From Psammoneis japonica (Eukaryota): 64,000 bases of DNA. This document shows positions 1-64,000 of this stretch, piece after piece. The position numbers and the translations under genes were made by a program. The stretch spans positions 372,001-436,000 of the forward strand of contig QPGO01000044.1 in the NCBI GenBank assembly GCA_008632985.1, written 5' to 3'. The notes under the pieces were generated by a model. That model worked only from the letters and a program-made list of their open reading frames with translations, was not told the origin of the DNA and ran no database searches. How positions within the stretch are numbered: position 1 is the first letter of the stretch; every line of letters starts with the position of its first letter.

Positions 1-1530
1 GGTTAATTCAGGAGTCAAAGAGGATGATGTCACTGCATTTCATGAGGCCACACCCCCAGTGCTGACTGTCACAATCATGAAAGAGTTGTCTCAAACATGT
101 TGAAGGCACAGAGGTCATCATCCTGCATGAGATCTCACACACCTTGCAAGCAAATGTGTCACAACAAGATTGTCCATTGAACACTCTTTGTTTGTGAACA
201 AACAACTTGCTTGTTTGTTTTCTTAAAATGATGTTGCCCTTGAACTTAAGCCAGTCAAATAAAAAAATTGGCCACACACACATTGTGATCAACCAACATG
301 TGAAACAAGAAATGGCTCACATTTTCTTTCAAACAATCACCTGTTGCATGAAGTCTGAACACAAACAACAACTCATTTCAATGCATTTGGCAGACTGTTG
401 TGTGTCAACTTCCCAGTCTTGGTGCTGTCTGATGGCAACACTTGATCATCACACAAACATGCTCCACCAGCGCATCTCATTGTGCCAGCACCTCTTTCAT
501 TTTCTGTTGCTGTCCCTGAACCCAAATGCTCCAAACCCAGGACTTTCCAAGGCATTGTCTTTTTTGCCCAGGACAAAATCAGCACAGCACAGTTCCCAAA
601 GATGTGCCATCATGCCATGCCACATGTTGTCAAGCGTGTCACCCATGCACCCATGAACAAGCTTTGTTGCCTCTTTGCTCTGTCAAAAACAGTCAAACAA
701 ATGCCACGCTGCAACACATCTGAAGATTGTCATGGCACCCCTTGCAACATTGGAGAATTTTGCCTGTTGGGGGGGCAGATTCTCATGATGATCCCATGCG
801 AACATGCAAGCCAGTTCTAGAGTGAATGGCATCTGCTGTGCTGCTCTCTCAGCAGACAGAGATCATGGGAAAATGCAAGTGGTTCAAGCAAAAGTTGAGG
901 CACAATGCAACACATGCATTGCCAAATTGCAGCCATTGATGACCATCATGAGGCGCAACCAGGTTTTCATCTGATGTCGCACATTTTCCCTGGCAAAGAC
1001 AAAAAGAAGTGGAGGCAGCACTGCTTGTGAAAAGCTGATCTCTCTGCTGACAAACCCAGTCTTTGCAAGAAGCTTTTGGATTTAGCAGACTGAGCTTCAT
1101 TTTGCATCTCCTCAGACACAGCTGGATTTTTCTTGACCTGATCAAGTGCATCTGGCATCTCTTGCAGCACATCTTGAGTGCATTGGGTGTCAACAACATG
1201 TTTCCAATCATTTTGTGATTTCTTGTCACTGCTGCTGCAGCTGTGGTTGCTCTGCTTTGTTTTAGAAACCATCATTTTGTGATGCTCTCTCATGTTGTGA
1301 CAAATGTCAATGTGGAAGCACCTCACACATGTTGTCCTTGCACTTAAAAATTCAAACGGGCAGGTGAGTGACAATCAAGAGATGTGCCCTTTTTGTCACA
1401 ATTGTGACATGTGTGAAGGTGCCACCACAGGCCACAACACAAGCAGCACTGATCATTTTAGTGTGTCACAAGCAGCAGTGATCAACAAGCAATTGATTGG
1501 CAATCAATTGACCATTTTTGTTGATTGTTG

Positions 1531-1692
1531 GAGGCAGGTTGAAAAAAATCTTGCTCTTGCATTTCCTGCTCACACAGCGGAACAAAAAAGCAACCCATCT
1601 GCTGCTGATTGGCTGTTGCCAATTGTTTGAGGCAGGTCAAAGAAAAAAGTCTTGCTCTTGCATTTCCTGCACACACAACAGAACAGAAAAAG
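1531..1692 (+). repeat. Imperfect direct repeat, about 60-bp core, about 100-bp period
   Basis: gaggcaggt..aaaaaa.tcttgctcttgcatttcctgc.cacaca occurs at about 1531 and about 1629. Confidence 0.8.
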
Positions 1693-2249
1693 TGGCCATT
1701 TTGTTGCTGTGGTTGATTTTCCACATGCAACTGGTTGGTGCTTGAGCAAATTTGTCATTGGCCCATGTGTGTGGTGACATCATCATGCTGTGGCTTCTGC
1801 GCATGAGGCAACAGCTACAACAACCATTTTGTGCATGCGCTCTGCAGCAATTCCCAAACAAAAACAATGACTGCATGCATGGCCACTCACTTCTGGGAGA
1901 ATGACAAGCCTGCTCTGCTTGGGGGCCCAATGAGATGCCATGCAGAGTGCAAGAAAAGAGAAAGCAAAATCTGTTTTGAAGGTGCTGCTGCACTTCCACC
2001 AGCAGCAGCCATCCAGAGCAGCTGGTGGCTGCAGTCAACAGCGGAGAAACAATGCATGTTGAGACTGCAGCACCAAGGATGCTGATCATTTTGCTTGCTG
2101 TCATCAGATTTTCTTTTTTTGCAGCTCTCCTCCTCTTGTGTCTAGAGAAGGAGAGTCTCTTGAGGTCTTCCTGGAGCTGCCCTCCAGCTTGAGAATCAGC
2201 ACACAAAAGGTCAACACAGTGGGTTTTGACAACAAAAAGAACACACAAG

Positions 2250-2830
2250 GCAAACAAGTTTGCTGCACAGCATGACATTGGAGTTGTGACTGCCTTTTCT
2301 GAAAACCACATGCTTGGAAACACATCCATGATTCACACCTTGGATTGTGGTCAACTGTGGGGGGCCACTTTTCACTTGTTTGTCATGAGAAAAACAAGAA
2401 AAAACAGCTCTGACTTCACAAAACAATTTTTTGGCAAAAATGGAAATGACACTTCTTGGTGCACATGTGATTGTGGTGAAGTCTAGAGCAGCTGTCCACT
2501 GCACTGTTGGAACTGCAAGTTGTTGGTGGCTTTTCATTGCATCACCAGAGCAAGTTCAAGAAGCAATTTGTTGCTGCAGTTCAAAGAAAATCTCAAGGTT
2601 TGGGCCAACAACATGATGTGGGATCAGGGCTGCACATTTGCGGGCTGGTGCACTGCTGCATTGAGCATGGGCACAAGGGTGCACATTGACATGTGCAAAC
2701 ACTTGAAATGATCTAGAATGGGTTTGTGGAACTTCACAAGATTGCAGCAACACACTTTCTCATTGACTGGACAACCACATTTTAGTCCACAAAGCATTGA
2801 TGCCATGGATCAACTGTGACACATGAGTCA
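2250..2830 (+). pseudogene. Hypermutated copy/paralog of the DUF1647-like gene at 7879
   Basis: Collinear with 8040-8620: KANKFAAQHDIGVVTAFSENHMLGNTSM vs KANKCTPQHDIGIVTAFSENHMLENISM; FKENLKVWANNMMWD vs FKENPTVWANNMMRD; multiple frameshifts. Confidence 0.92.
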
Positions 2831-5666
2831 TGAGTCTGGTTCACAGATGATGCTTCCTGTCACCCAGCACATCATCTTCTGGAAGAAATGTCCATTGAAT
2901 CTCTTGGCAACAGCAACTGGAGTGATCTTCATGGCCATCAGGCTGGAATGCCTCTTCTGGTCAACCATGAGAACTTCTCACAATTTGCATCTTTAGAGCA
3001 TCTCTTTGTTCCCACAGCTGTCATCATCCTCTGCACTGCACCTTTGCAACTTCAAAAGAATTCTCTGCTCTCCCTGTTTGCCATGAATTGTTGTGTCACA
3101 AGTGGCTGTGACCCCAATTTGAGCACTGTGGGTGTCAACTTGAAATGAGTTGCTGCTGCTCAGTCATCTCCTTGCAGATGGCATCCAATCCACATTGCAG
3201 TCCAGTGGCAATCTTCTGTGTCACAGCTCTGCAGCCAATCTTCCATGTTCACTCTTCATCCAGAAACATGCCTGATTCTTGGACAACTGCTCCTGCTGAC
3301 CCTCTTGCCAGAATGGACCTGAGCTGCCACCCAACAGCTCACTGCTGCATTTGTGGCTGTCAGCACACCCAACACTCCTCCAATGCTTCCAACGCCCATC
3401 ATGGCAGAAAGCATTCTCCCATGGTGTCCATCTTGGTGGCTCTCTCTTTTGAACAACCAGAACAAGTAGAAGGACACTTGCATCTGCCACTTTGTGCCTC
3501 AGTGTTGCCATCTGAAGGCCATCAACTGCTCCATTGAGCAATCCCTTCATGACCAACAACATGCCTCACCAACTGCTTCCCATTTGACCATCTGCAATGG
3601 TCATTTTAGATGACCCAAGATGTTCAGGATGGTCTCTTGTTCAGGTGGTGACTCAAACTGATCACTGCCATGGCTGCCACCTTGGGCTGCTGATCACTGC
3701 CATGACTGCTGTTTCTGACCCCATGCTGTCAAGTGCGCTGTGCCTCTCATCATGGCAGTCTCCTTTCAAGCACTTTTTTCATGCTCAGCTTGGGACAGGA
3801 TGGAGACAGTCCTGCCCACACACTTGTTTTCTCCAGAGGCACATTCTCCAATGATGTTGCTTTGCTTTGGGAAAGCACAACAAGAGGCTTCATTTCTGGC
3901 TCTTGGCACAAAATGCGGGAGCACAACCAATCCCTTCATGAGGAGAGCATGATCATCCTCCTGGATTTCCTGTGTTTCATTGCAGAACATCTCTCCCAGC
4001 ACAATGACAGCCATGCCAACACTGGGCATCACAAAACAGATCTGTCATTTGGATGAGTGCCTGCAATCAAGCATGAGTGCAGAAACAAGCACCACCATGA
4101 TGATGATTAAGAAGCACCATGGAGAGCAGCAAACTTTGCACCAGATGCAAGAGGGCCGGCACCAAAATTTTGAGCACATTCTTGGGACTTGCTGGAATGT
4201 TTGGCTGAGTGTTTTCCCACAAATGACCATCAGCACTGAAGTGAGTGCTCACAAATGCACAACTCAAGAGGCACTGGAACATTGTGTTGTTTGCAGCACA
4301 AGCCACACATGATCAGTGTAGAAAAAGAAAAGAGCACAAAAAAGCTTGAGCCCAATTTACAGTGCCGTTGCACCTTTGCCCAGCAACACCGGCACTGGCT
4401 GGCCCACACTTCCAGCACACCCTGCAAGGGGGGTGTGGCAGAAGCTCATGCAAGAATTGGCTGGTCACAGTGCCACCTTGCAGCAACACCTGCCCACCAA
4501 AGACAACTGATGAGAACAAAATGGCGTGCAGATGAGGCCTTTGCTTTCTTTTGAATTGGGCGCACATGTGACCCACAAAACAGCAGCAAAGGAGGACGGT
4601 CATGTTTGGAATGGGGAGCATGGACTAAAGTCTCTCCTGCTTTTGTCACAATGGAAACCACAAAATGCTTTTGGACTGTGTTTGGATTAGAAACAAGTGA
4701 AAGGAGGATTTGGAACTTGTTCAGGGTCTTGCCAAGGCTGAAGAATGCAAGTGCTTTGGCATTGCTGAAAAATGCTTGCAATCTAATGACTTTGCTGAGG
4801 CTGCTGCTGTGAACACAAAGCTCTTTCATCACACCAAAGCATGGCAGGAGGAAGTGTTCACAAGAGTTTGGTGATGCAAATTGCCAAGCACTGGCAAAGG
4901 GGAAACAAGTGGGGGACTTTCAGTGCATGCACCAGGCACATGAATTCATGCTCCCACCAAGAAAACTGAACACAAGTTAAAAAAAACAGGGGGGGAGAAC
5001 ATCATCAAGTCTGTTGACAAATTGTTGGCACAACCTCACAAGTGTTGAGACCCAGATCATGTTCCCAAACACTCTGTTTTCTGTGTTGAACTGTGATGCC
5101 TGCCAACTTCCATCCATGCTCTGAGATCTTGGGTGTTTCTTTTTTGCTTTGGCTGAGGGCATCATGTGGCATCTGTCTTCTGTCATGCAGCAGAAGATGA
5201 TGTGATGGCCTGCTGGTGGCACTGTTCATCACAGCTGGTCATTGGTGGCAGACTGACAGACAGACTGTGGACTGACCTCCTGCCTGCTGGCTCTGAACCA
5301 CTGCAAGCTCAACTCGCCAACAAAGAATGACAACCACCAACTCCTTCTGCCATGGTGCACAGCTTGCTGGCTTGCCACTTGCTGTCCAGAGACAACAACA
5401 CAGACACACAAGCTGTCATTGTCAACACAGCTCTTGGTGTGATTTTTGGGATGCTTGTGTTGACTCAAAAAGGGAAAGGGGGTGCAGGTGCACCAGAGTG
5501 CCACTGTGCTGTGACAAAGATGCAAACAGGAGAAACTGTCAGCAGCAGCTGCTGCTTGTCCCCACATGCACTGCCTTGCTCAAAAGCCTTGATGCTGTGT
5601 GAGTGATGGAGAAAAAAAGAGAGTGAGAGAAGATCACAAGGCAAAAGAGCAGCACAATTTGATCCC

Positions 5667-5669
<3 letters not shown>

Positions 5670-5711
<42 letters not shown>
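5670..5711. repeat. (GA)n microsatellite
   Basis: Uninterrupted ga run of about 40 bp. Confidence 0.97.
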
Positions 5712-5718
<7 letters not shown>

Positions 5719-5961
5719 TTGATTGACTGTTCACAAAGCACAAGCTCTGTGCACTTGCAGTCATTGAAAGGTGCCACTTGCCTTCAATCAAATGACACAA
5801 ATCAATTTTTTACAAGAGCAGACACTGAAAGAAGTGCAGATGAAGGATCCAAAACAGTGCATGATGGCCACTTTCTTGTGGTTGATCACATCTGCCAACC
5901 ACTCACAAGAACATGTGACTGAGTGCCCCCCCCCCCGGCATTCAGTGTTGTGCATGTGCAA

Positions 5962-6108
5962 AAATCTGTTTGCACAGTGCTCCATGCTGACATGCCACAA
6001 ATGTGATGGTTGGTGACAATTGTGCATGACGACATGTGCTGTGCACAAATCTGTTTGCACAGTGCTCCATGCTGACATGCCACAAATGTGACAGTGGATG
6101 ACAATTGT
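5962..6108 (+). repeat. Direct repeat, 85-bp period
   Basis: aaatctgtttgcacagtgctccatgctgacatgccacaaatgtga is identical at 5962 and 6047, with further similarity to tgacaattgtg. Confidence 0.9.
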
Positions 6109-7603
6109 GACATTGAAGGTGCAACAGAAAAGCACCAGAGAGGTGCCTGGGATCCAGCGAGTGTGCTGCAAATTGTGCACAAGCTGAACGACTTTCCCGT
6201 GTTGCCCAGTGAGAGACACAGCCAGTTGCTGATAGACTCACATTGAAGTTTGAACTTGTGTCTTGACTTTCTGCCAACAAGTGTTTCTTTTGCACTCAAG
6301 CACACTTGTGCTGGGGCTGCACACTCTAAAACTTTAAAATTGTGACTGTTGAAAAGGGTTGAGGTTGGTCACACATGTGTTGAAGTGGCAGTTCTTGAAC
6401 CAAGTCTAGGACAGCAGCAGCGCCAGAAGAGTTGGCATCATTCTGGCTCCAAACAATGGTGCAAAAGAAGGACCCAAGTCATCCTTGGCACTGGTGGTGT
6501 GCTGGCAGCACCAGAGATCACACCACCATGGAGGAGGCGCCAGTGCACACCTCAAAACTGCCCTTCCACCCATCCTTTGGCTGAGGTTGGGTTTGAGTGG
6601 AGCACCTGCCAGTGCCCGTGCATGCAGAGCCACCACCTCAGGATGAAGCAATGAGCGGCATTTGCACCGGCGGTGCACCAAACAATGAACATGGCAAGCA
6701 ATGTCCATTTGCACCATGACCATGCCCCATGGCTGTGACCCCTGATGATGAGCTCCAGCTTGGGGTGGCATCTCACAGCAATGGCAGGGCCATGTGAGGA
6801 CACCCTGCATTTTTTGGTGTTTTGGTGAAAAATTTGGGTGCATTTCTGCGTAACTTTGGGGATCACTTTTGTGCCAGTTTGTGGCACAAAATTGTTGGGC
6901 CATCCACTGAACAATTTTTAACATTTTCATGCTCTGCTGCATTCTCTGACATTTGCAGAGAGAGTGCAGCCATGCACCATGCAAATTTTCAACATGAAAA
7001 GGTGCAGCACCTCTGGTGGCACACAAGCTGTGGAGCTTTCACACAAATTTCCACAAGCAAAGTGTTGTCACACCGCCAAGAAGTCCTGCCCAGAGCTGGA
7101 ACAAATGCAACAATGGGGGGTGGGGGAGAGAGAGGCATCCCTCAGCTCTGGAGGTGTGTGCCGCACAAAAGTCATGCACACTTCAATGTGCAGTCTTCTT
7201 CTTTCACAAAATTGTTTCACACAACAGCATGCCTCCCATTTTGCAAAGCCAACACAGATGGAGGAGCCACATTTCAGCCATTTCTCTGACAACACAGTAA
7301 AAAGTGGGGGCTGCATTTTTCAAAGTCTGAAGAGTGCAGCTCTGAGCATGCCAAAGGTGGCACACTTCAAGCACGGAAATCATTGACTGCAAAATTAACT
7401 CGTTTTGACAGCAGTCGTTGGCTGTTCATCACCCAGCAACAGCTTTGCTGCAGAGCTTGCACAGGTCCCTTTTCAACTTGCCAACCAAGGGCAATTGCAA
7501 TGGAGAAAAAAAAAAACAGCAGAAGCAAAGATGCAACGGCACGGCAGACGGCAGCCTCAGCAAGCCTCGCTCGCTCTTCCTGAGCCTGTGCTTCCTGCGG
7601 CGA

Positions 7604-7604
7604 G

Positions 7605-7636
<32 letters not shown>
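7604..7636. repeat. (TGCG)n microsatellite at the edge of block 1
   Basis: gtgcgtgcgtgcg... about 8 units. Confidence 0.95.
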
Positions 7637-7878
7637 GCGGTATGGTGCGTTGGGACGACGCTTCGACCGTTGTGTGCCAGATAATGCGTTGATATGAGGA
7701 TGTGTTATTCATGCAATATACGATATAAAAAGTATGTTCACATCACTGTACTCCATGCATGAAGACATTTTTAAAAACCGAACGGTCGGTTGGGGAATTT
7801 CAAATTACTTCGTCCCCACTGTTGAAAAAATCATGATGTCAAAGACAATGTTAGGCCCTAATTAATTGCGCACCAAAG

Positions 7879-8872
7879 ATGATGGTCAATTTGCTCGCTG
7901 TTGTCAGCTTTTCATGTGTACTTCTCCTCCTCTTTACGGTTATTTGGTCTGACCGAAACCTGCCCCCAGCTGAAGAATTCGCACAAACGAAAACACCAAA
8001 GGTCATCACAATGGATTTTCAACAGCGAGAAGAATGCAAGGCAAACAAGTGCACTCCGCAGCACGATATTGGAATCGTGACTGCCTTTTCGGAAAACCAC
8101 ATGCTCGAAAACATATCCATGCTTCGCACCTTGATTGCGGTCAATTACACTGGCCCGCTTTTCATTTACGTCATGAGACAACCGGGAGAAGACAATTCTG
8201 CCTTCATAAAAGAATTCTCGACAAAAATAGAAACGACAACTCTCGATGCACACGTGATAGATTATGAAGTCTCGAGTGATTATCTATTCTACTGTTGGAA
8301 ACCGCAAGTAATTGGTGACTTTTTATTGCATCACCAGAACGAGTTCAAGACGTACATGTGGACCGATTCGTCGACGCGATTCAAAGAAAATCCCACCGTT
8401 TGGGCCAACAACATGATGCGGGATCACGTTGCGTTTGCGGGTCGTACTGCTCCATTGGGTATGGGCGAAGGGACACACATTGACACGTACACGTACTTGA
8501 AACAGTCTCGAATGGACTTTGTGGAATACCGTGAGATTAAAGCGACTCACTTTCTCATGAATCTGGGTGACCACGATTTGGTCCATGAAGTCTTGATGCC
8601 ATGGATCGACTGTGCCACGCGGGCGTGTCCGGACCTGCATGGCTCCGCCGGGATCGTCCAAAGAGATTATGAAAGGCAAGGTCATTCGTGGACCACCCTC
8701 CACCACATACATTGCACACCGACAGGATCAGTCCGCTCTGAGTGTTTTAGTGTATGCCTTAAAAATACAGCGGTCCGGAAATGTAAAATTGCACAATAAC
8801 CGAGACTACATTAGAGTTGACATTGTCAGGCACGCCGATGAAGGGGTAACAACGTTGTATGATCTAAGCTAG
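7879..8872 (+). CDS. DUF1647-like type II membrane protein (putative glycosyltransferase-like); frameshift near 8630
   Basis: N-terminal TM anchor; IVTAFSENH, YCWKPQVI, MWTDSSTRF, PWIDCA; continues in the 8612-8872 frame as CMAPPGS...HRQDQSALSVL, motifs I recognise from DUF1647. Confidence 0.7.
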
Positions 8873-9352
8873 CTGAAGACATGTAATGAGTTTCAACGTG
8901 CATTACCCTCCCGAGTACTGTCGTAGAGAAAAGATGTCGCACCACATTTTTGCCTCGCACATTCATACTACGATTCAACAATCGTCCTCGCCACATAATT
9001 TCTCCACAATCAGACGAAAACTTATTTCGTTGGGGCACAGGACGCGAGATCGGCGAACTTAATCTCCTGAGCGGTGCTTACCGTACGGTACTAGGTAGAC
9101 TGTCTCCAAGTTTATACGGTAGAAATTCCCAGTCTTATGGCAGAATGTGCGTACAGCGTGACATCCAGAGTGAATGCAAGTTGCAATCCTACCGCACAGC
9201 GCTTCCTCGCATGTCGCTCGAACAGCCGTACAAGATACTTTTCCAAATCGCAACGTCTCTTAAAACAATATATTCGGTGCTTTGAACCCGTCAAGTTGCA
9301 ACGGAATGAGGCAGAGAAGATGGTACCTCAGATAATACAAGCCCGGGCGTTT

Positions 9353-9830
9353 TTATACATAGTGTACTGGACCTGCCCTTTTGGACTGAATGTCGTACGC
9401 CACCCCGGGGGGAACGTTCCCAGACTCTTGAATGAATGTTGCCTTGGGAGTGCCAGACAGGTTGATCTTGTACACGCTGTCTTCATTGGTGTGCAGGCTC
9501 AAACGAATACCATGCACAGTGTCGGGCTCACAGGACACATTGCGAGCTGGTGCCTTACCATCTCCTTGGTATTTCCCCCCCTTGGCAGATCAATCTCTTG
9601 CAGAGATATGGATGCACGCCTTTTCTCCGAGTGGCAGAGACAACAAGCTCCACGTTTGACCGGAGGTGGAGTAGGCGTCAGCGTCGGTTCTGGAGTAGCA
9701 CTACAGGTGGCAGTGTCGGGGGTCGGTGTGTCGGCGGGAGGGTTGGAGGCCAAAACCTTCGAAAATTCCACTGAGCACCATCTGGCACTTCCCCTTGCAT
9801 GGTGGATCTCTCGATTCGGGAAGAACGAAA
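9353..9830 (-). other. Possible disrupted coding fragment with a Pro/Thr-rich linker
   Basis: PPADTPTPDTATCSATPEPTLTPTPPPV followed by protein-like sequence in shifting frames; family not recognised. Confidence 0.3.
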
Positions 9831-9863
9831 TCCCCGCTGTACAAACTAATGCTATCAGTTGCG

Positions 9864-11110
9864 TTATTGTTGAACTTGATTGAGCCACTTCAAAATGGCG
9901 TCGTCGGACAATTCGGCCAAGCGGTGTCCCAGTGATGCAAATCCCAATAGCGAGGAATTGTAGAGGATGATGTCCTTGCGCCGGTCTGCGACAGCATTCA
10001 TCCAAGGATGCAAAGGTGAGCTCAAAATGTACCCATTCCCCTTGGACGACATGGTCGCCAAGTCACAAAAGGTGGATGCACCACACAGGGTGGCGCGCCT
10101 TGCCAAGACGAGACGAGAAATGGTTTTCGGTATCGTTTCGGTATCCGGGTGGTTGTAAATGCCAATGCTGGCCTTGGGAAAGCGCCTATGGAGAAATCGT
10201 ACAAGATCCTTGACAAACAATCGGCAGCGGGACGCATATTCCTTGTCTCCAGCCCTCAATTTAGAGCTCTCAAACGGCTGTGTGACAATGGCAATCGACA
10301 GAGCCGCATCGTTGTTACTCTGGGTTTCCTTTTCAATTTGTCGAGCATACGTTTCATGAGGCATGAGACCATAATTTGGGTTTAGGGCATGCAAGACGTC
10401 TCCACAGCGATAATGAAGGACAATATCCGATACAGCGGCACGCGGTAGTACCTTTCTGGCAAGAAATCGGTAGTGATGGCGAATGGCGTCGGTGGCAAGG
10501 TGCATAATGTTGCATTCGTTTGGATACAACGTGTCGCACTGACGGCAAATCTCTGGTATGGATGGCAATGAATTCATATCCAATAAGTCGTCTGCATCTT
10601 CAAATGAGATGCGGCCTTGAAAAGGTATAGAAACGAATTTCTTGACTTGGGACCTTGCAAACACTCGAATGTAAAGGTAGCATTCGACGCTCTTGCCATG
10701 AGCCATGCCATGTATATTCTAGATACCTTGTTTCCAAGACGAATATCCCTGCAATCTTTCTCGACATAAACGACTCTTCTTTTCTCATGTTTGGTTAATT
10801 CGAATGAAAATGCTTGTTCAAGAGGAGCGCAGATGGATCGATGCGCATTGTTGTATTGAATAGTCACAACGCTTGGTATCGCAGTCGATTTTTCAGTTAC
10901 GTTCTCTTTTGACAAGCTAGAATGAGACGTTTCTGTTTTCAATATCGTAGAGGATGGCCCAATGTTCTTATTATTTGGTCCCAACAATGCTCTCCTTGCC
11001 GAAATGCACGTCAAAAGCCCGAAAACGACAAGCGTCACAACCCCTCGAGCGATACCGGCGTGTTGCTTTGACTTTTGTTCCCTAGTAGCTACCTCGTTGG
11101 TCTTGGACAT
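9864..11110 (-). CDS. Fucosyltransferase-like (GT11/GT23 superfamily-like) type II membrane protein; frameshift near 10620
   Basis: ORF 10574-11110 has a TM anchor and RLGNKVSRIY (GLGNQ-like motif); ORF 9864-10706 has DIVLHYRCGDV (HxRxGD motif) and CGASTFC (STF motif); the frames join at a T homopolymer. Confidence 0.65.
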
Positions 11111-11459
11111 GATGATTCACAAGAACATGAGCACCAATACGACGCCGTTGATGTGAGAGCGAGGTGATGTCAGAGCAACGGCCGGTGAAATTTCAAAAAC
11201 CAAAAACATCAAATTCAAATATTTTTATATATTGCTTAATATGTGTATTTTTTATTATTTTTATTCTAATGAATGAAGACAAATAATAAGTGGCCGCGCG
11301 ACTGGTGCGTCATCGCGCAGTCGAGCAGGCGCGCGATTTTGACGCGAGAATGTCAACGTCGCCATTCATCATGCTTCTGCCGAAAGGTGCAATGATAGAG
11401 ACACAGAAAAATATCCTGGTCGTGCTGTAATAAATTGTTGTGCTGTTGTTCTTGCAACC

Positions 11460-13076
11460 ATGGCAAACACGTGCGCTACTGTGGAATCGTCACACTCTCC
11501 GTCGGCGACAGAGTCTCCAGCTGCTACCAAGCCAAAGGAACAGAGTAGTAGCAAACGACCTGCGCCTTTGTTTATCCCCTCTAGCAGTAAGAAACGGCGT
11601 GTTGGAATCGTGAGGCGAACCCACTCACCGAAAAACGTGGTGCGTAAAGTAGGCGAGAATCTCCTCTGTAAAAGGAGAAACGCAAGTGTATCATGGTATA
11701 TGGTATCTGGATGTGTGTTTGAGCACTTTAGGCCTGCAGAATCTATAATTTTGTCGAAACGGATCAACGCATGTTTCGATTCTCATTTTTGTTCTGTGCA
11801 AACCCGCATGACTGACCGCTGTTTCTCAATGTCGCTTGTTTTCCCCCATCTCTGTATGTGACAGCCATCTCCACTCTCCTCTCCGGTAATTGTTCAACAC
11901 GGTACGGGTTGCTTTGATGTGCATCGGGTCGCACCTACCGTCCCGGGAGTTGCCGAAGGAGCAAGACTGCTCGTGGCCGGTGAAATTTTGTCGGTTCCTA
12001 CCGAAACAACCTACTATTACTGCGCAACGATTGACCTAAACAGCAAGAAAGCATCAAACAACCAAAAGCAAAGCTCCACAGAAACAAACAATAACGGCAA
12101 GAAAGCCTCCAGTCTGTCAACTGCCAGTCCACGTAAGTACATGAATGATTGAGCCGTTTTTAGACGCCTGACTAGCTGGACTCATGGCAACCCCCCTCTT
12201 GCTTTTCTTTCTCTCCACCAAGTATCTTGTTTGTTTAAGAACAACCAGCATCATCCACAGCCCAAGCTGCTGCTACAATCTCCTTCAGAAGTGGATCGAA
12301 TATTGACCTTTGTGCCCAAAGCCTACATGATTCAGTCCTCCTCCTCTTCGTCTCCGAGCTCGCCTCCGCCGCCCGTTTCCTTTCACGAAGGCCGGGCGGT
12401 GTTGCATCGGTTAGCCGCACGGTACTGGCCTGGACCACTCCCCATGTATCTGTCATTGTGCTCCAAGAGTGGATTAAATGATATTTGTTGTTGTTGTTGC
12501 AGTCCTGATGAAAGCGAAGACCGAGTCAAGTTGCCTCTGGAGTACATGTATGAGATGCCGACCAAGACCGATGATTCACAAGAAGAAGAAAGAGATTGTT
12601 TGTTTCTTGGAATGCATTGTCCATCCCATCCACTGACAGGGCGTGTGTTGAATGATGTGCATGAACAATCGCAAGACAAGGTCGTGGCGGCTGTCAACGC
12701 AATTGTGGATGAACCACAAGAGTACCTGACGGCGGCAAAGGATGTTTGTCACCATTTGATTACCCTCCCAGCCACAAGGGATCGCAAGATTTTGTACGTG
12801 TTAAATGGCGAAGACAAACGAGAAGCCTTTGTGGTACCAACGTGCCAATACGGTCAACCCAGTCGTGTCGGGTTGTGGATTCACTCAAGTCGACGAACCA
12901 TTTATTTGATTGGTTCGGCTGCGGCTCCTGATGCGTGCGTCAAAGATTTGAGCAGTCAACAAGTACAGAATGCTCTACAACACCCCACCAATAGCCAAGA
13001 TCCAAAACGAAAAAACCGAAACCGAGTCATTTCGGCCGTGTTGCGGAAATGGAAAGTTATCGATTGTCGGGTATAA
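11460..13076 (+). CDS. Divergent Sua5/YrdC-fold protein; exons 11460-11639, 11865-12132, 12223-13076
   Basis: ARLLVAGEILSVPTETTY, LAARYWPGPL and CPSHPL match YrdC motifs (PTETVY, FWPGPLT, PxHP); two GT-AG introns keep the frame. Confidence 0.75.
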
Positions 13077-13435
13077 AGAAAAAAATCAAGAAAATTGTTG
13101 GGATTCACACTCTAGAGAGGGCGGGCGAACACTTACATAGCATAGACACTGTACATACAAGCGTGTTCTTCAGACTGGTATCGGGCTTTGGCGGTTGGTC
13201 ATTTTGTGCTTTACGACTTCTGAATCAATGCCATACCCACCACTCTCTGAGTATGGAAAAAATATAATGCAGTACTCGCTCTAGTACAGAAAGTACTATG
13301 TTAACATATCGACAACGACTAACCACAAACTTTGTTTTTATGTTGACCACTAAATCGAACAAGTGACATGAGGACACACAAAACCTAAAATGTCAAATCC
13401 AATCACATCACACTTCACACTTCACTTCTCTCTCT

Positions 13436-14454
13436 CTAAATACTCTTGAATCCAAAGCATCCATACAAGAATTCAATCGTCAAGAGCTGAAGGGTCGCCT
13501 GAGGAGCGAATCGAGCCCAAATGGGAATAAAGCCACGCCACAAGGACGCCACTCCATCTCCCTTGACCGTCTTGACGAGACAATCGGTAAATCCATTATA
13601 GATCTTCTGGTCCGTCGGCTGATTCATGAGTTTGGTACTATATAAAAACAAAGAAAAGAAGCAACGCAGAAAATTAGCAATCGCGCAACATAGCAGATGC
13701 GGTACGTATTCTTGTTTTCTCTCTCTGTTCTTACCGCAAATTATCCCACGGAGCGACCGTGCACGTCATGAAGAATCCGGCAATAAAGGCACTACCAAAC
13801 GCGGTGCGAGGGTCCTTGCGGGACCATCCCGTCGCTTCGGTCACATATCCCTTGGACATGTCGTAGCAACCCATTTTGGTAGCATTCAAGACACAGGCAC
13901 GTGCGACGTTGACTTGAACGCCACGATAAAACCCTGCAATGCCTGATCGGCATACATGCGTCCCACCAACGTGGAGAGTGGCACGGCGGCTTCCTTGTTG
14001 GTTTGAGCCAAGGTCTTCATGACATCAAAGGGATTGCCACGACGGAACCCACACCACCCGTAATGGCTCCCGCCAAGAATTTGAGATAAAAGGGTGCATC
14101 CTTGCCGGCACCGAGCGCATCACGGACCGGAGCATAGGCACCGAGCTTGATGGACGTGTACGACAACTCGCGGCCATAGGCAAAGGCAATGCCCTTCCAA
14201 AAAGCGCCAATACCCTCTTGGGTGTAAAGTGACGACACGGTGGTGCCAATGCCGGCTCCCGACACTTGCATGCGAGTCTTGACTGTTTCCTATCATAAAA
14301 GATTTTTAGAAAAAAATGAGAATCTTTTTTTTTAGAAAAAAGATACGAAGATTCTTCAACTTACAATGGGATGAGTAAAGTTTACAGCAAATACTGCCGC
14401 GGATCCACCAAGGAACATGGACTCCAAGAGTTTGGGTTTGCGTGCTTCCGCCAT
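13436..14454 (-). CDS. Mitochondrial carrier (SLC25; dicarboxylate/oxoglutarate/UCP-like); exons about 14454-14365, 14289-13735, 13637-13436; 1-nt frameshift near 14040
   Basis: Three Px[DE]xx[KR]xx signatures ([31 protein letters not shown]); [14 protein letters not shown]; canonical introns. Confidence 0.92.
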
Positions 14455-15059
14455 GGTGTACACAAGAACAGAATTCGTTTATTGGCACAGCCGCAATCCG
14501 CAATGAGAAGGAAGAAGGAAAGATCTTGTTGGTTGGTCGATCGTCGCGTCGGCGTGTCTTTTTCTGCCGGTCGCGAAGAGGCACACAACCAGATTTTGCG
14601 GGAAGTTGGTATTAGAATAATCATTCTTGAAGATTAAAAATATATGTGCAGCGATTGGTGCATTCTCAGAGTCCTACATACAAGTGACGTATGTGGCAAG
14701 GTACGAAGCTTTCCATATTCACCTAGGGGCCCTACGGTAACACGTCGCGCCGCTCTCGTGATGATTTTGATGATTCGCGAATTCGCGATCGTTTGGACCA
14801 AAAAGTATCTTCTGGTCTCTTGCTGAGACCCAACTACACTACTTCTACAACAAGCAACAAGGTGAGTTCTTTCTTCATCTTGCTTCTGAGCACCTGCATG
14901 GCAGGGACGGTGAACGGTGACGCTACCAGCTGGTCCTCGCTGGAGCCCATTCCTTTCGACAACGCTTGTCTAGAAAGGACAAGCCATCCTGATCTTCTCT
15001 TGTTTTGTTGTGTCGAAACTCTCCCACTCTCTTCTCGCCATGTTCTGGGGTGGCAACCT

Positions 15060-16900
15060 CCTGAACCTGTGGGGGAGGCACCGCTCTTAAGAAACGAGAG
15101 AGGGCGAGAGGACCGCCCTTGAAGAGCGACGATGAAGATGCCAAACAGCGCAAAAAGGAACACGCAGCAATTGAGAAACTAGAAGATGCTGGAGACTTCC
15201 TTGATTATTATCAAAGCAAAATCGAAGGTCATCTAAAAAAAATCGATGACTACCTAGGAGTGGAAAAAGGCCTTAAAGCTTGGCTCTTTGGAGAGAAATG
15301 CTTTTTTTTCAGGAAACAACGTATTCGAGATTGGGCAGAGACTATGGAACTGGCTGAGATTGCCGGAGATGCCAACTATCACGGCTACGACGAGGCTAGA
15401 AAGGTGGATACCGCTCGAATTGGCTGCCTTGTTTTTGTGAAACGGGTGTGTACCGTTGCGGAAAAAGATGCGGTGGATGAAGGAAGAGAAGTGTCCTACA
15501 AGGATTTTTTTGGTACCCAAGAGTTGCAGACGATTCTTGAGACGATTCTTCCAATGGACAAGGCCAACGCCTTGTTCAAAATGGAAAACGCACTCTGGTA
15601 CTCTTCGGGCTTCATTGGCGAGAAATCGAAGCTCACACAGGACAAACAATCTAATCAATTCATTGGCAAGAAGTCGAAGCTCAAGCAGGACAAGAAATCT
15701 AATCAAACTATTGAATTGAAGAATATCAAAAAGTGGAGAGAGATACGGAATAAGTACCCCAGCAAAAAACCGGAGAAAGATGGAGCAATTAGCGGCAAAG
15801 TCTTCCGTTTGGTCTTCCATCCCACCGAAGGGTTCGACCACCTCAAGTGCTGGCTTCGACCCACCGTGCCTCCGTACTTCCCAGATAACGACCTGCACTG
15901 GCGAAAATTGGCTAGATTTTTTCTGGCGAGATTTGCTGCATTGGATTTCATCCGTCATCACTGTCCTATGGCTACTCGCACTCCTCCTTCTTCCAGCAAT
16001 CATGGACTTAATCTGCAAACTTGGCGTTAAGGATAGTGCGTCCGCTCGATCCCCGACCCTTTCTTCTACAATGTCAGAAGCGTCAAGCTCTACCACAGAT
16101 GATCAAGATAGAAGATGTGGCCATGGGTGTACGTCACCATGTGCCTGTCTGGAAGCAATCAAGACCGGTGTACTCCTGTTCTCGCTGGCACTAGTTCGAC
16201 TGAATTGGATGATCCGAAAAGCCTTTCTTCACTTTTCCGGTGGTCCAGTCGTAATGCTCGGTGTAGCATTTCTGTTGGCGAGGGTTATCGACTCTTGCTC
16301 CAGAGTCGAGTTCAAGGCATTGTCCTTTTCGTTTTTTCAATTATGTGGTGTATTCTTTCTCATACGCAACACACAATTTGTTATCATTGACCCTTCCGAC
16401 CTCTGTTCCTATCTCGCAAGCATCTCCAGGGCCGTTTTTAGAGATATCTTAAAGCAAGATTTTTCTGATGTTGCATATGCAAGTTGCGGCGCCTTGCTGA
16501 CATTGATCATTCTATACTTCACGGGAAATTTAAAAAGGGGAGGACGATTGGTTGAAGATCCGGATGGTTGTAGCATGGGTTTCGTTTACGGGGGCAGACT
16601 GGCCATCTTTTGTCCCACCAACGGTGCAAGATCTGTTTGCTATATTAATCTTTCTTTTTTGGACGGCATGCTTGATATACGCAGGATGGTGGTTCATTCG
16701 TGACCTCCTTCTTGAGGTATGGGACTTCTATCGCTTTCCACAGCCGAAGGTGCCCGTAGTTACGGGAAAAAAGGACCAGTAGCCAGTAGGCGGATTGGAG
16801 CCGCAGAGCTCAACATCAAGCGTTTTGCAACAATAATTAGTGTAAAATTCATCCTTTATAGTTTATGGTTAGCATCTTTCGATGACATGACACTCTTCAC
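15060..16900 (+). pseudogene. Partial paralog 1 of the C-terminal half of the TIR-MYND gene (lacks TIR and MYND); frameshifted
   Basis: ORFs 15119-16030, 15780-16703 and 16552-16782 align consecutively to 36530-38275; carries a private 48-bp tandem duplication at 15611-15706. Confidence 0.85.
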
Positions 16901-17039
16901 ATGAGTGGCTTGTTGCACGCCTCTGCGGTTCTTTGCTTTCCCCCCCCGCACAGCAACTTGTGTGTGGTCTTTGGTATTTTGCACAACCTCAAGAACCTAT
17001 TGAGGACAACGTTTCTGCCTTCCGGCGACGACGTTGCCA

Positions 17040-18280
17040 AGCAGGGCAACGTTCTTAAGGATCGGGAGAGGGCGAGAGGATCACACGAGGAGGGCGACGA
17101 TGAATATACCACCGTGCGCAAAGCGAAATACAAAGAAATTCACAATTTAAATGATGCAGGAGACTTCGGTATCATCGCAAAAAATCAGAGGTCATATCAA
17201 AACAATCAATGACTACCTTAAGAGTCGAAAAAGGCTTAAAAGCTAGGCCTAGTTTCTTAGGAGAAGATTGCGTTTTTGCCAGGAAACAACGTATTCGAGA
17301 TTGGGCAGAGGTTTATGAAACAGACTCACATTGCCAAAGTTGCCAACTATCCCGGCTACGACGAGGCAAGAAAGGTCGATACCGCTCGAATTGTCTGCCT
17401 TCTTTTTGTGAACGGGTGTGCACTGTGGCGGAAGAAAAGGCGGTGGCTGACGGAACAGCAGTGTCCTACGAGGAGCTTATTGGTACCCCAGAGTTGCAAA
17501 CAATTCTTGACATGAATCTTCCACAAAATGGACAACTGGACGAGCAATCTGATCCATGTATTGAATTGCAAAAAACAAATAAATGGAGAGAGATACAGAG
17601 AAAGTACCCCAGCGAAATACAGGAGAAGTATGGAGCAATCAGCGGCAAGGTCTTTCTTTTGGTCTTCTACTATACCCCACCGAAGGCTTCGACCACCTCA
17701 AGTTCTGGCTTCGACCCACCGTGCCTCCAGACTTCACGCCCGATTACGACCTGCGCTGGCGAGATTGTCAGCATTGGTTGTCGTCCCTTATCTCTCTCCT
17801 CTGTGGCTATTTGCACTCCTCCTTCTTCCAGCAATCATGGACATATCCTGCAGACTATGGCAGTAAGGGCGGTGTGTTCGCTCGGTCCTCGACGCTTTCT
17901 CCCACAAAATTGCAGAAGCGTCAAGCCCTACCACAGATGATCAAGATAGAAAATGTGGCCATGGGTGTACGTCGCCATGTGCCTGTCTAAAAGCAATCAA
18001 GACCTGTGTGCCCCTACATTCTCACTGGCATGAACTCGACTGAATTGGATGATCCGAAAAGCCTTTGTTCACTTTTCCACTGGTCCACTCGTAATGCTTT
18101 TCGTTGCATTTCTGTTTTGTGATCGTTATCGACTCTTGCTCTGAAGTCAAGTTCAAGGCATTGTCCTGTTCGTTTTCCAATTATGTGGGGTTGGCTTTCT
18201 CATGAGCAACACAAAATTTGTTGTCTTGCCGACCTCAGCGGTTACCTCGCAAGCATCATCAGGGCCGTTTGTTGGGAGAT
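17040..18280 (+). pseudogene. Partial paralog 2 of the same C-terminal module; many frameshifts
   Basis: RKQRIRDWAE, YDEARKVDTARI, PTEGFDHLKFWLRPTVPPDF scattered over three frames. Confidence 0.88.
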
Positions 18281-18552
18281 GTTTCAGCTCTCTAGAGATT
18301 CCGCACGTCGTTCTGACAGCATTCTTATTCCCATCCAGGGGTGGATGTCATCTACAAGAGGTGAGGAACGACTAATATGGAAAAAAATTATTTGTTATCG
18401 ATGTCATTAACAGTAAAGTAATGTAGTCATGTAAATAAAGCGGCATTACGTCTCTTCTTGCCGATCCGTCCTTGAGCAGTTGTTCTCGCTGTCATCATGT
18501 AAGCACAAGTAAATGAATGAATTCCATCATTCTCAGGGGGTGTCACGTCTAA

Positions 18553-19326
18553 CTAAATGGGACACTCGAATCTGGCAAAGCCGTTGACTTCCACAGATCC
18601 TGCTCCTTCGTGGGTAGTACACTCAGCAACGTCACCGTTCATGGAGAGAGTAATACAAGTAATGCCGGCTCCGGCTCTTGGTTCATGAATAACAATGTTG
18701 CCACCTTCAGGAACAAGAAACTCGCAGTAAATTTTCTGCGTATTCGTCGCTTCTTCGTCCACAACAATGGAGGTTGCGGGATCCCCATTTTCATTAACGA
18801 AATCTCCATCAATTTGATCCACGTTGAACACTGGCGATTCGATGGAGCTCGTTGGAGTAAATACCAATCCATAACCAGCCTTACATAGACCACCACCACC
18901 ATCCGAACTATCCGGATTTGTACTCATAATGAGGTCGGCCGTAGTATATGGGATCCTTGCGCGCACCTCAGTATTTGTTGGGTCGGTTGGGTCGGTTGGG
19001 TCACCGCGGTACTCGACTTGGCCAGAGATGAGGCTACCACCAACAAAGGGATTACCGTTTCCGCCACCCGGCACAAGCTCCCTCCTGTCATCACCATCAC
19101 CACCAATGAGAAGGTCATCACCGCGGCCTCCAAGGTTCAAGATTCGGGCGTCGTTGTTAACGGTAGCAACAACGATTTTCTCTCCAGCCCCGCTCAAACG
19201 AAGAATGTCACCGCCGCTTGTAATGATTGTATCGAAACCAAAACTTTCGCCACAGCAGCACTTGGCTGCATCAGCGCTTTGAAGCAAAAGAAGAGAAAAA
19301 GCAGCAAGAGAGGTACGTAGAAGCAT
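18553..19326 (-). CDS. Predicted secreted protein of unknown function with a short RTX-like Gly/Asp motif
   Basis: Intact ORF; signal peptide MLLRTSLAAFSLLLLQSADA; GGRGDDLLIGGDGDD; PTDPTDPT. Confidence 0.75.
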   Translation of the reverse strand: MLLRTSLAAFSLLLLQSADAAKCCCGESFGFDTIITSGGDILRLSGAGEKIVVATVNNDARILNLGGRGDDLLIGGDGDDRRELVPGGGNGNPFVGGSLISGQVEYRGDPTDPTDPTNTEVRARIPYTTADLIMSTNPDSSDGGGGLCKAGYGLVFTPTSSIESPVFNVDQIDGDFVNENGDPATSIVVDEEATNTQKIYCEFLVPEGGNIVIHEPRAGAGITCITLSMNGDVAECTTHEGAGSVEVNGFARFECPI

Positions 19327-19778
19327 GATAAGTGTGCTTTTGCAGCAGAAGATGACGTGATTGAAAGGTGTCAACGATCAAAAGAACGCGTTTTGATTGT
19401 CATCAGCAGCTTCGCGCTTATGTAGCTCTCTCGATGAAAAAAGATCCCGCGATTGCGATTTCTGTTGGTCAACATACCAGTTCCTACGGTACGTCGTATC
19501 ATAGAAGAAGCATTGTCTATCGCGCGCAACCGTTCGAGCGACTTTTTTCGCGCAGCTCACGCATGTCGCTGCGATTTTTTTTTTCGTCGCAATTTTGACA
19601 ACCAAGGGCGAATTCTGCCTCCATGGCGGTCATTTGCCGTCTTTTGTCATAATGCGGCCTACTTTTCGCTCCATCAAAGGCTTTCATCATTTTTCATGTT
19701 GTTTTGAAGGGGCGACACTGTGGCCGGCATTTCTTCGCATGTGCCGTCACCGCCTTGGTTGGGACTGACTGTCCCAAA

Positions 19779-20800
19779 ATGCATGTGTGTCGAAACGGCG
19801 CACCCTGCGATGTCCTGAAAAAGACAGAATTGGTGGAGAAGTGCAAGGAGCTGTGTGACCGCAATGATGACAGATTGCAGCCGTCCTGGGTGGAGCTTGG
19901 ATGAGCAGTGAAAGTCAGTGACAAGTGGGCCAAGAAGGTCATCATGCATGGAGCTTCGCAGCGAAGAGGGGCTCGTTGACCCTTGCTGTCAAAAGCCTTT
20001 GAGACACATGGGGGCAGGAGCACTGACACTCAACCAGGACAAGGCTTTTTGCTTGATTGTGCTTTGTTGCAAGAACCCTTCCCGAGTGCTGAGAAGCCAC
20101 CAGACGGAACTCTCTTTGTTGCACTGGAACACTTGCATCACAAAGCACAGCATCTCTCGTGTTGCACTGTGGCTTTCCACATTGGCAAGGGAACTGGGCT
20201 TGGTTGATTGATGAGTTCAGACCCAACAATGTTGAAAGAGCCATTGAACATCTTTGAGCAATTGTGCAACTTGACCACCGGCGTGTCAAGTTTGCTGATG
20301 AAAAATCTCTCAAAGGAACAGAGCTCTTCAACCAAAAAGTCCAGCATGATCCACTCAATGGAGAAACGCCATCCATTGTGACAGACTCTGACTTTTGCAA
20401 TGTTTGCAACATTGTTGGTTTCTGCAGTGTTGACCAGTCTGCCAACCCATTCTTTTTCTGTCCAAATCAAGATGCAAATGATTCTGTGGACTTTTCCATT
20501 GCTGTTGAAAAGGCCATTGTGTGTCAGGCTTTCTGCAGCCATGTGATGTGCTTGTTTGTGACAATGCATGGATCCATGTTGCTGGTGACAATGACACCAT
20601 GGATGAATGGCTGTGGACAACTTTTGAGTTGGTCTGGTGTTCCTCCCCCACCCCAAGCCCCTGAGATGAACCCAACTGAGCCGCTGTGTGGAACCATCTT
20701 GTGCATTGCCTTTTGTCTGCCAGTTTGGATGACCGCCTTCTCTGGGGTGAGGATCAAGTGGCCCACGCACCACAGCCATCACACAGGCATTCACACACAC
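19779..20800 (+). mobile_element. Degenerate Tc1/IS630-like DDE transposase
   Basis: VKFADEK (first D, about 20297), DNAWIH from DNARIH (about 20560), MDEWLW, APEMNPTE (SPELNPIE-like, E at about 20678); stops and frameshifts; terminal inverted repeats not found. Confidence 0.8.
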
Positions 20801-21049
20801 AGATGTGGAGTCTGCATGCTGCCACTGTGGCCACCTGGTCTAGATTGCAAGAGGTGGAACTTGCGCAAGCTGTGGATTTGGACTGTCATGTTGTGGTGTG
20901 GTGTGCAGAACAGTGCAGTGTAGAATGGAGCACATTGTTCATCACGCTGTGCCAGGGCTGCACAAATTGAGTTGCACATGTGGCTGCCTTGCAGCACCTG
21001 CAAGACAAATCCTTGTGTCAGTGCAATGCAGTGCATTGCGTTGGGCGGC

Positions 21050-21170
21050 GCTCTGCTCTCTGGAGCTGGAGAGTTGCTCTGCTCCAGACTGGCAGCTGGC
21101 AGATGCCACCACTCAGTGGTGCTTTGCTCTAGACTGGCAGCCAGCAGCCACTGCCACTGGCAGTGGTGGT
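21050..21170 (+). repeat. Short imperfect tandem repeat, about 50-bp period
   Basis: gctctgctccagactggcagc at about 21076 and gctttgctctagactggcagc at about 21121. Confidence 0.6.
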
Positions 21171-21659
21171 CTAAACAAATGCCAGAGCAATGGTGGTTGC
21201 CTGTCAATGATTTTACAATGGCAAGTGCTGGGCTGTTGTTGGCTGCCACCAAAAAAGAAATGCAGCTCAGTTGAAAGAGACAAGCTGACATGCTTGACTT
21301 GAAATGCTGAAGCAGAAGAATTCAATGAAGTGCACACTTGTGCAACAGTGCCATCACACACTGAGTCCCCACAAGCAGGGACAGCAATGAGCTGTGCCAG
21401 CAAGACTGGCTGTTTGGGTGAGTCTGACAGAGTGGACGACCATTCTGTCAAATCTGCCAAGACATGATCCAAGGGGGTCAAAGCATCCAAAGCTCCATCT
21501 TGGGGAGTGACATGCCCAGCCATTGTTTGGTCTGCAGAGACACAAGGCACCTCAGCATTGGTCTGTTGGGATGATGGCGCAGGAGCAGAAGCCAATTGAG
21601 CAGGCAAAGAAGTTGGAGGAGGAGGAGGAGCATTTGCATGCTCCAATGCCTGCTGCAGC

Positions 21660-22215
21660 TTTTCCCATGCCACATCACCTGTTGTGGAGTTGTGACAGAA
21701 GGGCTTGCCACTGGCTGCTTTGGTGGCACAGGTGGCTTGGCATTGGAGCTGGCCAAGGCACTTGCAGTGGAGGAGTTGTGGTTGGAGCTGGACCGGGATC
21801 AATCCAACTGCTTTTCCCGGTGGCATCACTGCAGGAACACAACTTGCCACTTTCATGATCATGACATTGCCCCCAATCTTGGGCAGCATGGACATGAGGC
21901 ACCATGGGGCTGGACAACATGTTGCATCTTTTCCCAGCTTGCCACTCCCATCACAGTGGTGCTGACACAGAATGTCCTGTTGCTGGCAGTGTCACAGTGT
22001 CACTCCAGCTTTGAGGGGTTGCTTTTGGAATGGAGGTGGAGGTGCAGTTGGAAGCACAGTTGCAGGCATGGCCAGAGGCACAGTCAGAGGCAGGGGCTGC
22101 ACCAGCAGTGGCTTGTCCCACCTTGCTTCCCCAGTTGTGGTGTTGCAATGATGCAGTTTGTTGCAGGTGCTGTCATCTGTCATGTGTGCTGCTCTCCAGC
22201 CCTGGGGAAGCTTGT
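21660..22215 (-). pseudogene. Fossil gene segment with two WW domains and Pro-rich linkers
   Basis: LPQGWRAAH..NKLHHCNTTTGEARWDKP (about 22110-22212) and SGKPFCHNSTTGDVAWEK (about 21660-21740) match the WW consensus LPxGW..GrxYYxNxxTxxxxWexP with Tyr replaced by His/Cys. Confidence 0.85.
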
Positions 22216-25200
22216 CTGGTGATGGAGGTGGTGGTGGCAAACCAACACCAGTGGCAGAGATTGAGCTGCTGCACGCATTGATGGAATCCCAAAAGCCAGC
22301 AACCTTGCTGCAACCACTGCCCAGTGTTTGCTGTCAAATGATTGTGGAGCAAGGCAGCCAATGGGAGTTGGAGCAATGGCAGTGCTTGTGGCACACCGTG
22401 CACAACACTCAAAATGAAACAAGATGAGACAAGATGAGATGAGACAACACCAACTTGCCATGCCTTCCATCAACCACCATGAGAGTCAACAGGGACACCC
22501 CAGCCACAGCCTTGGTTGTGTTGTTGAGATGTGAGAGCACCTGTGTGAATGTTCTTGGTGGCACATTTTGACTCTGCTGCTTCTTGTTTCAGCTGTGCTC
22601 TGTTCTCTGCTGCTTGCTCTCACAGCTGAGCTCTGCTTTCCTGGAGAGCAAGTTTGTTTTGGAGCCATTGGTTCTTCTTTCCATCTTTGCACATTCAACT
22701 GAAGCTTTGTCTGATGCTGCTTTCTCCTGGAGCTTTTTCAAGGCCAGACACTTGCTTGCAAAGCTTGTTGACTTCCAGTGCATCTTTCTCTTCTTGCATT
22801 CCACCATCAAAGATTTGAGGCTGTTGGTGGTGATCTTCTTGGATTGCAAGGAGGTGTCCTTGCGATTGATGTCATGCTGCAATCTGTTGATCCCAGACTT
22901 TGCAGTGTCAAGTTGCTTTGATGACTTCTCTGAAATTCTTTGCAGTGGAGTGCACGGTTGCTTTTTCCAATGGTGTTGTGACGTCAAGAGCCACAACAAC
23001 CAACAGTGTGCCATGTCTTGTCAGCTCATGTGCGGCAGAGTTGACACGTGACAGCGCAACGGGCTTGTTGTTCACTTGTGCGGTCAAAAAGCAATTGACA
23101 AAAAATGAACATTTCAGCTGTTTTTGCTGCAATCAATCAACATCAAAGCACACCAAGCACATCCACATGAAATTGGTTGCATGCTGTCAACACATGTCAG
23201 TGTCATGGTGAGCTCATGGCTGTTGATGGAACACTGCATTTGTGGTTGCCATTGTTGTTGTGCTTTGACAAGTCATGGAAAATTTGAAATGTCCATTGTT
23301 TGTGTTGCAAGAAATGCAAAACACAATGCAGGTTCTTTGCATTGTGCAACAAGTCCACATGTTTTGAGCACAAGCGGCTGTCACATTGTGCAACTTGACA
23401 AAATGACAATGTGTTGGCATTGATTGCCAAACACAGTGCTCACCAAGATCCATCTACAAACACTGGGCTTGCTGGCACTTGGATGGGCCGGCTCCACTGC
23501 ATCATTTGGCAAGGACAGTCCATTGGATGGCTGCCTCAAGAGGCAACAGAAGCTTGTGGCAGCTCTTTTTTTGTGTCCCCAAACAATGCACCCGTTGAGA
23601 AATGCCTTTTTGATGGTGTTGACTTTGGAAGCAATCCATGGGGTGTGTTTTCAGCAAGACAATCACCTTCATTCCTGGGAAGCGGGTGGTGCGGAGAACG
23701 TTGCACAAGTCTTGCACTTTGGACTTGCCAACGCAGAAAAGGAAAACTTTGAGACCAAGCTGAAAGCTGTCATTGGAAGCTGCAGGTCCATGGCCTTGGC
23801 ACAATGACCAAGAGGTTGCTTGAGTTCTGGCTTCAGCAGAGCAACTGTCCAGACCCACTCTGAAAAAATGGGTTTGCTGTTCTGCCTGTCATTTGCAGCA
23901 ATGCAATTTCACAAGCCACGTGAGATGATGGAAAAGGCACATGAACAACAGAAGAAGAAGTGCAAAACATTTCCCTCTGCCGCAAAACTGGTCTCTCTTT
24001 GCAAAAAACCAAAGGCAAGCAAGAACAAAAATCTTGCATGGGCAATGATTGTCAAAAATCATGTTCTCAGGATGGCAGCGGCTCAAATCTTTTGGTGGAC
24101 CAAGAGGTCCCTTGCACAACAAAGAGATCTCCTCACAGGCACAATTTGTGGCAGTGACGCACTTCAGCATCATTGTCTTCAATGGTCGTAACATCAGATG
24201 CTTGTCAAAACATTTGCCTGCACATTGGTGGCTGTTGGCAAGGAACTTGACCAAAACAATGTTCCCCAACTTGTCTGGGATGAAACAACAGAGGGCTCCG
24301 GTCTTGGTGCATCCACCACAACAAACAAAGTTTTGACAGTCTGGATGAATCTTTACACCGTCCAGCACAATCTCAGCTGGGACAGTGCCAAGCTCATTCC
24401 TCGCCACTTTGCAACCAAGAACCAAGCCCAGTGTTGAGCACTGTCCTGCACACTGCAGTGTGTGCGGTGTCATCACAGGGGTGAGGATTGCCAAAGCACT
24501 CCATCTCTGGCTCATCATGGCGAACATCTGCATGGAACCACAGATGTCCACAAGCACAGACTTGATCTGATTGCGGGTGACAAGGTTTGTTTCTTTCTCA
24601 AAAATTCAAAAACTGACTTGTCATTTTGGGACTTGCTCCCTGTTCTCAAGCACTTTGTGCAACTAACCACAGGCACCAAAATCAATCCCATTCCTTTTCT
24701 CTGGCTGCTTGGACCAACAATTGTCACTTTGCTTGTTGCACTTGTCATTCTCACAAAGGGCAATGGAGCAGCTGTGTTCAAATGCAAAATGAGCAATCAT
24801 GCCAACATCAACTTGGAGAGATCCAAAGTGTTTCCACCAAAGATGTGAGGAAGAGCACAAAATGGCGGCATCATCCTGGATGTGTTGAGCCCTTGGGGGA
24901 CAACCACCAGCTCCTGATCATGAGTTGCAGCAGAAGGAAGTGGTTGCATTTTCTCAAAGGAACAAAGATGATGGCACAGATTGTCAAGCAGGTGACAGTC
25001 AGCTGGAGAATGATGCAAGTTTGGCTCATGATTGGTGGATTGCTCGTTGTCCTCATCATTGTTGTCCAGATCATAAAAACCACAAATGCAAGGAGCACAT
25101 CTCAAGACATCAGCAGGTGATGCAAAGCTGCAACAATGACCACAGGGGAACCAATCATGGATTGACAAGGAAGTTTTGTGGAGCTTGCTGATGTGCTGGC

Positions 25201-27349
25201 TTCAATGGAGATGCTGCAGAAGCAACTCCTGAGGATGGACCAACAGCGCCGGTGTCGGGGACATTCTGAACTGGGTCATTGTTGTTTGATGAACCACCTG
25301 CAAATGGCAAATCTCTGTCTTGCAATGACTCAACTGCATTGTCAGCTGAAGGTTGCGACTGGGAGGCAAGCATGCTGATGGAGCAATTGGCAGCTGGAAG
25401 GGCATTGGCTGTGGTGCTGGTTGGCTGAGCAACAGGATTCTGGTTGGTGTTGTTTGTGGATGAAGCAGGCGGAGGTGCCAGAGAACCAGCCGACACAGTG
25501 GAGGACTCCTTGCTCTTCTTCATCCTCTTGGTGGAAGAGACAAACTTTGCCTTGGCTTCACGGGAAAGGTGTGGATGCATGAGATTGTGGACACGTGACC
25601 GCACAATTGTCAGGTTGTGGAACTAAAAACAATTCATGTCCTTGCAGGAATGCTTGAGGGTGGAGTGGAGCTCACGTTCAACCAACTCTTGGCATTTTTG
25701 TGCCACGCCTTTTGCAGAGGCATGTGTGTTGATGCAAGCCTTGACACATTCCACATGGTTGGCAAGGATCTTCTTGGCAACCTTCCCATCCTTCAACTTC
25801 TGACCTGTGCTCATCAGGGCAGAGCATTGTTGCAAAACAGCACAAACTGTTTCCTCTTTTTTCAGCTGGAAAAAATGATGATGAACCAGTGTCAAAAATC
25901 ACTGAACTCTTTGTTGATGTGAGGCAGAAAGCAACAATCCATCATGGGGGCAGCGGTGCTCAGGCATTGTGCAAAAAAGCCCAACTTGGAATGGAAGCTC
26001 TGATGATCCACAGGAAGCAAGGGTCATTGCCAAGTTGACTGTGCACTGTCATCTTTCATAAATTGTCAATGATTGCACAGAGATTTTTGCCAAACTGGGG
26101 CAGATTGGAAAAGGTTTTGGCCAGCTTGCGGTGCTCCAGAACACACCTCCCATCTTTTTGGCAGAAACACAACCACAGCCACAACTTTTCACAGAATGAA
26201 AGCCATTTTTGCTGCCAAGAGAATGGGCAACTGTGTCATTGACCATCAACACTTCCATGAAGAAATGGGGGGGCTCGATTCATTCTGGCAGTTGCAATGA
26301 ACAAAGGGCAGAGCAATGAGGTTGGGGGAGGGAGTCTCCATTCAGAAGTCTCAAGAAAGTGCTGATGACGGCGCTGTGTCTCGATCATTTTTTTTAAAAT
26401 TGAGCCTTGGTCATGTGGGCGCCGCCAACACCGTTGGCGCACACTTTGGCTTTGTCGTCCGGCACAGAACCATCCCTTTTGTCCAAAGAATCATCGTCTG
26501 TGTTGTCTTCACTGGGAAAAGAAAGATTGCTGGCACAACCATCAAGGTCTCCAGATGCAGACAGTGCCCTGGCATGAGAGCTGCCTTGGCTGGTTGAGTT
26601 GTTGCCATCAGACATGGAGTCATTGTCAGAGCTGAGATTGATGTCATCAGAGAGGCTTGCTGCCACATTGGAGGGAGACAAAACATCGAGCAATGAACCG
26701 TCTTGGTCAGGAGATGTGACAAAGCAGAGCGCAATGCCAGTTTCACATTTGGTGTCACATGCTTGAACAAATCATCAGAGTGAGAAGAGAGACGTTGCTT
26801 TCACTTGGGCATGACTTTGAGCCAGGGCATGATTGCAACAGCAGGAGAGGCAAACTGCCATGGGCAATCATGGCATGAACAACGGACACAGAATCCTGCA
26901 AACTGCTGGTCACACTGCTTTGACAGCTCTGCACTGATTCGCCAAAAACACAGGCAATTGGATCTGCAGATCACAAGCAAAAGGGAAAAATGTCCCATGC
27001 ACAATTGCTCAGGCAAGTGGTGGAAATGAAACATTGTGACTCACCAGGAGGAGGGGTCTTGGAGGGAAAGCAAAAAAGGTGAAAATTTGGCGGAATGATT
27101 GGCACCCATCATGAGGACAGAAATGCAGAACTTTCAGCAAAAATGCCACACACAATTTGAAAATGAATGTTTTTCAGTTGGAACAAAATGCAGCTGTTCA
27201 TGGTTCAGGCAATGATGCAGCCATGTGACTTGGCATGTTGAATTGAACAAAATGTGTCTGGGTGCAACACAAGTGCAAAACACACCAATCAGCAAAGAGA
27301 GTGTGAACAAAACTGTTTCACTCCTGACAAGTGAACATTGAATTTAATC

Positions 27350-27369
27350 CGGGGGGGGGGNGGGGGGGG
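27350..27369. repeat. Poly-G run containing an N (possible assembly join)
   Basis: ggggggggggnggggggggc. Confidence 0.85.
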
Positions 27370-30300
27370 CAACCAATGTTTGTGCAAGTGCGCATGCCAT
27401 GAGATGGTGGGGTTCAATGACCTGTGACTCAAGGCCTTTTCCATTGGTTTTTGATGACTGTTGAGGGGGAGAAACAGCTGAAAGCAAAGAACAGTCAAAC
27501 ACAAGATTGCACGTGGATGCTTGGCTGACCAACACCACCAACAAAAGCAAAAAACCAGCAAAAAGCTCATGCAGTGACAAGGTGGCAGCATTCATCAATG
27601 ACAAAACAGACTGTTGGGGGCAATGCTGTGTTTGCAACAGATTCAGAGTCTGCCCCAAACTCCCCCAGGAGCTGTGGCAAGCACATCATGGGCTCCCTGG
27701 TGTGTGGCCACTGGCAGCTGACAAGTGCACCAAACAACGCACTGCAGCTGCTCTGCATCAAGTGACAGATGTGTGGGTGGATGGCTGGTTGGATTTGGCA
27801 AAATCACCTGATTTTGGTGAACTGAGAATCTAGACATCCGGGTTCCTTTGGACAGGTTAGACAGCCACCACCTGCGCTGGTTGCTTCAGGTTCACACATC
27901 ATCACCTCATGTTTTTGTTTGAAGCTGCACGTTGTCATGGTGCATGACGTGGCATTTTGAAGTTGCACCCCTTGCAATGTTCAGAGCAGCAAAAAACAGA
28001 GCATGCCCCACCACAGGACTTGATCATTTGCAGATCAACAGCCACAACATTGACCAAGATGAGAGTGCAGTCACACCGCTGTTGAGCAGTGCTTGTTTTG
28101 ATGGCTGTTCTGGATTTCTTGGCACTGTTGATTGTTGTGCCACATTTGGACACACAACATGTTCCAGTCCCAGGTGACACACAAAATGACAATCCATTTT
28201 GAACATGAGTTGCATGTCTCTTGTGTGTGAAGCATTTGAACATGAAATGCTTGGGGGCAGATGGCTTTTGCAGGTGCTTGGAGTGTGCACACATGCAGTT
28301 TTCTTGTTGGCATTCAATTCCTCATGGGACATGTGTCACAAACTCTCTCTGCAGACTCAGCGCTGATTGCATGTCAGTGCATTGGATGCAGATTTTCAGT
28401 TGCAGGTAGAACACCTGCCAGAAGGTCTTGCAAAAAAAATTGTTTAATTTGGCATCCAAACCATTGCAACAATTTTGCCGAAAATCATCCATTGTGTTGC
28501 GATTCATTTGTTGCAATGAAAACACAGACAGTGCAATGACAATCACATTGCAACACTGATGCGAGCATTGCCAGTGTTGCAAAACATGCAAATTTGAATG
28601 AATCCACACTTTTGGTGGTGAAAGCTTGTTTGCAAGTGAGAGACTGCACAAAAATTGCACAAATGTTGTTTTTGTGCACGATTTGGGTCAAGTGCGGCTG
28701 GAACACGTTGCACAAACAAGCAGTGTGTTTGCTGACTTCTGCAGGGCTCTCACGACCGCTGTGCAAATGAGTCTGCAATCAATGGGTTTGTTTCTGCTGC
28801 AGATGCAATTGTCAGCATCTAAAGAATGCAGGTGTGTGGATGGCATCATTTTTGTTTCTGTCAGTTTTCCATGACAGATGCAGAAAATGATGCTCTGATT
28901 TCCAACGTCAACAGCGCGGATCTGTCCCCATGGTGGGAGCCACCCTTGACAAACAATTGGCTTTTGGAAAAGCATTTTCATGGGGGCCCTTTTGTCATCA
29001 TTCCTGAGAATTGCACGCTCCTCACACAAACTTTCCCACCAAAAATGGGAATGACAGCAGAGAACATTGAAACAACCAATTGAACAAATGACATTTGTTG
29101 ACATCAATCTTTGCTTCAAATTTCAACATTGTCATTCTCATTTTTGGTTGCGTCAATTTACATTCAACATTTGAAAGAGGATTCTGAAGTTCTTTGCATC
29201 CAATGCATGTGAAAACACTTTTTTGATCTGAAGTGATTTCTGCTGTGGGGAGAGATCCCGACAGGGATCAGTGCACCGTGCATGACACAGAGAAAAGGAA
29301 CAATGGAATTTTTTTTCAAAGAGAGAAGAGGAGCCAACTCATGCAGCAAATGCAGTTGTTGGATGCTGCAAGCTGCACACAACAGCTGGTGCCTTGTTTG
29401 GAACATTTTTTGCTTCCTCATCAAAGTGGCAGCAGCAACCACAACACCTTGCTCATTTTTGCTGCGCAATGCAGCATGTGGTGTGCTTTGTCATGGGACA
29501 GTGCATGAAACCAAAAGTGCAATGGATGGGAGCTCCCAACCATTGGCAACTGGATCCATGAGCTGGTTCCAAATTCATGCTCAAATGGACTGGAGCGGCT
29601 GTCCTTCGTTGTGTCTGCACGCCATCTGCACGGAAACTGATTTTGCCACCAGCGGACACTCTGACTGGCCAACCACCCGTGTGCACCAAGGAACACTGCT
29701 CCACTCTGACAATGCTGTTGCCAATGGACACTGCAGCACACCTGAGACTTGGTGACAGCTTGTGTGTGCAAGACATGAGTGCTCTTTGGACCCTGACTGA
29801 GGAAGGTTGGTTGTTGGAATTGTGCAAGCGGCTGCTGTCACAAAGCACACCACCATCACAACAGAGATTGACGGCACTCGTTTCCAAAAGAGTCTTGTGA
29901 AAGTGCAGTGGAGGAACTGCGCACAAGCTCAAATGCTGCTTGTGTGAAAGTGATGAGTGGTTCATCCCATCATTGAGGCATGGGGCACAACCCATGCAGC
30001 AGAAAGTTTGGCACAGACAGCACGTTCTTGTGTTGAGACAGCTCTTGTTCCTTTGTGCAAAAGCATGGCTTTGAGGCTCACCTCCACCCCAAAGGCCGCA
30101 CAAGCTCACACATGCAAAGTGATCCATTCAACAACACCAAGCAGCACTGCAAATGAAATGACAGAATGATGAGAATGACTCAGCAGTCAATTGACTGATG
30201 ACAGCAAACCTGAAAGCAGCAGCAACAAATCACAGCAGTGACATTTTGACACAAAAGTGTGCACTGCTGCTTCATTGTTTTCAGATGCATGAACAGGACA

Positions 30301-31518
30301 TGCCAAAATTGCACCCTGAAAATCAAAAAAACATGAGGGCACTGACAGGCAACAAATGTTGGGGCAAATGTCCAGAGCCACGGCTGGTGATGGCCGAACT
30401 CCAACAAAGAATCAAGTGACATCAAATGCCATCTCATGCCCCACTGCCCTCGTTGGCAATGTTGTGCCAACCCAATGTGCACCCAAAAAAAGGAACAATG
30501 ACAAAATTTGTCAGCAAGCTTGATCTTTCTAGTGTTGCTTTGCCATTGTTGACTTTGATCGTGGTTGCAAAAAAGTCCTTTGAAGACTGGCACAAGCTGA
30601 AGAAGAGAAGAGCAGAGATGACAGAAAAGCTGGACATTGTTGTCAAGATTTGGGAGCCGTGGCATGAGCAAGGCCAGCCATCAGTGACAAAGGGAGCCTG
30701 AAAGTTCATCTGACAGCAGGCTTGATTTGCGAAAAAGCGTCTTGAAATCTGGGAGACAGAGGTGCTTGGAGGTTTGCGCAAGAAATTGCGCAGCAACATG
30801 CTGCCTGCTGATTGCACAGATTTCCATGCAACATGAAATTATCCACATCCACATTTTGGACGCGTTCCAGGTCTAGGTGGGACCTCGCACTGCTGAACTG
30901 TGACATCGATAGTTTTTTGAATCACGTCGTATGTCGCGCACGTAGATTTCTACGTGATTTTTTCGATATTTTGTGTCATTTTACGGTACATTTAATGAGC
31001 GATCCGTCCAACAACTTTTGACATTTTTTGTTACAGCGCGATTCTATAATGTCTTAAGAATCGCGTAGGGCAGGCGCATTTGCAAAAACGTCGAGTGGCA
31101 AGAGGCATAATTGTACCACAAACTTGGCAGTTATTTGATGTTGAAGATAAATATATCCATTAATTAAATTCTCGTACTACGGAGCTCGCACGTAGAATTC
31201 TACGGGCCCAATGTCACACGGAGTCCCACCTAGGACTGGAACCCGTCTTTGGACCTCTTGTCTCCCGAACGCTGGGGCGTGAGGTAGAAGGTCATGCAAA
31301 AAATCATGTAGAAGCATGCCACTGTAGTTGCTGATTATGTGGATTTCGACATGTGACAAAAAATTATCCACATCTTCAATCTGCAGCACTCTAGAGACCT
31401 CTGATCTCCCAAACGCTGGGGAGAACACTCCAAAGCAAGCAAGGGAACAAGAACGAGGAACACAAGAAGAAGGATGGCCACAATGGAGACAGAGCCAGAA
31501 ACACCGATGCAAATGCAA

Positions 31519-31700
31519 ATGGCCATCCCTGATGTCTTTTTGTGTCATGCTGGCTGTGGAGGACAAAAGGCGGGCATCGTGTTGCTGGTCTACGAAGAAT
31601 TGAAATGCCGGAGCATCACAAATGTGTTCTTTGACAAAGAGAGCTTGAGAAAATGGAACATGGAGACATGACAACACTGGATGCTGCCATGCCAATTCTT
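31519..31700 (+). pseudogene. TIR-domain N-terminal fragment
   Basis: MAIPDVFLCHAG..QKAGIVLLVYEELKCRSITNVFFDKESL resembles the TIR start DVFLSH..D/K..L...L...VFFD. Confidence 0.7.
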
Positions 31701-31759
31701 CATTGAAATCTTCCAAAACCCTTCCCATGCAAGATTTTTGTCCCACTCATCAACCACCC

Positions 31760-32200
31760 ACAGAGGGAGCACTGGCAAGAATGTGATCTGCCAGATGTGA
31801 AAAGGGCAAACTCTGCAACTGAACATGCCAGTGCCCCACAGTGTCGCCACAAGCAGAAACATTTTTTCCCCTCTGAGTGGCATGCTTTTCAAGCCTGGTC
31901 GTGTCACAAATGAAGCGTGCTGTGACACAACCCTTTGTCAAGAACTCACAGTTTTTCACTGCACAACTCACACCTGACAAAGACACCAACAACACAAGCA
32001 CATGCAATGCTGTTGCCCTTTGACTTTTGCAAAAGGCACCCTCTCCACCAACACAAACCTGCTGCACACACACAACAAGACAAAAGCTCTTCCTTTTGAC
32101 AAACCAACTTTTCTCCATGGGCACCCACATTGACTGGAACAACAGCTCTGATTTTAAAGCCACAAACAGCACTTGCTTTTTCTTTCTTTGTGGACTTTGC
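31760..32200 (-). pseudogene. Hypermutated copy/paralog of the AIM24 gene at 38764-40144
   Basis: Collinear with 38850-39320: VVPVNVGAHGEKLVCQKE vs [40 protein letters not shown] vs [22 protein letters not shown]. Confidence 0.92.
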
Positions 32201-34570
32201 TGCTCGAACCCCTGTCTTGCCCACTCGGAGCAGCAACGCATGAGCTGTGACTTTTTCCAGAGCATCAAGTGCCACCACAGCCATTGTCATCCTTGTTGCT
32301 GAAGGCAGCAGCTGAGTTGAAGGCTCCAGAGTGTTTGCTCTCTGTGAAGGCATCTCTGGCCATCTCGGGAAATTTGGTGGCACAGCAGTGGGAGGGACAG
32401 CAGCAGCTGATGTTGTGTTGCTGTGGCACAAAACACAGAGCAAAAAAGCGACTCTCCTTTTCACCAAGAAGCAAAGCAAAGTTGTAAAAAGAACGGAACA
32501 AAAAAGTGGTGGAGGCAGACGGCCAAGGGTGCCCCAGTCTTTGATTCTTGAGAATCCTGTCACTGCCACCAAAGAGGTGAATTCTTGTGAATCGGTGAAC
32601 CTGATTCACGAGAATGCGTGACTCACACATCACATGTCACATGCTGTCATTCACAGACACATGTCCGGTCACGCAGGCAGCTCTGATTTCATTGAAAAAA
32701 GAAGAGGAAAAGGAGGAGAAGAGGAGAAAACACCACACGTTCAATTCACATGCATGACGGCCAGATGTTTTACGACATTCCTGCTGCTGCAAGAAAAGAC
32801 TGAAACAACAAACCAACCATGATGCAGCAACAACCAATGCTTGATCTTGCCACCAAACCTTTTCCTGCCAAAAATGCCAGTGCATGACATCCACAATTTG
32901 CTGTGACAAAGTGTGTCAATGGCAAGAGATGTGAGAGAACACACCCAAAAATGGGCAACAAAAGCTCCTTCCTGCTGCAGCTGCGCTGCTGCCCAGACTC
33001 CAGATTTTCACAACTTTGATGTTTCTCTTTGGCAAGCATGGCAGTGAAAAGAGAGGCACCAGTGTGCTGCCAGAAGAAAAAACTCAAGCAAGCGTGGCAA
33101 ACACAAAGGCCCTTTGCATGGCTTTGCCACAAGACTCAGGTTCTCAGCTCTCACAAATTGTGCACTTCAATCCAAGTTTGCACTTGACAGATTGAAGACT
33201 GACTCTCAGCAATCAGGTGTCAGGTTCTGCTGTCACACTGCACCTGTGAGCGGCAGCGCCAAGGGCTGCTTGGCAGCCCAGCAGCCAGCTCTCTGTGAAA
33301 GAAAATGGTTGCAAAAGGAAAGGATCTGCCTGCTACAACACAAGAGACAAGCAATCAAGAGTGCATTTTTCTGTGATTTGGTGTCAAAGGAAATGTGCTT
33401 GTTTGTGAGTGCTGTGCTGGCAAGATCAGCTGTGGGGCGCAGCCAAGCCAAGCCACCATCACAGCAGGGGCTGGCCTCCTCTCATGATGTTGGCACTGGG
33501 AAAGATCATGCAGCTGTGACACTGCAGCAAATTGGCATTTCTGTCAGCTCTGCATGAAAAAATGATTGCAAAAGGAAAGGAGCCATCTGCAGTGCAAGAG
33601 ACAAGCAGCAGCCAAGCTTCCTGTGTGGCGGTGTGGGGGACTGCTTGAAGCACTGCAGCAGCTGTGCTCTGTGCTGGCCATCCAACAGAGATGAAAGGAC
33701 CATGATGTTGGCTGCAAGATGAAAGGACTGTGTTGTTGGTCACAACTGGCGCCAAACAAGTGCGGGAAATTTTCCTTTCACAATCCGAGGAAATCTGGGG
33801 CTGAGAGAGGAGGAGCCCCCCCGACCCAAAACCCCGCTCATGCTCACATCTTGATTCCCCCCTCATTGGCTTGTTAAATGAATGAAACAAAGAGGCTTTC
33901 CTCTTTTGTTTTGTTGCACAATGTGTGCCAGATTTGCCACGCCAACTTGAGCTTTTGTGGGCTTGCTTCGAGCACGTCACACTTGAAGAAACCCCCCATG
34001 GCAGCACATCTTTTTGTCCTTGAGAAAGTGCCCCCCAATGGTGTCTGCCTCACTCATTGAGTGCATTGCACAAAAAGAGGTGTTTTGGTAGCCAGAGGCT
34101 CTGGACAAATCAACTTCTAGATGAAAGGATCATGACGGTTGCAACTGCACATTGAATTGCTAATTAATTTTTCCTTTTCTTAGTTCCTTGTATTTCCTTG
34201 TCTAGGGAAATTCAGCGCCAAATAAGGAATTCCCTGTGATCGAAAACCCTAAAATAATGATGCAGTGATTGGTACGTTGACAATGATTCCGTCTGTGGAG
34301 TCGCTATCAAATTCGTACCGGAAAACCATTATGTGTGTTTCTACTTGTCGCTATCAAAATGGAATTGTGTCGTTATCAAATTCTACACAAACCCTGGTAC
34401 ATTTCCTACACAGTTTATAAAGAGCTACCAGTACCTACGTACGTACCCTGGACGATTGCCTTTTGGTGCGAGGTTCTCGCTTCTCGCCGAACAGCAGCAA
34501 GCAGCAAGCGAAGCGAGAAGTAGCAACATCTTCTCTTCATGCTTCGTCTTCCTGCCTGCATCTCGACGAA

Positions 34571-37500
34571 ATGAGACACCGAGAACTACGACAGGATCCG
34601 GCGTCTCACGCTCTGTGGGCGCTTTTAAGCGGGACTGTCGGAGCGATTGCCGCTTGTTTTGGCAAGTTAGCTTTTTGGTTGGCCAGGAAGGATGGGGACG
34701 CGTCGCTGTGTCCGACGGCTTTTGTTACGCTGTGGAAGGACTGTCTCATGGGCTCATCACTAAGCGAGAACACATCATCCTCGCTCGACCTCGACTTCCC
34801 CTCATGTGCACTGACCTGGATCCAGTACCATGGATGGACTGTGCTTGAGTGCCTTTTCTGTATCGGGGTGTTGCTTGCCAGTAATGCGGGCAGGCTGAGT
34901 TATTGTTTCGTTGGTGGTATAGAGGAGTGCGACAATAACATTGAAGGAACGGCGTTGGCTACTTTCCTCGTGACTTCATTGCTCGGCCTCGTTCTGTTCC
35001 AGGATTTTTTCGACACTGGCTGCAGCGACGGGATGGAGCGAGCCTTGAATTCTTTCATCGTAATACTCGTCACGGCTCTCGCGGCACCCAGGCGCAACCC
35101 AAAATATGATACGACATGGTTGCACGACGGAAAGAGGAAGCAAGTGGGAATTCTAACCTTGCCGAACGCTGGGCGGCGTTGGCCCATGAGCTCGAAGCCT
35201 CTTGTTTTCATTTCTCACACTGGACATGATAACGTCAAAGAGGATATTGGGAGGCCGACGTACTGGTACCTGAAGAATATTTTGCAAGTCGACGCCTTTC
35301 TTGATGAGTCATCAACGACGACTGGGGATACCAAGTTGGAAGCGCTCGTTCCTCCTGCATACCAGTGTACTCATGCCTTGGTAATTCTGTCACCCTCATA
35401 TATCAAACGCGAGTTCTGTGTCAAAGAACTTAATCTCTTCATGAGACGACTGCGCAGTAATGATGGGATCCGCGTGCTTCCGGCTCTATGGTTGATAAAA
35501 AATGCAGATGGTTACCATCCAGATGTAGGAGACTTGATATGGATTCGTCACGATACGCCAGCTGCAATCAAGTATATGGTTCAGACGCTCTGGCCGGAAC
35601 TGTCACTTCTGTTGGACAAAGGCGAAATCTCAGAACGCAAATGCGAGGAAAGCCTTGTGAATTTTGTGGAAGAGCACCGTCGTGGGCCAAAGAGAGCTTC
35701 CCAAGATCAATTGGAGTTTGCAATGGACCGCGCTTTACCGCAGCTTGTCTCCGAGACAGATAGCGTGTCCTCTTCCTCCTCATCTACATCATCAGAGAGC
35801 GACAGTTTGGTGGCAGGAGTCATGTTCTCGAGAATCTACAAGGATGAAGACCGTGAATGGAACACAAGAGTCTACAAGATGAAGCGCCAAATTCAGTACA
35901 ATCTGAGATTGATTACGAAATACGGTTATGTAAGAGATGGCGATATTTATATGAAAAAGAAGGGCCTGTTTCGAGGCGTTGTAACGCTCAACTGCCGAAT
36001 CGAACTGGGAGAGAGTTTGACGGACAATGACCGAAAAGAAGTCATCGAGGCTGCTAAATCGATTGCCAGAATGCTACGCGAGGCCGGAACAACAGAGGCC
36101 GAATTAGAGCACATCATGGTTGGACATGCATGGAAAGGATCGCTGCAGATTCTCCTTGAGGCACGCACAGCTACTTTCGAGACCCTGTTTGCATTGCTTT
36201 TGAAATCTGGGTTTAACATGCCTCTTCATAATGGCATGGCACTGGTTGATTTGACACCGGCATTCGTGGTTCGCGGTGCCCTGCTAAAGTCAATTCCTGA
36301 CAAGCGAACTGATGTTTTGCTCTTGAAGACAGAAGAAATTGAATTTTTGCTCCCAACGTCGCCATGGTCCAGAAGTGAACTCTTGTCTGGTGGCATACCG
36401 TATGGGGATTGGGAAAACCCGAACATATCGGTACAGAAACAATTTTTGACGACGTCAAACTCATTGGAGGTCGTTGACGACACACCCACAGAATTCAACT
36501 TACACTCGAGGTGGCTTCAAGAGAAAAAGGCTGTGGGCGAGGTTCTTAAGCAACGGAAGAGGGAGCGAGGACCGCCCAAGGAGGGCGACGATGAAGATGC
36601 CAAAGCTCGCAAGGATGAAGAGGAAGAAATTAAGAAACTAGATGATGCTCAAGACTTCCGTGATTATCATCAACGCAAAATCAGAGATCATCTCGAAACA
36701 ATCAATGACTACCTAGGAGTGGGAAAAGGCTTGAAAGCTATTCTCTTCGGAGAAGAAAGCTTTTTTGTCAGGAAACAACGTATTCGAGATTGGGCGGAGA
36801 TTATGAAACAGGCTGAGATTGCCAAAGATGCTAAGTATCCCGGCTACTACGAGGCGAGAACGGTCGATACCGCTCGAATTGGCTGCCTTGTTTTTGTGAA
36901 ACGGGTGTGTACCGTTGCGGAAAAAGATGCGGTGGATGAAGGAAGAGAAGTGTCCTACAAGGATTTTTTTGGTACCCAAGAGTTGCAGACGATTCTTGAG
37001 ACGATTCTTCCAATGGACAAGGCCAACGCGCTGTTCAAAATAGACGCACTCTGGTATTCAGCGGGTTTCATTGGCGAGAAGTGGAATCTCACGAACGACA
37101 CGCAATCAGATCAACTCATTGAATTGCAGAAAATAAAAAAGTGGAGAGAGATACGGGAACGGAGAGAGTTACCCAGCGGAAGACCGGATGGCGCAATCAG
37201 CGGCAAGATCTTTCGTTTGGTATTTCACCCCACCGAAGGGTTCGACCACCTCAAGTGCTGGCTTCGGCCCACCGTGCCTCCGGACTTCAAGCCAGATTTC
37301 GACCTTCGCTGGCGAGATTGGCTGCATTGGATTTCATCCCTCATCACTGTCCTGTGGCTACTTGCACTCCTCCTTCTTCCAGCAAACATGGACTTAATCT
37401 GCAAACTCGGCGTTAAGGATAGTGCATCCGCTCGATCCCCGACCCTTTCTTCTACAATGTCAGAAGCGTCAAGCCTCACCATAAATGATCGAGACAGGAA

Positions 37501-38491
37501 ATGTGGTAATGGGTGTACGTCGCCATGTGCCTGTCTGGAAGCAATCAAGACCGGTGTACTCCTATTCTCGCTTTCACTAGTACGACTGAATTGGATGATC
37601 CGAAAAGCCTTTGTTCACTTTTCCGCTGGTCCAGTTGTAATGCTATTCATTGCATTTCTTTTGGCGATGGTTATCGACTCTTGCTATGATTTCGAGTTCA
37701 AGGCATTGTCCTTCTCGTTTTTTCAGTTATGTGGGGTTGGCTTTCTCATACGCAACACACAATTTGTTATCATTGACCCTTCCAAGCTTTGCTCCTACCT
37801 CGCAAGCATCTGCAGGGCCGTTTTTAGAGATACCTTTCAGCAAGATTATTCGGATCTTGCATACGCAACTTGTGGCACCTTGTTTACATTGCTCATTCTA
37901 TATTGCAAGGGGGAATTCAAAAAGGAGGACGATTGGTTGAAGATCCGGTTAGTTTTGTCATGGCTTTCGTTTACGGAGTCACAATTGGACTGGCCATCTT
38001 TTGTCCCACCAACGGTGCAAGATCTGTTTGCTATATTAATCTTTCTTTTTTGGACGGCATGCTTGATATACGCAAGACGGTGGTTCATTCGTGACCTCCT
38101 TCTTGAGGTATGGGACTTCTATCGCTTTCCACAGCCGAAGGTGCCGACATTATGGAGAAGAAGGACCAGTAGGCGTATTCGAGCCACAAAGCTCAACATC
38201 ACACGTTTTGCAACAAACAGTGTAAAATTTATTTTTTCTAGTTTATGGTTAGCCTCTTTCGACAACACGACTTTAGAGGCTATGTACGGTGGTGACAAGA
38301 CACGGAATAATAGGTGCGAAAATCGAACTTGTCACCACAGCGACACGACGGAGCGAGCAATTTCCAATTGTTCCGGAGGCAAACTCGCCTTTTATTGCTC
38401 CAACAAGTGTCAATTACAAGATTGGAAGGATCGGCACCACGCAGTCTGCAAACAAGCTAAGATAGCGCGAGCGAAAGGCGCGGACAGGTAG
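34571..38491 (+). CDS. Large chimeric protein: N-terminal multi-TM region + TIR domain + unknown region + multi-TM region + C-terminal MYND-type zinc finger
   Basis: Intact 1342-codon ORF (likely ATG 34571); TIR: PLVFISHTG..DAFLDE..LVILSPSYIKREFCVKEL..VLPALW; MYND: CENRTC..CSGGKLAFYCSNKCQLQDWKDRHHAVCK. Confidence 0.85.
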   Translation: MRHRELRQDPASHALWALLSGTVGAIAACFGKLAFWLARKDGDASLCPTAFVTLWKDCLMGSSLSENTSSSLDLDFPSCALTWIQYHGWTVLECLFCIGVLLASNAGRLSYCFVGGIEECDNNIEGTALATFLVTSLLGLVLFQDFFDTGCSDGMERALNSFIVILVTALAAPRRNPKYDTTWLHDGKRKQVGILTLPNAGRRWPMSSKPLVFISHTGHDNVKEDIGRPTYWYLKNILQVDAFLDESSTTTGDTKLEALVPPAYQCTHALVILSPSYIKREFCVKELNLFMRRLRSNDGIRVLPALWLIKNADGYHPDVGDLIWIRHDTPAAIKYMVQTLWPELSLLLDKGEISERKCEESLVNFVEEHRRGPKRASQDQLEFAMDRALPQLVSETDSVSSSSSSTSSESDSLVAGVMFSRIYKDEDREWNTRVYKMKRQIQYNLRLITKYGYVRDGDIYMKKKGLFRGVVTLNCRIELGESLTDNDRKEVIEAAKSIARMLREAGTTEAELEHIMVGHAWKGSLQILLEARTATFETLFALLLKSGFNMPLHNGMALVDLTPAFVVRGALLKSIPDKRTDVLLLKTEEIEFLLPTSPWSRSELLSGGIPYGDWENPNISVQKQFLTTSNSLEVVDDTPTEFNLHSRWLQEKKAVGEVLKQRKRERGPPKEGDDEDAKARKDEEEEIKKLDDAQDFRDYHQRKIRDHLETINDYLGVGKGLKAILFGEESFFVRKQRIRDWAEIMKQAEIAKDAKYPGYYEARTVDTARIGCLVFVKRVCTVAEKDAVDEGREVSYKDFFGTQELQTILETILPMDKANALFKIDALWYSAGFIGEKWNLTNDTQSDQLIELQKIKKWREIRERRELPSGRPDGAISGKIFRLVFHPTEGFDHLKCWLRPTVPPDFKPDFDLRWRDWLHWISSLITVLWLLALLLLPANMDLICKLGVKDSASARSPTLSSTMSEASSLTINDRDRKCGNGCTSPCACLEAIKTGVLLFSLSLVRLNWMIRKAFVHFSAGPVVMLFIAFLLAMVIDSCYDFEFKALSFSFFQLCGVGFLIRNTQFVIIDPSKLCSYLASICRAVFRDTFQQDYSDLAYATCGTLFTLLILYCKGEFKKEDDWLKIRLVLSWLSFTESQLDWPSFVPPTVQDLFAILIFLFWTACLIYARRWFIRDLLLEVWDFYRFPQPKVPTLWRRRTSRRIRATKLNITRFATNSVKFIFSSLWLASFDNTTLEAMYGGDKTRNNRCENRTCHHSDTTERAISNCSGGKLAFYCSNKCQLQDWKDRHHAVCKQAKIARAKGADR

Positions 38492-38763
38492 TATGATTGA
38501 AATGCTTGCACACAACTTTCGGTAGATATACTGGAGGATTCGGGAACAATGGAAAAACACTGATTCTAACGTTTGTTGTAGCTAGTGAGGAGTGCGGTTT
38601 CTCCACCAGTACTTTGTAACGGAAACGGCTGAACGACAATTCATGACGCCGTGAAGATTCCAAGAAAACACATCATTGATTCGTCACTACTTTGCGACCT
38701 ATGAAAGTAGTCAAATATGAAATAGAATAGAGAAATAATAGTGGGAGCTATCAAGCTAGTTCG

Positions 38764-40144
38764 TTATCGAAATCTTCCAAAACCGTCGCCATCAATCAGG
38801 TCGCCAAACCCTCCTGTAAGATTGCTGCCTTCACCCGTTCGACGACCACCCGCAGAGGGAGCATTGGCAAGAATGCGATCTGCTAGACGCGAAAAGGGCA
38901 AACTCTGTAACCAAACAGTGCCAGTCCCTGGAGTGTCGCTAAAAAGATTCCTTCCCCTCCAAAAAGTATGCTTTTCAAGCCTGGTGCCAGTTCCACACTA
39001 AAATCAATGCCGTCGGTAAACGCCACGACACATCCCGTGTCAACTCGTAATTTTTCTCCACGCAATTCTCGCCTGACAAGAGTACCACCCGCATGAATAA
39101 ATGCCATTCCGTCACCCTTTAACTTTTGTAGAATAAAACCCTCTCCACCAAACAAGCCACTGCCGAGACGCCGGTTGAAATGAATCGAAACCTTGGTGCC
39201 GTACGCCGCACACAAGAATGCGTCCTTTTGGCAAATCAACTTTTCTCCATGGGCACCCATATTGACAGGAATAATGGTCCCTGGATACGGAGCCGCAAAC
39301 GCCACTCGGTTCTTTCCCTGTGGAGCCTCGTTGGTAAAGTGCGTCAAAAAGAGCGATTCACCCGTAAGGAGACGTCCAGCGGCTCCCAGAATTTTTCCAA
39401 AAAATCCCTGCGATGGATTGGACCCATCGCCTAGCTTGGCCTTGAAGCTAATGTCATTTTCCATAAACATCATGGCACCAGCTTCGGCAATCACCGTTTC
39501 GCCGGGATCCAGCTCGACTTCGACGAGTTGCATGTCGTTGCCCTTGATTTCGTAATCCACCTTGTGACATTTTGTTGGATTGCCTTCGCTTATCGTAGTA
39601 GAGGCAGTCGTAACCTGTGTGGCTTGTATCGGTGCGCTTGAATAAACGCTACTGTCGTATTTGCTTGGATAGGTTGTCGTCGTCGAGGTAACGACAGCAC
39701 CGGTATTATGATTGGAAGAAGAATAAGACGGAGTCACTGGTGGAGGACGTCGAGAGCTGTACTGAAATCAGGAACTCGTCCTTGTGTTTTTGCTTGCTGT
39801 TGAGCCGAATTCTGCCCGTAGCTATTCGATGCCGTTGATGGTGCATAAGAGTATGGTGTCGATGATGAAGAGACATTCGTTGTACTGTTCGACGGTGGCC
39901 TTGTCGAGTAGGTTGGTACTGTCGAGGTACTGGTGATTGGAGGGCCATAGGCAGAAGTCGAAGACGTCGCAGCGTAAGACGAAGACGGTGCAGCGTACGA
40001 AGAATAGGTATGCTGCTCTACCGGTGCTGTTGGTTTTGGAGATGAACTTGAATAGGTTGTTCCTGACGTTGCTGTTGTCGATGACGCTTGTGGTTGCGTG
40101 CTGCTGTATTGATACACTTGGGGAACATAAGGAGCCGCGACCAT
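38764..40144 (-). CDS. AIM24: AIM24 (TIGR00266-like) family protein with a Ser/Thr/Tyr-rich N-terminal extension; frameshifts near 39740 and 38930
   Basis: [79 protein letters not shown], then [15 protein letters not shown] in the next frame. Confidence 0.9.
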
Positions 40145-40639
40145 TGAGTTTTTCTTTGTTTGTGTTTCTTGGAAACGAATTTTATGTCAGCAGTCAGCGG
40201 AATGCCGTTTGCCAAGGAGTTCTGGAGAGGTCGCGAGAGCGAAACAAGACTGACATTTCGCCCTCGAGCCATTTCGTGGTTTCGATTCGTGAATGAAAAA
40301 GTGAAGCGAGAGTCAGACTTCGAATCTGATATCCGGTGATGAAGAATTTTAATAATCTAAAGACTCAATCGACTAAAATTTTCAATATCCGGGTATTTTT
40401 GTGTACTACCAAATTCCTGTAGGAATCACGTAGAAAAGGATGACGTCTCCAGTTCCACTGCGCACAATTCCACGAAAATTCGCGCGGTAACCACGAGTCG
40501 ACCGACCGCTACGTAGCTTTTCATATATTCTACGTACGAACGTGCCGATGATACAAGAACGGAATCCAAAAAGTTCAACCAGCGTTGACGAACACTTCGT
40601 CTCATACTTTGCCTCTAACGCAATTATCAACCAACCAAG

Positions 40640-41371
40640 ATGAAGCTTGCTGTCGCCGCTCTCCTCGCCGGTTCCGCCGCTGCGTTGCTCCTGCCGCCCA
40701 AAAGGCAACCAGCACCCAGCTCAATGCTTTTGAAAACGAAATTGGTGCCCAAGCTCCTCTTGGATTCTACGTAAGTAGAAAGATGCGTGACAGATATGGC
40801 TGAATCCAAAACCACACCCGCCATTCATTGGAACACATTGATGCGTCTCTAACGTTCTTTTCTCGCTATTGATTTGTTCGATTTACGCAGGATCCTCTTG
40901 GACTCCTCACCGATGCCGACCAAGAACGCTTCGAGCGCCTCCGTTACGTCGAGCTCAAGCACGGCCGTATCGCCCAGCTTGCCTTTTTGGGCCAGATTGT
41001 GACCCGTGCCGGAATCCACCTTCCAGGAAGCATCGACTTGGAGGCAACTCATTCGACTCCTTCCCCGATGGTCTTGCCGCCATTTCCGGCCCTGACGCTA
41101 TCCCAAGCGCCGGATTGGGACAAATCATCTTGTTCATTGGTGCTCTTGAGCTTTTCGTCATGAAGGATGTTACCGGCGAGGCTGAGTTCCCTGGTGATTT
41201 CCGTAACGGTGCTCTTGACTTTGGATGGGACGAATTCGGACCCGAAACCAAGATTCGCAAGCGTGCCATTGAGTTGAACAACGGCCGTGCCGCCATGATG
41301 GGAATTCTCGGACTCATGATGCACGAGCAAATGATGGAAACCCGGTCATTGGATTGTTCATTGAATACTAA
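40640..41371 (+). CDS. LHCF: Fucoxanthin-chlorophyll a/c binding protein (Lhcf); intron 40771-40890; apparent 1-nt indels near 40685, 41040 and 41330
   Basis: MKLAVAALLAGSAAA presequence; GAQAPLGFYDPLGLL, RLRYVELKHGRIAQLA, RAIELNNGRAAMMGILGLMMHE. Confidence 0.95.
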
Positions 41372-42181
41372 GCAAAAATAGCTCTTTGACGATAGAATGT
41401 TGCGTTTAATCAGGACTTTTGTTGATACAGTAGCATGTTTGTTGCAGCTGCAATTGCGTGTTCCCCATGCTAGATTACCGTAAAAAAATGCATGCACGGC
41501 GAAAGCGATGGAAAGAGCCACGTTTCTTTCCGACCCTGTTTGTCAGTTAGAGAGTTCACGTGTCAACAAACTAGTTTGTCTTGACTGAACTGACAACGGT
41601 GGCGGCCGACCAAACGATTGAATTTTTGATCGTCGATTCTAGCCTCACAACGTGTTGTTGTTGTTGGCTGCGCTGGAAACTTGCACGGCATTTCAGCAGT
41701 TTCCCAGTTGGATGCGATGCCGTGGATTGCAGCAAAGGATTTGCCACCTGACTAGAGATGCCAACTGGAAGACTGATTGAGGAGAGCCTTTGAACTTTCA
41801 AATTGCTTTGGTGGTTTCAGACATCCGCCATTAAGACAGGGTCGCCACACGAAGACACTTGTTGTCGTCATCAGCTCATTCTTGTCGATAGAGTTTGCAA
41901 GATCATGCAGCTGCTTGATGCCAGCATGTAATACAGCAAAAAACGATCCAAGGCTACAACGGAAACTCTAGGCTTACAGAATTACAATGATCCAACATAA
42001 TAGTAAGAAGTGCCTTTTGTCCAAGGTTTCACCCCTTTTTTCTTTGGTGGCTCCTTTCAATTGTCCTACTGGTCATCTTCTGTCTTCATCATACAAAGAA
42101 AAGTCCGCCCCAAAGCGTGTTGATTCCCAAAATATTATTATTTTCACAACGAATTTACGTCAATCATCCGATCACCCGTCC

Positions 42182-42877
42182 CTACTTCTTGCGTTGCCTG
42201 GCCTGTTTCTTCTTTGGAGACTCATCCTCCTCCTCGCTTTCTTCGTCCTCGTCATCCTCCTCCTCTTCTTCCTCATCGTCCTCTTCTTCCAACTCCTGTT
42301 CCTCCACTACACCGGCCCCGACATAGTGCTCTTGTTGTTCTTGCTCTGTGATTGTATCGAGCGCACGCTGTTTCCACGCTTGCTTTTCCAAATCACTCAC
42401 TTGGGCCCATTGCTTGGCGACAATGCTAATCAAGTCTTTGGACGGCAGCGTAGGATTGTGCTCTCTTATGGATGGATAGTTTTCTTGCACAAAGAGCGTA
42501 TAAGCCGTGTGTTTGCGTTTGGGAAGGTTGGGGTTGCGCGGTCGCTTGCGTTTCTTGGCCTTGCGACCGCGTTTGCGGCCCTTGTATTTAGGAATTCCAT
42601 TCTCGTCCAGCGGCGCCATTTCGATGGGGTCTAATTCTAACAATGAAACAAGAATAGAAGTAGGGGTAACGTAAGTTGTAATTGAATACAAAACACAATC
42701 ACCCATCAAAAAATACCTCCCATCATCAATCTTACCGTAAGCTTGCTGCTCTTCTTCCGTCACACCAAACTGAATCGCCATGGCCTCTGCCTGCGCATAA
42801 AGACGCTTGGCACGATCTTCAGCCATGTCGGCCTCGCACCGAAGAAAGGCAACCAAGGCGGCGGTGCTGGTGCTCAT
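42182..42877 (-). CDS. HMG-box protein with basic linker and acidic tail; probable in-frame 99-nt intron 42735-42637
   Basis: NPNLPKRKHTAYTLFVQE..IVAKQWAQVSDLEKQAWKQRA HMG box; KRGRK basic motif; poly-E/D tail. Confidence 0.9.
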   Translation of the reverse strand: MSTSTAALVAFLRCEADMAEDRAKRLYAQAEAMAIQFGVTEEEQQAYGKIDDGRYFLMGDCVLYSITTYVTPTSILVSLLELDPIEMAPLDENGIPKYKGRKRGRKAKKRKRPRNPNLPKRKHTAYTLFVQENYPSIREHNPTLPSKDLISIVAKQWAQVSDLEKQAWKQRALDTITEQEQQEHYVGAGVVEEQELEEEDDEEEEEEDDEDEESEEEDESPKKKQARQRKK

Positions 42878-43059
42878 GGTTGATTTTGTTTTGTTGCCCT
42901 GGATGGTGGATGTTATCCATAGTATTCAGTCATGTATGCTCTCAAGAATCATTTTATGAATGCTTGAAAAAAGATTACCAGTAAAATCATAATAGCATAT
43001 TAATTTATCTCAAGAATGAAGATCAATAATTAAAATTAACAGCAGCAAATGCCGCCTGT

Positions 43060-44657
43060 AAGGATCAAAGCCACACTGCATGCCTTCGGACCCTGCCAAG
43101 CAACAGAAGGCTGCAAACAATGTTACAAACTGCTTTGCCTTGATGCAATTGACAACAGGCAATGACAGTTGACAAAGGATCGAGCTTTGTCAATCTGTCA
43201 AAGCCTTGGTGCAAAGTGACGGGGGGGGGCTGTTGGGTGACATGCTCCAGCCAGTGCCAGAGAGGTGCAAAAAAACGACACAATTTCCTTGAAGTTCACT
43301 GTCAACCATGACCAAATGATGCATTCTTGTGTTCCAAGGACCTGTTTCTTGATGAGAGGCAAACTCCCAAAAAAAAGCAAGAGCTTTTGTTTTGCTCTTT
43401 GTCCAAAACAAGGAAAACACTCTGACTTGTTGTTGATTTGTGAGCTCCCAATGCGCACTTGTGCAAACAAGCAGAAGATTTGTTCAAGTTGTTTGCTCAC
43501 AAGGACAAACAAAAAAATTCTGCAAATCAATGACCCTTTGTGCTGTGCAGAGCGGCTGGCAAAATGAAGGTGGAATGGGAAAAGCAGCCGCTTGTTTTGG
43601 TGCGCTCAAGTGGGTTTTGTTGGTGCGCATCAAAAGATCTGCAGCTGAATGAAGACATTGTTCTCCAATCATCAAAGCGGTCACAAGCTGGCAGCCATGC
43701 AAAAATCCTGCTCAAATGCCTTTTTTTTTATGTTGTGTTCACACATGCGCAGCTGGAACATGTCACTGGTGGGGTGCTGTGCACTGCTCACATGAAAATG
43801 TTTTGTTCATGCACCGAGTGTTGTTCGTGTGTGTTCCCAAAGCCTTTTTTCTGCACGTTTGTGAGAGCAAAAATGGGCACAAAGTTGAACAGAGGCAGCT
43901 CTGGAGTGGTTTTGATGGAGAGCCACAACAAAAGGGCAATGTCAAACAAGCCATCTCTTGTTTGGCCGCCTGCTCGCACAGCATCGGCCACCTTCTCTCT
44001 CTCTCTCTCTTGCACGCTGCTGGCGGCACAGCGAAAAAAAAAAGCAAGTGCAACGCCAGGTGGGTGTTCATGTTAAGAATGCACCAAGTTAAAAAAAAAT
44101 GAGAGACCAGTGATTGGTTGTGGGGAAGGGCATGCGACAACACAGCACAGCCCACATTTTCTGAGAGCTGGCACTTTTGGAAGTGTGGTGCTGAGCTGTT
44201 GCCTCCTCTCTGGCCGACCGCAGCAGGGCCTTGTGGAGAAACAGAGAACAAATCATTTGCAGTGTCAGGTGTCAAATGTAAAATGTGACATTTGTTGCAT
44301 CAATGTTGTGGAGGTGTTGACACCTCACTGTTGCATCTCTCTGCTGGGGCTCACCCCGCCCTGGATGATGTCACCCATTTTGCCGCAGGCGCGTGATGTT
44401 GCGCACAAATCGCAAGTCGGCATTGAGGAGTCGTGATTGAGTCGTGAGTGGGGTGTTCCCGCGTTCAACCGTTGGTGGCTGATCCGTTCAACGCACCTCG
44501 CGTTCGGTGCACCCGAAAACCATCACAACAGTCCGTGATCGTCCTTGTCTTCATGCAATTGACTCTTTGCTTCACTTGCATTTCCATTGTTGCCACATCT
44601 CTTCGCACATCATCATGTGCCCGGACGCAGCGGGGTTGACCAAGAGAAAGACAAGAG
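43060..44657. other. Hypermutated block 4, including a TpA-free but CpG-rich right margin
   Basis: Same signature; no TA between 44281 and 44657. Confidence 0.85.
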
Positions 44658-46027
44658 TAAAGCGATCACGAGCAGCGACAACTCGATCAGGAGACAAGTT
44701 CATTTCGGCTCGACCAGGGAACCGCAATGTCGTAGATGTGTTCCTCTTGCTCTTCATCACATTCCTAGCTATTTACTTCTTTTGCTTTAGTCGACTGGTA
44801 CGATCCTTGCCAGACTCCGCTTCACCAATCGAACGGGAAAATCAAATCATGGGCGAGAATCTTAATGTGGCAAAGACTGAATGGAATGCTCAGGAAAGAT
44901 CGGCATTTAATACTGCTCATTTTGGTCACAGCACTTCAGGATCTAGAAATTGGCTTGTTTCAAAGAGGGGCTTCAGAGGAAATCCTTCGAATCTCTGGTC
45001 TCGTCGTGAACACACCGGTGGAGGACTGATGAGCCGCTGGGGAACTGCCAGCCTGACCGATACATTGACTCGGACACAATACCAACCAAACCGAAGAACA
45101 TTCATTTGGGAAGATACAGTGATTCCACCAAGAGCCCTACGAAGACGAAGGAGATTCATGGAATATGATTCGGCGACTCATGCGAACAGGACTAGGACGG
45201 GCAAGATCATTTACTTTCTACATATCCACAAATCTGCAGGAACTGCAATGTGTCAGGCAATGAAAGCAGCTGGACTCAGTAGCAATTACCGATATCCAAC
45301 AAATTGCCTTGTACAAAGGGACCAGCGTTGTTGTGGTAGAAGTGACACGCTCGAGGCGCAAAGAGAGTTTGCAAACAGGACGAGATTTGACTTTGTGGCA
45401 AACGAAAGAGACATGTACGAGGCGATGGACACGGAAAGTTACTATTATACAACAACCCTACGAAAATCTCGTGATCGGTACTTTTCCCATTTCAGTCATG
45501 TCGTGCGACAAGCAAATGATAGAGAAAGACTCCTCACATTTCGTGAATGGTACAGCCGACAGCCTGACAACTGGAACACGCGAAAGATTTGTGGGACTCG
45601 TTGTTCACAGATACCGAAGTTTCAGCTCTCTAGAGAAGACTTTTCTTACACGGTCGAGCGGCTGAAACGTTTCTCGGCCATCCTTTTCCAAGAAACCTTT
45701 GATGCGTCCTTGAACAAGTTTGCAGATCGATTTAATTTGACTTTGCCAGAAGACATGCAAAAGACGAGAAACGTGGGAAAGAAATTGGAGGGTCAACACG
45801 AAGATCCTGATGATTGGGATCCGCTCATGTCCAGTCTTGATGACGCTCTCTATGAAATCGCTATGAGATTGGAGGAGGGCAGGAGATCAGGGGCTAACGA
45901 TCTTCCGACACAACGTGTCGCCGACCTTCCAATGGAACGTGAACACATGTTGGACGAGTACTTTTTAGAAGGGAAACAGCGAGCATGTCCAAATCCATGC
46001 TGTGCGTCAGAATGCTCATTGTACTGA
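44615..46027 (+). CDS. Golgi-type (type II membrane) sulfotransferase-like protein
   Basis: TM anchor; YFLHIHKSAGT (5'-PSB-like) and TTLRKSRDRYFSHF (3'-PB-like). Confidence 0.8.
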   Translation: MCPDAAGLTKRKTRVKRSRAATTRSGDKFISARPGNRNVVDVFLLLFITFLAIYFFCFSRLVRSLPDSASPIERENQIMGENLNVAKTEWNAQERSAFNTAHFGHSTSGSRNWLVSKRGFRGNPSNLWSRREHTGGGLMSRWGTASLTDTLTRTQYQPNRRTFIWEDTVIPPRALRRRRRFMEYDSATHANRTRTGKIIYFLHIHKSAGTAMCQAMKAAGLSSNYRYPTNCLVQRDQRCCGRSDTLEAQREFANRTRFDFVANERDMYEAMDTESYYYTTTLRKSRDRYFSHFSHVVRQANDRERLLTFREWYSRQPDNWNTRKICGTRCSQIPKFQLSREDFSYTVERLKRFSAILFQETFDASLNKFADRFNLTLPEDMQKTRNVGKKLEGQHEDPDDWDPLMSSLDDALYEIAMRLEEGRRSGANDLPTQRVADLPMEREHMLDEYFLEGKQRACPNPCCASECSLY

Positions 46028-46521
46028 TGAATCATCTTTGAGCTGATTCACTTCTTTACTCTGCTTTTGGATTTCTGGTTCGTCTCCCGCCCTTGCGATT
46101 TTGCGATTCGGCTTCAGACGGTACAGTACGAGTACGAAGTGAGGGCATACTGCAGTACCGAGGTTTATTTTAATAAACCCTTCAGTACTTAATAAGTTAA
46201 TTCAAATAGTATCAGAATATTGTACTTTCCTTACATTATGGTTTATACGGTACTCAATGTAGGACACTTTCACCATGGTGAGGAATAGCACTCTGGACTC
46301 CCACTCCAATGTCAGCCACTTTGCGGCGAGCGCGGCGAAGCGCGGGGCGGTTGCAGCATCATGCCATTTGCTTCTTTCTGCCGTCGATCCACGATCCACT
46401 TTTGCAACTACTAGTAGAGTAGCTACTAGAGTAGTAGTCGGAGTAGGAGAGCATCTCGTTGCGTATAGACAGCACTCGCAGCCCACTCATGCTAAATGGT
46501 AACCAGTGACAATGAGTAGGA

Positions 46522-48900
46522 ATGGCATTCAAAAGTTTTGCCATCAGAACACGGGCAGCAGTAATACTGCTGCTACCGTGTCTTTGTATTGCTTCGCTGC
46601 TTTGCATTCATTTTGTTTTCTCGGGTTTGCGAACCGACTCGCCGTCTTGGAGCAAGGAAATTCTTGGGAAGAAAGCAAAGGATGAATATGCAATGTCTGT
46701 ATTTGTGATTCCTCACATGGAAGAGAGCAGTGATGCAGACACAAACATTGTCGGCAAACACTTGTTTCACGATGGAGTGGCTCAGTCATGTTTCTTGAGG
46801 AGAGCCGAAACCAACTGGATGAGAATTTAGTATGGATTGTCCATTCACCACTTTTGCGAGTGACCTAGGAGGTGCTACTTCGTCCAGACTATTTCAAAAG
46901 AAAGGACGTGGGAGAAAGAAAAGAGAAAATGTCAACTTCAATTGGTGTGCCGAGTTGCTCGACAAGATCAAAAAGGTTCAAAACGAACGAAGCAAAGTTG
47001 CGGGTTAAGCATTTTGTGGCCGATTTATTTTGTTGACAATAAAGACTCTAGTCGAACACTCACTGTAGGCTGGTGGAAGAACACATGGAGAATGTACAGT
47101 ATCACCAACGAAGTATTGTAATAAACCGCCGCTTTGACCGAAAGACCCAATGGGTCAAGCTGGGAACGCGGTTAAAGCACGAAAACATGTCCTTTTTTCA
47201 CAAGCCTATCGGAGTGCGGACCGATGTCATTGAAACTATAGAGGAGGTTCTTGAGGAGAGCTCTGTTTCCCTCGTGGATGCCATTGAAAAAATTCCTCGA
47301 GATACTGACGTGGCGTACTTTTGGGAGCTAAATGCTACCAACGAGGGTGATGCGGTGCAACACAAAGGGTTGCGTGATGTTGTTTATGGATCTTGCAAGA
47401 CATGCAACAAACCAATAGACTTAACATTTACTGGGCGTGACGGGTGATCGTGGTATCACGGACGTCGGGAGGTGTCTTTAAGTTATATCGGGGTTTACTA
47501 AAGTGCAAAATCGTAGTTCTTGCCCAACGCGATGAATGGGAGGATCATTACGTTTGATGGAGGCTCTCGTTGCCGGACCCCTTGTCATGACGGACAAGAT
47601 GTTGTCTTTACCAGAGGGTCTAAAAGACGGGTTTTCAATAATCGATACTCGAGCGCCGACGATTTGAGAGATAAGGTGGATTACTATCTACAGAATGACA
47701 TGGAACGAATTGAAATCGCAGGCCAAGGAAGACGCGTAGCCATGTCACGCTATAGATCGTGGCATCAGCTTGAGCAAATCATTTATGGTCGCATAATGAC
47801 GGCTTGTTCAGGACAAGAATGCATGACGGTCAATACGTCCAGAACTAGCAGTGCCGACCAACAACCCGAGCCGAAGCTGTTACGACAGGATTCAGAAACG
47901 AGCAGCGATGTCCCGTCTGTCATCGACCTGGAACAACGCCATGGCGTGATGATTTGTGCGGGTAGAGGCACTACTGCGACGAGAACAGTATTTGAAGCAA
48001 CATGTCAATTGGGAATACCTTCTGTACACTGGAAGATGTATTGCGTTCCGAGCTCAACCAACAAAGGTGCTGTGACCGGAACAACGAATCTTGGGGTGGA
48101 TGGAGATTCAATCCAAGCTGGTCTTGCTGCTCATCGAGCTCTGAGAAGAGTTTTCTCTCCATGTCTTCCTGTCTAGACGAAAGCAGTCCTTGCCCTGAGC
48201 TTGGCGAATGGGTACGAAAGTTAAAGAGCTTGTGGACGCGGTTGTTGATAGCGAAATACAGGCACTTCATGACACACCGTACCCTTTTATCATGTCATAT
48301 CTGCTGAATTCGACCCATAAACGCAACTTGGAACCTCCGACAATTTTGCTGTCAGAACGCGACCCAAGGATTGGACACAAAGTCGAGTATGCCCAACAAG
48401 AAATTATGTGGATTGGACCCAATATGCAAGGAGCAATTTGTGGAAGACGGAGGCCCGTTCGATATCTTTTCGTGCATAAATCGTGCGTTGAACGAATAAA
48501 GTCTGACAATCACTCTGACCTTGAATTTCGAGATTTGTTTACAATGTGAGGGCGTTGGCAGACAGTGGAAACTCGGATGAGATTGCATTCGCGATGAAGG
48601 TGTACCAAGATTGGCTCCGTCCATTACAAACTTTACGGTCAATGTGTTTGAAAGAGCTGGTGATCGTGTAACAGTGACGGTCTGGCAATGATATCTCACA
48701 GGCAATTCGAATAGAGGGATTTGGGTCAGAGTCACCGACAAAGCTGAAAATATCCAGAGACAGTGATGCTATTCGGCATCTTTACACGGAAATTCTGCAA
48801 TTGCATTCGGCCGACCAAGAGGTCGAAGGAAACGAGGAAACCCTGCTGCCAAATGATTCGGGAAAACTCAAGTGTATTACGAATCCAGCATACGACGACT
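46522..48900 (+). CDS. Heavily frameshifted gene or pseudogene: TM anchor + GT-B glycosyltransferase-like domain + sulfotransferase-like P-loop domain; 3' end uncertain
   Basis: KIVVLAQRDEWEDHY-LMEALVAGPLVMTD (47505-47600), DLRDKVDYYLQNDMERIEIAGQGRRVAM, then VMICAGRGTTATRTVFEATCQLG and ILLSERDP. Confidence 0.6.
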
Positions 48901-49630
48901 TTGAATAGAACTCCAAAATGGGAGGAGAGCTGGCTGCAGCAAAAAGTTCACCCCAGCTCACCAGCTTTGTTTTGTCATTAAGGATGTTGATACACTTGCT
49001 TCATTGCTGCTTTGCTTGATACATTGGCTGCTGCACACAAAATGTCAGCTTTACATCAGTTGGACTGTTTTGAGTGGAAGTGTCAGTGCAAGTGTAAATA
49101 AGAGGGAACCACTAGTTAGCTAGGGCCGCGCCACTAGACAGACTCTACTCAAACTATTAGCTAGTCAAAGACAAAGTGTACTGCAAAAGAGCTACAGGGC
49201 AAAGCCATTTTTGCTCGTCTTGTTCGAGAACAAAATATTAGTCTAGAAATTCACGTTATAGCAGTGGTGTTTGTTTTTGTTTTGACACAGTGTTGTGAAT
49301 CAAGTCTAGGTTTCAAAAAAAATCTAATAAAGTGTTCCTTGCTCGTCTGAATAGCCGTCGATCGATTTTCTTGGAGCCGGAGTGTAAGTACAGTACGCAT
49401 ATCCCAAATCGGAAAAAAATGCTCAACATGATGATAATGTCGAATCATCCGAGCCAAGTTGGCAAGGATGTCGGCATGGAAAAGCCCATCCATATTTACA
49501 ACAGACATCAAAATGACAATTCCTGCCCAATTACTAACTGGAAAGACGAGTCGTCTCTTTGTTGGGCATGCAGATTCCAAAACCAACACATTCGCAATGT
49601 CGGGAGTAGGTGATTGCAATGAAAAGTCCA

Positions 49631-50764
49631 TCAGCACGTTTCCTTGTACCACGAGTACCACGAAAAGGATATTCTGGCACTGCCCTCGATATCATCCATA
49701 CCACACGTCTGATACGATAATGCCATTGTCTCATCTTTTTCCACGTCATGTAAATTGGTAGCCGAATTCACGAGGTCTTGGTAAATGACGAGTTCCTTGT
49801 AAATGGCGCAACACAGTGCTTTCGACCCTTGCTTTGAAACGCCACTCGTCACGGCATATTGTTCGCTTCCATGAGTATGAGGCATGGCTTTTTTGTTCTT
49901 CTTAGTTTGGCGACGACGGCGACCAGCACTACTTGTTAATAAATCTCCTCCGCCCAACCAACGGTTGAGTCTCGCCATGTCGTCCAACTGGTGTTCGGTT
50001 CGAATCACCAATACTTCGTCTTTGGGGTGGTTCTTGTTTGCCTCATTCTTTCTGTAAATGGTCTTTTCTGTATAAAAGTTGTAATTGGCATGAAGGTGAG
50101 CCACAACTTTGGGAGAGTAACCGCGCAATACTCTCTTTCCCAGTCTTCGACACGCTGCCGTCGTAACGACCTTGTTGTCGTGGACGCGATACTCATCACT
50201 GCCACCCACCGCCATGGCCAAATCCTCGACAGAAGGAAAACAAAAGTGATAAAAGCCAAAATGGGCTCCACCCTTCTTGATTTGCTGCTCCTTGTAATAT
50301 TGGTTATTGGCATAATGCCCATAATTAAAGGCCGATACGACGCGTGAAATGGGTTCTCGAATCGAAAAGAGAAAACTCGTCCGATGCACGTCATTGGCCA
50401 AGTTGGGTCGTACAACTAAATGATGACATGATTGAATCGACCGCGCAAGGCCACGATTCTTTTCACTCGTGAGAGTGCCGGAACCACATTTCTTCATGTT
50501 GATGTTTAACATTTTTCGAATCGTCATGCCTCCCGCTTTTCCCACGTGAATAAAGGAAATGTTGCGATGGAGATTTGTGTCAAACGCAAGTGGTGGCTCG
50601 GATATATTCGTATGAACGACGGACGCATTATTATTATGGACAAGAAGCGCCGAACGCATTTCTCGTGTCTCAGTGCTGCTGTTACTTGTTTCCGTGAAAT
50701 GAAACAGATAAAGTTGCGAAAATACCAACAACAGAATCATGGGAAATGCAAACGAAAGGTTCAT
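49631..50764 (-). CDS. Golgi-type sulfotransferase-like protein
   Basis: TM anchor MNLSFAFPMILLLVF; FIHVGKAGGMTI and SIREPISRVVSAFNY PAPS-binding-like motifs. Confidence 0.82.
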   Translation of the reverse strand: MNLSFAFPMILLLVFSQLYLFHFTETSNSSTETREMRSALLVHNNNASVVHTNISEPPLAFDTNLHRNISFIHVGKAGGMTIRKMLNINMKKCGSGTLTSEKNRGLARSIQSCHHLVVRPNLANDVHRTSFLFSIREPISRVVSAFNYGHYANNQYYKEQQIKKGGAHFGFYHFCFPSVEDLAMAVGGSDEYRVHDNKVVTTAACRRLGKRVLRGYSPKVVAHLHANYNFYTEKTIYRKNEANKNHPKDEVLVIRTEHQLDDMARLNRWLGGGDLLTSSAGRRRRQTKKNKKAMPHTHGSEQYAVTSGVSKQGSKALCCAIYKELVIYQDLVNSATNLHDVEKDETMALSYQTCGMDDIEGSARISFSWYSWYKETC

Positions 50765-50772
50765 TGTGCTTG

Positions 50773-50796
50773 TCTCTCTCTCTCTCTCTCTCTCTC
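50773..50796. repeat. (CT)n microsatellite immediately upstream of the 50764 start codon
   Basis: tctctctctc run. Confidence 0.9.
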
Positions 50797-51169
50797 TTGG
50801 CTCCACGCGAGCGTTGATTAAAGCTTGCCTCTGTCTTAGTATTTTGCTGTGTCTGCTTTGTAATAAGAGTCGAGAGTACAATAGAGTCAGTCTCCTCCTG
50901 CCAAAAATTTTGTGATGGTTGGAGGGAGTCGCGCATGCGTTGAAAATCACTCGCGATCAACCGTTGATGACGAGCATGACACTGAATGCAAAAAATCAAA
51001 AATCAATCCTATTTTACCGGAAAACGTGTTTTTTCAAAATTTGAATCTTGCAGCCAAATCAATGACACATTATAAAACGATAGTCGCGTCCAACGGATGT
51101 ATATAACCTTCAGATACAGATAGAGCTATTCGTAATAAATGCTTTGACCAATGAATAAAAATCCTGACT

Positions 51170-54100
51170 TCTCCATCCGACATGTGCCATGCGCAACGGA
51201 AATCCCGGCGGAACATTTTTTTGATTTTTTGTCGTTTGTCGTTTGTGACCAGGGCAGCGAGACATAAAACCAATGCGCCATGATTCGTGAAGAACCACGG
51301 GCTGTGACCGCCAGTGGGGGGCCCACCCGAGCTCTGGCAACTTGATTCCATTTGTCTGTTTGGAGCTGCACAAAAATGGCTTGAGTGGGAGGAATTTGAG
51401 CACAACGAGTCAAAAGAGTCCTCATGTCACACAAGCCAAATTCAGCCAACAATGCACTTGCATGCCCTGCTGCCACGCAAATGCTGCAGCTTGGCTGTGC
51501 TCCAAGACACGTTGCTTTGTTGTTGAAAAAGCGGGGAGCTTTTGCAGTGCTGCAAAAATCAGAGCCTCTGAGTGAACCAGTGGCGCACACCTGCAATTTT
51601 GCCACACCTTTTGCATCATGCACCCATTTTGAAGCATGCCCTCGCTTGTCAATTTTCTGCAAAAGAGCTGCTTCTCATGGCTCACAAGCTGGCTCTGGCT
51701 GTGTTTTTGGAGTTTGTTGCAAGTTTGTTGCTGCTCTGCTTTCTGGGTCTTTCTTTTGTTCACATTTTTCAGTGTTGGCAGGTGCGCACCAAGTGCTGCG
51801 CATCTTTTGGAAAATGTGCCCCGGCACAAAAAAGCGGTTTTGTGCGCCATTCTGTGCATTTCCAGGTGTTGCTCCAATGACTTTGACAAATGTGGTGGCA
51901 GGAGTTTGTGAAAAGACATTCCCCCCTGTCTCATGTCTGTGCTTGGCTGCACTCTGCAGACATCAAAGACTGCACACTCTGCAAGCACGCCAAAGATTGC
52001 AGCTGCACAAAAAATGTCAAAAGCTGTCAAATTAAAGTGGCACAATGGTTGCACCCATGAACCAGCTCAAACTGGGCCCAAAAGACATGTGCACATGAGC
52101 TCTGCACTGAGATGTCAAAAAATGAACAAATCTGCAAGTTCTTGCTGCCCTGGAGCTGGTGGGCTTCTTGTCTTGAGAGCCAACACTGACAAAAAAATTT
52201 CCAGAGAAGCAGCAGCAGCTTTTGATGCCTTCAACCTTTTTTCTTCTCTTTTTGCCCACACATGATGTGCCTCTTCTGGTGGTTTCCACACTCCAAAAGT
52301 TTGATCTTGGTTGGTGCTGCTTGAGCTCTCTCTGCACCATCATTTGCTCCAAGTTTCTTGCCATGTGTGCTGAGAAGCAAGTTTTCAACTGAGTTTGCTT
52401 CTTTTTTTTTAAACTTTGGCACACATCATGTCAACTTGCTGCAATCTTGTGGTCCATGCCATGCACATTTTAAAGCCTGTCATTTGACCACCATCTTTTC
52501 TTGTGCAAGTTGCAAATCTGTCAAACTGTGCTCTGGTGAGCTGCCAAGTGAAGCACGGATGATCACCTCAGCAGCACTTTGCATCAAGCACAAGTTGTGC
52601 ACACTCTCCATGCACATGAAGGACAGCAACAAAAGAGGCCTGGATGAGCTGGTCTGTCATTGCCAAGAGCACAGAGAAACAAACATTTTTTTAGATCATC
52701 AGCAAAGTCTTTGCTGCAGCCGCACTTGCGCACATCTCCTTTGTCTGTCAGGTGGTGATGGCTGGGCAATTCCCATGGCAAAGCATGGGAGACAATGACG
52801 GCACTGACTCCAAAAAACAAAAGCACATTTTGTTGGTCTTTTGCACTCCTCTGCTGCGATGGTGTGGGGCTTGATCCCTTGGAGGTGAAAGGCTTGCTCT
52901 TTTGGCATTTGTGGGCTGCAATCTGTTGTGGTCATTGTGGCCATCATGAACAACACATGAAAAGCACCACAGTGAGAGGCCTCAATTGTGTGGTCAAATT
53001 CAGAAATGGTGCAAAAGCCTTCTCTGTGCCAACAATTTTTCTGTTGAACAAATGGCTCAAAGACAGCCAGACGAAGCACTTTTGGACATTTGAGCAAAAA
53101 GAGCCTGTTCCCCAAACTGCTCTCCCCGTCAAAAAATGGAGCATTTCAAAAAATGATGCACAGTTGTGTGAATCACAAATTTGTGCATCTCGTTGCATTT
53201 TCAACCTCATTTCACCCAGAGCTGGGGGGCAAGGGAGATTGCACGCTGAAGTCTGGGAGCAATGCATGGTTGGACAGACCGCCGACAATTGCAGGGATTT
53301 TTGAGTTTGCATCATCTTGTGCAGTCACCACACACCACACACATGCAAAACTCTTGTGAAGTGTTGCACACACTGACACAAAGCCTTGCTCCAACACCTG
53401 CAGTGGTGGAGCAGCCAGCTGGTGGAGTGGAAAGTGTGCTCTTCCATGCTCCCATGGTGTCTCTCCACTGCGCTGTTGTCGTTGTTGATGCTGCGCTGCT
53501 GGTGTGCAACTCAAAATTGAATCAGCAAGTGAGCCACTGTTGGTTTGGTGAGGTTGCTCAGTCACTTGCTCATGCTGGCTTGCACAAGCAATGTCCAGAG
53601 CTCAGCTGCTCTGCACCACTTGTGCGAGTGATTTGCGCGTGGAGTTCAGTGTGGAGGCGACATGTGAGTGCATGCCACAGCTTTGGCAGGGCTGCTCTTT
53701 TTTGACATGATTACATCCAAAGAGTGCCATGGTGCCCTGTGCTTCACCATGTTGTTTTGTCATCAAAAGAACAGATTTCAGACCATTTTTGCCCAGGGAT
53801 TGGCAACCATGACTCAGAACTCCCCAAGATGTCGGCAAGAACCCAAAAGTTTTTCTGTGCAGAAAATGCACCAATGGTGTGATCGTCTTCCACTTGCCAC
53901 ACTCCCAGACTTCAGTGGAATTTTCAGCCCCATGTTTCTGACCAACTTGCCAACAAGAACAACAAGGGCAGTGATCTTGGGCTTTGTGGTGCCTCTTGAC
54001 TGAGTCAAAGTCAGGTGGGGGCTCTTGTGTCACCCCTGACATTGTCTCTCCACTTCTGACTGCAATGCATTGATCTGTCCCAAGTTGTGCATGTCAGGAA

Positions 54101-54410
54101 ACTGCAACAAACAAGCAGGTTTTCTGCATCACTTGTCAAGAAGCAACGCCAGGTTTGCGGATTGAAAAAACCGTTTGCAGCTTGGCAGCCTTGCTGGGGG
54201 GCACCAGCTCCACACACAACAATTGACCAACAAATGCTGCTGAAAAAGAATGCATTTGTTGCCACAGGCATGGGCCTGTGATGGCCATGCCAAGCACCGA
54301 CACCCAGACAATGGGATCAACTCTCTTGCGTGCATGGCTGCTCCCGCGAGACAAGCACTCGCAGAACTTCGGCTCAAATTCCATGGACGGATGGACAGAC
54401 AATTTTGAGC
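51170..54410. other. Hypermutated block 5
   Basis: Same signature; CpG-retaining margins at both ends. Confidence 0.88.
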
Positions 54411-54679
54411 GAGTTATCTATCGTACACAACATGTATCGCGCGCTCGTACGCTGGACAGAAGACCCACACGTTGGATGTTTATTGCGTTCTAAGAACCGG
54501 TTAAAGTTATTAAAATGAATTATTGATCATCAGTGACAACTATGATACTACATTCCATTCAACGGTCACAATTTGGAGAAGAAATCAAGTTGAAAGTGTG
54601 AAACAAAATGAAGGAAGTGCACAAATAAGAAGCTTTTAGAGCTTGTTTAGAGGGCCTAAAACGCATTTCACTCAACGCA

Positions 54680-56746
54680 ATGGGAAAGCCAGCTAGCAAG
54701 CGCATTAGGCTGCATGCTATCTGGGCCTTATCTTTGCTTTGCCTAACATATTTCCCTTTGACAATTCTTCTCCACATCCGAACAACCCGACGCGTGAAAG
54801 CTCAACGAAAAAACGAGGAAAACTTCCCTGCGTTGAGAAAGGAAGGGGAACATCGAAAAGTAGGTTTTGCCTCTAAACTGAAATTCATTCATGTGATCTC
54901 GCCCTTTAAGGTCGACAATTGCGAGAAACCGTTTTGTCCGTTCGATCAAGATCAGAGCGTTGCGATTGCTAGCATGCTGAGAGCCCGGAAGAATTCGGAG
55001 CACGCCTCAGTGCTTTTTGCAGCAGCATCATTCTCTGACTCTTTGGATGCTATCCCTTCAGATTTCATTTTGCTTGACACGCTCAATAGATCAACTGCAT
55101 CGGAGTACCCGGACTTCGCACTCAAAAAGAAGCTTCCATTCGTCGCGGATATTTTTCGCAGTCTCCAAACAAGCGACGCTTCAATTTATGAGTGTGACTA
55201 TATCGTTTACACCAACTCTGACATTATCGTGCGCGATGACTTTTATGATTTGATTGCAAATGTCATTAAGCGCCAGAGACTAGACTCTTTTTCGATTAAT
55301 AGGCAAACAATTCCTAAGAAGTCAAACAGCGGGCGCCTCTTCGACAGCTCTGATCTGAAGGAAATATATACGTTGGAAGGATCCAAACATCCTGGCCATG
55401 ACTGCTTTATCATCAAGAAAAGCATCTTCTCAAAGATGGTGTTTGGAAACGTCTTTTTGGGATTCCCCGCTGTTGGGAGGTTGCTTCTTATCCAATCGAA
55501 GATTCTTTCGAACCGTTTCACAGCATTTGGCTCGCATGCGCTAAATGCCACGTACCATCTTGGTAACGACATGAATTGGAGCAGTAAGTCAGAAGAAGCT
55601 AGGCAATACCACAAACGGAACGTTGAAAACCTATACGACGCGCTACTTCAGCTATGGCAACATAGATCTGATCCCGTGTTCAGCAATGTTACAGAGTGGA
55701 AACGTGTGGAGGGTGCATTGAACGAGTTTAATCCGGCGAGCGAGAAACGACATAAAACCAGATCCCAGTACTCCTCACGAATAAAAGCTACCAAAAGGAA
55801 ACGGGCATTCAACGAAACACTGAACTCAAGAATCGCCTTGCGTGGAAATGCAACTCATAAGGCCTGGAACACGCGTGATCATGTACGGAATCGCGACAAA
55901 ACCCGCTTAGTACACGCCACACATCGTGTTTCGCATAACCGCGGCAACGTCAGGAAACGAAGAGGAGTTGGCGATACTGTTCTTGAATATGGCGATGATG
56001 AGGACACAGTTAGAAGGAACATGTTGACACCGCCCTTTCGGATCATCCAGATTGGAAAGCCGCGGACAGGAAGTACATTTCAGTTCGTACTTCTTCAAGC
56101 ACTGGTACATTTAAAGAGTCCTGCTGACACTGACATTCATGTATCACAGATAAAGCCTTCGGATTGGAATGACAAGCGTCTATTGGACGCCATTGCCGCG
56201 AATAGTTCGTTCGTCATGAAGCTGCATTTTGGTCGTCGTGCTATGTTCCAGTTACAGAAAAAGGGAGAAATTGCCATCTTTTCATCCGGGTTTGAAGCTT
56301 TGAATTCCTATTACAATCAGGATCGTGACCGACTGGTGAAATGCAGCAGTTGCGAAATTGACAATTATCGTGCATTATTTGGGTTGACGGAAGAGGACCT
56401 GAAGCTGTTGAAGGAACACATGCGTCTTTATGAAAAGGTTCGAAAATGTTGCGGTTTGCAAATGTCGAAGTATCAGATGCTTCGACTTCACGGGTGCAAT
56501 GTCAGCAAGTTCACACATGAACCTGACTATCCCAACTGCGAACTGGAGAATATGACAGATGTTGAGCTTCGATTCCAAAACAGTCCTATTCCTTATCACG
56601 TCACTAACCCGGAGTATAATTGGGCAAAGCCTGGTGACTGCGCTCGATTTGACTCGGAGATAATGAATGGAAAAGAATTCAACGGGAGGGCATTTACAGG
56701 ATGTAGCACGGGAAGGTACAAGCGTTCACGTAATCGGATTGTCTAA
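54680..56746 (+). CDS. Two-domain type II membrane protein: GT-A-like domain + sulfotransferase-like P-loop domain
   Basis: Intact 688-aa ORF; TM anchor; DYIVYTNSDIIV and HPGHDCF in domain 1; IIQIGKPRTGSTFQF in domain 2. Confidence 0.7.
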   Translation: MGKPASKRIRLHAIWALSLLCLTYFPLTILLHIRTTRRVKAQRKNEENFPALRKEGEHRKVGFASKLKFIHVISPFKVDNCEKPFCPFDQDQSVAIASMLRARKNSEHASVLFAAASFSDSLDAIPSDFILLDTLNRSTASEYPDFALKKKLPFVADIFRSLQTSDASIYECDYIVYTNSDIIVRDDFYDLIANVIKRQRLDSFSINRQTIPKKSNSGRLFDSSDLKEIYTLEGSKHPGHDCFIIKKSIFSKMVFGNVFLGFPAVGRLLLIQSKILSNRFTAFGSHALNATYHLGNDMNWSSKSEEARQYHKRNVENLYDALLQLWQHRSDPVFSNVTEWKRVEGALNEFNPASEKRHKTRSQYSSRIKATKRKRAFNETLNSRIALRGNATHKAWNTRDHVRNRDKTRLVHATHRVSHNRGNVRKRRGVGDTVLEYGDDEDTVRRNMLTPPFRIIQIGKPRTGSTFQFVLLQALVHLKSPADTDIHVSQIKPSDWNDKRLLDAIAANSSFVMKLHFGRRAMFQLQKKGEIAIFSSGFEALNSYYNQDRDRLVKCSSCEIDNYRALFGLTEEDLKLLKEHMRLYEKVRKCCGLQMSKYQMLRLHGCNVSKFTHEPDYPNCELENMTDVELRFQNSPIPYHVTNPEYNWAKPGDCARFDSEIMNGKEFNGRAFTGCSTGRYKRSRNRIV

Positions 56747-56859
56747 GGGTGCGTTTTTCAGCTTGTAGGCGTGCAGCGTGTGACTCTCCATTAGCTCTAG
56801 ATGTTGTCAAGTGAGGCGATGATGATCTTGCCTTTGACCAAGTTCTCGAATCCAAATTC

Positions 56860-58180
56860 ACAAAGAGGAGTGTCAATGACTTTAATGTCACACTTCTTGT
56901 CTGGCCAGTTTTCCATTGGAGGTCTCAATGGCATTGTTGAGCCGGACATCTGATGTTGTCTAGATTTTCACTGCCCATGCAAAGCTGTCACTGAACTGCA
57001 TTTGTTGGGTTTGCAGTCATCACCAACAAGCGTCAACCTGTGACCAGCCTCCGAAATCCTTTAAAAACCAGATTGCCATGGTGAAATGACCCTGGCAGCT
57101 GTGTGTCCTTGCACTTTTTTCTTTTGCTCACTTGGGCAGCAATGATGGCATTCCCATCATGGTCACAGGTGTGCAGACAACTGCAGCTGGACAAGTGCTA
57201 AAACCAAGAAAAACAAGCAATGGCAACTTTGTGGGGTCAGGTGAGGAAAGAGCTGGGCGGCACTCAAGAGAGACATTTCCGTTGGCAATTTTACATTTTT
57301 TCATTGTGCACCCCCCCCCCCCCCCCAGGCATGCAGCAATTTCATCTGAAGCTCTCCAGCATGAATGTTTGCTCAAGAAGGTGGAGCACCAAACTCTGCC
57401 ATCCAAGTCAGAAAGCTCTGGTGTGGCCCATGTGCTGCACAAAACAAAGGCTGTTTTTGTCAGCCAGATGGATGCATGTGACACGCAAGTTGCAGAAGAG
57501 CAATGAAGGCAGCTGCATGACACACATGACAGTGGCAAAAACAGCTGTCAAACAAAAGCTTTTGCGCACCTTTGCCAGTTGACAAAGGGAAGCAGAGGAT
57601 GCCAAGAAACGCCATGAAACAGCAGATGAAGATGCAGCAATGGCAAGTGCCTCACAATGCAACAGCAGCAATCACAAAAACACAGCACATCTTCCCTTCT
57701 TGAGCATTTCACAAAAGAGCTGTGTGGAGCAAAGTCAGAGAGAGCAGCTTTGCCGATGCCAAGAGGTTCTCTGGCTCACTCAAGCTTGTCATTCAGGGTG
57801 CTGCTTTGCTCTTCTTTTGATGCAACCAGCACCAACAGCAGAGGCAGCTCACATCATCTTGCCATGCGCTGCTCGCTCCAATGGCAAGCTGAGGCTTTTG
57901 CCTTGTTTGTGTGTGCCAACATCAAATTCGAGGCATGCTCTTGTTGTTTTGGCTCTTGCTGACATCACAAAGCCCTCATTTCTGACAAAATTGGTCCAAA
58001 AAGTTGGTCACAAAGGAACACACAAGACTCTGCAAAGAGACCTCTTTGCCTTTTCAGTGGGGCTCAGTGCCATGCATGTTGTGGGTGCCGTTTCTTCCTT
58101 TCTGACACTCGACACAAAGACGCTTTTGGAGCATCCTCATCACGGTCTCCGGGTCATTTGTGGGCATTGTTCAATGACCA
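56860..58180. other. Hypermutated block 6
   Basis: Same signature between two intact genes. Confidence 0.85.
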
Positions 58181-58324
58181 TTCGGACTGGCATTATGACC
58201 GAAGAAAGTGGCGTTTCCGTCCGCAAAAACTCTGGCATACCATCATGTGGACTAACTTCGGTTGCCATGATGTGATTTGCGGAGCGTCGAAAGCGACATC
58301 GTTTCTTTATCGACAGAACAAACT

Positions 58325-59239
58325 ATGGGTCGTTCGAAATTCTCCTTCTCACATGTCTCGATCACCATTATCCTAGGATCACTAGTTCTATTCTTCCAGC
58401 GAGTTCCTGTCGTCACTTTCACAAATCATAGTGGGATTGTTGATGAGAAAGCACCAGGTTTTGCTTATCCTCCAGTCCTATATGCGCATATCCACATGGC
58501 CAAGACGGCAGGTACCAACATCGTTGGCGAGCTTTCGTTGCATTACGAACGAATCTGCGGCAACAAGGGATATTCCTACGATGCATACCAAACGAACGAA
58601 AGAATGAAGGAGCATCAATCGAAAACAAACAAAACTACTCTTGTGTATCAAGCAAATGACATAGTTCACAAACTTTCTAACAGATACAACAGAGGAAAGC
58701 TTCCACACGATGTCATGACGGAAATCGGCTTTGAGGATTGTGACTATGTCAGCATGGAGAACCGCTGGTCTGTTTGGCCTAAGTACTTTTCTGACTGGCC
58801 CATCCCTGTGGAGCTGCACGTTAGTTGTCGTGACCCCCTAGAACACTTCTTGTCTCTGTTGAATCATAGAGGCCGCCAATTTCATTGCGAGGCAGGTGCT
58901 GACGGGATACTGCGCCAAATAAGGGGTCACAATCCGTACGCCAGCAGATTCTCCACGAAATTGCTCGAGTACGAGAATTTCAGCGTCAAATGCTTTGACT
59001 TTCGAAAAACTTCAAACTATGTGACTTATATGGGAGAACGACTACAGCGCAAGCGATTCAATGCGGACTATGTTCTTCGCGATTCGAACAAATCCCGAAA
59101 CAAATCTGAAGAATGCTTGTGGGACTATCCCGACTTGCAAGACAGGGTTGTTGATTACCTCCTCGAACGCTATGCCTACTACAGGTTTTGCAGCGAATGC
59201 CTTGGTTCAAAAGATGACTTGTTCTTTCACGATAGGTGA
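58325..59239 (+). CDS. Golgi-type sulfotransferase-like protein
   Basis: TM anchor; YAHIHMAKTAGT and SCRDPLEHFLS motifs. Confidence 0.8.
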   Translation: MGRSKFSFSHVSITIILGSLVLFFQRVPVVTFTNHSGIVDEKAPGFAYPPVLYAHIHMAKTAGTNIVGELSLHYERICGNKGYSYDAYQTNERMKEHQSKTNKTTLVYQANDIVHKLSNRYNRGKLPHDVMTEIGFEDCDYVSMENRWSVWPKYFSDWPIPVELHVSCRDPLEHFLSLLNHRGRQFHCEAGADGILRQIRGHNPYASRFSTKLLEYENFSVKCFDFRKTSNYVTYMGERLQRKRFNADYVLRDSNKSRNKSEECLWDYPDLQDRVVDYLLERYAYYRFCSECLGSKDDLFFHDR

Positions 59240-59547
59240 ATTACATAAAGTACATTCGGTTGCTTCCGGTTTCCGCAAAGATCAAAATGTGTCTTCCTTC
59301 CTCCTTCTACCACTAAATAAACACGACTGCATTGATTCGTGAATCGAGAACTATCCGCCAACACGACTGGCCTTAAGTTTCTAATAGAAGTACAAACATA
59401 CCGCGGCACTACACTTGGCATGCGTTGAGATACACGTGCGCGGTGCGTTGAGGTTTGGACTCATTCATGGGATCGTCGCTCACATTTCCCGTTTTTTTCA
59501 GTCAGTATGAAGTGGCAGCGAGACTCGGACACCCAATAGACAGCACC

Positions 59548-61059
59548 ATGAAAGGAAGCACCATGAAAGGAAGTCCCATAAATTCGCGATTATTTCAACT
59601 GTTTCTATTTCTCTTCATCGTTTGGGCCACGCGTGTGAATGTCTTAGAGCAACAACTCAGAACAGGGAACACCGCTAGTACGCGGCAACTTGCGCTTGAA
59701 AGTGATGCAAAATATTTTCGCGATTTCTCAAAGAGAGGTAGCTCAACCTTTTCTAACTCGCCCACCATTGCACAACTTTCGAGAATGGATTTGGATTCAC
59801 TTTCCACCGAGCCATGGTTGCGAGACTACATTGAGTTCCACAACGCAGCAATCGTGAATGGCGAGCTTAAGCCAAACGTGAGATACATGGTCTACGAGTG
59901 TTCGGAGAAAAGTGTATGCGGCGGCATTGGTGATCGCGCTCTCGCACTCGTCAAGGCATTTTTTCTTGCCTTGTGTACAGATCGAGTGCTTTTGATCGAC
60001 TCCTCTTTTCCTGTGCCGTTGGAGCACATTTTGAATCCCCATTTTATTCAATGGAATGCATCATTCCCCATGACAACAAGGTATTACGACGACATGAGCA
60101 ACGAGACACAAGCTATTCAACGGCGTGATGATACGACGGGATACAGACTGGGAAAATGCAATGGACACAAAAGGCTGTCGCTTCAACAAATTTTGCAAAG
60201 CAAAGAAATGCAACAGTACTTCGAAAGAAAGGGCTTTGATTTAGGTCCTGCTGTACCTTTTGCTGGGATGTTTCGATTGGCTTATTGGACAATGTTTAAG
60301 TATGACGCGCGAGTCTTGTCAATAGCTGAGAGGATCAAAGAAAATGTTGGCATACAACGCGTTTCCTATGTAGGGCTGCACTACAGGTCGAGCGATGCGG
60401 AAATGGTAGATTGGGAAAAAGATCGGAAAGTTGGAGATCGAGGGACAAATATTGAGACGCTCCATCAATGCTTTCGACGTTTTCAAAAGGCTTTGAATAA
60501 GAATACGTTGGGCTACCTTGCCGCCGATGACATGAATGAAAGACTAAAGTTTCTCCAAAAAGAGCAAGATGTACGTGCCGCAGTTGATCTCAAACCGTTT
60601 CACGTGGATAAGAATACACGAGCAGGAATGTTTGGTTCAAGGAAAAGCAATTATCGATATACAGAGAGGAACGAAGTCTTGGAATCGACGGCGGAGGCTT
60701 ACGCAGAGAACGTGGTCCTTATGGATTCGTCGTGCCTTGTGTTCAGCTACAGCATGTTCAGCACTGTCGCCTACTGTGAGTGACATACGTCGCAGTTGCG
60801 GGTCGTACAGGTCAGGGACAATTCTTTTTCTAATTGCTGTTTTCTTTCTCTTTTAGACATTCGTGGTGGAGATCAGCGATGCGCTATCTATCTTGGTGAT
60901 TGTTTAGACGAACGTGTGTATTTGAATGGGAGTAACTACTACACTTATGAACCCGCTTTTTCACAGCCCCCACACCTGGAAAAAAGCAAACCATTCCACT
61001 CAAACTTGGCTGCCGAACACCAGTCGAGAGATGACGTAAGTCTTGATCACCTTGTTTGA
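59548..61059 (+). CDS. Fucosyltransferase-like (GT23/NodZ-like) type II membrane protein; intron 60776-60856
   Basis: TM anchor; CGGIGDR, YVGLHYRSSD, YLAADD, SMFSTVA motifs; a gtgagt...ttag intron restores the frame into ORF 60796-61059. Confidence 0.7.
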
Positions 61060-61312
61060 TATCATGTAGAGAGGCCTTTTATGTACGAGTCATCAAGAAA
61101 GCTTGTAGTATAGTAGCCGGTGCTATTGGGAAATTCCTTCATCATTCGAGGATACCATATTCGATGTAGGAGAAAACAGAAGCCAAATGGAACGACAGTA
61201 CACTGCAATGAAGATAGATTCAAGATCCTTTATAAATTATCAGGATATTTCGTCTCTTTCCTTCAAGACGCTGTCTTTGGAATGATGTATCCTTCTCTAG
61301 CTATAATTCGAA

Positions 61313-63478
61313 CTACATGTCTAAAAAAAGTCTGGGGGCGACCCGCCTCTTCGATTTGCGAAGATTCTTCTCTCCTGATTTCGCTGGCTTCTTTCGAACA
61401 GCTTTTTCTTGTGTACTAGTAGGAGACACCACCCACAATGGATCCCACTTTGGTCTTGACGACCTTTTGGGCGGCTGTTCCTTGAGCAGTTGTTGATGTC
61501 GTGCACGAAGCTGCCCTATCGTCATGTCTGGAAGAACTTTGGAGTGAATCAATCGCCAAGATTCCGGAGAGGTTCCGTAACTTTCAACAGCACGAAGCAA
61601 TGTCATGTCCGCTTGACGCTTCTCCAGTTCGGCATCGGTTGTACCGTTCTTTAAGGGAGACTCCTGTTCAAACAGGCGCTTCCCAGCCGTGGAGCGGTGA
61701 CTCTTCCTTACTGGCACAGCGATGCTTGTAACATTCTCCTTGACAGCACCGCTACTACGTTTTGGGGTATTGGAACGAGGACGCTTCCGAAGAGTCATTT
61801 CGGTAGTCTGACTGGGACGCTCTTTTCTCTTGACAGCAACGGTGTGGCTTGCAGTTCTTGCTGTCGCTGCTGGGGCAAGTTTCTTCTTTTTTGTCCGGAC
61901 GGAAAATGTCCGCTTGTACATGGCATCAAAGTTGAAAGTCATATTGTCGTTTAGAAGTGGAGCAATAGCCACATCCAATCGATAGGCTTCGCGTATGCCG
62001 CTTGAATATGCGCCATGGATTGTGCTTGGGTGATAGGGAGTCGTGTGCTCTCCGGCAAACAACAATACGGGTCGTCTCGTAAAAGGGCAAAGGATGGGCT
62101 CGGAACACTCCACCAAATCCTGAGCATCAGCACCGGGCGGCATGTACACAAAGGCACCCCTCGAATGCGGCTCCATGCCCCATCTAGTGACTGCGTAATC
62201 CAACGGAGTCGGTGGGACCTGTCCCGTGGCTTGGTGCAAAACTCGCAAACAATCCTCCACAATCTCATCATTAGTCCATTCCTGTACTTCCTTGGCAAAG
62301 TCTCCTCCAAACCAAAACACAAGCACCGGCTGTGGACGATTGTGATTCACCATCAAATGGAAGCGTTCCGATGAAACCACGCCAAGGAAATCGTCGTTTT
62401 GCCAAAAGGCGTGTGAAAACAAGAGTGCGCACTTGTTGAACAAACCGCATCCCAGCTTTTTGATGGACTCTTTCTTTGAAAGAGGAAGAGGAGGGACAAA
62501 GTCGACGCCCCCGTGAGCTGCATCCAGTTTGAGTACTCCCAAGGGCAACGTACAAACGACGGAATCCGCTTGCAGTGTCGTGCCGTCCGAAAGAGTCACA
62601 TGTACAACAGTCCGTGGTTCTTGCTGCTTTGCAATAGCCTCATAGTACTCGTTGGAAGTTTCAGAGATGGTAAATGCCTTGGCTGCAACCCCTTTGTTTG
62701 CACGTGAGGATCTTCTTACACTTTGAGTTGTGCTGCCATTCTGTTGCGGTGTTTCTTCAACTTTGCGCCGTGATTTGTCATTTAGAGCCACGTTTTCTAT
62801 GCGTACCACCTGGGCGTTTTCTTGAATCGTCAATCCGCTTTTTAATTTTTCCATAACAGTAGACCAGGTGGCCTGATGCAAGGATACATGTTCACCGTCA
62901 TAGCCATATGGCTCATCCTCATTCCAGTCATGGCCCAACTTGTGAAAGGAAGCTCCACAGGAAACTTCTAGGTTTTGCTGGTGCCAAGAGAACAGTGCTC
63001 GGTCTTCAGGAGACATTTTGTTTAAATGCGGCTCTGCCACCTCATCGAATATCGTTCCAAAATTATCATTCTTTGTACCTTCCACAGCAAAGCTTTCGTC
63101 TAATACTTTGTTAAATAGCTCTGAAACCGTTTGATCTTGAGCCGGATCGATTTGCAATCCGTCTTCATCAAACAGCAGCGTCGATGAAACGGGACGAGTC
63201 TCGATTCCCATATGACGACACAAATCATAAATCGGATTTTCGTCAATGCCATGAATTAAAGCACCACCTAAATCAATTTCGGTGCTAGTGTCGGTTGTGG
63301 AAGAACGCAGCGCCTCACCCTTGAGTCGTCCACCCACCCGATTTCTCGCTTCCAAAACAAGCACATTGTGACGTCGCTGACGTAATTCACGGGCACAAGC
63401 CAAACCAGAAACGCCAGCGCCAATTACAATTGTACGTGGTGGGGTTGTGTCGCCATCGTTGTTTGATGTAGTTGCCAT
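61313..63478 (-). CDS. Flavin-dependent amine oxidase of the LSD1/KDM1-polyamine oxidase family with a C-terminal Myb/SANT-like segment
   Basis: IVIGAGVSGLACAR..LEARNRVGGR FAD site; DLGGALIHGIDENP; GCGLFNKCAL; TRWGMEPHSRGAF; FAGEHT..STIHGAYSSGIREA. Confidence 0.9.
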   Translation of the reverse strand: MATTSNNDGDTTPPRTIVIGAGVSGLACARELRQRRHNVLVLEARNRVGGRLKGEALRSSTTDTSTEIDLGGALIHGIDENPIYDLCRHMGIETRPVSSTLLFDEDGLQIDPAQDQTVSELFNKVLDESFAVEGTKNDNFGTIFDEVAEPHLNKMSPEDRALFSWHQQNLEVSCGASFHKLGHDWNEDEPYGYDGEHVSLHQATWSTVMEKLKSGLTIQENAQVVRIENVALNDKSRRKVEETPQQNGSTTQSVRRSSRANKGVAAKAFTISETSNEYYEAIAKQQEPRTVVHVTLSDGTTLQADSVVCTLPLGVLKLDAAHGGVDFVPPLPLSKKESIKKLGCGLFNKCALLFSHAFWQNDDFLGVVSSERFHLMVNHNRPQPVLVFWFGGDFAKEVQEWTNDEIVEDCLRVLHQATGQVPPTPLDYAVTRWGMEPHSRGAFVYMPPGADAQDLVECSEPILCPFTRRPVLLFAGEHTTPYHPSTIHGAYSSGIREAYRLDVAIAPLLNDNMTFNFDAMYKRTFSVRTKKKKLAPAATARTASHTVAVKRKERPSQTTEMTLRKRPRSNTPKRSSGAVKENVTSIAVPVRKSHRSTAGKRLFEQESPLKNGTTDAELEKRQADMTLLRAVESYGTSPESWRLIHSKVLPDMTIGQLRARHQQLLKEQPPKRSSRPKWDPLWVVSPTSTQEKAVRKKPAKSGEKNLRKSKRRVAPRLFLDM

Positions 63479-63699
63479 GTCGATATGCTGTTGTTACAAA
63501 GACTTTACAAATAGAATATAGCGTTTAATTTTTAGAGTGTCGCTCATCGCGTCATCGCATCAGCTGCCTGAGTTGGACGCGTGGATTTTGGTTTTCTGTG
63601 CTTTCGCCAATTCGTCGCCTTTTTATTTGAACATGTTCAGCGACGTAGGGTTTTAATATGTATATAACCTCCTACATGCACGTTAAAGTATTATTTTTT

Positions 63700-64000
63700 G
63701 GATGTCTCAGTCGTCACTCTGCCATTTTCTCGCACTTAGCCGTGTTGACCATTTGCCGATGCCGCTGAGCACCCCCCCAAACACACGTGATTGTGTCCAA
63801 GTCATGCCTTGACAGACATGCTTTTTTTCAATGCAGTGTCCATGGCCACAGATTAAAAAATCTGGTGCCGTTGGATGACACAGCTGTGGGAGCCTGCACC
63901 CCATGATCTTGAGTTTTGGGGCTGCTGCTTGGGCATCTTTTCATCTCTCTGCGCACCCACCTTCTTTTGGTGCACTGCCATTTTAGCTTCAATGACAAGC
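63700..64000. other. Start of hypermutated block 7 (runs off the window)
   Basis: TAY-free, TG/CA-rich after an AT-rich spacer. Confidence 0.7.

Follow-up and report, generated by a model that had tools for sequence, protein, structure and literature searches.

Comparison of the dinucleotide composition along a 64-kb window of a Psammoneis japonica contig revealed sharply bounded blocks in which TpA and CpG have been converted to TpG and CpA. The changes run in this direction, are specific for dinucleotide and flanking context, fall symmetrically on both strands, are confined to the blocks and arose independently in different repeat copies. They are probably the result of methyl-CpG decay combined with a faster, TpA-specific A:T>G:C hypermutation acting in situ on silenced repeat DNA. 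The sequence-only reading of this window knew of no description of this signature in diatoms. The TpA process as such now has one, since a 2026 preprint (Mettrop et al., bioRxiv 2026, 10.64898/2026.01.13.699255) followed TpA hypermutation directly in a chlorarachniophyte, Bigelowiella natans, by means of mutation-accumulation lines. In the literature on diatoms, we found no report of a TpA>TpG/CpA process.

Composition and limits of the blocks

Dinucleotides were counted over the block coordinates of the sequence-only reading, comprising six blocks and a truncated seventh where the window ends (28,063 bp; 28 of 64 kb, or 44% of the window), and over the remaining 35,937 bp. The blocks contained 84 TA (observed/expected, O/E, 0.04), 366 CG (0.23), 3216 CA (1.81) and 3210 TG (1.86), compared with 1475 TA (0.57), 1983 CG (1.02) and O/E values of 1.14 for CA and 1.17 for TG outside, at an equal G+C of ~0.47. 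TpA is thus far scarcer in the blocks than in other DNA. The 98 in-block 500-bp segments (TA O/E 0–0.20, CA/TG 1.59–2.23) showed zero overlap with the 132 outside segments (0.30–1.03 and 0.90–1.46), which together with the counts bears out the description of sharply bounded, TA- and CG-poor blocks between normal genes.

Two-state segmentation, run separately for TA and CG, placed the block edges (Table 1) within tens to a few hundred bases of those originally proposed. The TA and CG edges lay 50–460 bp apart, and several block-edge stretches retained CG at O/E 0.68–1.05 while TA was at 0–0.07. Across blocks, TA O/E was uniform (0.028–0.063) and CG O/E variable (0.12–0.53), so that an earlier statement that most CG had been lost is correct as "most", not as "nearly all". 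Block 7 is below the length for the TA model and was called by the CG model.

Also as previously noted, block ORFs are nearly free of Tyr and rich in Cys and His: in the 146 ORFs of 90 aa or more within blocks, Tyr amounted to 0.06% versus 2.27% outside, Cys to 6.6 versus 3.1% and His to 5.5 versus 3.45%. A Pfam search of 276 block ORFs returned no family above the cut-off, including no reverse transcriptase and no viral domain, and the blocks could not be assigned to transposons or viruses in this way; a search for relatives of the longest block ORF found none.

Table 1. Features of the 64-kb window. Positions of blocks 1–6 are the TA-depleted domains of the two-state segmentation; the fourth column gives the domains of the CG model.
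Feature	Position	Strand	CG-depleted domain	Remarks
Block 1	3–7633		9–7534	TA O/E 0.063, CG 0.124; contains pseudo-copy 2201–2828
Hypermutated pseudo-copy of gene 7855–8799	2201–2828	+		Aligns to 7993–8624; TA kept 0/18, CG kept 1/39
Intact ORF, 314 aa	7855–8799	+		TA/CG use normal; ancestral proxy for block 1 pseudo-copy
Block 2	19520–30839		19980–30721	TA O/E 0.030, CG 0.241; repeat-family mosaic
Unmutated Stowaway-like MITE	30873–31233			Exact 11-nt terminal inverted repeats CTAGGTGGGAC, TA-flanked; between blocks 2 and 3
Block 3	31400–34086		31293–34213	TA O/E 0.034, CG 0.245; contains mutated AIM24 gene fragment
Hypermutated pseudo-copy, part of AIM24 gene	31742–32186	-		Aligns to 38834–39319; TA kept 0/13, CG kept 2/22
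Intact AIM24-family gene	38883–39767	-		Pfam PF01987, E 1.9e-68; ancestral proxy for block 3 pseudo-copy
Block 4	43131–44637		42867–44383	TA at floor, O/E 0.040; CG only half depleted, 0.530
Block 5	51162–54414		51311–54325	TA O/E 0.028, CG 0.293
Block 6	56802–58193		56852–58088	TA O/E 0.053, CG 0.248
Block 7, start (cut by window end)	63700–64000		63765–63996	301 bp: TA 3, CG 8, TG 34, CA 30

Direction and sequence context of the changes

Ancestral states were taken from two paralogue pairs, each an intact gene and an in-block pseudo-copy, with ~1,045 aligned bases in total. From gene to block copy, none of 31 TA sites was kept, 18 having become CA and 6 TG (24 CA/TG), and only 3 of 61 CG sites survived, with 22 changed to TG and 24 to CA (46 CA/TG). 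Gene/gene controls, in contrast, kept 47 of 65 TA and 64 of 89 CG sites. Transitions per site in the block pairs reached 0.425 at CG sites (51/120) and 0.426 at TA sites (26/61), compared with control values of 0.073 and 0.053, whereas transversion rates were the same (0.092, 0.115 and 0.061 versus 0.085, 0.099 and 0.052), and sites other than TA and CG in the pseudo-copies changed at about the background rate. The block 1 pseudo-copy shares 74% of its nucleotides with its gene, whose product matched no Pfam family, and 90% identity in a purine/pyrimidine alphabet. Double flips between TG and CA affected 17 of the 155 block-pair sites versus 5 of 550 in controls, as expected if a new TA or CG is quickly re-converted, and consecutive transitions occur in runs in old copies. 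This polarised comparison and the differences between repeat copies (see below) agree with the earlier claim that CG>TG/CA and TA>TG/CA transitions are restricted to the blocks.

The context dependence of T>C is strong, being limited to TpA and favouring a 3' pyrimidine. The block/non-block ratio was 0.01 for TAT and 0.03 for TAC versus 0.11 for TAG and 0.16 for TAA, and the 84 surviving block TA comprised 0 RTAY, 30 mixed and 54 YTAR sites (470, 746 and 257 in non-block DNA), in line with TAY having been named as the preferred target and YTAR as the main class of survivors. TYTARA made up 21 of 47 surviving block YTAR sites versus 34 of 232 outside (p 1.3e-5). For CG, the ratios were 0.09 (TCG), 0.18 (ACG), 0.25 (CCG) and 0.32 (GCG), and other trinucleotides gave 1.15 (AAA), 1.36 (TCA), 1.01 (TCT) and 0.78 (TCC). 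TG and CA counts were equal in each block, with a local TG/CA skew not above gene level. At RTAR sites, few in number, 6 CA versus 1 TG were obtained as predicted from the flanking base; the likewise few YTAY sites gave 3 CA versus 2 TG, so that, in these small numbers, the flanking-base prediction of the changed base pair held for one of the two classes.

Repeat copies and independent reads

Depth and sequence were compared with a public run assembled by k-mers (run X1, Logan contigs), probably from the same sample as the genome assembly. Measured over 14501–34500, blocks 2 and 3 proved to be high-copy repeats, the summed repeat depth in block 2 being ~95–3400 versus ~30–80 for genes. Contigs at single-copy depth (~30x) covered 27402–27802, 27788–28186 and 31220–32831 (401, 399 and 1612 bases) with 0 differences, which rules out assembler and polisher error, though not every peculiarity of a single DNA preparation. 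In-block differences from other genomic copies were listed for 26 positions, of which 15 were interconversions of pyrimidine-purine steps, including three CA<>TG doubles; the copies therefore mutated independently, after insertion. The AIM24 pseudo-copy is single-copy by depth (37, bin 31843–32509) and fully mutated all the same, while its intact parent 7 kb away and gene-family paralogues of 78–82% identity are unmutated. Hypermutation is thus regional and not triggered by homology. The MITE between blocks 2 and 3 has a very high copy number (summed depth ~92,000 in its bin) and, together with ~150 bp of flank, is unmutated amid mutated DNA; if hypermutation is chronic and spans whole domains, it must either act too slowly to have affected an insertion of this age or spare this site.

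Proposed explanation and alternatives

We propose that two separate transition processes would operate in situ on chromosomal, double-stranded DNA, within silenced and repeat-rich domains of an organism whose best named protein matches mark it as a pennate diatom, both ending tens to hundreds of bases short of neighbouring genes. In one, methylated CpG would decay in the ordinary way to TpG/CpA, to an extent differing by block and at about the level of methylated genomes (O/E about 0.2). The other, much faster, would change A:T to G:C at TpA only, with a strong preference for a pyrimidine directly after the A (TAY, or RTA on the opposite strand), and would have brought TA to a uniform floor of ~4% of expectation. 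Jointly, they would convert all palindromic pyrimidine-purine steps to CA/TG with G+C unaltered, remove Tyr codons and TAA/TAG stops, and destroy the coding content of the repeats.

Attribution of the CG loss to 5mC decay, already made from the sequence, is supported by the CG O/E of ~0.2 and by the DNMT5a-dependent CG methylation documented on diatom transposable elements (PMC9998398). The blocks are presumably heterochromatin with CG methylation. The hypermutation appears to be chronic rather than a single burst, and a function in genome defence is plausible. Among the mechanisms suggested earlier, patch repair of the Pol eta type is a poor match, as the blocks show neither a depletion of AA nor an excess of transversions at A; provided that the remainder of the explanation holds, a DNA adenine deaminase is still the best guess, if a tentative one.

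A single agent for both changes would be either a deaminase that prefers a 5' T and has the A of TpA and the C or 5mC of CpG as substrates, or an oxidase of the TET/JBP type converting T in TpA and 5mC in CpG to miscoding products (T>C, 5mC>T). Like 5mC, T is a 5-methylpyrimidine, and 5-formyluracil miscodes as C. Both targets are palindromic pyrimidine-purine steps ending as CA/TG, their domains coincide to within the 50–460 bp given above, and no CG context is depleted more than TCG, while TA requires a 5' T; moreover, ADAT2 enzymes are said to edit A and C in DNA, as cited in the Discussion of Mettrop et al. However, all blocks share the same TA floor at very different CG O/E, edge stretches without TA retain CG, and the flanking rules differ (the A of TA is favoured by a 3' pyrimidine, the C of CG by 5' bases in the order T>A>C>G). 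This speaks for two processes. The strong depletion of ACG, CCG and GCG further means that C>T is not confined to TC, and ordinary 5mC decay alone explains a CG O/E of ~0.2, which leaves the two variants of a common agent, taken together, quite improbable. It is unlikely that the hypermutation came in one or more bursts that have ended, the blocks being fossils into which the MITE inserted later. The unmutated MITE and its flank would fit such a history, but TA amounts to only 1.2% of CA+TG in the blocks (77 vs 6360), implying very little ordinary C>T change since hypermutation; the TG<>CA flips and runs of consecutive transitions fit repeated re-conversion better, blocks of very different CG decay have an equal TA floor, and B. 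natans shows the process at work today, albeit in episodes (Mettrop et al.).

Editing outside the chromosome, by ADAR-like A>I changes in RNA and APOBEC-like C>U changes in cDNA during a retroelement cycle, with elements inserting in a mutated state and block edges as insertion junctions, would agree with the repeat nature of blocks 2 and 3 and with the 5' U preference of ADAR-type enzymes discussed by Mettrop et al. Editing in a copying cycle would mark one strand, whereas block changes are strand-symmetric (TG 3210 vs CA 3216); mutation also reached fragments of host genes, including a single-copy one, the CA<>TG doubles point to mutation after insertion, C>T lies at CG rather than TC or CC, and block ORFs yielded no reverse transcriptase. 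ADAR, moreover, favours a 3' G, yet TAG ranks with the least depleted contexts. We therefore consider this route very doubtful. Equally doubtful is an origin of the blocks as foreign or viral DNA with inherited or selected composition, for which the under-representation of CpG and UpA in many RNA viruses (PMC3829696) and the viral inserts targeted in B. natans (Mettrop et al.) might speak: host-gene pseudo-copies in the blocks have changed against intact parents, copies of the same family differ at exactly these pyrimidine-purine steps, the TA O/E of 0.04 is far below the lowest giant-virus insert value in the preprint (0.45), and the Pfam search of block ORFs found no viral domain. Finally, sequencing, base-calling or polishing errors at modified bases in repeats beyond the reach of short-read polishing are hardly credible as the cause. 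Polishing is indeed weakest in repeats and modified bases mislead some base-callers, but the k-mer assembly of run X1 reproduces the block sequence exactly, albeit probably from the same DNA sample; miscalls symmetric between strands (50/50) would be expected to leave a mix of TA and CG, not their near absence, and the pseudo-copies carry ordinary transversions and indels relative to their parents at the control rate, which identifies them as old and truly diverged rather than misread recent duplicates.

Comparison with known systems

The two-process reading preferred here shares with the methyl-CpG decay of methylated transposable elements in vertebrates and plants the CG>TG/CA change, an O/E of ~0.2 and the restriction to non-genic repeats; unlike these systems, the blocks show a context order of TCG>ACG>CCG>GCG and have also lost TpA, which methyl-CpG decay cannot remove. 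In Pucciniomycotina/Microbotryum fungi, repeat hypermutation concentrates C>T at TCG, with no known A:T>G:C component, whereas all NCG contexts are hit in the diatom blocks. The A>G change with a required 5' U/T resembles that of ADAR hyper-editing and of ADAT/TadA adenine deaminases, although those enzymes act on RNA. The TadA target UAC, with its 3' C, fits the TAY rule, while ADAR and fungal sexual-stage editing prefer a 3' G, which in the blocks belongs to the least affected contexts.

Fungal RIP, which depends on RID/DNMT4-type enzymes, is likewise a regional, heritable, transition-only destruction of repeats that is sharply delimited and abolishes coding capacity, and DNMT4 relatives of RID with unknown function are present in diatoms (PMC9998398). 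As already recognised in the sequence-only reading, RIP runs the opposite way: it converts CpA to TpA and leaves AT-rich DNA, whereas the diatom blocks lose TpA and gain CpA at unchanged G+C. RIP also hits both duplicate copies, while the intact gene copies are spared here.

The closest counterpart is B. natans, where A>G/T>C changes, without exception at TpA, accounted for 230 of the 231 mutations in two viral inserts (10.64898/2026.01.13.699255). Both systems show TpA>TpG/CpA on both strands as nearly pure transitions, in bounded, non-host-like regions that are left as TpA-poor, CpA+TpG-rich clusters. The diatom signature differs in being saturated (TA O/E 0.04 vs 0.45 for the NCLDV insert of B. 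natans) and in its targets, which are high-copy repeats and host-gene fragments without recognisable viral genes, covering 44% of the window. CpG decay is co-extensive and TAY is preferred over TAR in the diatom, whereas the text of Mettrop et al. contains "CpG", "context", "flanking" and "trinucleotide" 0 times. The evidence differs as well, with new mutations observed directly in B. natans and a fossil record in the diatom. Both organisms belong to the SAR supergroup, and the TpA process of the diatom is probably of one kind with the hypermutation that strikes TpA in the integrated viral DNA of B. natans.

Composition and boundaries of the blocks

Analysis of observed-to-expected (O/E) dinucleotide ratios revealed that the seven blocks, i.e. 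six domains depleted of TA and CG and a short seventh at the window end (63700-end), hold 84 TA (O/E 0.04), 366 CG (0.23), 3216 CA (1.81) and 3210 TG (1.86) in 28,063 bp. The remaining 35,937 bp of the window contain 1475 TA (0.57) and 1983 CG (1.02), with CA at 1.14 and TG at 1.17. The near-total loss of TA described in the sequence-only reading was thus borne out, with block values well below those of the rest of the window. The two states are fully separated: within the blocks, each of the 98 windows of 500 bp showed TA O/E values of 0-0.20 and CA/TG values of 1.59-2.23, whereas the 132 windows outside all showed 0.30-1.03 and 0.90-1.46, respectively. A two-state model placed the TA-depleted domains as listed in the table, with CG-depleted domains that are nearly, but not exactly, identical; block edges are sharp to tens of bases and the surrounding DNA of the window is normal. 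G+C content is equal in both states (about 0.47-0.49), as expected if G:C losses at CG are offset by gains at TA, and owing to this balance the blocks are missed by an ordinary composition profile. The block ORFs contain 0.06% Tyr compared with 2.27% outside, with elevated Cys and His, in line with the earlier description of almost Tyr-free, Cys/His-rich frames.

A (GTGC)8 microsatellite (7604-7636) is located exactly on the right edge of block 1, which also contains an (AG)21 run (5670-5712), and a 230-codon open frame (57583-58275, plus strand) extends across the right boundary of block 6 and adjoins an ORF at 58271-59239. The only ambiguous base of the window, a single N at 27361, lies inside block 2.

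Features of the window and their coordinates
Feature	Position	Strand	Remarks
TA-depleted domain, block 1	3-7633		two-state model
TA-depleted domain, block 2	19520-30839		two-state model
TA-depleted domain, block 3	31400-34086		two-state model
TA-depleted domain, block 4	43131-44637		two-state model
TA-depleted domain, block 5	51162-54414		two-state model
TA-depleted domain, block 6	56802-58193		two-state model
Block 1 pseudo-copy	2201-2828		copy of 7993-8624; 74% nucleotide identity, 90% in purine/pyrimidine alphabet
Block 3 pseudo-copy	31742-32186		copy of AIM24 part at 38834-39319; about 70-76% nucleotide identity, 86-93% in purine/pyrimidine alphabet
Stowaway-like MITE	30873-31233		361 bp, between blocks 2 and 3; exact 11-nt terminal inverted repeats (CTAGGTGGGAC), TA-flanked
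TIR-domain + zf-MYND gene	34421-38491	+	TA/CG content normal
Partial paralogue of TIR + zf-MYND gene	15067-16891		78-82% identity; TA/CG content normal
Partial paralogue of TIR + zf-MYND gene	17044-18288		78-82% identity; TA/CG content normal
Amine-oxidase gene	61313-63493	-	best named relatives in pennate diatoms

Genuineness and content of the blocks

A possible sequencing or polishing artefact was addressed using X1, a public sequencing run whose library type is not on record and which probably stems from the source sample, i.e. is not independent of it. Of the words sampled from block 2, 60% are present in X1, and X1 contigs of single-copy depth (about 30-34) showed no difference to the block sequence over 401, 399 and 1612 bases, the longest of these exact matches spanning the left edge of block 3. 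Contigs of 31-letter words with such depth and accuracy imply accurate reads and render a long-read base-calling or polishing error very unlikely. Moreover, the transversion rate between block pseudo-copies and their parent genes equals that between normal paralogues, which marks the pseudo-copies as old, truly diverged DNA. The block signature is real rather than an artefact.

Copy-number depth was available for 14501-34500 and hence for blocks 2 and 3. Here, 4023 X1 contigs aligned to the two blocks at 90-99% identity, and the summed depth amounted to about 95-3400 compared with about 30-80 over genes; both blocks are assembled from diverged repeat families present in multiple copies. A second run of the same sample (X2), whose kind can only be guessed, covered gene parts only in 14842-19408, at a very uneven depth (10-492) as in a transcriptome, and next to nothing of the blocks, a lack of coverage that carries no weight as evidence. 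Among the data sets listed for the block query there was no RNA run. None of the 276 block ORFs (146 of at least 90 aa and 130 of 60-89 aa) yielded a Pfam family above cut-off, viral and transposon domains included, and the hits below threshold were chance hits; with the longest block ORF (292 aa) as the query, no relatives were returned at E <= 0.01, and Rfam gave 0 hits across the window. Since TAA and TAG have been lost, chance alone should produce long ORFs in every frame, and such ORFs are not evidence of genes. Two stretches inside the blocks are recognisable, each a mutated copy of a nearby intact gene, and their identity in the purine/pyrimidine alphabet lies so far above the nucleotide identity that most differences must be transitions. 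With regard to foreign DNA, blocks 2 and 3 present as high-copy repeats, the 276 ORFs of all blocks yielded zero viral or transposon domains above cut-off, and the blocks include host gene fragments.

The normal genes between the blocks encode a TIR + zf-MYND protein with two partial paralogues, AIM24, a sulfotransferase-like protein and an amine oxidase, accompanied by several ORFs without a family. The best named relatives of the amine oxidase were found in Nitzschia, Mayamaea, Pseudo-nitzschia, Fistulifera, Cylindrotheca, Phaeodactylum, Fragilariopsis and Seminavis at identities of at most 45%, which indicates that the database searched contains no close relative of this diatom.

Direction and sequence context of the changes

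With the intact gene copy as a proxy for the ancestor, comparison of the two block pairs (mutated pseudo-copy and intact parent gene) with a gene/gene paralogue control revealed that none of 31 ancestral TA steps was kept in the block copies (18 became CA and 6 TG), compared with 47 of 65 in the control. Likewise, only 3 of 61 ancestral CG steps were kept (22 became TG and 24 CA), compared with 64 of 89. Transitions per site rose from 0.073 in the control to 0.425 at CG sites and from 0.053 to 0.426 at TA sites, while transversions were unchanged at both (0.115 vs 0.099 at TA sites). At the 830 sites belonging to neither class, 92 transitions were counted, 34 of them in 17 TG<>CA double flips; such flips occurred at 17 of 155 sites in block pairs compared with 5 of 550 in controls and would be expected if TA or CG steps were converted anew each time they arose. 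After their exclusion, 58 transitions at 830 sites correspond to about the level of the control (84 of 1397), so that the excess is restricted to the two palindromic pyrimidine-purine steps.

Trinucleotide counts in the blocks relative to non-block DNA point to flanking-base preferences for TA (TAT 0.01, TAC 0.03, TAG 0.11, TAA 0.16) and CG (TCG 0.09, ACG 0.18, CCG 0.25, GCG 0.32), while A after A and C after T are not generally lost (AAA 1.15, TCA 1.36, TCT 1.01, TCC 0.78). The surviving TA steps fall into 54 YTAR, 30 mixed and 0 RTAY sites (R, purine; Y, pyrimidine). Compared by hand with length-scaled non-block counts, this equals a survival of 0% for RTAY (0 vs 470), about 5% where TAY is present on one strand only (30 vs 746) and about 27% for YTAR (54 vs 257), and these classes fit independent hits on two strands, each requiring 5'-T-A-Y-3'. 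Among the surviving YTAR sites, TYTARA (TCTAGA, TTTAAA etc.) accounts for 21 of 47 compared with 34 of 232 outside (p 1.3e-5), which shows that the second flanking base also matters. A flanking-base test of which TA base pair changes comprised too few sites, with RTAR 6:1 as predicted and YTAY 3:2 against the prediction. Taken together, the sequence-only reading had rightly recognised a preference for TAY with survivors mostly in YTAR, and its interpretation of the changes as CG to TG/CA and TA to TG/CA holds, with 46 of 61 and 24 of 31 ancestral steps, respectively, changed in this way.

The changes were made in place and on both strands. TG and CA are nearly equal in each block and their local skew does not exceed that of genes, a symmetry which argues against one-strand RNA or cDNA editing. 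Among the 26 listed in-block differences between this copy and other genomic copies, a list that excludes 331 further differences over the whole compared stretch, 15 interconvert CG, TA, TG and CA, and three of these are CA<>TG doubles. Copies of the same family thus mutated independently after separating. The AIM24 fragment is single-copy by depth (37) and fully mutated, with its parent intact 7 kb away. As the TIR-family paralogues are unmutated, moderate duplication alone does not attract mutation, and together with the mutated single-copy fragment this leads to the conclusion that the trigger is the location of the DNA rather than its duplication.

Two probable processes in a common domain

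TA O/E is uniformly low in all six blocks (0.028-0.063), while CG O/E varies from 0.12 to 0.53. Block 4 combines a TA O/E of 0.04 with only half-depleted CG (0.53) and may be a younger or less methylated domain, which would be useful for ordering the processes. The edges of the TA and CG domains differ by 50-460 bp, and several edge stretches of 300 bp show TA O/E values of 0-0.07 with CG retained at 0.68-1.05. Since the flanking-base rules also differ between TA and CG changes, we read the blocks as the product of two processes sharing one presumed chromatin domain, namely methyl-CpG decay, with CG methylation assumed by analogy with Phaeodactylum tricornutum, and a TpA-specific A:T to G:C change; a single agent of dual specificity, which would make both changes and so leave nearly coinciding domains, is the minority alternative. 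In the blocks, (CA+TG)/TA equals 82.6 and (CA+TG)/CG equals 17.1. If the blocks are at equilibrium, removal outpaces restoration by back-mutation about 80-fold for TA and about 17-fold for CG, and only then would 82.6 serve as an indirect lower bound on the TA mutation rate. The CG ratio is ordinary for methylated DNA; the TA ratio needs a dedicated process.

The MITE between blocks 2 and 3 is completely unmutated, with 32 TA and 30 CG in 508 bp including its right flank. The window holds no second copy, but X1 reaches a summed depth of about 92,000 in the bin containing it, a value suggestive of thousands of copies. An unmutated stretch to the right of the MITE (31285-31395) is homologous to the mutated stretch on its left (30767-30871): in the purine/pyrimidine alphabet, 31235-31420 scored 186 against the left flank compared with a shuffle maximum of 155, and the alignment includes five consecutive transitions (TTATGTGG vs TTGCACAG). 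A reading of the mutated DNA on the left as an old copy of the MITE itself was not supported, as the MITE body scored 131 and 146 with shuffle maxima of 148 and 157. The intact state of the MITE may reflect its very recent arrival, an exemption of short elements or of their surroundings, or an end of the process. A very recent arrival would be compatible with the rates of the rhizarian alga Bigelowiella natans, at which, by our own estimate from the published figures, some 10^5 generations would be needed for a TA loss of 96%.

Candidate mechanisms

Several known agents can be weighed against these data. Fungal repeat-induced point mutation (RIP) acts on duplicated DNA and converts C to T mainly at CpA, thereby creating TpA and AT-rich sequence; here, CpA is raised to an O/E of 1.81, TpA is reduced to 0.04, and G+C is unchanged at about 0.48. 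Its duplication trigger, by which both copies are mutated, disagrees with the intact gene copies at 7855-8799 and 38883-39767 and with unmutated paralogues of 78-82% identity. Editing by ADAR or APOBEC enzymes during retroelement copying would affect one strand, whereas TG and CA are nearly equal in total (3210 vs 3216) and in each block, and the skew does not exceed that of genes. Pol-eta-type patch repair, raised as a candidate by the sequence-only reading, mutates A in a WA motif, i.e. after A as after T, and produces many transversions. This candidate is disfavoured, as AA is unaffected (O/E 1.23 vs 1.17 outside; AAA ratio 1.15; 42 of 54 and 30 of 46 ancestral AA sites persist in the respective block pairs compared with 102 of 130 in the control) and transversions are not in excess at TA sites.

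Judged from the base changes, a T-A-specific change confined to transitions would be explained most simply by a DNA adenine deaminase, converting A to inosine that is read as G. The preference for a 3' pyrimidine is reminiscent of the U-A-C target of bacterial TadA and differs from the 3'-G preferred by ADAR and by fungal sexual-stage editing. Modification of T, for example oxidation to a miscoding base, would alter the same base pair and is indistinguishable by sequence from deamination. Tentatively, and with more doubt than confidence, one may consider that an old DNA-editing defence guided by chromatin is common to diatoms and chlorarachniophytes, in which a nuclear enzyme would convert A:T to G:C at TpA on double-stranded silenced DNA, here alongside methyl-CpG decay. 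If so, invading or repeated DNA would be irreversibly stripped of Tyr codons, of TATA-like and other TA signals and of TA transposon target sites, with G+C unchanged. Should the agent be a natural adenine deaminase of double-stranded DNA that follows a T-A-Y rule, it would have no known precedent, and such a "reverse RIP" would be a second mutational strategy of genome defence that evolved independently in eukaryotes.

Spread and significance

Among 42 metagenome loci (288 kb) around amine-oxidase relatives, one contained a weaker similar island and 41 contained none, a ratio that says little either way on spread, as these contigs are gene-rich and repeat-poor. The island (about 7000-7850 of L010, a microbial-mat metagenome contig) holds 10 TA, 16 CG, 87 TG and 82 CA in 850 bp, adjoins a diatom-like amine-oxidase gene and retains TA mostly in YTAR, with RTAY at 1 of 10. 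The island may represent this signature in a second organism and serves as a lead rather than as evidence of spread.

Hypermutation of nuclear DNA targeted at A:T pairs first became known in 2026 through a preprint on a single rhizarian alga, and its mechanism has yet to be solved. The diatom signature suggests that the process may occur broadly across the SAR supergroup instead of being a one-strain curiosity, and that it acts, beyond viral inserts, on ordinary repeats and anything within a presumably silenced domain, including host gene fragments. The hit TAY and spared TYTARA contexts, together with the relation to CpG decay, constrain any candidate enzyme and make the mechanism more testable. 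The blocks also defeat homology-based repeat and gene annotation: apart from the two gene copies, 28 kb are unrecognisable, and the loss of TAA and TAG yields long, spurious Tyr-free ORFs. A natural enzyme for A to G conversion on chromosomal DNA would furthermore be of interest to the base-editing field.

Comparison with known systems

Full-text searches for TpA-specific hypermutation yielded the B. natans preprint alone and no account of such a process in diatoms or in stramenopiles at large, subscription journals lying outside their scope. The earlier statement that no description in diatoms was known agrees with this, while the TpA process itself is not categorically new, as it was described in 2026 in B. 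natans, another SAR lineage. New as far as found are the diatom case, its saturation, the action on ordinary repeats and embedded host fragments, the pairing with CpG decay and the TAY/TYTARA rule; the text of the preprint makes no mention of diatoms, CpG or flanking context (10.64898/2026.01.13.699255). In the mutation-accumulation experiment described there, the mutation rate of two integrated viral regions was about 1000 times that of the remaining genome, with 230 of 231 changes being A>G/T>C, all at TpA, and with hypermutation restricted to some lines. The B. natans genome further contains 124 TpA-poor, CpA+TpG-rich clusters, the TpA-poor coding sequences are enriched for reverse-transcriptase and DDE domains, and an ADAT2-like deaminase is proposed (10.64898/2026.01.13.699255).

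For the CpG component, a study on diatoms, of which Phaeodactylum tricornutum provides the analogy used here, describes DNMT5a-dependent CG methylation of transposable elements and RID-related DNMT4 genes of unknown function in many species (PMC9998398). The blocks share with methyl-CpG decay the specific loss of CG to TG and CA, with TCA, TCT and TCC not depleted as CG is. With the B. natans type of hypermutation they share the conversion of TpA to TpG/CpA, the almost exclusive occurrence of transitions and the confinement to bounded regions.

Follow-up and report, generated by a model that had tools for sequence, protein, structure and literature searches.

Repeat-induced point mutation (RIP), which is described in Neurospora and other ascomycetes, converts C to T mainly at CpA, creates TpA and lowers the G+C content; it is triggered by duplication and both copies are mutated, and it relies on an enzyme of the RID/DNMT4 type and takes place during the sexual phase. 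The methylation-driven decay of CpG is found in vertebrate genomes and in the transposons of plants and fungi, and some basidiomycetes display a hypermutation of TCG. The very-short-patch (Vsr) mismatch correction of Escherichia coli shapes oligonucleotide frequencies; it concerns one pentanucleotide and has a modest, genome-wide effect, and we know of no comparable bias against a dinucleotide within chromatin domains of eukaryotes. Finally, thymine is hydroxylated in the TET/JBP systems of dinoflagellates and kinetoplastids (5-hydroxymethyluracil, base J), with a preference for TpA reported in dinoflagellates; we know of no such hydroxylation in diatoms, nor of any case where it erases TpA from a genome compartment. 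Searches of the full-text literature returned no report of 5-hydroxymethyluracil in diatoms and no report of a joint loss of CG and TA in diatoms or other algae (one search was loosely matched).

The sequence analysed here, referred to as the window, is a stretch of 64,000 nucleotides of Psammoneis japonica (contig QPGO01000044.1, positions 372,001 to 436,000). Near its start are found a gene (gene B) and a decayed copy of this gene (copy A):

2070-2822, + strand: copy A, a 3'-truncated pseudogene corresponding to about codons 1-248 of about 330 (2036-2828 by purine/pyrimidine comparison).
7879-8872, + strand: gene B, the intronless and intact partner, described from its ORFs, 5.8 kb downstream of copy A.

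The assembled ORF of gene B covers 7879-8799; one additional base near 8629 causes a frameshift, and the C-terminal homology is found in the ORF 8612-8872. At 8629, the contigs of the sequencing run X1 have one base fewer than the assembly. Gene B has no Pfam match of its own, and 55 relatives were found. Four close relatives score 13.6-14.9 bits against DUF1647 (PF07801), where the cut-off is 25.7, and four distant relatives (P0170, P0172-P0174) pass the gathering score of this family. An Atlas feature search ranked the DUF1647 clusters first (score 0.94). The product would resemble a type-II membrane protein, with a distant relationship to DUF1647 and a putative similarity to glycosyltransferases.

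The algorithm blastn aligned copy A with gene B at 2201-2822 and 7993-8618 (74.1% identity over 638 columns, E 6e-106), with an additional segment at 2070-2137 and 7870-7934, and an alignment in purine/pyrimidine space extended the homology to 2036-2828 and 7834-8624 (86.9%). The global alignment has 723 aligned columns, of which 548 are identical (75.8%), and 56 gap columns. Copy A contains in-frame stops at codons 32, 132, 209 and 248, and 13 of its codons are gapped. No homology to the C-terminal 86 amino acids of gene B or to its flanks was found in positions 1-7536. Copy A is a dead paralog of the DUF1647-like gene, truncated at its 3' end.

The two sequences differ in their dinucleotides. 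Gene B has a normal content (43 CG and 23 TA in 749 bases), and copy A holds 1 CG and 4 TA in 753 bases. The 41 CG of gene B that are aligned in copy A have become TG (18), CA (14) or another dinucleotide (8), and the single one kept lies in a GCGG context; the 22 aligned TA have become CA (10), TG (6) or another dinucleotide (6), and none is kept. The three aligned TA of copy A are new and lie in the contexts CTAG, CTAG and TTAG. Conversely, 91 of the 113 CA/TG of gene B are kept in copy A and 11 are swapped between CA and TG. Transitions were counted at 31 of 79 CpG sites, 18 of 42 TpA sites, 24 of 227 CpA/TpG sites and 43 of 357 other sites, i.e. 0.39-0.43 per site at CpG and TpA and 0.11-0.12 at the remaining sites (Fisher tests, TpA against the rest p=1e-6; CpG against the rest, 31 at 79 positions against 67 at 584, p=7e-9). 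From a gene-like start, copy A has lost essentially all CG and all TA through single transitions to TG or CA.

These results bear out the original prediction, which had compared 2250-2830 with 8040-8620. The six word pairs that it quoted are all present at matching places (for example CACGATATT at 8062 and CATGACATT at 2271, or GATCGAC at 8604 and GATCAAC at 2808), and the near-total loss that it described is confirmed by the counts of 1 CG, 3 TA, 74 CA and 72 TG in the copy, against 38 CG, 20 TA, 46 CA and 46 TG in the gene. It was also right that a single partner is hit, since gene B has the normal content given above, and that the copy carries further substitutions and indels, as attested by the gap columns and, at each non-target site, by a mean of 0.12 transitions and 0.08 transversions. 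Its judgement that the copy is not recent was correct. An equality of the TA substitution rate with the background transition rate, which it had named as a refutation, is not observed (0.43 per site, with a background of 0.11-0.12; p=1e-6).

The direction of the change was determined with outgroup proteins, at codons where an amino-acid difference coincides with CG or TA in the gene and CA or TG in the copy; this comparison is made at the amino-acid level only. In the first pair (22 outgroup proteins, 38-48% identical), the outgroups have the residue of the gene at 31 codons and that of the copy at 5, and 7 codons are uninformative. An ancestral CA/TG at these sites, the other refutation that had been named, is thus not what the outgroups display, and the direction from gene to copy holds. 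The window contains two such before/after pairs only, and the second one involves an AIM24 gene:

31734-32209, - strand: decayed partial AIM24 copy, 7 kb from the AIM24 gene.
38883-39533, - strand: AIM24/TIGR00266 gene (PF01987, E 6e-66), the intact partner, in normal DNA.

Among the 24 aligned CG of the AIM24 gene, 17 are converted to CA/TG in the copy and one is kept; 12 of its 13 TA are converted to CA/TG. The 40 outgroups (64-76% identity) side with the gene at 26 codons and with the copy at 4, and 2 codons are uninformative. A reverse polarity, where the copies would have kept an ancestral CA/TG and the expressed genes would have acquired CG and TA, could appeal to the 5 and 4 codons favouring the copies, most of which fall in columns of low conservation or poor alignment. 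Set against the 31 and 26 codons that back the genes, and against the stops and frameshifts that belong to the copy, this reading is close to inconceivable.

As controls, we used three pairs of paralogs of which both members are situated in normal DNA (82-88% identity). The pattern is absent from them: they keep 54-77% of CG and 52-72% of TA, their transitions amount to 0.05-0.16 per site at CpG/TpA against 0.06-0.08 at sites that are not pyrimidine-purine steps, and swaps between CA and TG affect 1-3 of 150-223 dinucleotides. The latter reach 11 of 113 in copy A and 11 of 59 in the AIM24 copy. A paralog at 17044-18288, in normal DNA, has a mild excess of CG to CA/TG changes (19 against 7 and 17 against 8).

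Copy A is included in a much larger region of the same composition. Seven sharp-edged domains poor in CG and TA (LOW domains) represent 27 of the 64 kb (42% of the window), with observed/expected ratios of 0.09-0.34 for CG, 0.02-0.06 for TA and about 1.85 for CpA/TpG:

1-7536: LOW domain 1, which holds copy A (observed/expected CG 0.09, TA 0.06, CA 1.85, TG 1.95; G+C 0.472).
7537-7640: promoter-side shoulder with 16 CG and 0 TA, including a (GCGT)n run.
19809-30839: LOW domain 2 (CG 0.21, TA 0.03).
30840-31414: island of normal CG and TA content inside LOW DNA (575 bases), with nested inverted repeats.
31415-34117: LOW domain 3, which holds the AIM24 copy (CG 0.24, TA 0.04).
43060-44383: LOW domain 4 (CG 0.34, TA 0.05).
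51329-54328: LOW domain 5 (CG 0.21, TA 0.02).
56818-58088: LOW domain 6 (CG 0.18, TA 0.06), which begins 71 bases past the stop of the ORF 54680-56746.
63787-64000: beginning of LOW domain 7 (the window ends here).

The G+C content is 0.48 in LOW DNA versus 0.47, the single-base composition equals that of the host, and the total frequency of pyrimidine-purine steps is conserved (0.240 versus 0.245). In nine cases out of ten, the domain edge precedes by 180-565 bases the first long ORF that reads away from it, and the tenth edge follows a stop codon by 71 bases; the edge of domain 1, at 7536/7537, is sharp. The LOW domains occupy the space between gene clusters. The mutation is not aimed at the duplicate, as copy A sits in a 7.5-kb domain where all DNA has undergone this conversion of CG and TA to CA/TG. 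Comparison of the LOW domains with blastn and in purine/pyrimidine space detected no repeats among them, and their content is mostly unique DNA. None of the 109 stop-to-stop ORFs of at least 100 amino acids in LOW DNA has a Pfam match above the curated cut-off (five weak matches lie below it), and LOW DNA contains no tRNA gene and no Rfam family. Residual CG or TA are not significantly clustered within the domains, with one exception (P=0.02). The nested inverted repeats of the island at 30840-31414 suggest a foldback or MITE-like insertion; its normal content within LOW DNA indicates that a location there is not sufficient for immediate conversion. Only 64 TAA/TAG occur in the 27 kb of LOW DNA versus 623 in the 37 kb of normal DNA; this near absence gives rise to many long spurious ORFs, by which annotation may be misled. 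We looked for the same pattern in 48 metagenome loci (344 kb) that surround amine-oxidase relatives; a single one-kb window out of 615 resembled LOW DNA, and this in part (L008, about 7040-8000).

The extent of the domains bears on the comparison with RIP. As in RIP, dense and context-specific transitions irreversibly kill a gene copy, and the regions are nearly saturated with mutation. A duplication-triggered defence of this kind would explain why the mutated stretch duplicates a linked gene, with the partner untouched since selection purged its mutated versions, and DNMT4 enzymes related to fungal RID are present in diatoms, where no function has been assigned to them (PMC9998398). The observations fit such a defence poorly. 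The state poor in CG and TA spans 7.5 kb around a 0.8-kb duplicate and 27 kb of the window without detectable repeats, and the domain edges track gene starts, not the ends of duplications. The two duplicates are not both mutated; gene B has a normal CG and TA content including synonymous positions, which are beyond the protection of selection. RIP makes TpA and an A+T-rich product from CpA, whereas here TpA is destroyed to 0.02-0.06 of expectation, CpA/TpG is the end product, G+C is unchanged, one copy is intact and the targeting follows non-genic domains. The difference from RIP drawn by the original prediction is upheld, both by the unmutated partner and by the uniqueness of most of the affected DNA, and a RIP-like defence seems to us very improbable.

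Their distinct composition and sharp edges might also lead one to regard the LOW domains as foreign DNA (an integrated virus, a mobile element or an introgression), copy A being a captured fragment of a host gene. This reading is hardly credible: G+C and single-base composition match the host, read depth (run X1) is the same in LOW and normal DNA, the 109 ORFs contain no viral or transposon domains, the edges fall at host promoters, and decayed copies of genes located 6-7 kb away are found in two different LOW domains, one in each.

We also considered that modified bases of heterochromatin (5-methylcytosine, modified T or A) were systematically miscalled. Small indel differences between the assembly and the read contigs, one of which breaks gene B, are compatible with a long-read consensus. 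The X1 contigs, at a depth of about 55x, cover 83-7595 with about 40 differing letters in about 6.9 kb (about 99.4% identity) and display the same sequence free of CG and TA, which rules out an assembly artefact; X1 is possibly the sample behind the assembly of the window, so that this comparison excludes a consensus error and does not represent a second organism. Moreover, stops, indels and about 20% of non-target divergence are present in copy A, and if miscalls were seen from both strands, many CG should persist or TA should appear, whereas one CG of 41 is kept. Miscalling is therefore extremely unlikely. Among the 40 differences listed, of 112 between X1 and the assembly, 12 oppose CG or TA to CA or TG and two are tandem TG to CA changes. 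Another run, X2, looks RNA-derived, as one of its contigs skips 225 bases with GT..AG ends; its cover was checked for 1-10000, and none was found except at 10169-10324.

The sites that remain in LOW DNA distinguish the loss of CG from the loss of TA. Residual TA numbers 50 at YTAR and 0 at RTAY in LOW DNA, versus 260 and 471 in normal DNA (p=7e-22), whereas residual CG numbers 46 at YCGR and 96 at RCGY, versus 496 and 463 (p=2e-5). The flank preferences are thus opposite, YCGR being favoured in CG loss and RTAY in TA loss. The loss of TA exceeds that of CG and reaches into the CG-rich promoter zones, 100-380 bases further toward the genes. Six shoulder zones at gene 5' sides total 1188 bases with 88 CG and 2 TA; as they were bounded by the same segmentation and then counted, these numbers are circular; what is independent is that such zones recur in a consistent place, on the 5' side of six genes. 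Opposite flanks and CG-rich shoulders free of TA point to two processes. Methylation-driven decay would account for the CG part, where the excess of transitions is large, and does not explain the whole anomaly, as the TA loss, the flanks and the shoulders demonstrate. UV damage was considered as a sole cause and rejected, as ACGT, where C is in no dipyrimidine, is more depleted than CCGG (0.19 versus 0.29).

Selection against CG and TA in non-genic DNA, for instance to escape a nuclease or to avoid cryptic TATA-type promoters or binding sites of proteins, would suit a depletion that is near absolute and sharply bounded and that leaves DNA without TATA elements and TAA/TAG stops. Such selection would need to be effective at each of thousands of positions, in a DNA where stops, frameshifts and about 20% of other change are tolerated. 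Furthermore, the total of pyrimidine-purine steps is conserved as a simple conversion predicts, and the flank dependence of CG loss resembles the chemistry of deamination as we know it. We hold selection to be about as improbable as a RIP-like defence.

Copy A is a dead copy lying in a LOW domain, and we consider it likely that non-genic chromatin is exposed to two context-specific mutators. According to this explanation, which draws on the positions of the ORFs and on analogy, DNA outside transcription units would carry a chromatin state open to context-specific hypermutation, and a gene copy that loses expression would drop into this state and be scrambled. The process would be fast, and persistent or recurrent: new CG and TA arising from CA and TG would be resolved again, half the time to the swapped dinucleotide, which would account for the 10-19% of CA/TG double changes and for the tandem changes from TG to CA by which two haplotypes or strains differ. 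Two mutators would share nearly the same territory. The first would be an ordinary deamination of 5-methylcytosine in non-genic DNA presumed to be methylated, with the highest rate between A/T flanks (TCGA) and the lowest at GCGC. The second would be a separate TpA-specific activity converting A:T to G:C, complete at RTAY and slowest at YTAR. Several observations count against this explanation: the island of normal content inside LOW DNA (30840-31414), the mild excess of CG changes in the paralog at 17044-18288, and the fact that TA has changed to CA more often than to TG on the + strand (21 to 7, p=0.013). With respect to flank and mutated strand, RTAR gave CA 6 times and TG once, as predicted, YTAY gave TG twice and CA three times, and the CG sites displayed nothing.

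The first of these two mutators would resemble the known decay of CpG: CG is converted to TG/CA in a presumably methylated compartment, CpG falls to 0.1-0.3 of expectation, A/T flanks appear to be faster and promoters stay CG-rich. Such decay covers half the pattern; the TpA ratio of 0.02-0.06, with A:T to G:C changes, has no counterpart there, and the edges are sharper and the depletion fuller. We know of no enzyme or chemistry that strips TpA in the manner of LOW DNA. If the second activity is mutational, we lean towards the idea that an enzyme modifies T or A within TpA, with subsequent mispairing (oxidation of thymine to 5-hydroxymethyl- or 5-formyluracil, or deamination of adenine). Thymine hydroxylation offers a likeness, since T is modified with a preference for TpA and an oxidised thymine can pair with G, giving T to C at TpA. 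An unlikely but reasonable candidate is a correction of G:T and A:C mismatches that is biased by their context and operates where the normal strand-directed repair is lacking; Vsr may be a model for it, as a context-directed repair bias that expels short words without selection, the difference being that Vsr is bacterial. Some other basis appears just as unlikely.

A stronger version, which we advance tentatively as possible, is a new chromatin-targeted mutator that would convert T:A to C:G at TpA, above all at RTAY, in double-stranded nuclear DNA, through an adenine deaminase or a thymine-oxidising enzyme; it would amount to a natural A-to-G/T-to-C editing of DNA. Together with the decay of methyl-CpG, it would erase the self-complementary pyrimidine-purine steps from all untranscribed DNA and leave a sterilised spacer devoid of TATA elements and TAA/TAG stops, in which dead copies are scrambled.

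To our knowledge, no natural activity converts A:T to G:C in double-stranded DNA with dinucleotide precision, and such an activity, if confirmed, would be of interest for DNA repair biology and for base-editing technology. The conversion of TpA to CpA/TpG would join RIP and the decay of methyl-CpG among the processes that rewrite silenced eukaryotic DNA, here in diatoms, a major algal lineage. The sequence would then be a permanent record of the DNA kept outside transcription units, with promoter edges marked to nearly a single base, and duplicated genes, once silent, would have a route to death that quickly makes the copy unrecognisable and leaves it unable to recombine with the living one.

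Copy A, the truncated duplicate located in the first CG/TA-poor (LOW) domain, was aligned with its intact partner gene B, about 5.8 kb downstream, in two blocks: 2201-2822 with 7993-8618 (74.1% identity over 638 columns, E 6e-106) and 2070-2137 with 7870-7934. When only purine and pyrimidine classes were compared, the match was extended to 2036-2828 against 7834-8624 with 86.9% identity, so most of the differences are transitions. The six word pairs quoted in the original prediction were all found at corresponding places. Copy A covers only codons 1 to 248 approximately, is interrupted by stops at four codons in frame and gapped at 13 others, and displays no detectable match to the C-terminus or the flanks of gene B; it is a truncated pseudogene. 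Gene B, as assembled, is an ORF of positions 7879-8799. Among 1.84 billion representative proteins, 55 are related to its product; its distant relatives are DUF1647 proteins, with which the Atlas feature search concurs. Comparison with the relative P0001 shows that the true C-terminus runs on in another frame to 8872 (ORF 8612-8872). One extra base at about 8629 shifts the frame in the assembly; the contigs of the sequencing run X1 do not contain this base (depth 46.7 of 46.7) and thereby restore the frame. The extra base may be an indel of the assembly or, alternatively, mark a frameshift allele.

Fate in copy A of the dinucleotides of gene B (723 aligned columns, 548 identities)
CG, 41 sites: TG 18, CA 14, other 8, kept 1
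TA, 22 sites: CA 10, TG 6, other 6, kept 0
CA/TG, 113 sites: kept 91, swapped between CA and TG 11, became TA 1, transversions 10
Transitions per site: CpG 0.39, TpA 0.43, CpA/TpG 0.11, other 0.12

Nearly every CG and TA has been lost from the copy, as had been predicted: one CG of 41 and no TA of 22 are kept. The excess of transitions is significant for CpG (Fisher, p=7e-9) and for TpA (p=1e-6), the TpA rate being well above the background of 0.11-0.12. The sole CG kept lies in the context GCGG, and the three aligned TA of copy A are all new (CTAG, CTAG and TTAG); these contexts are those most resistant to loss across LOW DNA.

The direction of change was determined by aligning the gene B protein with 22 outgroup proteins and projecting copy A onto the codons of the gene. 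Among the codons at which an amino-acid difference is associated with a CG/TA of the gene that reads CA/TG in copy A, the outgroups display the gene residue at 31 and the copy residue at 5 (7 uninformative); for the other differences, the values are 24, 12 and 23. In a second pair, 31742-32181 (LOW) is matched with 38834-39314, which is part of an AIM24 gene. Here 17 of 24 CG and 12 of 13 TA became CA/TG, and, by comparison with 40 outgroups (64-76% identity), 26 codons favour the gene and 4 the copy; the 5' part of this alignment is poor and may add noise. For these two before/after pairs of one window, the outgroup counts indicate at the amino-acid level that CG/TA, and not CA/TG, is ancestral, and that the change occurred on the branch of the copy residing in LOW DNA. 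The assembled AIM24 ORF (38883-39533) encodes 216 aa and most relatives have 250-265 aa; at codons 204-205 approximately, the outgroups match the decayed copy and not the gene. The assembly may therefore contain a small indel or a disturbed frame close to the 3' end of this gene.

Three paralog pairs wholly included in normal DNA (15085-16891, 17044-18288 and 36535-38271) were used as a negative control. The pairs are 82-88% identical (78-87% was also obtained for these three copies of the C-terminal part of a TIR/zf-MYND gene); between 54 and 77% of their CG is retained, and between 52 and 72% of their TA. Transitions amount to 0.05-0.16 per CpG/TpA site versus 0.06-0.08 at non-YR sites, the exchange between CG/TA and CA/TG is bidirectional, and only 1-3 swaps between CA and TG are found among 150-223 sites. 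The pattern of copy A and gene B is therefore not that of general paralog divergence in this genome. In the copy at 17044-18288, changes of CG to CA/TG are in mild excess on one side (19 vs 7 and 17 vs 8); decay may be beginning there.

A two-state segmentation on CG+TA density divided the window into seven LOW domains (27.1 kb in total) and normal DNA (36.9 kb).

LOW domains
1-7536, domain 1
19809-30839, domain 2
31415-34117, domain 3
43060-44383, domain 4
51329-54328, domain 5
56818-58088, domain 6
63787 to the window end, domain 7

Observed/expected ratios in LOW and normal DNA
CG: LOW 0.09-0.34, normal about 1.0
TA: LOW 0.02-0.06, normal 0.57
CA and TG: LOW about 1.85, normal about 1.16

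Single-base composition is equal (G+C 0.48 in LOW vs 0.47 in normal DNA), as is the computed summed frequency of the four pyrimidine-purine steps (0.245 vs 0.240); LOW DNA thus looks like normal DNA after CG/TA to CA/TG transitions. Contigs of X1 (word depth about 55) cover 83-1348, 1478-4358, 4430-5661 and 6062-7595, with respectively 4, 19, 7 and 10 letters differing from the assembly, and their depth over LOW domain 1 equals that over genes. This excludes a consensus or base-calling artefact; X1, which may be the assembly's own sample, does not represent another organism.

The nuclear DNA of the window comes from a eukaryote with few introns. It encodes an amine oxidase of 721 aa (61316-63478, minus strand), for which all 11 organism-named matches among the 120 listed are diatoms (about 35-45% identity), as well as the TIR/zf-MYND protein, a sulfotransferase-like protein and the AIM24 protein. 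On the amine oxidase, a single gene, we class the window as diatom-affiliated. At 11638-11864, 225 bases bounded by GT..AG are absent from a contig of the sequencing run X2 (depth 193), which probably represents a spliced transcript. X2 is therefore likely to derive from RNA, and canonical introns would exist in this organism, at least in small number.

The edges of the LOW domains are defined to a precision of a few bases. For nine of the ten, the first long ORF directed away from the edge has its ATG 180-565 bases downstream of it.

Domain edges and starts (ATG) of the adjacent ORFs
7536, ATG 7879
19808, ATG 19326
34117, ATG 34571
43059, ATG 42877
44383, ATG 44615
51328, ATG 50764
54328, ATG 54680
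58088, ATG 58325
63786, ATG 63478

The tenth edge, 56817, is 71 bases past a stop codon at 56746, and the normal domain 54329-56817 consists of a single ORF, preceded by 350 bases and followed by 71. No repeats common to different LOW domains were found, even in purine/pyrimidine space, none of the 109 LOW ORFs of at least 100 aa has a credible Pfam match, and the duplicate represents 0.8 kb of a 7.5-kb domain; this argues that position in a domain, and not duplication, decides which DNA is mutated. The original reading of the pair as an intact gene and its mutated copy is supported, but must be corrected in one respect: the domain, and not the duplicate, is the trigger. From the positions of the ORFs, we infer that LOW would be the state of DNA outside transcription units, which copy A would have entered on ceasing to be expressed.

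LOW DNA is rich in ORFs of 150-290 aa in all frames, without family match (for example 1637-2329, 21113-21895 and 29453-30127, all on the minus strand), because TAA and TAG are nearly absent (38 and 26 in 27 kb, compared with 343 and 280 in the 37 kb of normal DNA); such DNA is a trap for gene prediction. Short tandem duplications within LOW DNA, clearest in purine/pyrimidine space, occur at 1472-1709, 5773-6109 and 21075-21247 (periods of about 102, 94 and 45 bases). A short high-copy repeat is located in LOW domain 1 at 4350-4430: the X1 word depth of 4001-4400 reaches about 1965 (vs about 55), and numerous contig ends are left loose at 4351-4361 and at 4430. An island of 575 bases surrounded by LOW DNA (30840-31414) has normal CG (32) and TA (34), nested inverted repeats (e.g. 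30859-30883 vs 31223-31247) and, at its flanks, a direct repeat that is imperfect and about 55 bases long (30806-30858 vs 31329-31383). Its appearance is that of a foldback or MITE-like element, either inserted recently and still unconverted, or protected.

Two distinct processes, and not a single one, are suggested by three observations: the depletion of TA exceeds that of CG in all LOW domains, the flank preferences are opposite, and the TA-low zone is wider. Residual TA is of the form YTAR (50, of which TTAA 22, CTAG 10 and TTAG/CTAA 18, vs 260 in normal DNA), whereas RTAY (ATAT, GTAC, ATAC/GTAT) is found 0 times vs 471 (p=7e-22). Residual CG is rarest in YCGR (46 vs 496; TCGA 8 vs 204) and commonest in RCGY (96 vs 463; GCGC 44 vs 92; p=2e-5). 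CG is lost fastest with A/T flanks and slowest with G/C flanks, the same order as in spontaneous deamination of 5-methylcytosine. When CG and TA were segmented separately, six edges, each at the 5' side of a gene, were found where the TA-low state extends beyond the CG-low state by 100-380 bases in the direction of the gene (7537-7640, 19661-19974, 44357-44732, 51157-51328, 54298-54414 and 58089-58193). These shoulder zones (1188 bases) contain 88 CG and 2 TA, about 48 TA being expected; as the segmentation itself defines them, only their position is independent. They resemble promoter CpG islands still exposed to the TA process. The CG part may be ordinary methyl-CpG decay affecting non-genic DNA, the promoter zones being unmethylated, and the TA part a separate A:T-to-G:C mutator.

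In LOW DNA, no RTAY remains versus about 1,500 CA/TG sites with matching flanks. If this is an equilibrium, RTAY is removed hundreds of times faster than it is created, which argues for an enzymatic or repair-driven loss of TA and not spontaneous decay. A first candidate would be thymine oxidation at TpA, the products of which, 5-hydroxymethyluracil or 5-formyluracil, are able to pair with G. Thymine modification at TpA is reported in dinoflagellates; we found no report of it for diatoms in the full-text literature searched. Adenine deamination in DNA may be a second candidate; we know of no natural adenine deaminase for double-stranded DNA. The third would be context-biased correction of replication mismatches, analogous to Vsr repair in E. 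coli, in chromatin deprived of strand-directed mismatch repair. On the plus strand, TA changed to CA 21 times and to TG 7 times (p=0.013). UV damage alone is contradicted by the CG data, ACGT being more depleted than CCGG.

Among 40 of the 112 differences between X1 and the assembly that were listed, 12 oppose CG/TA to CA/TG, so the residual CG/TA of LOW DNA is unusually polymorphic; tandem TG to CA differences occur at 1880/1881 and 5765/5766. Double changes between CA and TG are thus present even at about 0.6% divergence, which fits a fast process resolving each new CG/TA. A new CG or TA would be quickly resolved, half of the time into the swapped dinucleotide. This model predicts a swap frequency close to the background transition divergence; 11 of 113 sites are swapped in the first pair and 11 of 59 in the AIM24 pair, versus a background of 0.12-0.13.

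The nearest named system is RIP, which makes TpA, is triggered by duplication and mutates both copies. Here TpA is destroyed, the affected DNA is mostly unique, and one partner is untouched, as the original prediction had noted in setting the pair apart from RIP. These two defining features of RIP (TpA as product; a duplication trigger with both copies mutated) were tested and are absent. Diatoms have RID-related DNMT4 enzymes, the function of which is described as unknown (PMC9998398). Methyl-CpG decay fits only the CG half, and no description of a joint erasure of CG and TA in diatoms or other algae was found in the full-text literature searched. In 344 kb of metagenome contigs around amine oxidase relatives, only one of 615 windows is LOW-like; the phenomenon therefore seems rare or weak elsewhere, these contigs being gene-dense and short. 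Contig L008, the amine oxidase of which is distantly related to that of the window (35% identity), contains at about 7040-8000 a partial patch of about 1 kb where CG (17) and TA (13) are reduced and CA+TG (204) is raised. This patch separates two divergent ORFs and stops about 200 bases short of an ATG; another organism may thus display the phenomenon in a weaker form. The initial observation is confirmed; we rate the LOW pattern as a context-specific hypermutation of silenced DNA, the TpA component of which may prove categorically new.

Follow-up and report, generated by a model that had tools for sequence, protein, structure and literature searches.

A dead AIM24 gene fragment in a CpG- and TpA-depleted domain of the diatom Psammoneis japonica, with location as the probable cause of its rewriting

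A dead 3′ fragment of an AIM24 gene in Psammoneis japonica has lost nearly all of the CpG and TpA dinucleotides of its parental sequence, which lies 7 kb away in DNA of normal composition. The fragment was studied within a stretch of 64,000 nucleotides, referred to here as the window (assembly GCA_008632985.1, contig QPGO01000044.1, positions 372,001 to 436,000 of the forward strand). Taken as a whole, it is probably an old, truncated copy that sits in a repeat-rich, presumably silenced domain of ~14 kb in which loss of CpG and TpA has come near saturation, and it was rewritten because of where it lies. Location in a silenced domain accounts for the damage better than does duplication, that is, a RIP-like sensing of the second copy.

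Two kinds of DNA in the window

The window is composed of two kinds of DNA that are equal in GC content and distinct in their dinucleotides. In bins of 1 kb, normal DNA has o/e ratios of ~0.8–1.3 for CG, ~0.4–0.7 for TA, and ~1.0–1.3 for CA/TG, whereas the corresponding ratios in depleted blocks are 0.03–0.3, 0.00–0.1, and 1.7–2.0. The depleted blocks occupy roughly 1–7000, 20000–34000, 43000–44000, 51500–54000, and 57000–58000, with normal DNA between them. Pooled over 22,154 bases, the mutated blocks have an o/e of 0.16 for CG, 0.04 for TA, and 1.84–1.91 for CA/TG; in the normal blocks, the DNA outside ORFs of at least 100 aa (5,653 bases) has an o/e of 0.91 for CG and 0.65 for TA. A slight scarcity of TA, with an o/e of about 0.55–0.65, runs throughout the window.

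The domain that contains the AIM24 fragment is in two parts. The left part, at 19651–30850, has a TA o/e of 0.00–0.05 and a CA/TG o/e of ~1.9; the right part, at 31401–34050, was delimited by composition and depth and holds the dead copy. The edges of the TA-poor domain, at ~19.65, 30.85, 31.4, and 34.05 kb, are sharp to within a few hundred bases. The two depletions are not coextensive. The CG-poor zone within the left part is narrower (about 20201–30550), the TA-poor footprint reaches about 300–550 bases beyond the CG-poor footprint at the domain edges, and the stretch at 43101–44700 is TA-poor while falling short of the CG-poor threshold (CG o/e 0.35–0.76 in 1-kb bins). From these mismatched footprints, the CpG and TpA losses appear to be two separable processes that share one target.

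Depth divides the right part further. It is low and near single-copy from 31301 to 32504, where the bins sum to 33–79, and the DNA from 32505 to 34611 is repeated, with a summed depth of about 580–2500. None of the 36 ORFs of at least 120 aa from 19.9–34.8 kb matched a Pfam family at E ≤ 0.01, and 55 ORFs of at least 75 aa from the blocks at 1–7 kb and 31.4–33.5 kb gave only three sub-threshold chance matches; a transposable-element protein domain is absent among these 36 and 55 ORFs of the mutated blocks. Scans of the whole window for tRNA genes and for Rfam families returned 0 matches each. The label of a silenced transposable-element domain is drawn from repeat depth and composition only, and the domain is presumably silent.

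At the far end of the window, an amine oxidase gene is encoded on the minus strand at 61313–63493. All 11 of its organism-labelled homologues, at 35–45% identity, belong to diatom genera.

The AIM24 gene and its truncated copy

The parent is an AIM24/TIGR00266-family gene on the minus strand at 38773–39767. Its ORF matches Pfam family PF01987 with an E value of 1.7e-68 and 230.8 bits (cut-off 25.7), across profile positions 1–196 of 205. The search turned up 8000 homologues of the gene, several of which carry the TIGR00266 family name; the best is 75% identical, and the one close homologue with an organism name is from Cylindrotheca fusiformis. Its CG and TA content is normal, the part that was copied contains no intron, and its own intergenic flank of 284 bases holds 20 TA and 13 CG. 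The convergent neighbor of the gene, a plus-strand ORF of 1342 aa at 34463–38491 in which Pfam recognizes TIR_2 (E 2.9e-8) and zf-MYND (E 7e-5), is likewise normal in composition.

The initial annotation described the AIM24 gene as intact. The gene has, however, a 1-base frameshift at 38925/38926, where one base of a conserved glycine codon (GGC) is gone; the dead copy retains that base. As traced by tblastn with six homologues, the reading frame is −3 down to ~38926 and then −2 to a stop near 38773–38775, so that in the present assembly the parent fails to keep an uninterrupted frame over the whole AIM24 domain. The ~52 codons downstream of the frameshift are open, though out of frame, and are 72% identical to a homologue. 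The frameshift may be an error of the assembly; if it is not, the lesion must be very recent.

The dead copy, delimited by homology, lesions, and depth, lies on the minus strand at 31651–32202. It is ~550 bases long (552), has the same orientation as the parent, and is 7.07 kb to its left. The parental segment that it matches in blastn and transition-tolerant alignments, 38720–39333 on the minus strand, takes in 3′ coding sequence and 3′ flank. In blastn, 31753–32059 matches 38845–39158 with 69.9% identity over 326 columns (E 2.3e-30), and 32091–32142 matches 39223–39274 with 90.4% identity over 52 columns (E 4.4e-14). The transition-tolerant local alignment of 31716–32202 with 38806–39333 scored 279.5 against a shuffle maximum of 31.5 (n = 20), and a collinear extension to the left (31651–31715 with 38720–38779) scored 44 against a shuffle maximum of 34 (n = 200). 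The right flank past 32202 has no homology to the parent, its score of 22.5 being set against a shuffle mean of 23.0. Transition-tolerant scoring may inflate transitions in weak stretches, and blastn provides an independent check of homology; alignment schemes that rewarded transitions or left them unpenalized aligned everything and were discarded. Six AIM24 homologues used as tblastn queries all match the copy (best E 8.5e-15), five of the six in two frames.

The claim from which this study started, that a mutated AIM24 copy lies 7 kb from the gene, is borne out by the blastn E value of 2.3e-30 and by the score of 279.5 against the shuffled sequences. The five before/after strings quoted in its support are all present at their places. 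The extent first given, 31760–32200 against 38850–39320, was right as to location and slightly too narrow.

The copy spans the last ~186 codons of the gene and ~55 bases of 3′ flank past the stop, and the N-terminal ~60% of the coding sequence is absent. What remains carries one in-frame stop, at least two frame changes, and 41 gapped codons. The copy is an AIM24 pseudogene fragment, as seen from its similarity to the family, its disabling lesions, and the derived states that it shows relative to outgroups. One contig of 1612 bases covers 31220–32831 with zero differences and a depth of 32.9; unique DNA elsewhere has a depth of 31–56. This depth, together with the bins across 31301–32504, indicates that the copy is single-copy, and no other contig of at least 80% likeness overlies it. 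Its left flank has one to two further copies elsewhere. A contig of run X2 agrees with the assembly up to 31652 and then continues into unrelated sequence, so that the left end of the copy is a true junction with a low-copy repeat. Because the copy is a truncated 3′ fragment, mutation was not needed to inactivate it. It is a dead fragment and not a once-complete gene that was demonstrably killed by mutation.

The direction of change was read from an alignment of the parental protein with 40 homologues, in which 187 codons were examined. Parent and copy are identical at 85 codons and differ at 60; at 42 more, the copy is gapped or unknown. The parent is nearer the outgroups at 52 of these 60 and the copy at 6, with 2 ties. 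The parent is thus ancestral-like and the copy is the derived sequence, as the initial annotation had proposed. The 6 codons that favor the copy, and the frameshift found in the parent only, indicate that the parent has also undergone change, or else that the copy was taken from an allele or paralogue slightly different from it. Arginine and tyrosine codons of the parent have become cysteine or histidine codons in the copy.

In the core of the alignment (468 aligned bases), identity is 75%, with 27 transversions (5.8%) and 79 gap columns. Only 1 of the 24 parental CG dinucleotides is kept there, and 18 are now CA or TG; none of the 13 parental TA is kept, 11 having changed to CA and 1 to TG. 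The copy itself contains only 2 CG and 1 TA over the same stretch. The damage is one-sided, as was first claimed, the content of the parent being normal.

A second dead copy, detected by a self-search in purine/pyrimidine space, lies on the plus strand at 2201–2827 in another hypermutated block. Its parent, also on the plus strand, is the segment 7993–8623, which is normal in composition and falls within an ORF at 7855–8799 that has no Pfam family. Copy and parent are 5.8 kb apart in the same orientation, with 5.7% transversions; of the parental dinucleotides, 1 of 39 CG and 0 of 19 TA are kept, and 15 of the 19 TA have become CA or TG. The earlier statement that two blocks contain dead copies of nearby host genes is thereby upheld. 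A negative control is provided by an unmutated TIR/MYND paralogue on the plus strand at 15083–16891, which pairs with the segment 36542–38271. Both members lie in normal DNA and differ by 98 transversions in 1717 bases (5.7%) and by 6.3% transitions; 62 of 88 CG and 47 of 65 TA are kept, symmetrically. When the AIM24 pair is compared with this normal pair, the excess loss is significant for both TA (Fisher, p 9e-7) and CG (p 2e-9), although the normal pair is coding and under selection and so makes an unclean neutral baseline or clock. For the same reason, no claim is made that the equal transversions of the three pairs (5.7–5.8%) record one burst of duplication.

Over the full length of the copy (31651–32200), the per-base counts are 15 TA>CA, 5 TA>TG, 12 CG>TG, and 11 CG>CA. 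Counted as dinucleotide steps, the 20 parental TA have given 15 CA and 4 TG, with none kept. The full pair has 132 mismatches, which divide into 43 direct CG/TA conversions, 58 transitions in other contexts, and 31 transversions, and it has 104 gap columns. Much of the divergence of the pair is, then, ordinary decay. A transversion level of 5.8% and the many indels indicate that the duplication is old and that the pair is not a clean snapshot of the state before and after mutation.

Transitions outside Y–R steps amount to 13.0% in the AIM24 pair as against 6.4% in the normal paralogue pair. Part of this excess is explained by double flips between CA and TG, which number 9/57 in the AIM24 pair and 9/91 in the second pair compared with 3/176 in the normal pair (Fisher, p 2e-4 and 4e-3, respectively). 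Each flip has to pass through a CG or TA step that is itself unstable, so that the process must have continued beyond its first pass.

Changes at CG in the AIM24 pair are strand-symmetric (12 to 11). Changes at TA favor TA>CA over TA>TG by 15 to 5 (p 0.04), and by 11 to 1 in the core; this strand bias is weak, and the second pair, with 9 to 6, does not show it. The second pair also removes from consideration, as a general rule, a sense-strand bias of the kind associated with transcription or RNA editing.

Origin of the copy and trigger of its rewriting

Judged from sequence, a local origin of the copy is likely. The homology does not end at the stop but continues through ~55 bases of the non-coding 3′ flank, which points to this locus as the source. 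Our best guess is that the copy stems from local duplication on a small scale, or from a repair event that used nearby DNA as its template. It is very unlikely that two parents would lie within 10 kb of their copies by chance; our own estimate, which assumes a genome of tens of Mb, is ~1e-4 for each. No poly-A/T tract at the junctions of the copy is convincing, and neither is any target duplication, an 8-base match in purine/pyrimidine terms being all that they offer; terminal repeats were not found for the copy, nor a transposable-element protein domain among the ORFs of the mutated blocks. Capture by a transposable element and retroposition are both unproven for the copy, and the transposon termini for which the initial annotation had proposed a check at its flanks did not appear. 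That annotation had also suggested local duplication followed by inactivation. The first half of the suggestion is likely, on the 3′ flank homology and the 5.8–7.1 kb geometry of the two pairs; the second is not supported, since a truncated 3′ fragment had no need of mutation to be inactive.

It is unlikely that a different AIM24 paralogue gave rise to the copy, or that a transposon brought it in through gene capture, so that its nearness to 38720–39333 would be a coincidence. Such a source would suit the low identity of the core (75%), its 27 transversions over 468 aligned bases, and its 79 gap columns, and would suit the 6 codons at which the copy is nearer the outgroups; it would also be in keeping with the repeated right flank from 32505 and with a left flank that has one or two copies elsewhere. 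A different source would not, however, account for homology that enters the non-coding 3′ flank of the parent locus, nor for the shared orientation at a distance of 7 kb and its recurrence in a second, independent pair with the same geometry. The copy has single-copy depth, no other contig of at least 80% likeness lies on it, and terminal repeats, target duplication, and transposable-element domains were not found. A closer parent that falls under this 80% level may exist elsewhere in the genome.

The note that introduced the two pairs implied a RIP-like trigger, by which the cell would have recognized that AIM24 was locally duplicated and would have mutated one of the copies. RIP, known from Neurospora and other fungi, changes C to T at CpA and so makes TpA; it needs duplication, and it mutates both copies. 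Two mutated blocks do contain copies of genes that lie 5.8–7.1 kb away, and repeats dominate part of the block, with the summed depth of about 580–2500 at 32505–34611. We nevertheless regard this trigger as improbable. The chemistry is reversed, TA being destroyed rather than made, and one copy is affected where RIP affects both. Moreover, the damage exceeds the duplicated 552 bases. The non-AIM24 DNA on both sides of the copy is low-copy and as depleted of CG and TA as the copy itself, and with flanks stripped to this degree, mutation extends outside the duplicated part. TIR paralogues in normal DNA have been spared at equal transversion divergence, so that duplication alone is not enough.

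A further control lies inside the domain. An unmutated inverted-repeat element of 389 bases at 30859–31247, with 25-base terminal inverted repeats that are 88% complementary, has a summed contig depth of 176,745 as against about 33 for unique DNA, and its TA and CG are normal; the unmutated island around it extends over about 30840–31400. High copy number is therefore not sufficient for mutation, unless the element is younger, and it could simply be younger than the last mutation episode. In Bigelowiella natans, according to a recent preprint (Mettrop et al., bioRxiv 10.64898/2026.01.13.699255), the target of hypermutation is single-copy. Together, the internal controls favor a domain-targeted process over a RIP-like one. 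Beside the 389-base element there is also a third pair, old and young (30767–30858 and 31285–31383), which is real but of ambiguous polarity and was for that reason left out of the comparisons.

It is highly improbable that the copy is a 5′-truncated processed pseudogene, formed by reverse transcription and insertion of an AIM24 mRNA that had been edited A-to-I (and C-to-U). A retrocopy would explain the 5′ truncation and an end ~55 bases after the stop, which is a plausible mRNA 3′ end. On the plus strand, moreover, TA>CA outnumbers TA>TG by 15 to 5 (p 0.04), so that A>G would fall mostly on the sense strand. Editing of an mRNA would leave unexplained, however, why the flanking non-AIM24 DNA is equally depleted, why 5 of the 20 TA changes are on the other strand, and why CG changes divide 12 to 11; neither a poly-A/T tract nor a target duplication was found, and the second pair, at 9 to 6, lacks a sense-strand bias. 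As the copied part of the parent has no intron, the absence of introns from the copy speaks neither for nor against a retrocopy.

It is scarcely credible that the blocks are the product of plain neutral decay, under a mutation bias that works against CG and TA throughout the genome while selection holds genes normal: the mutated blocks have no recognizable genes and TA is mildly scarce everywhere (o/e about 0.55–0.65), but the non-ORF DNA of normal blocks retains a CG o/e of 0.91 and a TA o/e of 0.65 against 0.16 and 0.04 in the mutated blocks, which argues against a genome-wide neutral bias, and the blocks begin and end abruptly, over no more than a few hundred bases. The 3′ flank of the parent and intergenic DNA are TA-rich.

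Proposed mechanism and comparison with known systems

If location determined the rewriting, the AIM24 3′ fragment would have arisen by a small local duplication or templated repair and would have landed in the silent domain. There, two transition processes would have run near saturation, one converting CpG to TpG/CpA and the other converting TpA to CpA/TpG. The fragment would have been rewritten through its location and not through its status as a duplicate, and the parent, 7 kb off in normal DNA, would have been spared. Loss of CpG may represent deamination of 5-methylcytosine in methylated silent chromatin. Loss of TpA is an A:T>G:C change and is more complete than that of CpG; it may represent deamination of adenine to hypoxanthine, which is read as G. 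By analogy with the proposal for B. natans, the agent that acts on TpA could be a TadA/ADAT2-like deaminase guided to silent chromatin. The process would have lasted long enough to re-resolve newly arisen CG and TA, and thus to produce the flips between CA and TG.

The contexts of the surviving sites may carry information on the enzymes. RTAY contexts account for none of the 61 TA that survive in mutated blocks, where 24% would be expected from the CA/TG precursor contexts (p 8e-8), and 39 are in YTAR (TTAA, CTAA/TTAG, CTAG), where 21% would be expected (p 6e-13). Among the surviving CG (n = 207), GCGC is 2.1-fold over expectation and TCGA is at 0.32-fold. These biases, which are end-state counts from one window, point to sequence-selective enzymes rather than to chemistry alone. 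The lack of RTAY, the excess of YTAR, and the depletion of TCGA are testable predictions for the deaminase or methylation system responsible.

A more general proposal is offered tentatively. Diatoms may possess a chromatin-guided, position-based DNA-editing defense that erases CpG and TpA, with an adenine deaminase that destroys RTAY and spares YTAR. Such a defense might be ancestral to SAR, a possibility raised by the TpA chemistry held in common with Rhizaria, and host-gene fragments trapped in silent domains would serve as its calibration standards, both for the spectrum of change and for how long it acted. The AIM24 pair gives proof of polarity that is independent of transposon consensus sequences and evidence for location rather than duplication as the trigger. 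It also gauges how far the process has gone, with 0 of 13–20 TA and 1 of 24 CG left, and with flips between CA and TG besides. Targeted A:T>G:C hypermutation of DNA in eukaryotes so far rests on a single 2026 preprint and one alga. If confirmed, the present case would extend the process to a major group of phytoplankton and would have implications for DNA adenine deaminases that occur in nature, a class of interest in base editing.

Several known systems share some of these features. Pack-MULE and Helitron capture, and the formation of processed pseudogenes, leave truncated pieces of host genes within transposon islands. The AIM24 fragment is similarly a truncated host-gene piece among repeats, dead on arrival; unlike them, it is single-copy, and neither a carrier nor terminal repeats, target duplication, or poly-A could be found for it. 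RIP is comparable in its dense transitions that kill repeated or foreign DNA, in leaving a dinucleotide signature, and in its possible spill into adjacent sequence. In contrast to RIP, TpA is here destroyed by A>G changes (TA o/e 0.04, CA/TG 1.84–1.91), and the changes affect one copy, its flanks of low copy number, and unique DNA; duplicates that lie in normal DNA are spared.

Decay of 5-methylcytosine in methylated transposons corresponds to the CG half of the pattern, in which CG has given TG and CA on both strands (12 to 11) and the change is confined to presumably silent, repeat-rich DNA. It covers that half only, and it does not predict the excess of GCGC and the deficit of TCGA among the survivors. 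A study of diatom methylation (PMC9998398) describes CG methylation as restraining transposable elements and reports that Phaeodactylum without DNMT5a loses methylation, with young elements released from repression.

Hypermutation of TpA to TpG/CpA is, in the literature searched, so far described once, in the 2026 preprint on B. natans, where its targets are integrated giant viruses and virophages (Mettrop et al., bioRxiv 10.64898/2026.01.13.699255). In two viral inserts, both silent and single-copy, that preprint reports 231 new mutations, of which 230 were A>G or T>C; hypermutation of this type raises the per-generation rate in the region about 1000-fold (10.64898/2026.01.13.699255). It assigns the GC-biased mutations to TpA, and the agent that it proposes is a DNA adenine deaminase of the ADAT2/TadA kind; in its main text, neither CpG nor diatoms are mentioned, and no context beyond TpA is given (10.64898/2026.01.13.699255). 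In the full text of open papers, as distinct from subscription-only ones, no erasure of TpA, or of CpG and TpA combined, was described for diatoms, and the literature searched held no description of TpA hypermutation together with CpG loss.

The two cases differ in several ways. B. natans is a chlorarachniophyte (Rhizaria) and P. japonica a diatom. The spectrum in B. natans is almost exclusively TpA, whereas CpG is lost here as well (23 of 24 sites for the AIM24 copy, 38 of 39 for the second one). Depletion there is partial, with a rho TpA of 0.45 in the viral insert as against a TA o/e of about 0.04 here. Rates were measured there, whereas the end state alone is seen here; in the B. natans work, polarity was not read from a host-gene fragment. 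Both cases involve A:T>G:C change at TpA that gives TpG/CpA, with long-term depletion of TA and enrichment of CA + TG, and in both the change strikes single-copy targets within sharply bounded silent regions, silence here being presumed.

Footprints and sequence contexts of TA and CG loss

The depletion of TA and the depletion of CG do not cover exactly the same ground. At the left edge of the 20–34 kb block, about 300 bases (19660–19974) hold no TA step and 15 CG steps, and the block at 43101–44700 is poor in TA and is not CG-poor by the threshold used for CG-poor zones. The two processes differ in footprint.

Contexts of the sites that survive were counted in the mutated blocks, the tracts nearly free of CG and TA, at 1–6900, 20300–30500, 31650–33900, 51900–54000, and 57200–57900. 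The TA steps left are biased in context, with 39 of the 61 in YTAR and none in RTAY; among the remaining CG steps GCGC is favoured and TCGA avoided. It is possible that these biases reflect extended target preferences of the mutators.

Reading frames and genes

Because the stop codons TAA and TAG both contain TA, the mutated blocks hold many long spurious open reading frames, of which 20138–24605 is an example, and these could mislead gene finders. Thirty-eight frames of at least 120 amino acids overlap 19.5–34.5 kb, and no Pfam family was found in the 36 of them that were scanned.

A family of genes encoding TIR and MYND-finger domains is represented by three paralogous segments inside 23 kb (15065–18290 and 34463–38491), which are 83–88% identical and all of normal composition. 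The family has expanded locally, and the mutator has spared it. The TIR-domain gene and the AIM24 gene are convergent neighbours (34463–39767).

In this assembly the supposedly intact AIM24 gene, on the minus strand, is one base short within a conserved glycine codon (38925–38926), so that the final ~52 conserved codons of the gene fall out of frame. That base is still present in the truncated, mutated copy of the gene at 31651–32202. Either the assembly is wrong at this point or the gene has suffered a lesion very recently.

Surroundings of the dead AIM24 copy and the inverted-repeat element

The left flank of the dead copy (31540–31652) has one or two further genomic copies, about 96% alike, and one of these runs past the position equivalent to 31652, at a loose contig end, into sequence that contains CG and TA.

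An unmutated island (30840–31400) lies within the mutated domain around an inverted-repeat element. On either side of the element, 30767–30858 and 31285–31383 form a third mutated/unmutated pair of about 95 bases, whose alignment scores 68, whereas shuffled sequences reach at most 28.5; some CG steps of the mutated copy stand opposite TG or CA in its partner, which obscures the polarity of change. To the right of the element, about 150 bases of low-copy DNA are likewise unmutated. The element itself (30859–31247) has normal CG and TA content in the midst of this domain, and its summed read depth is 176,745, compared with ~33 for unique DNA. With a length of 389 bases and terminal inverted repeats of 25 bases, it looks like a MITE.
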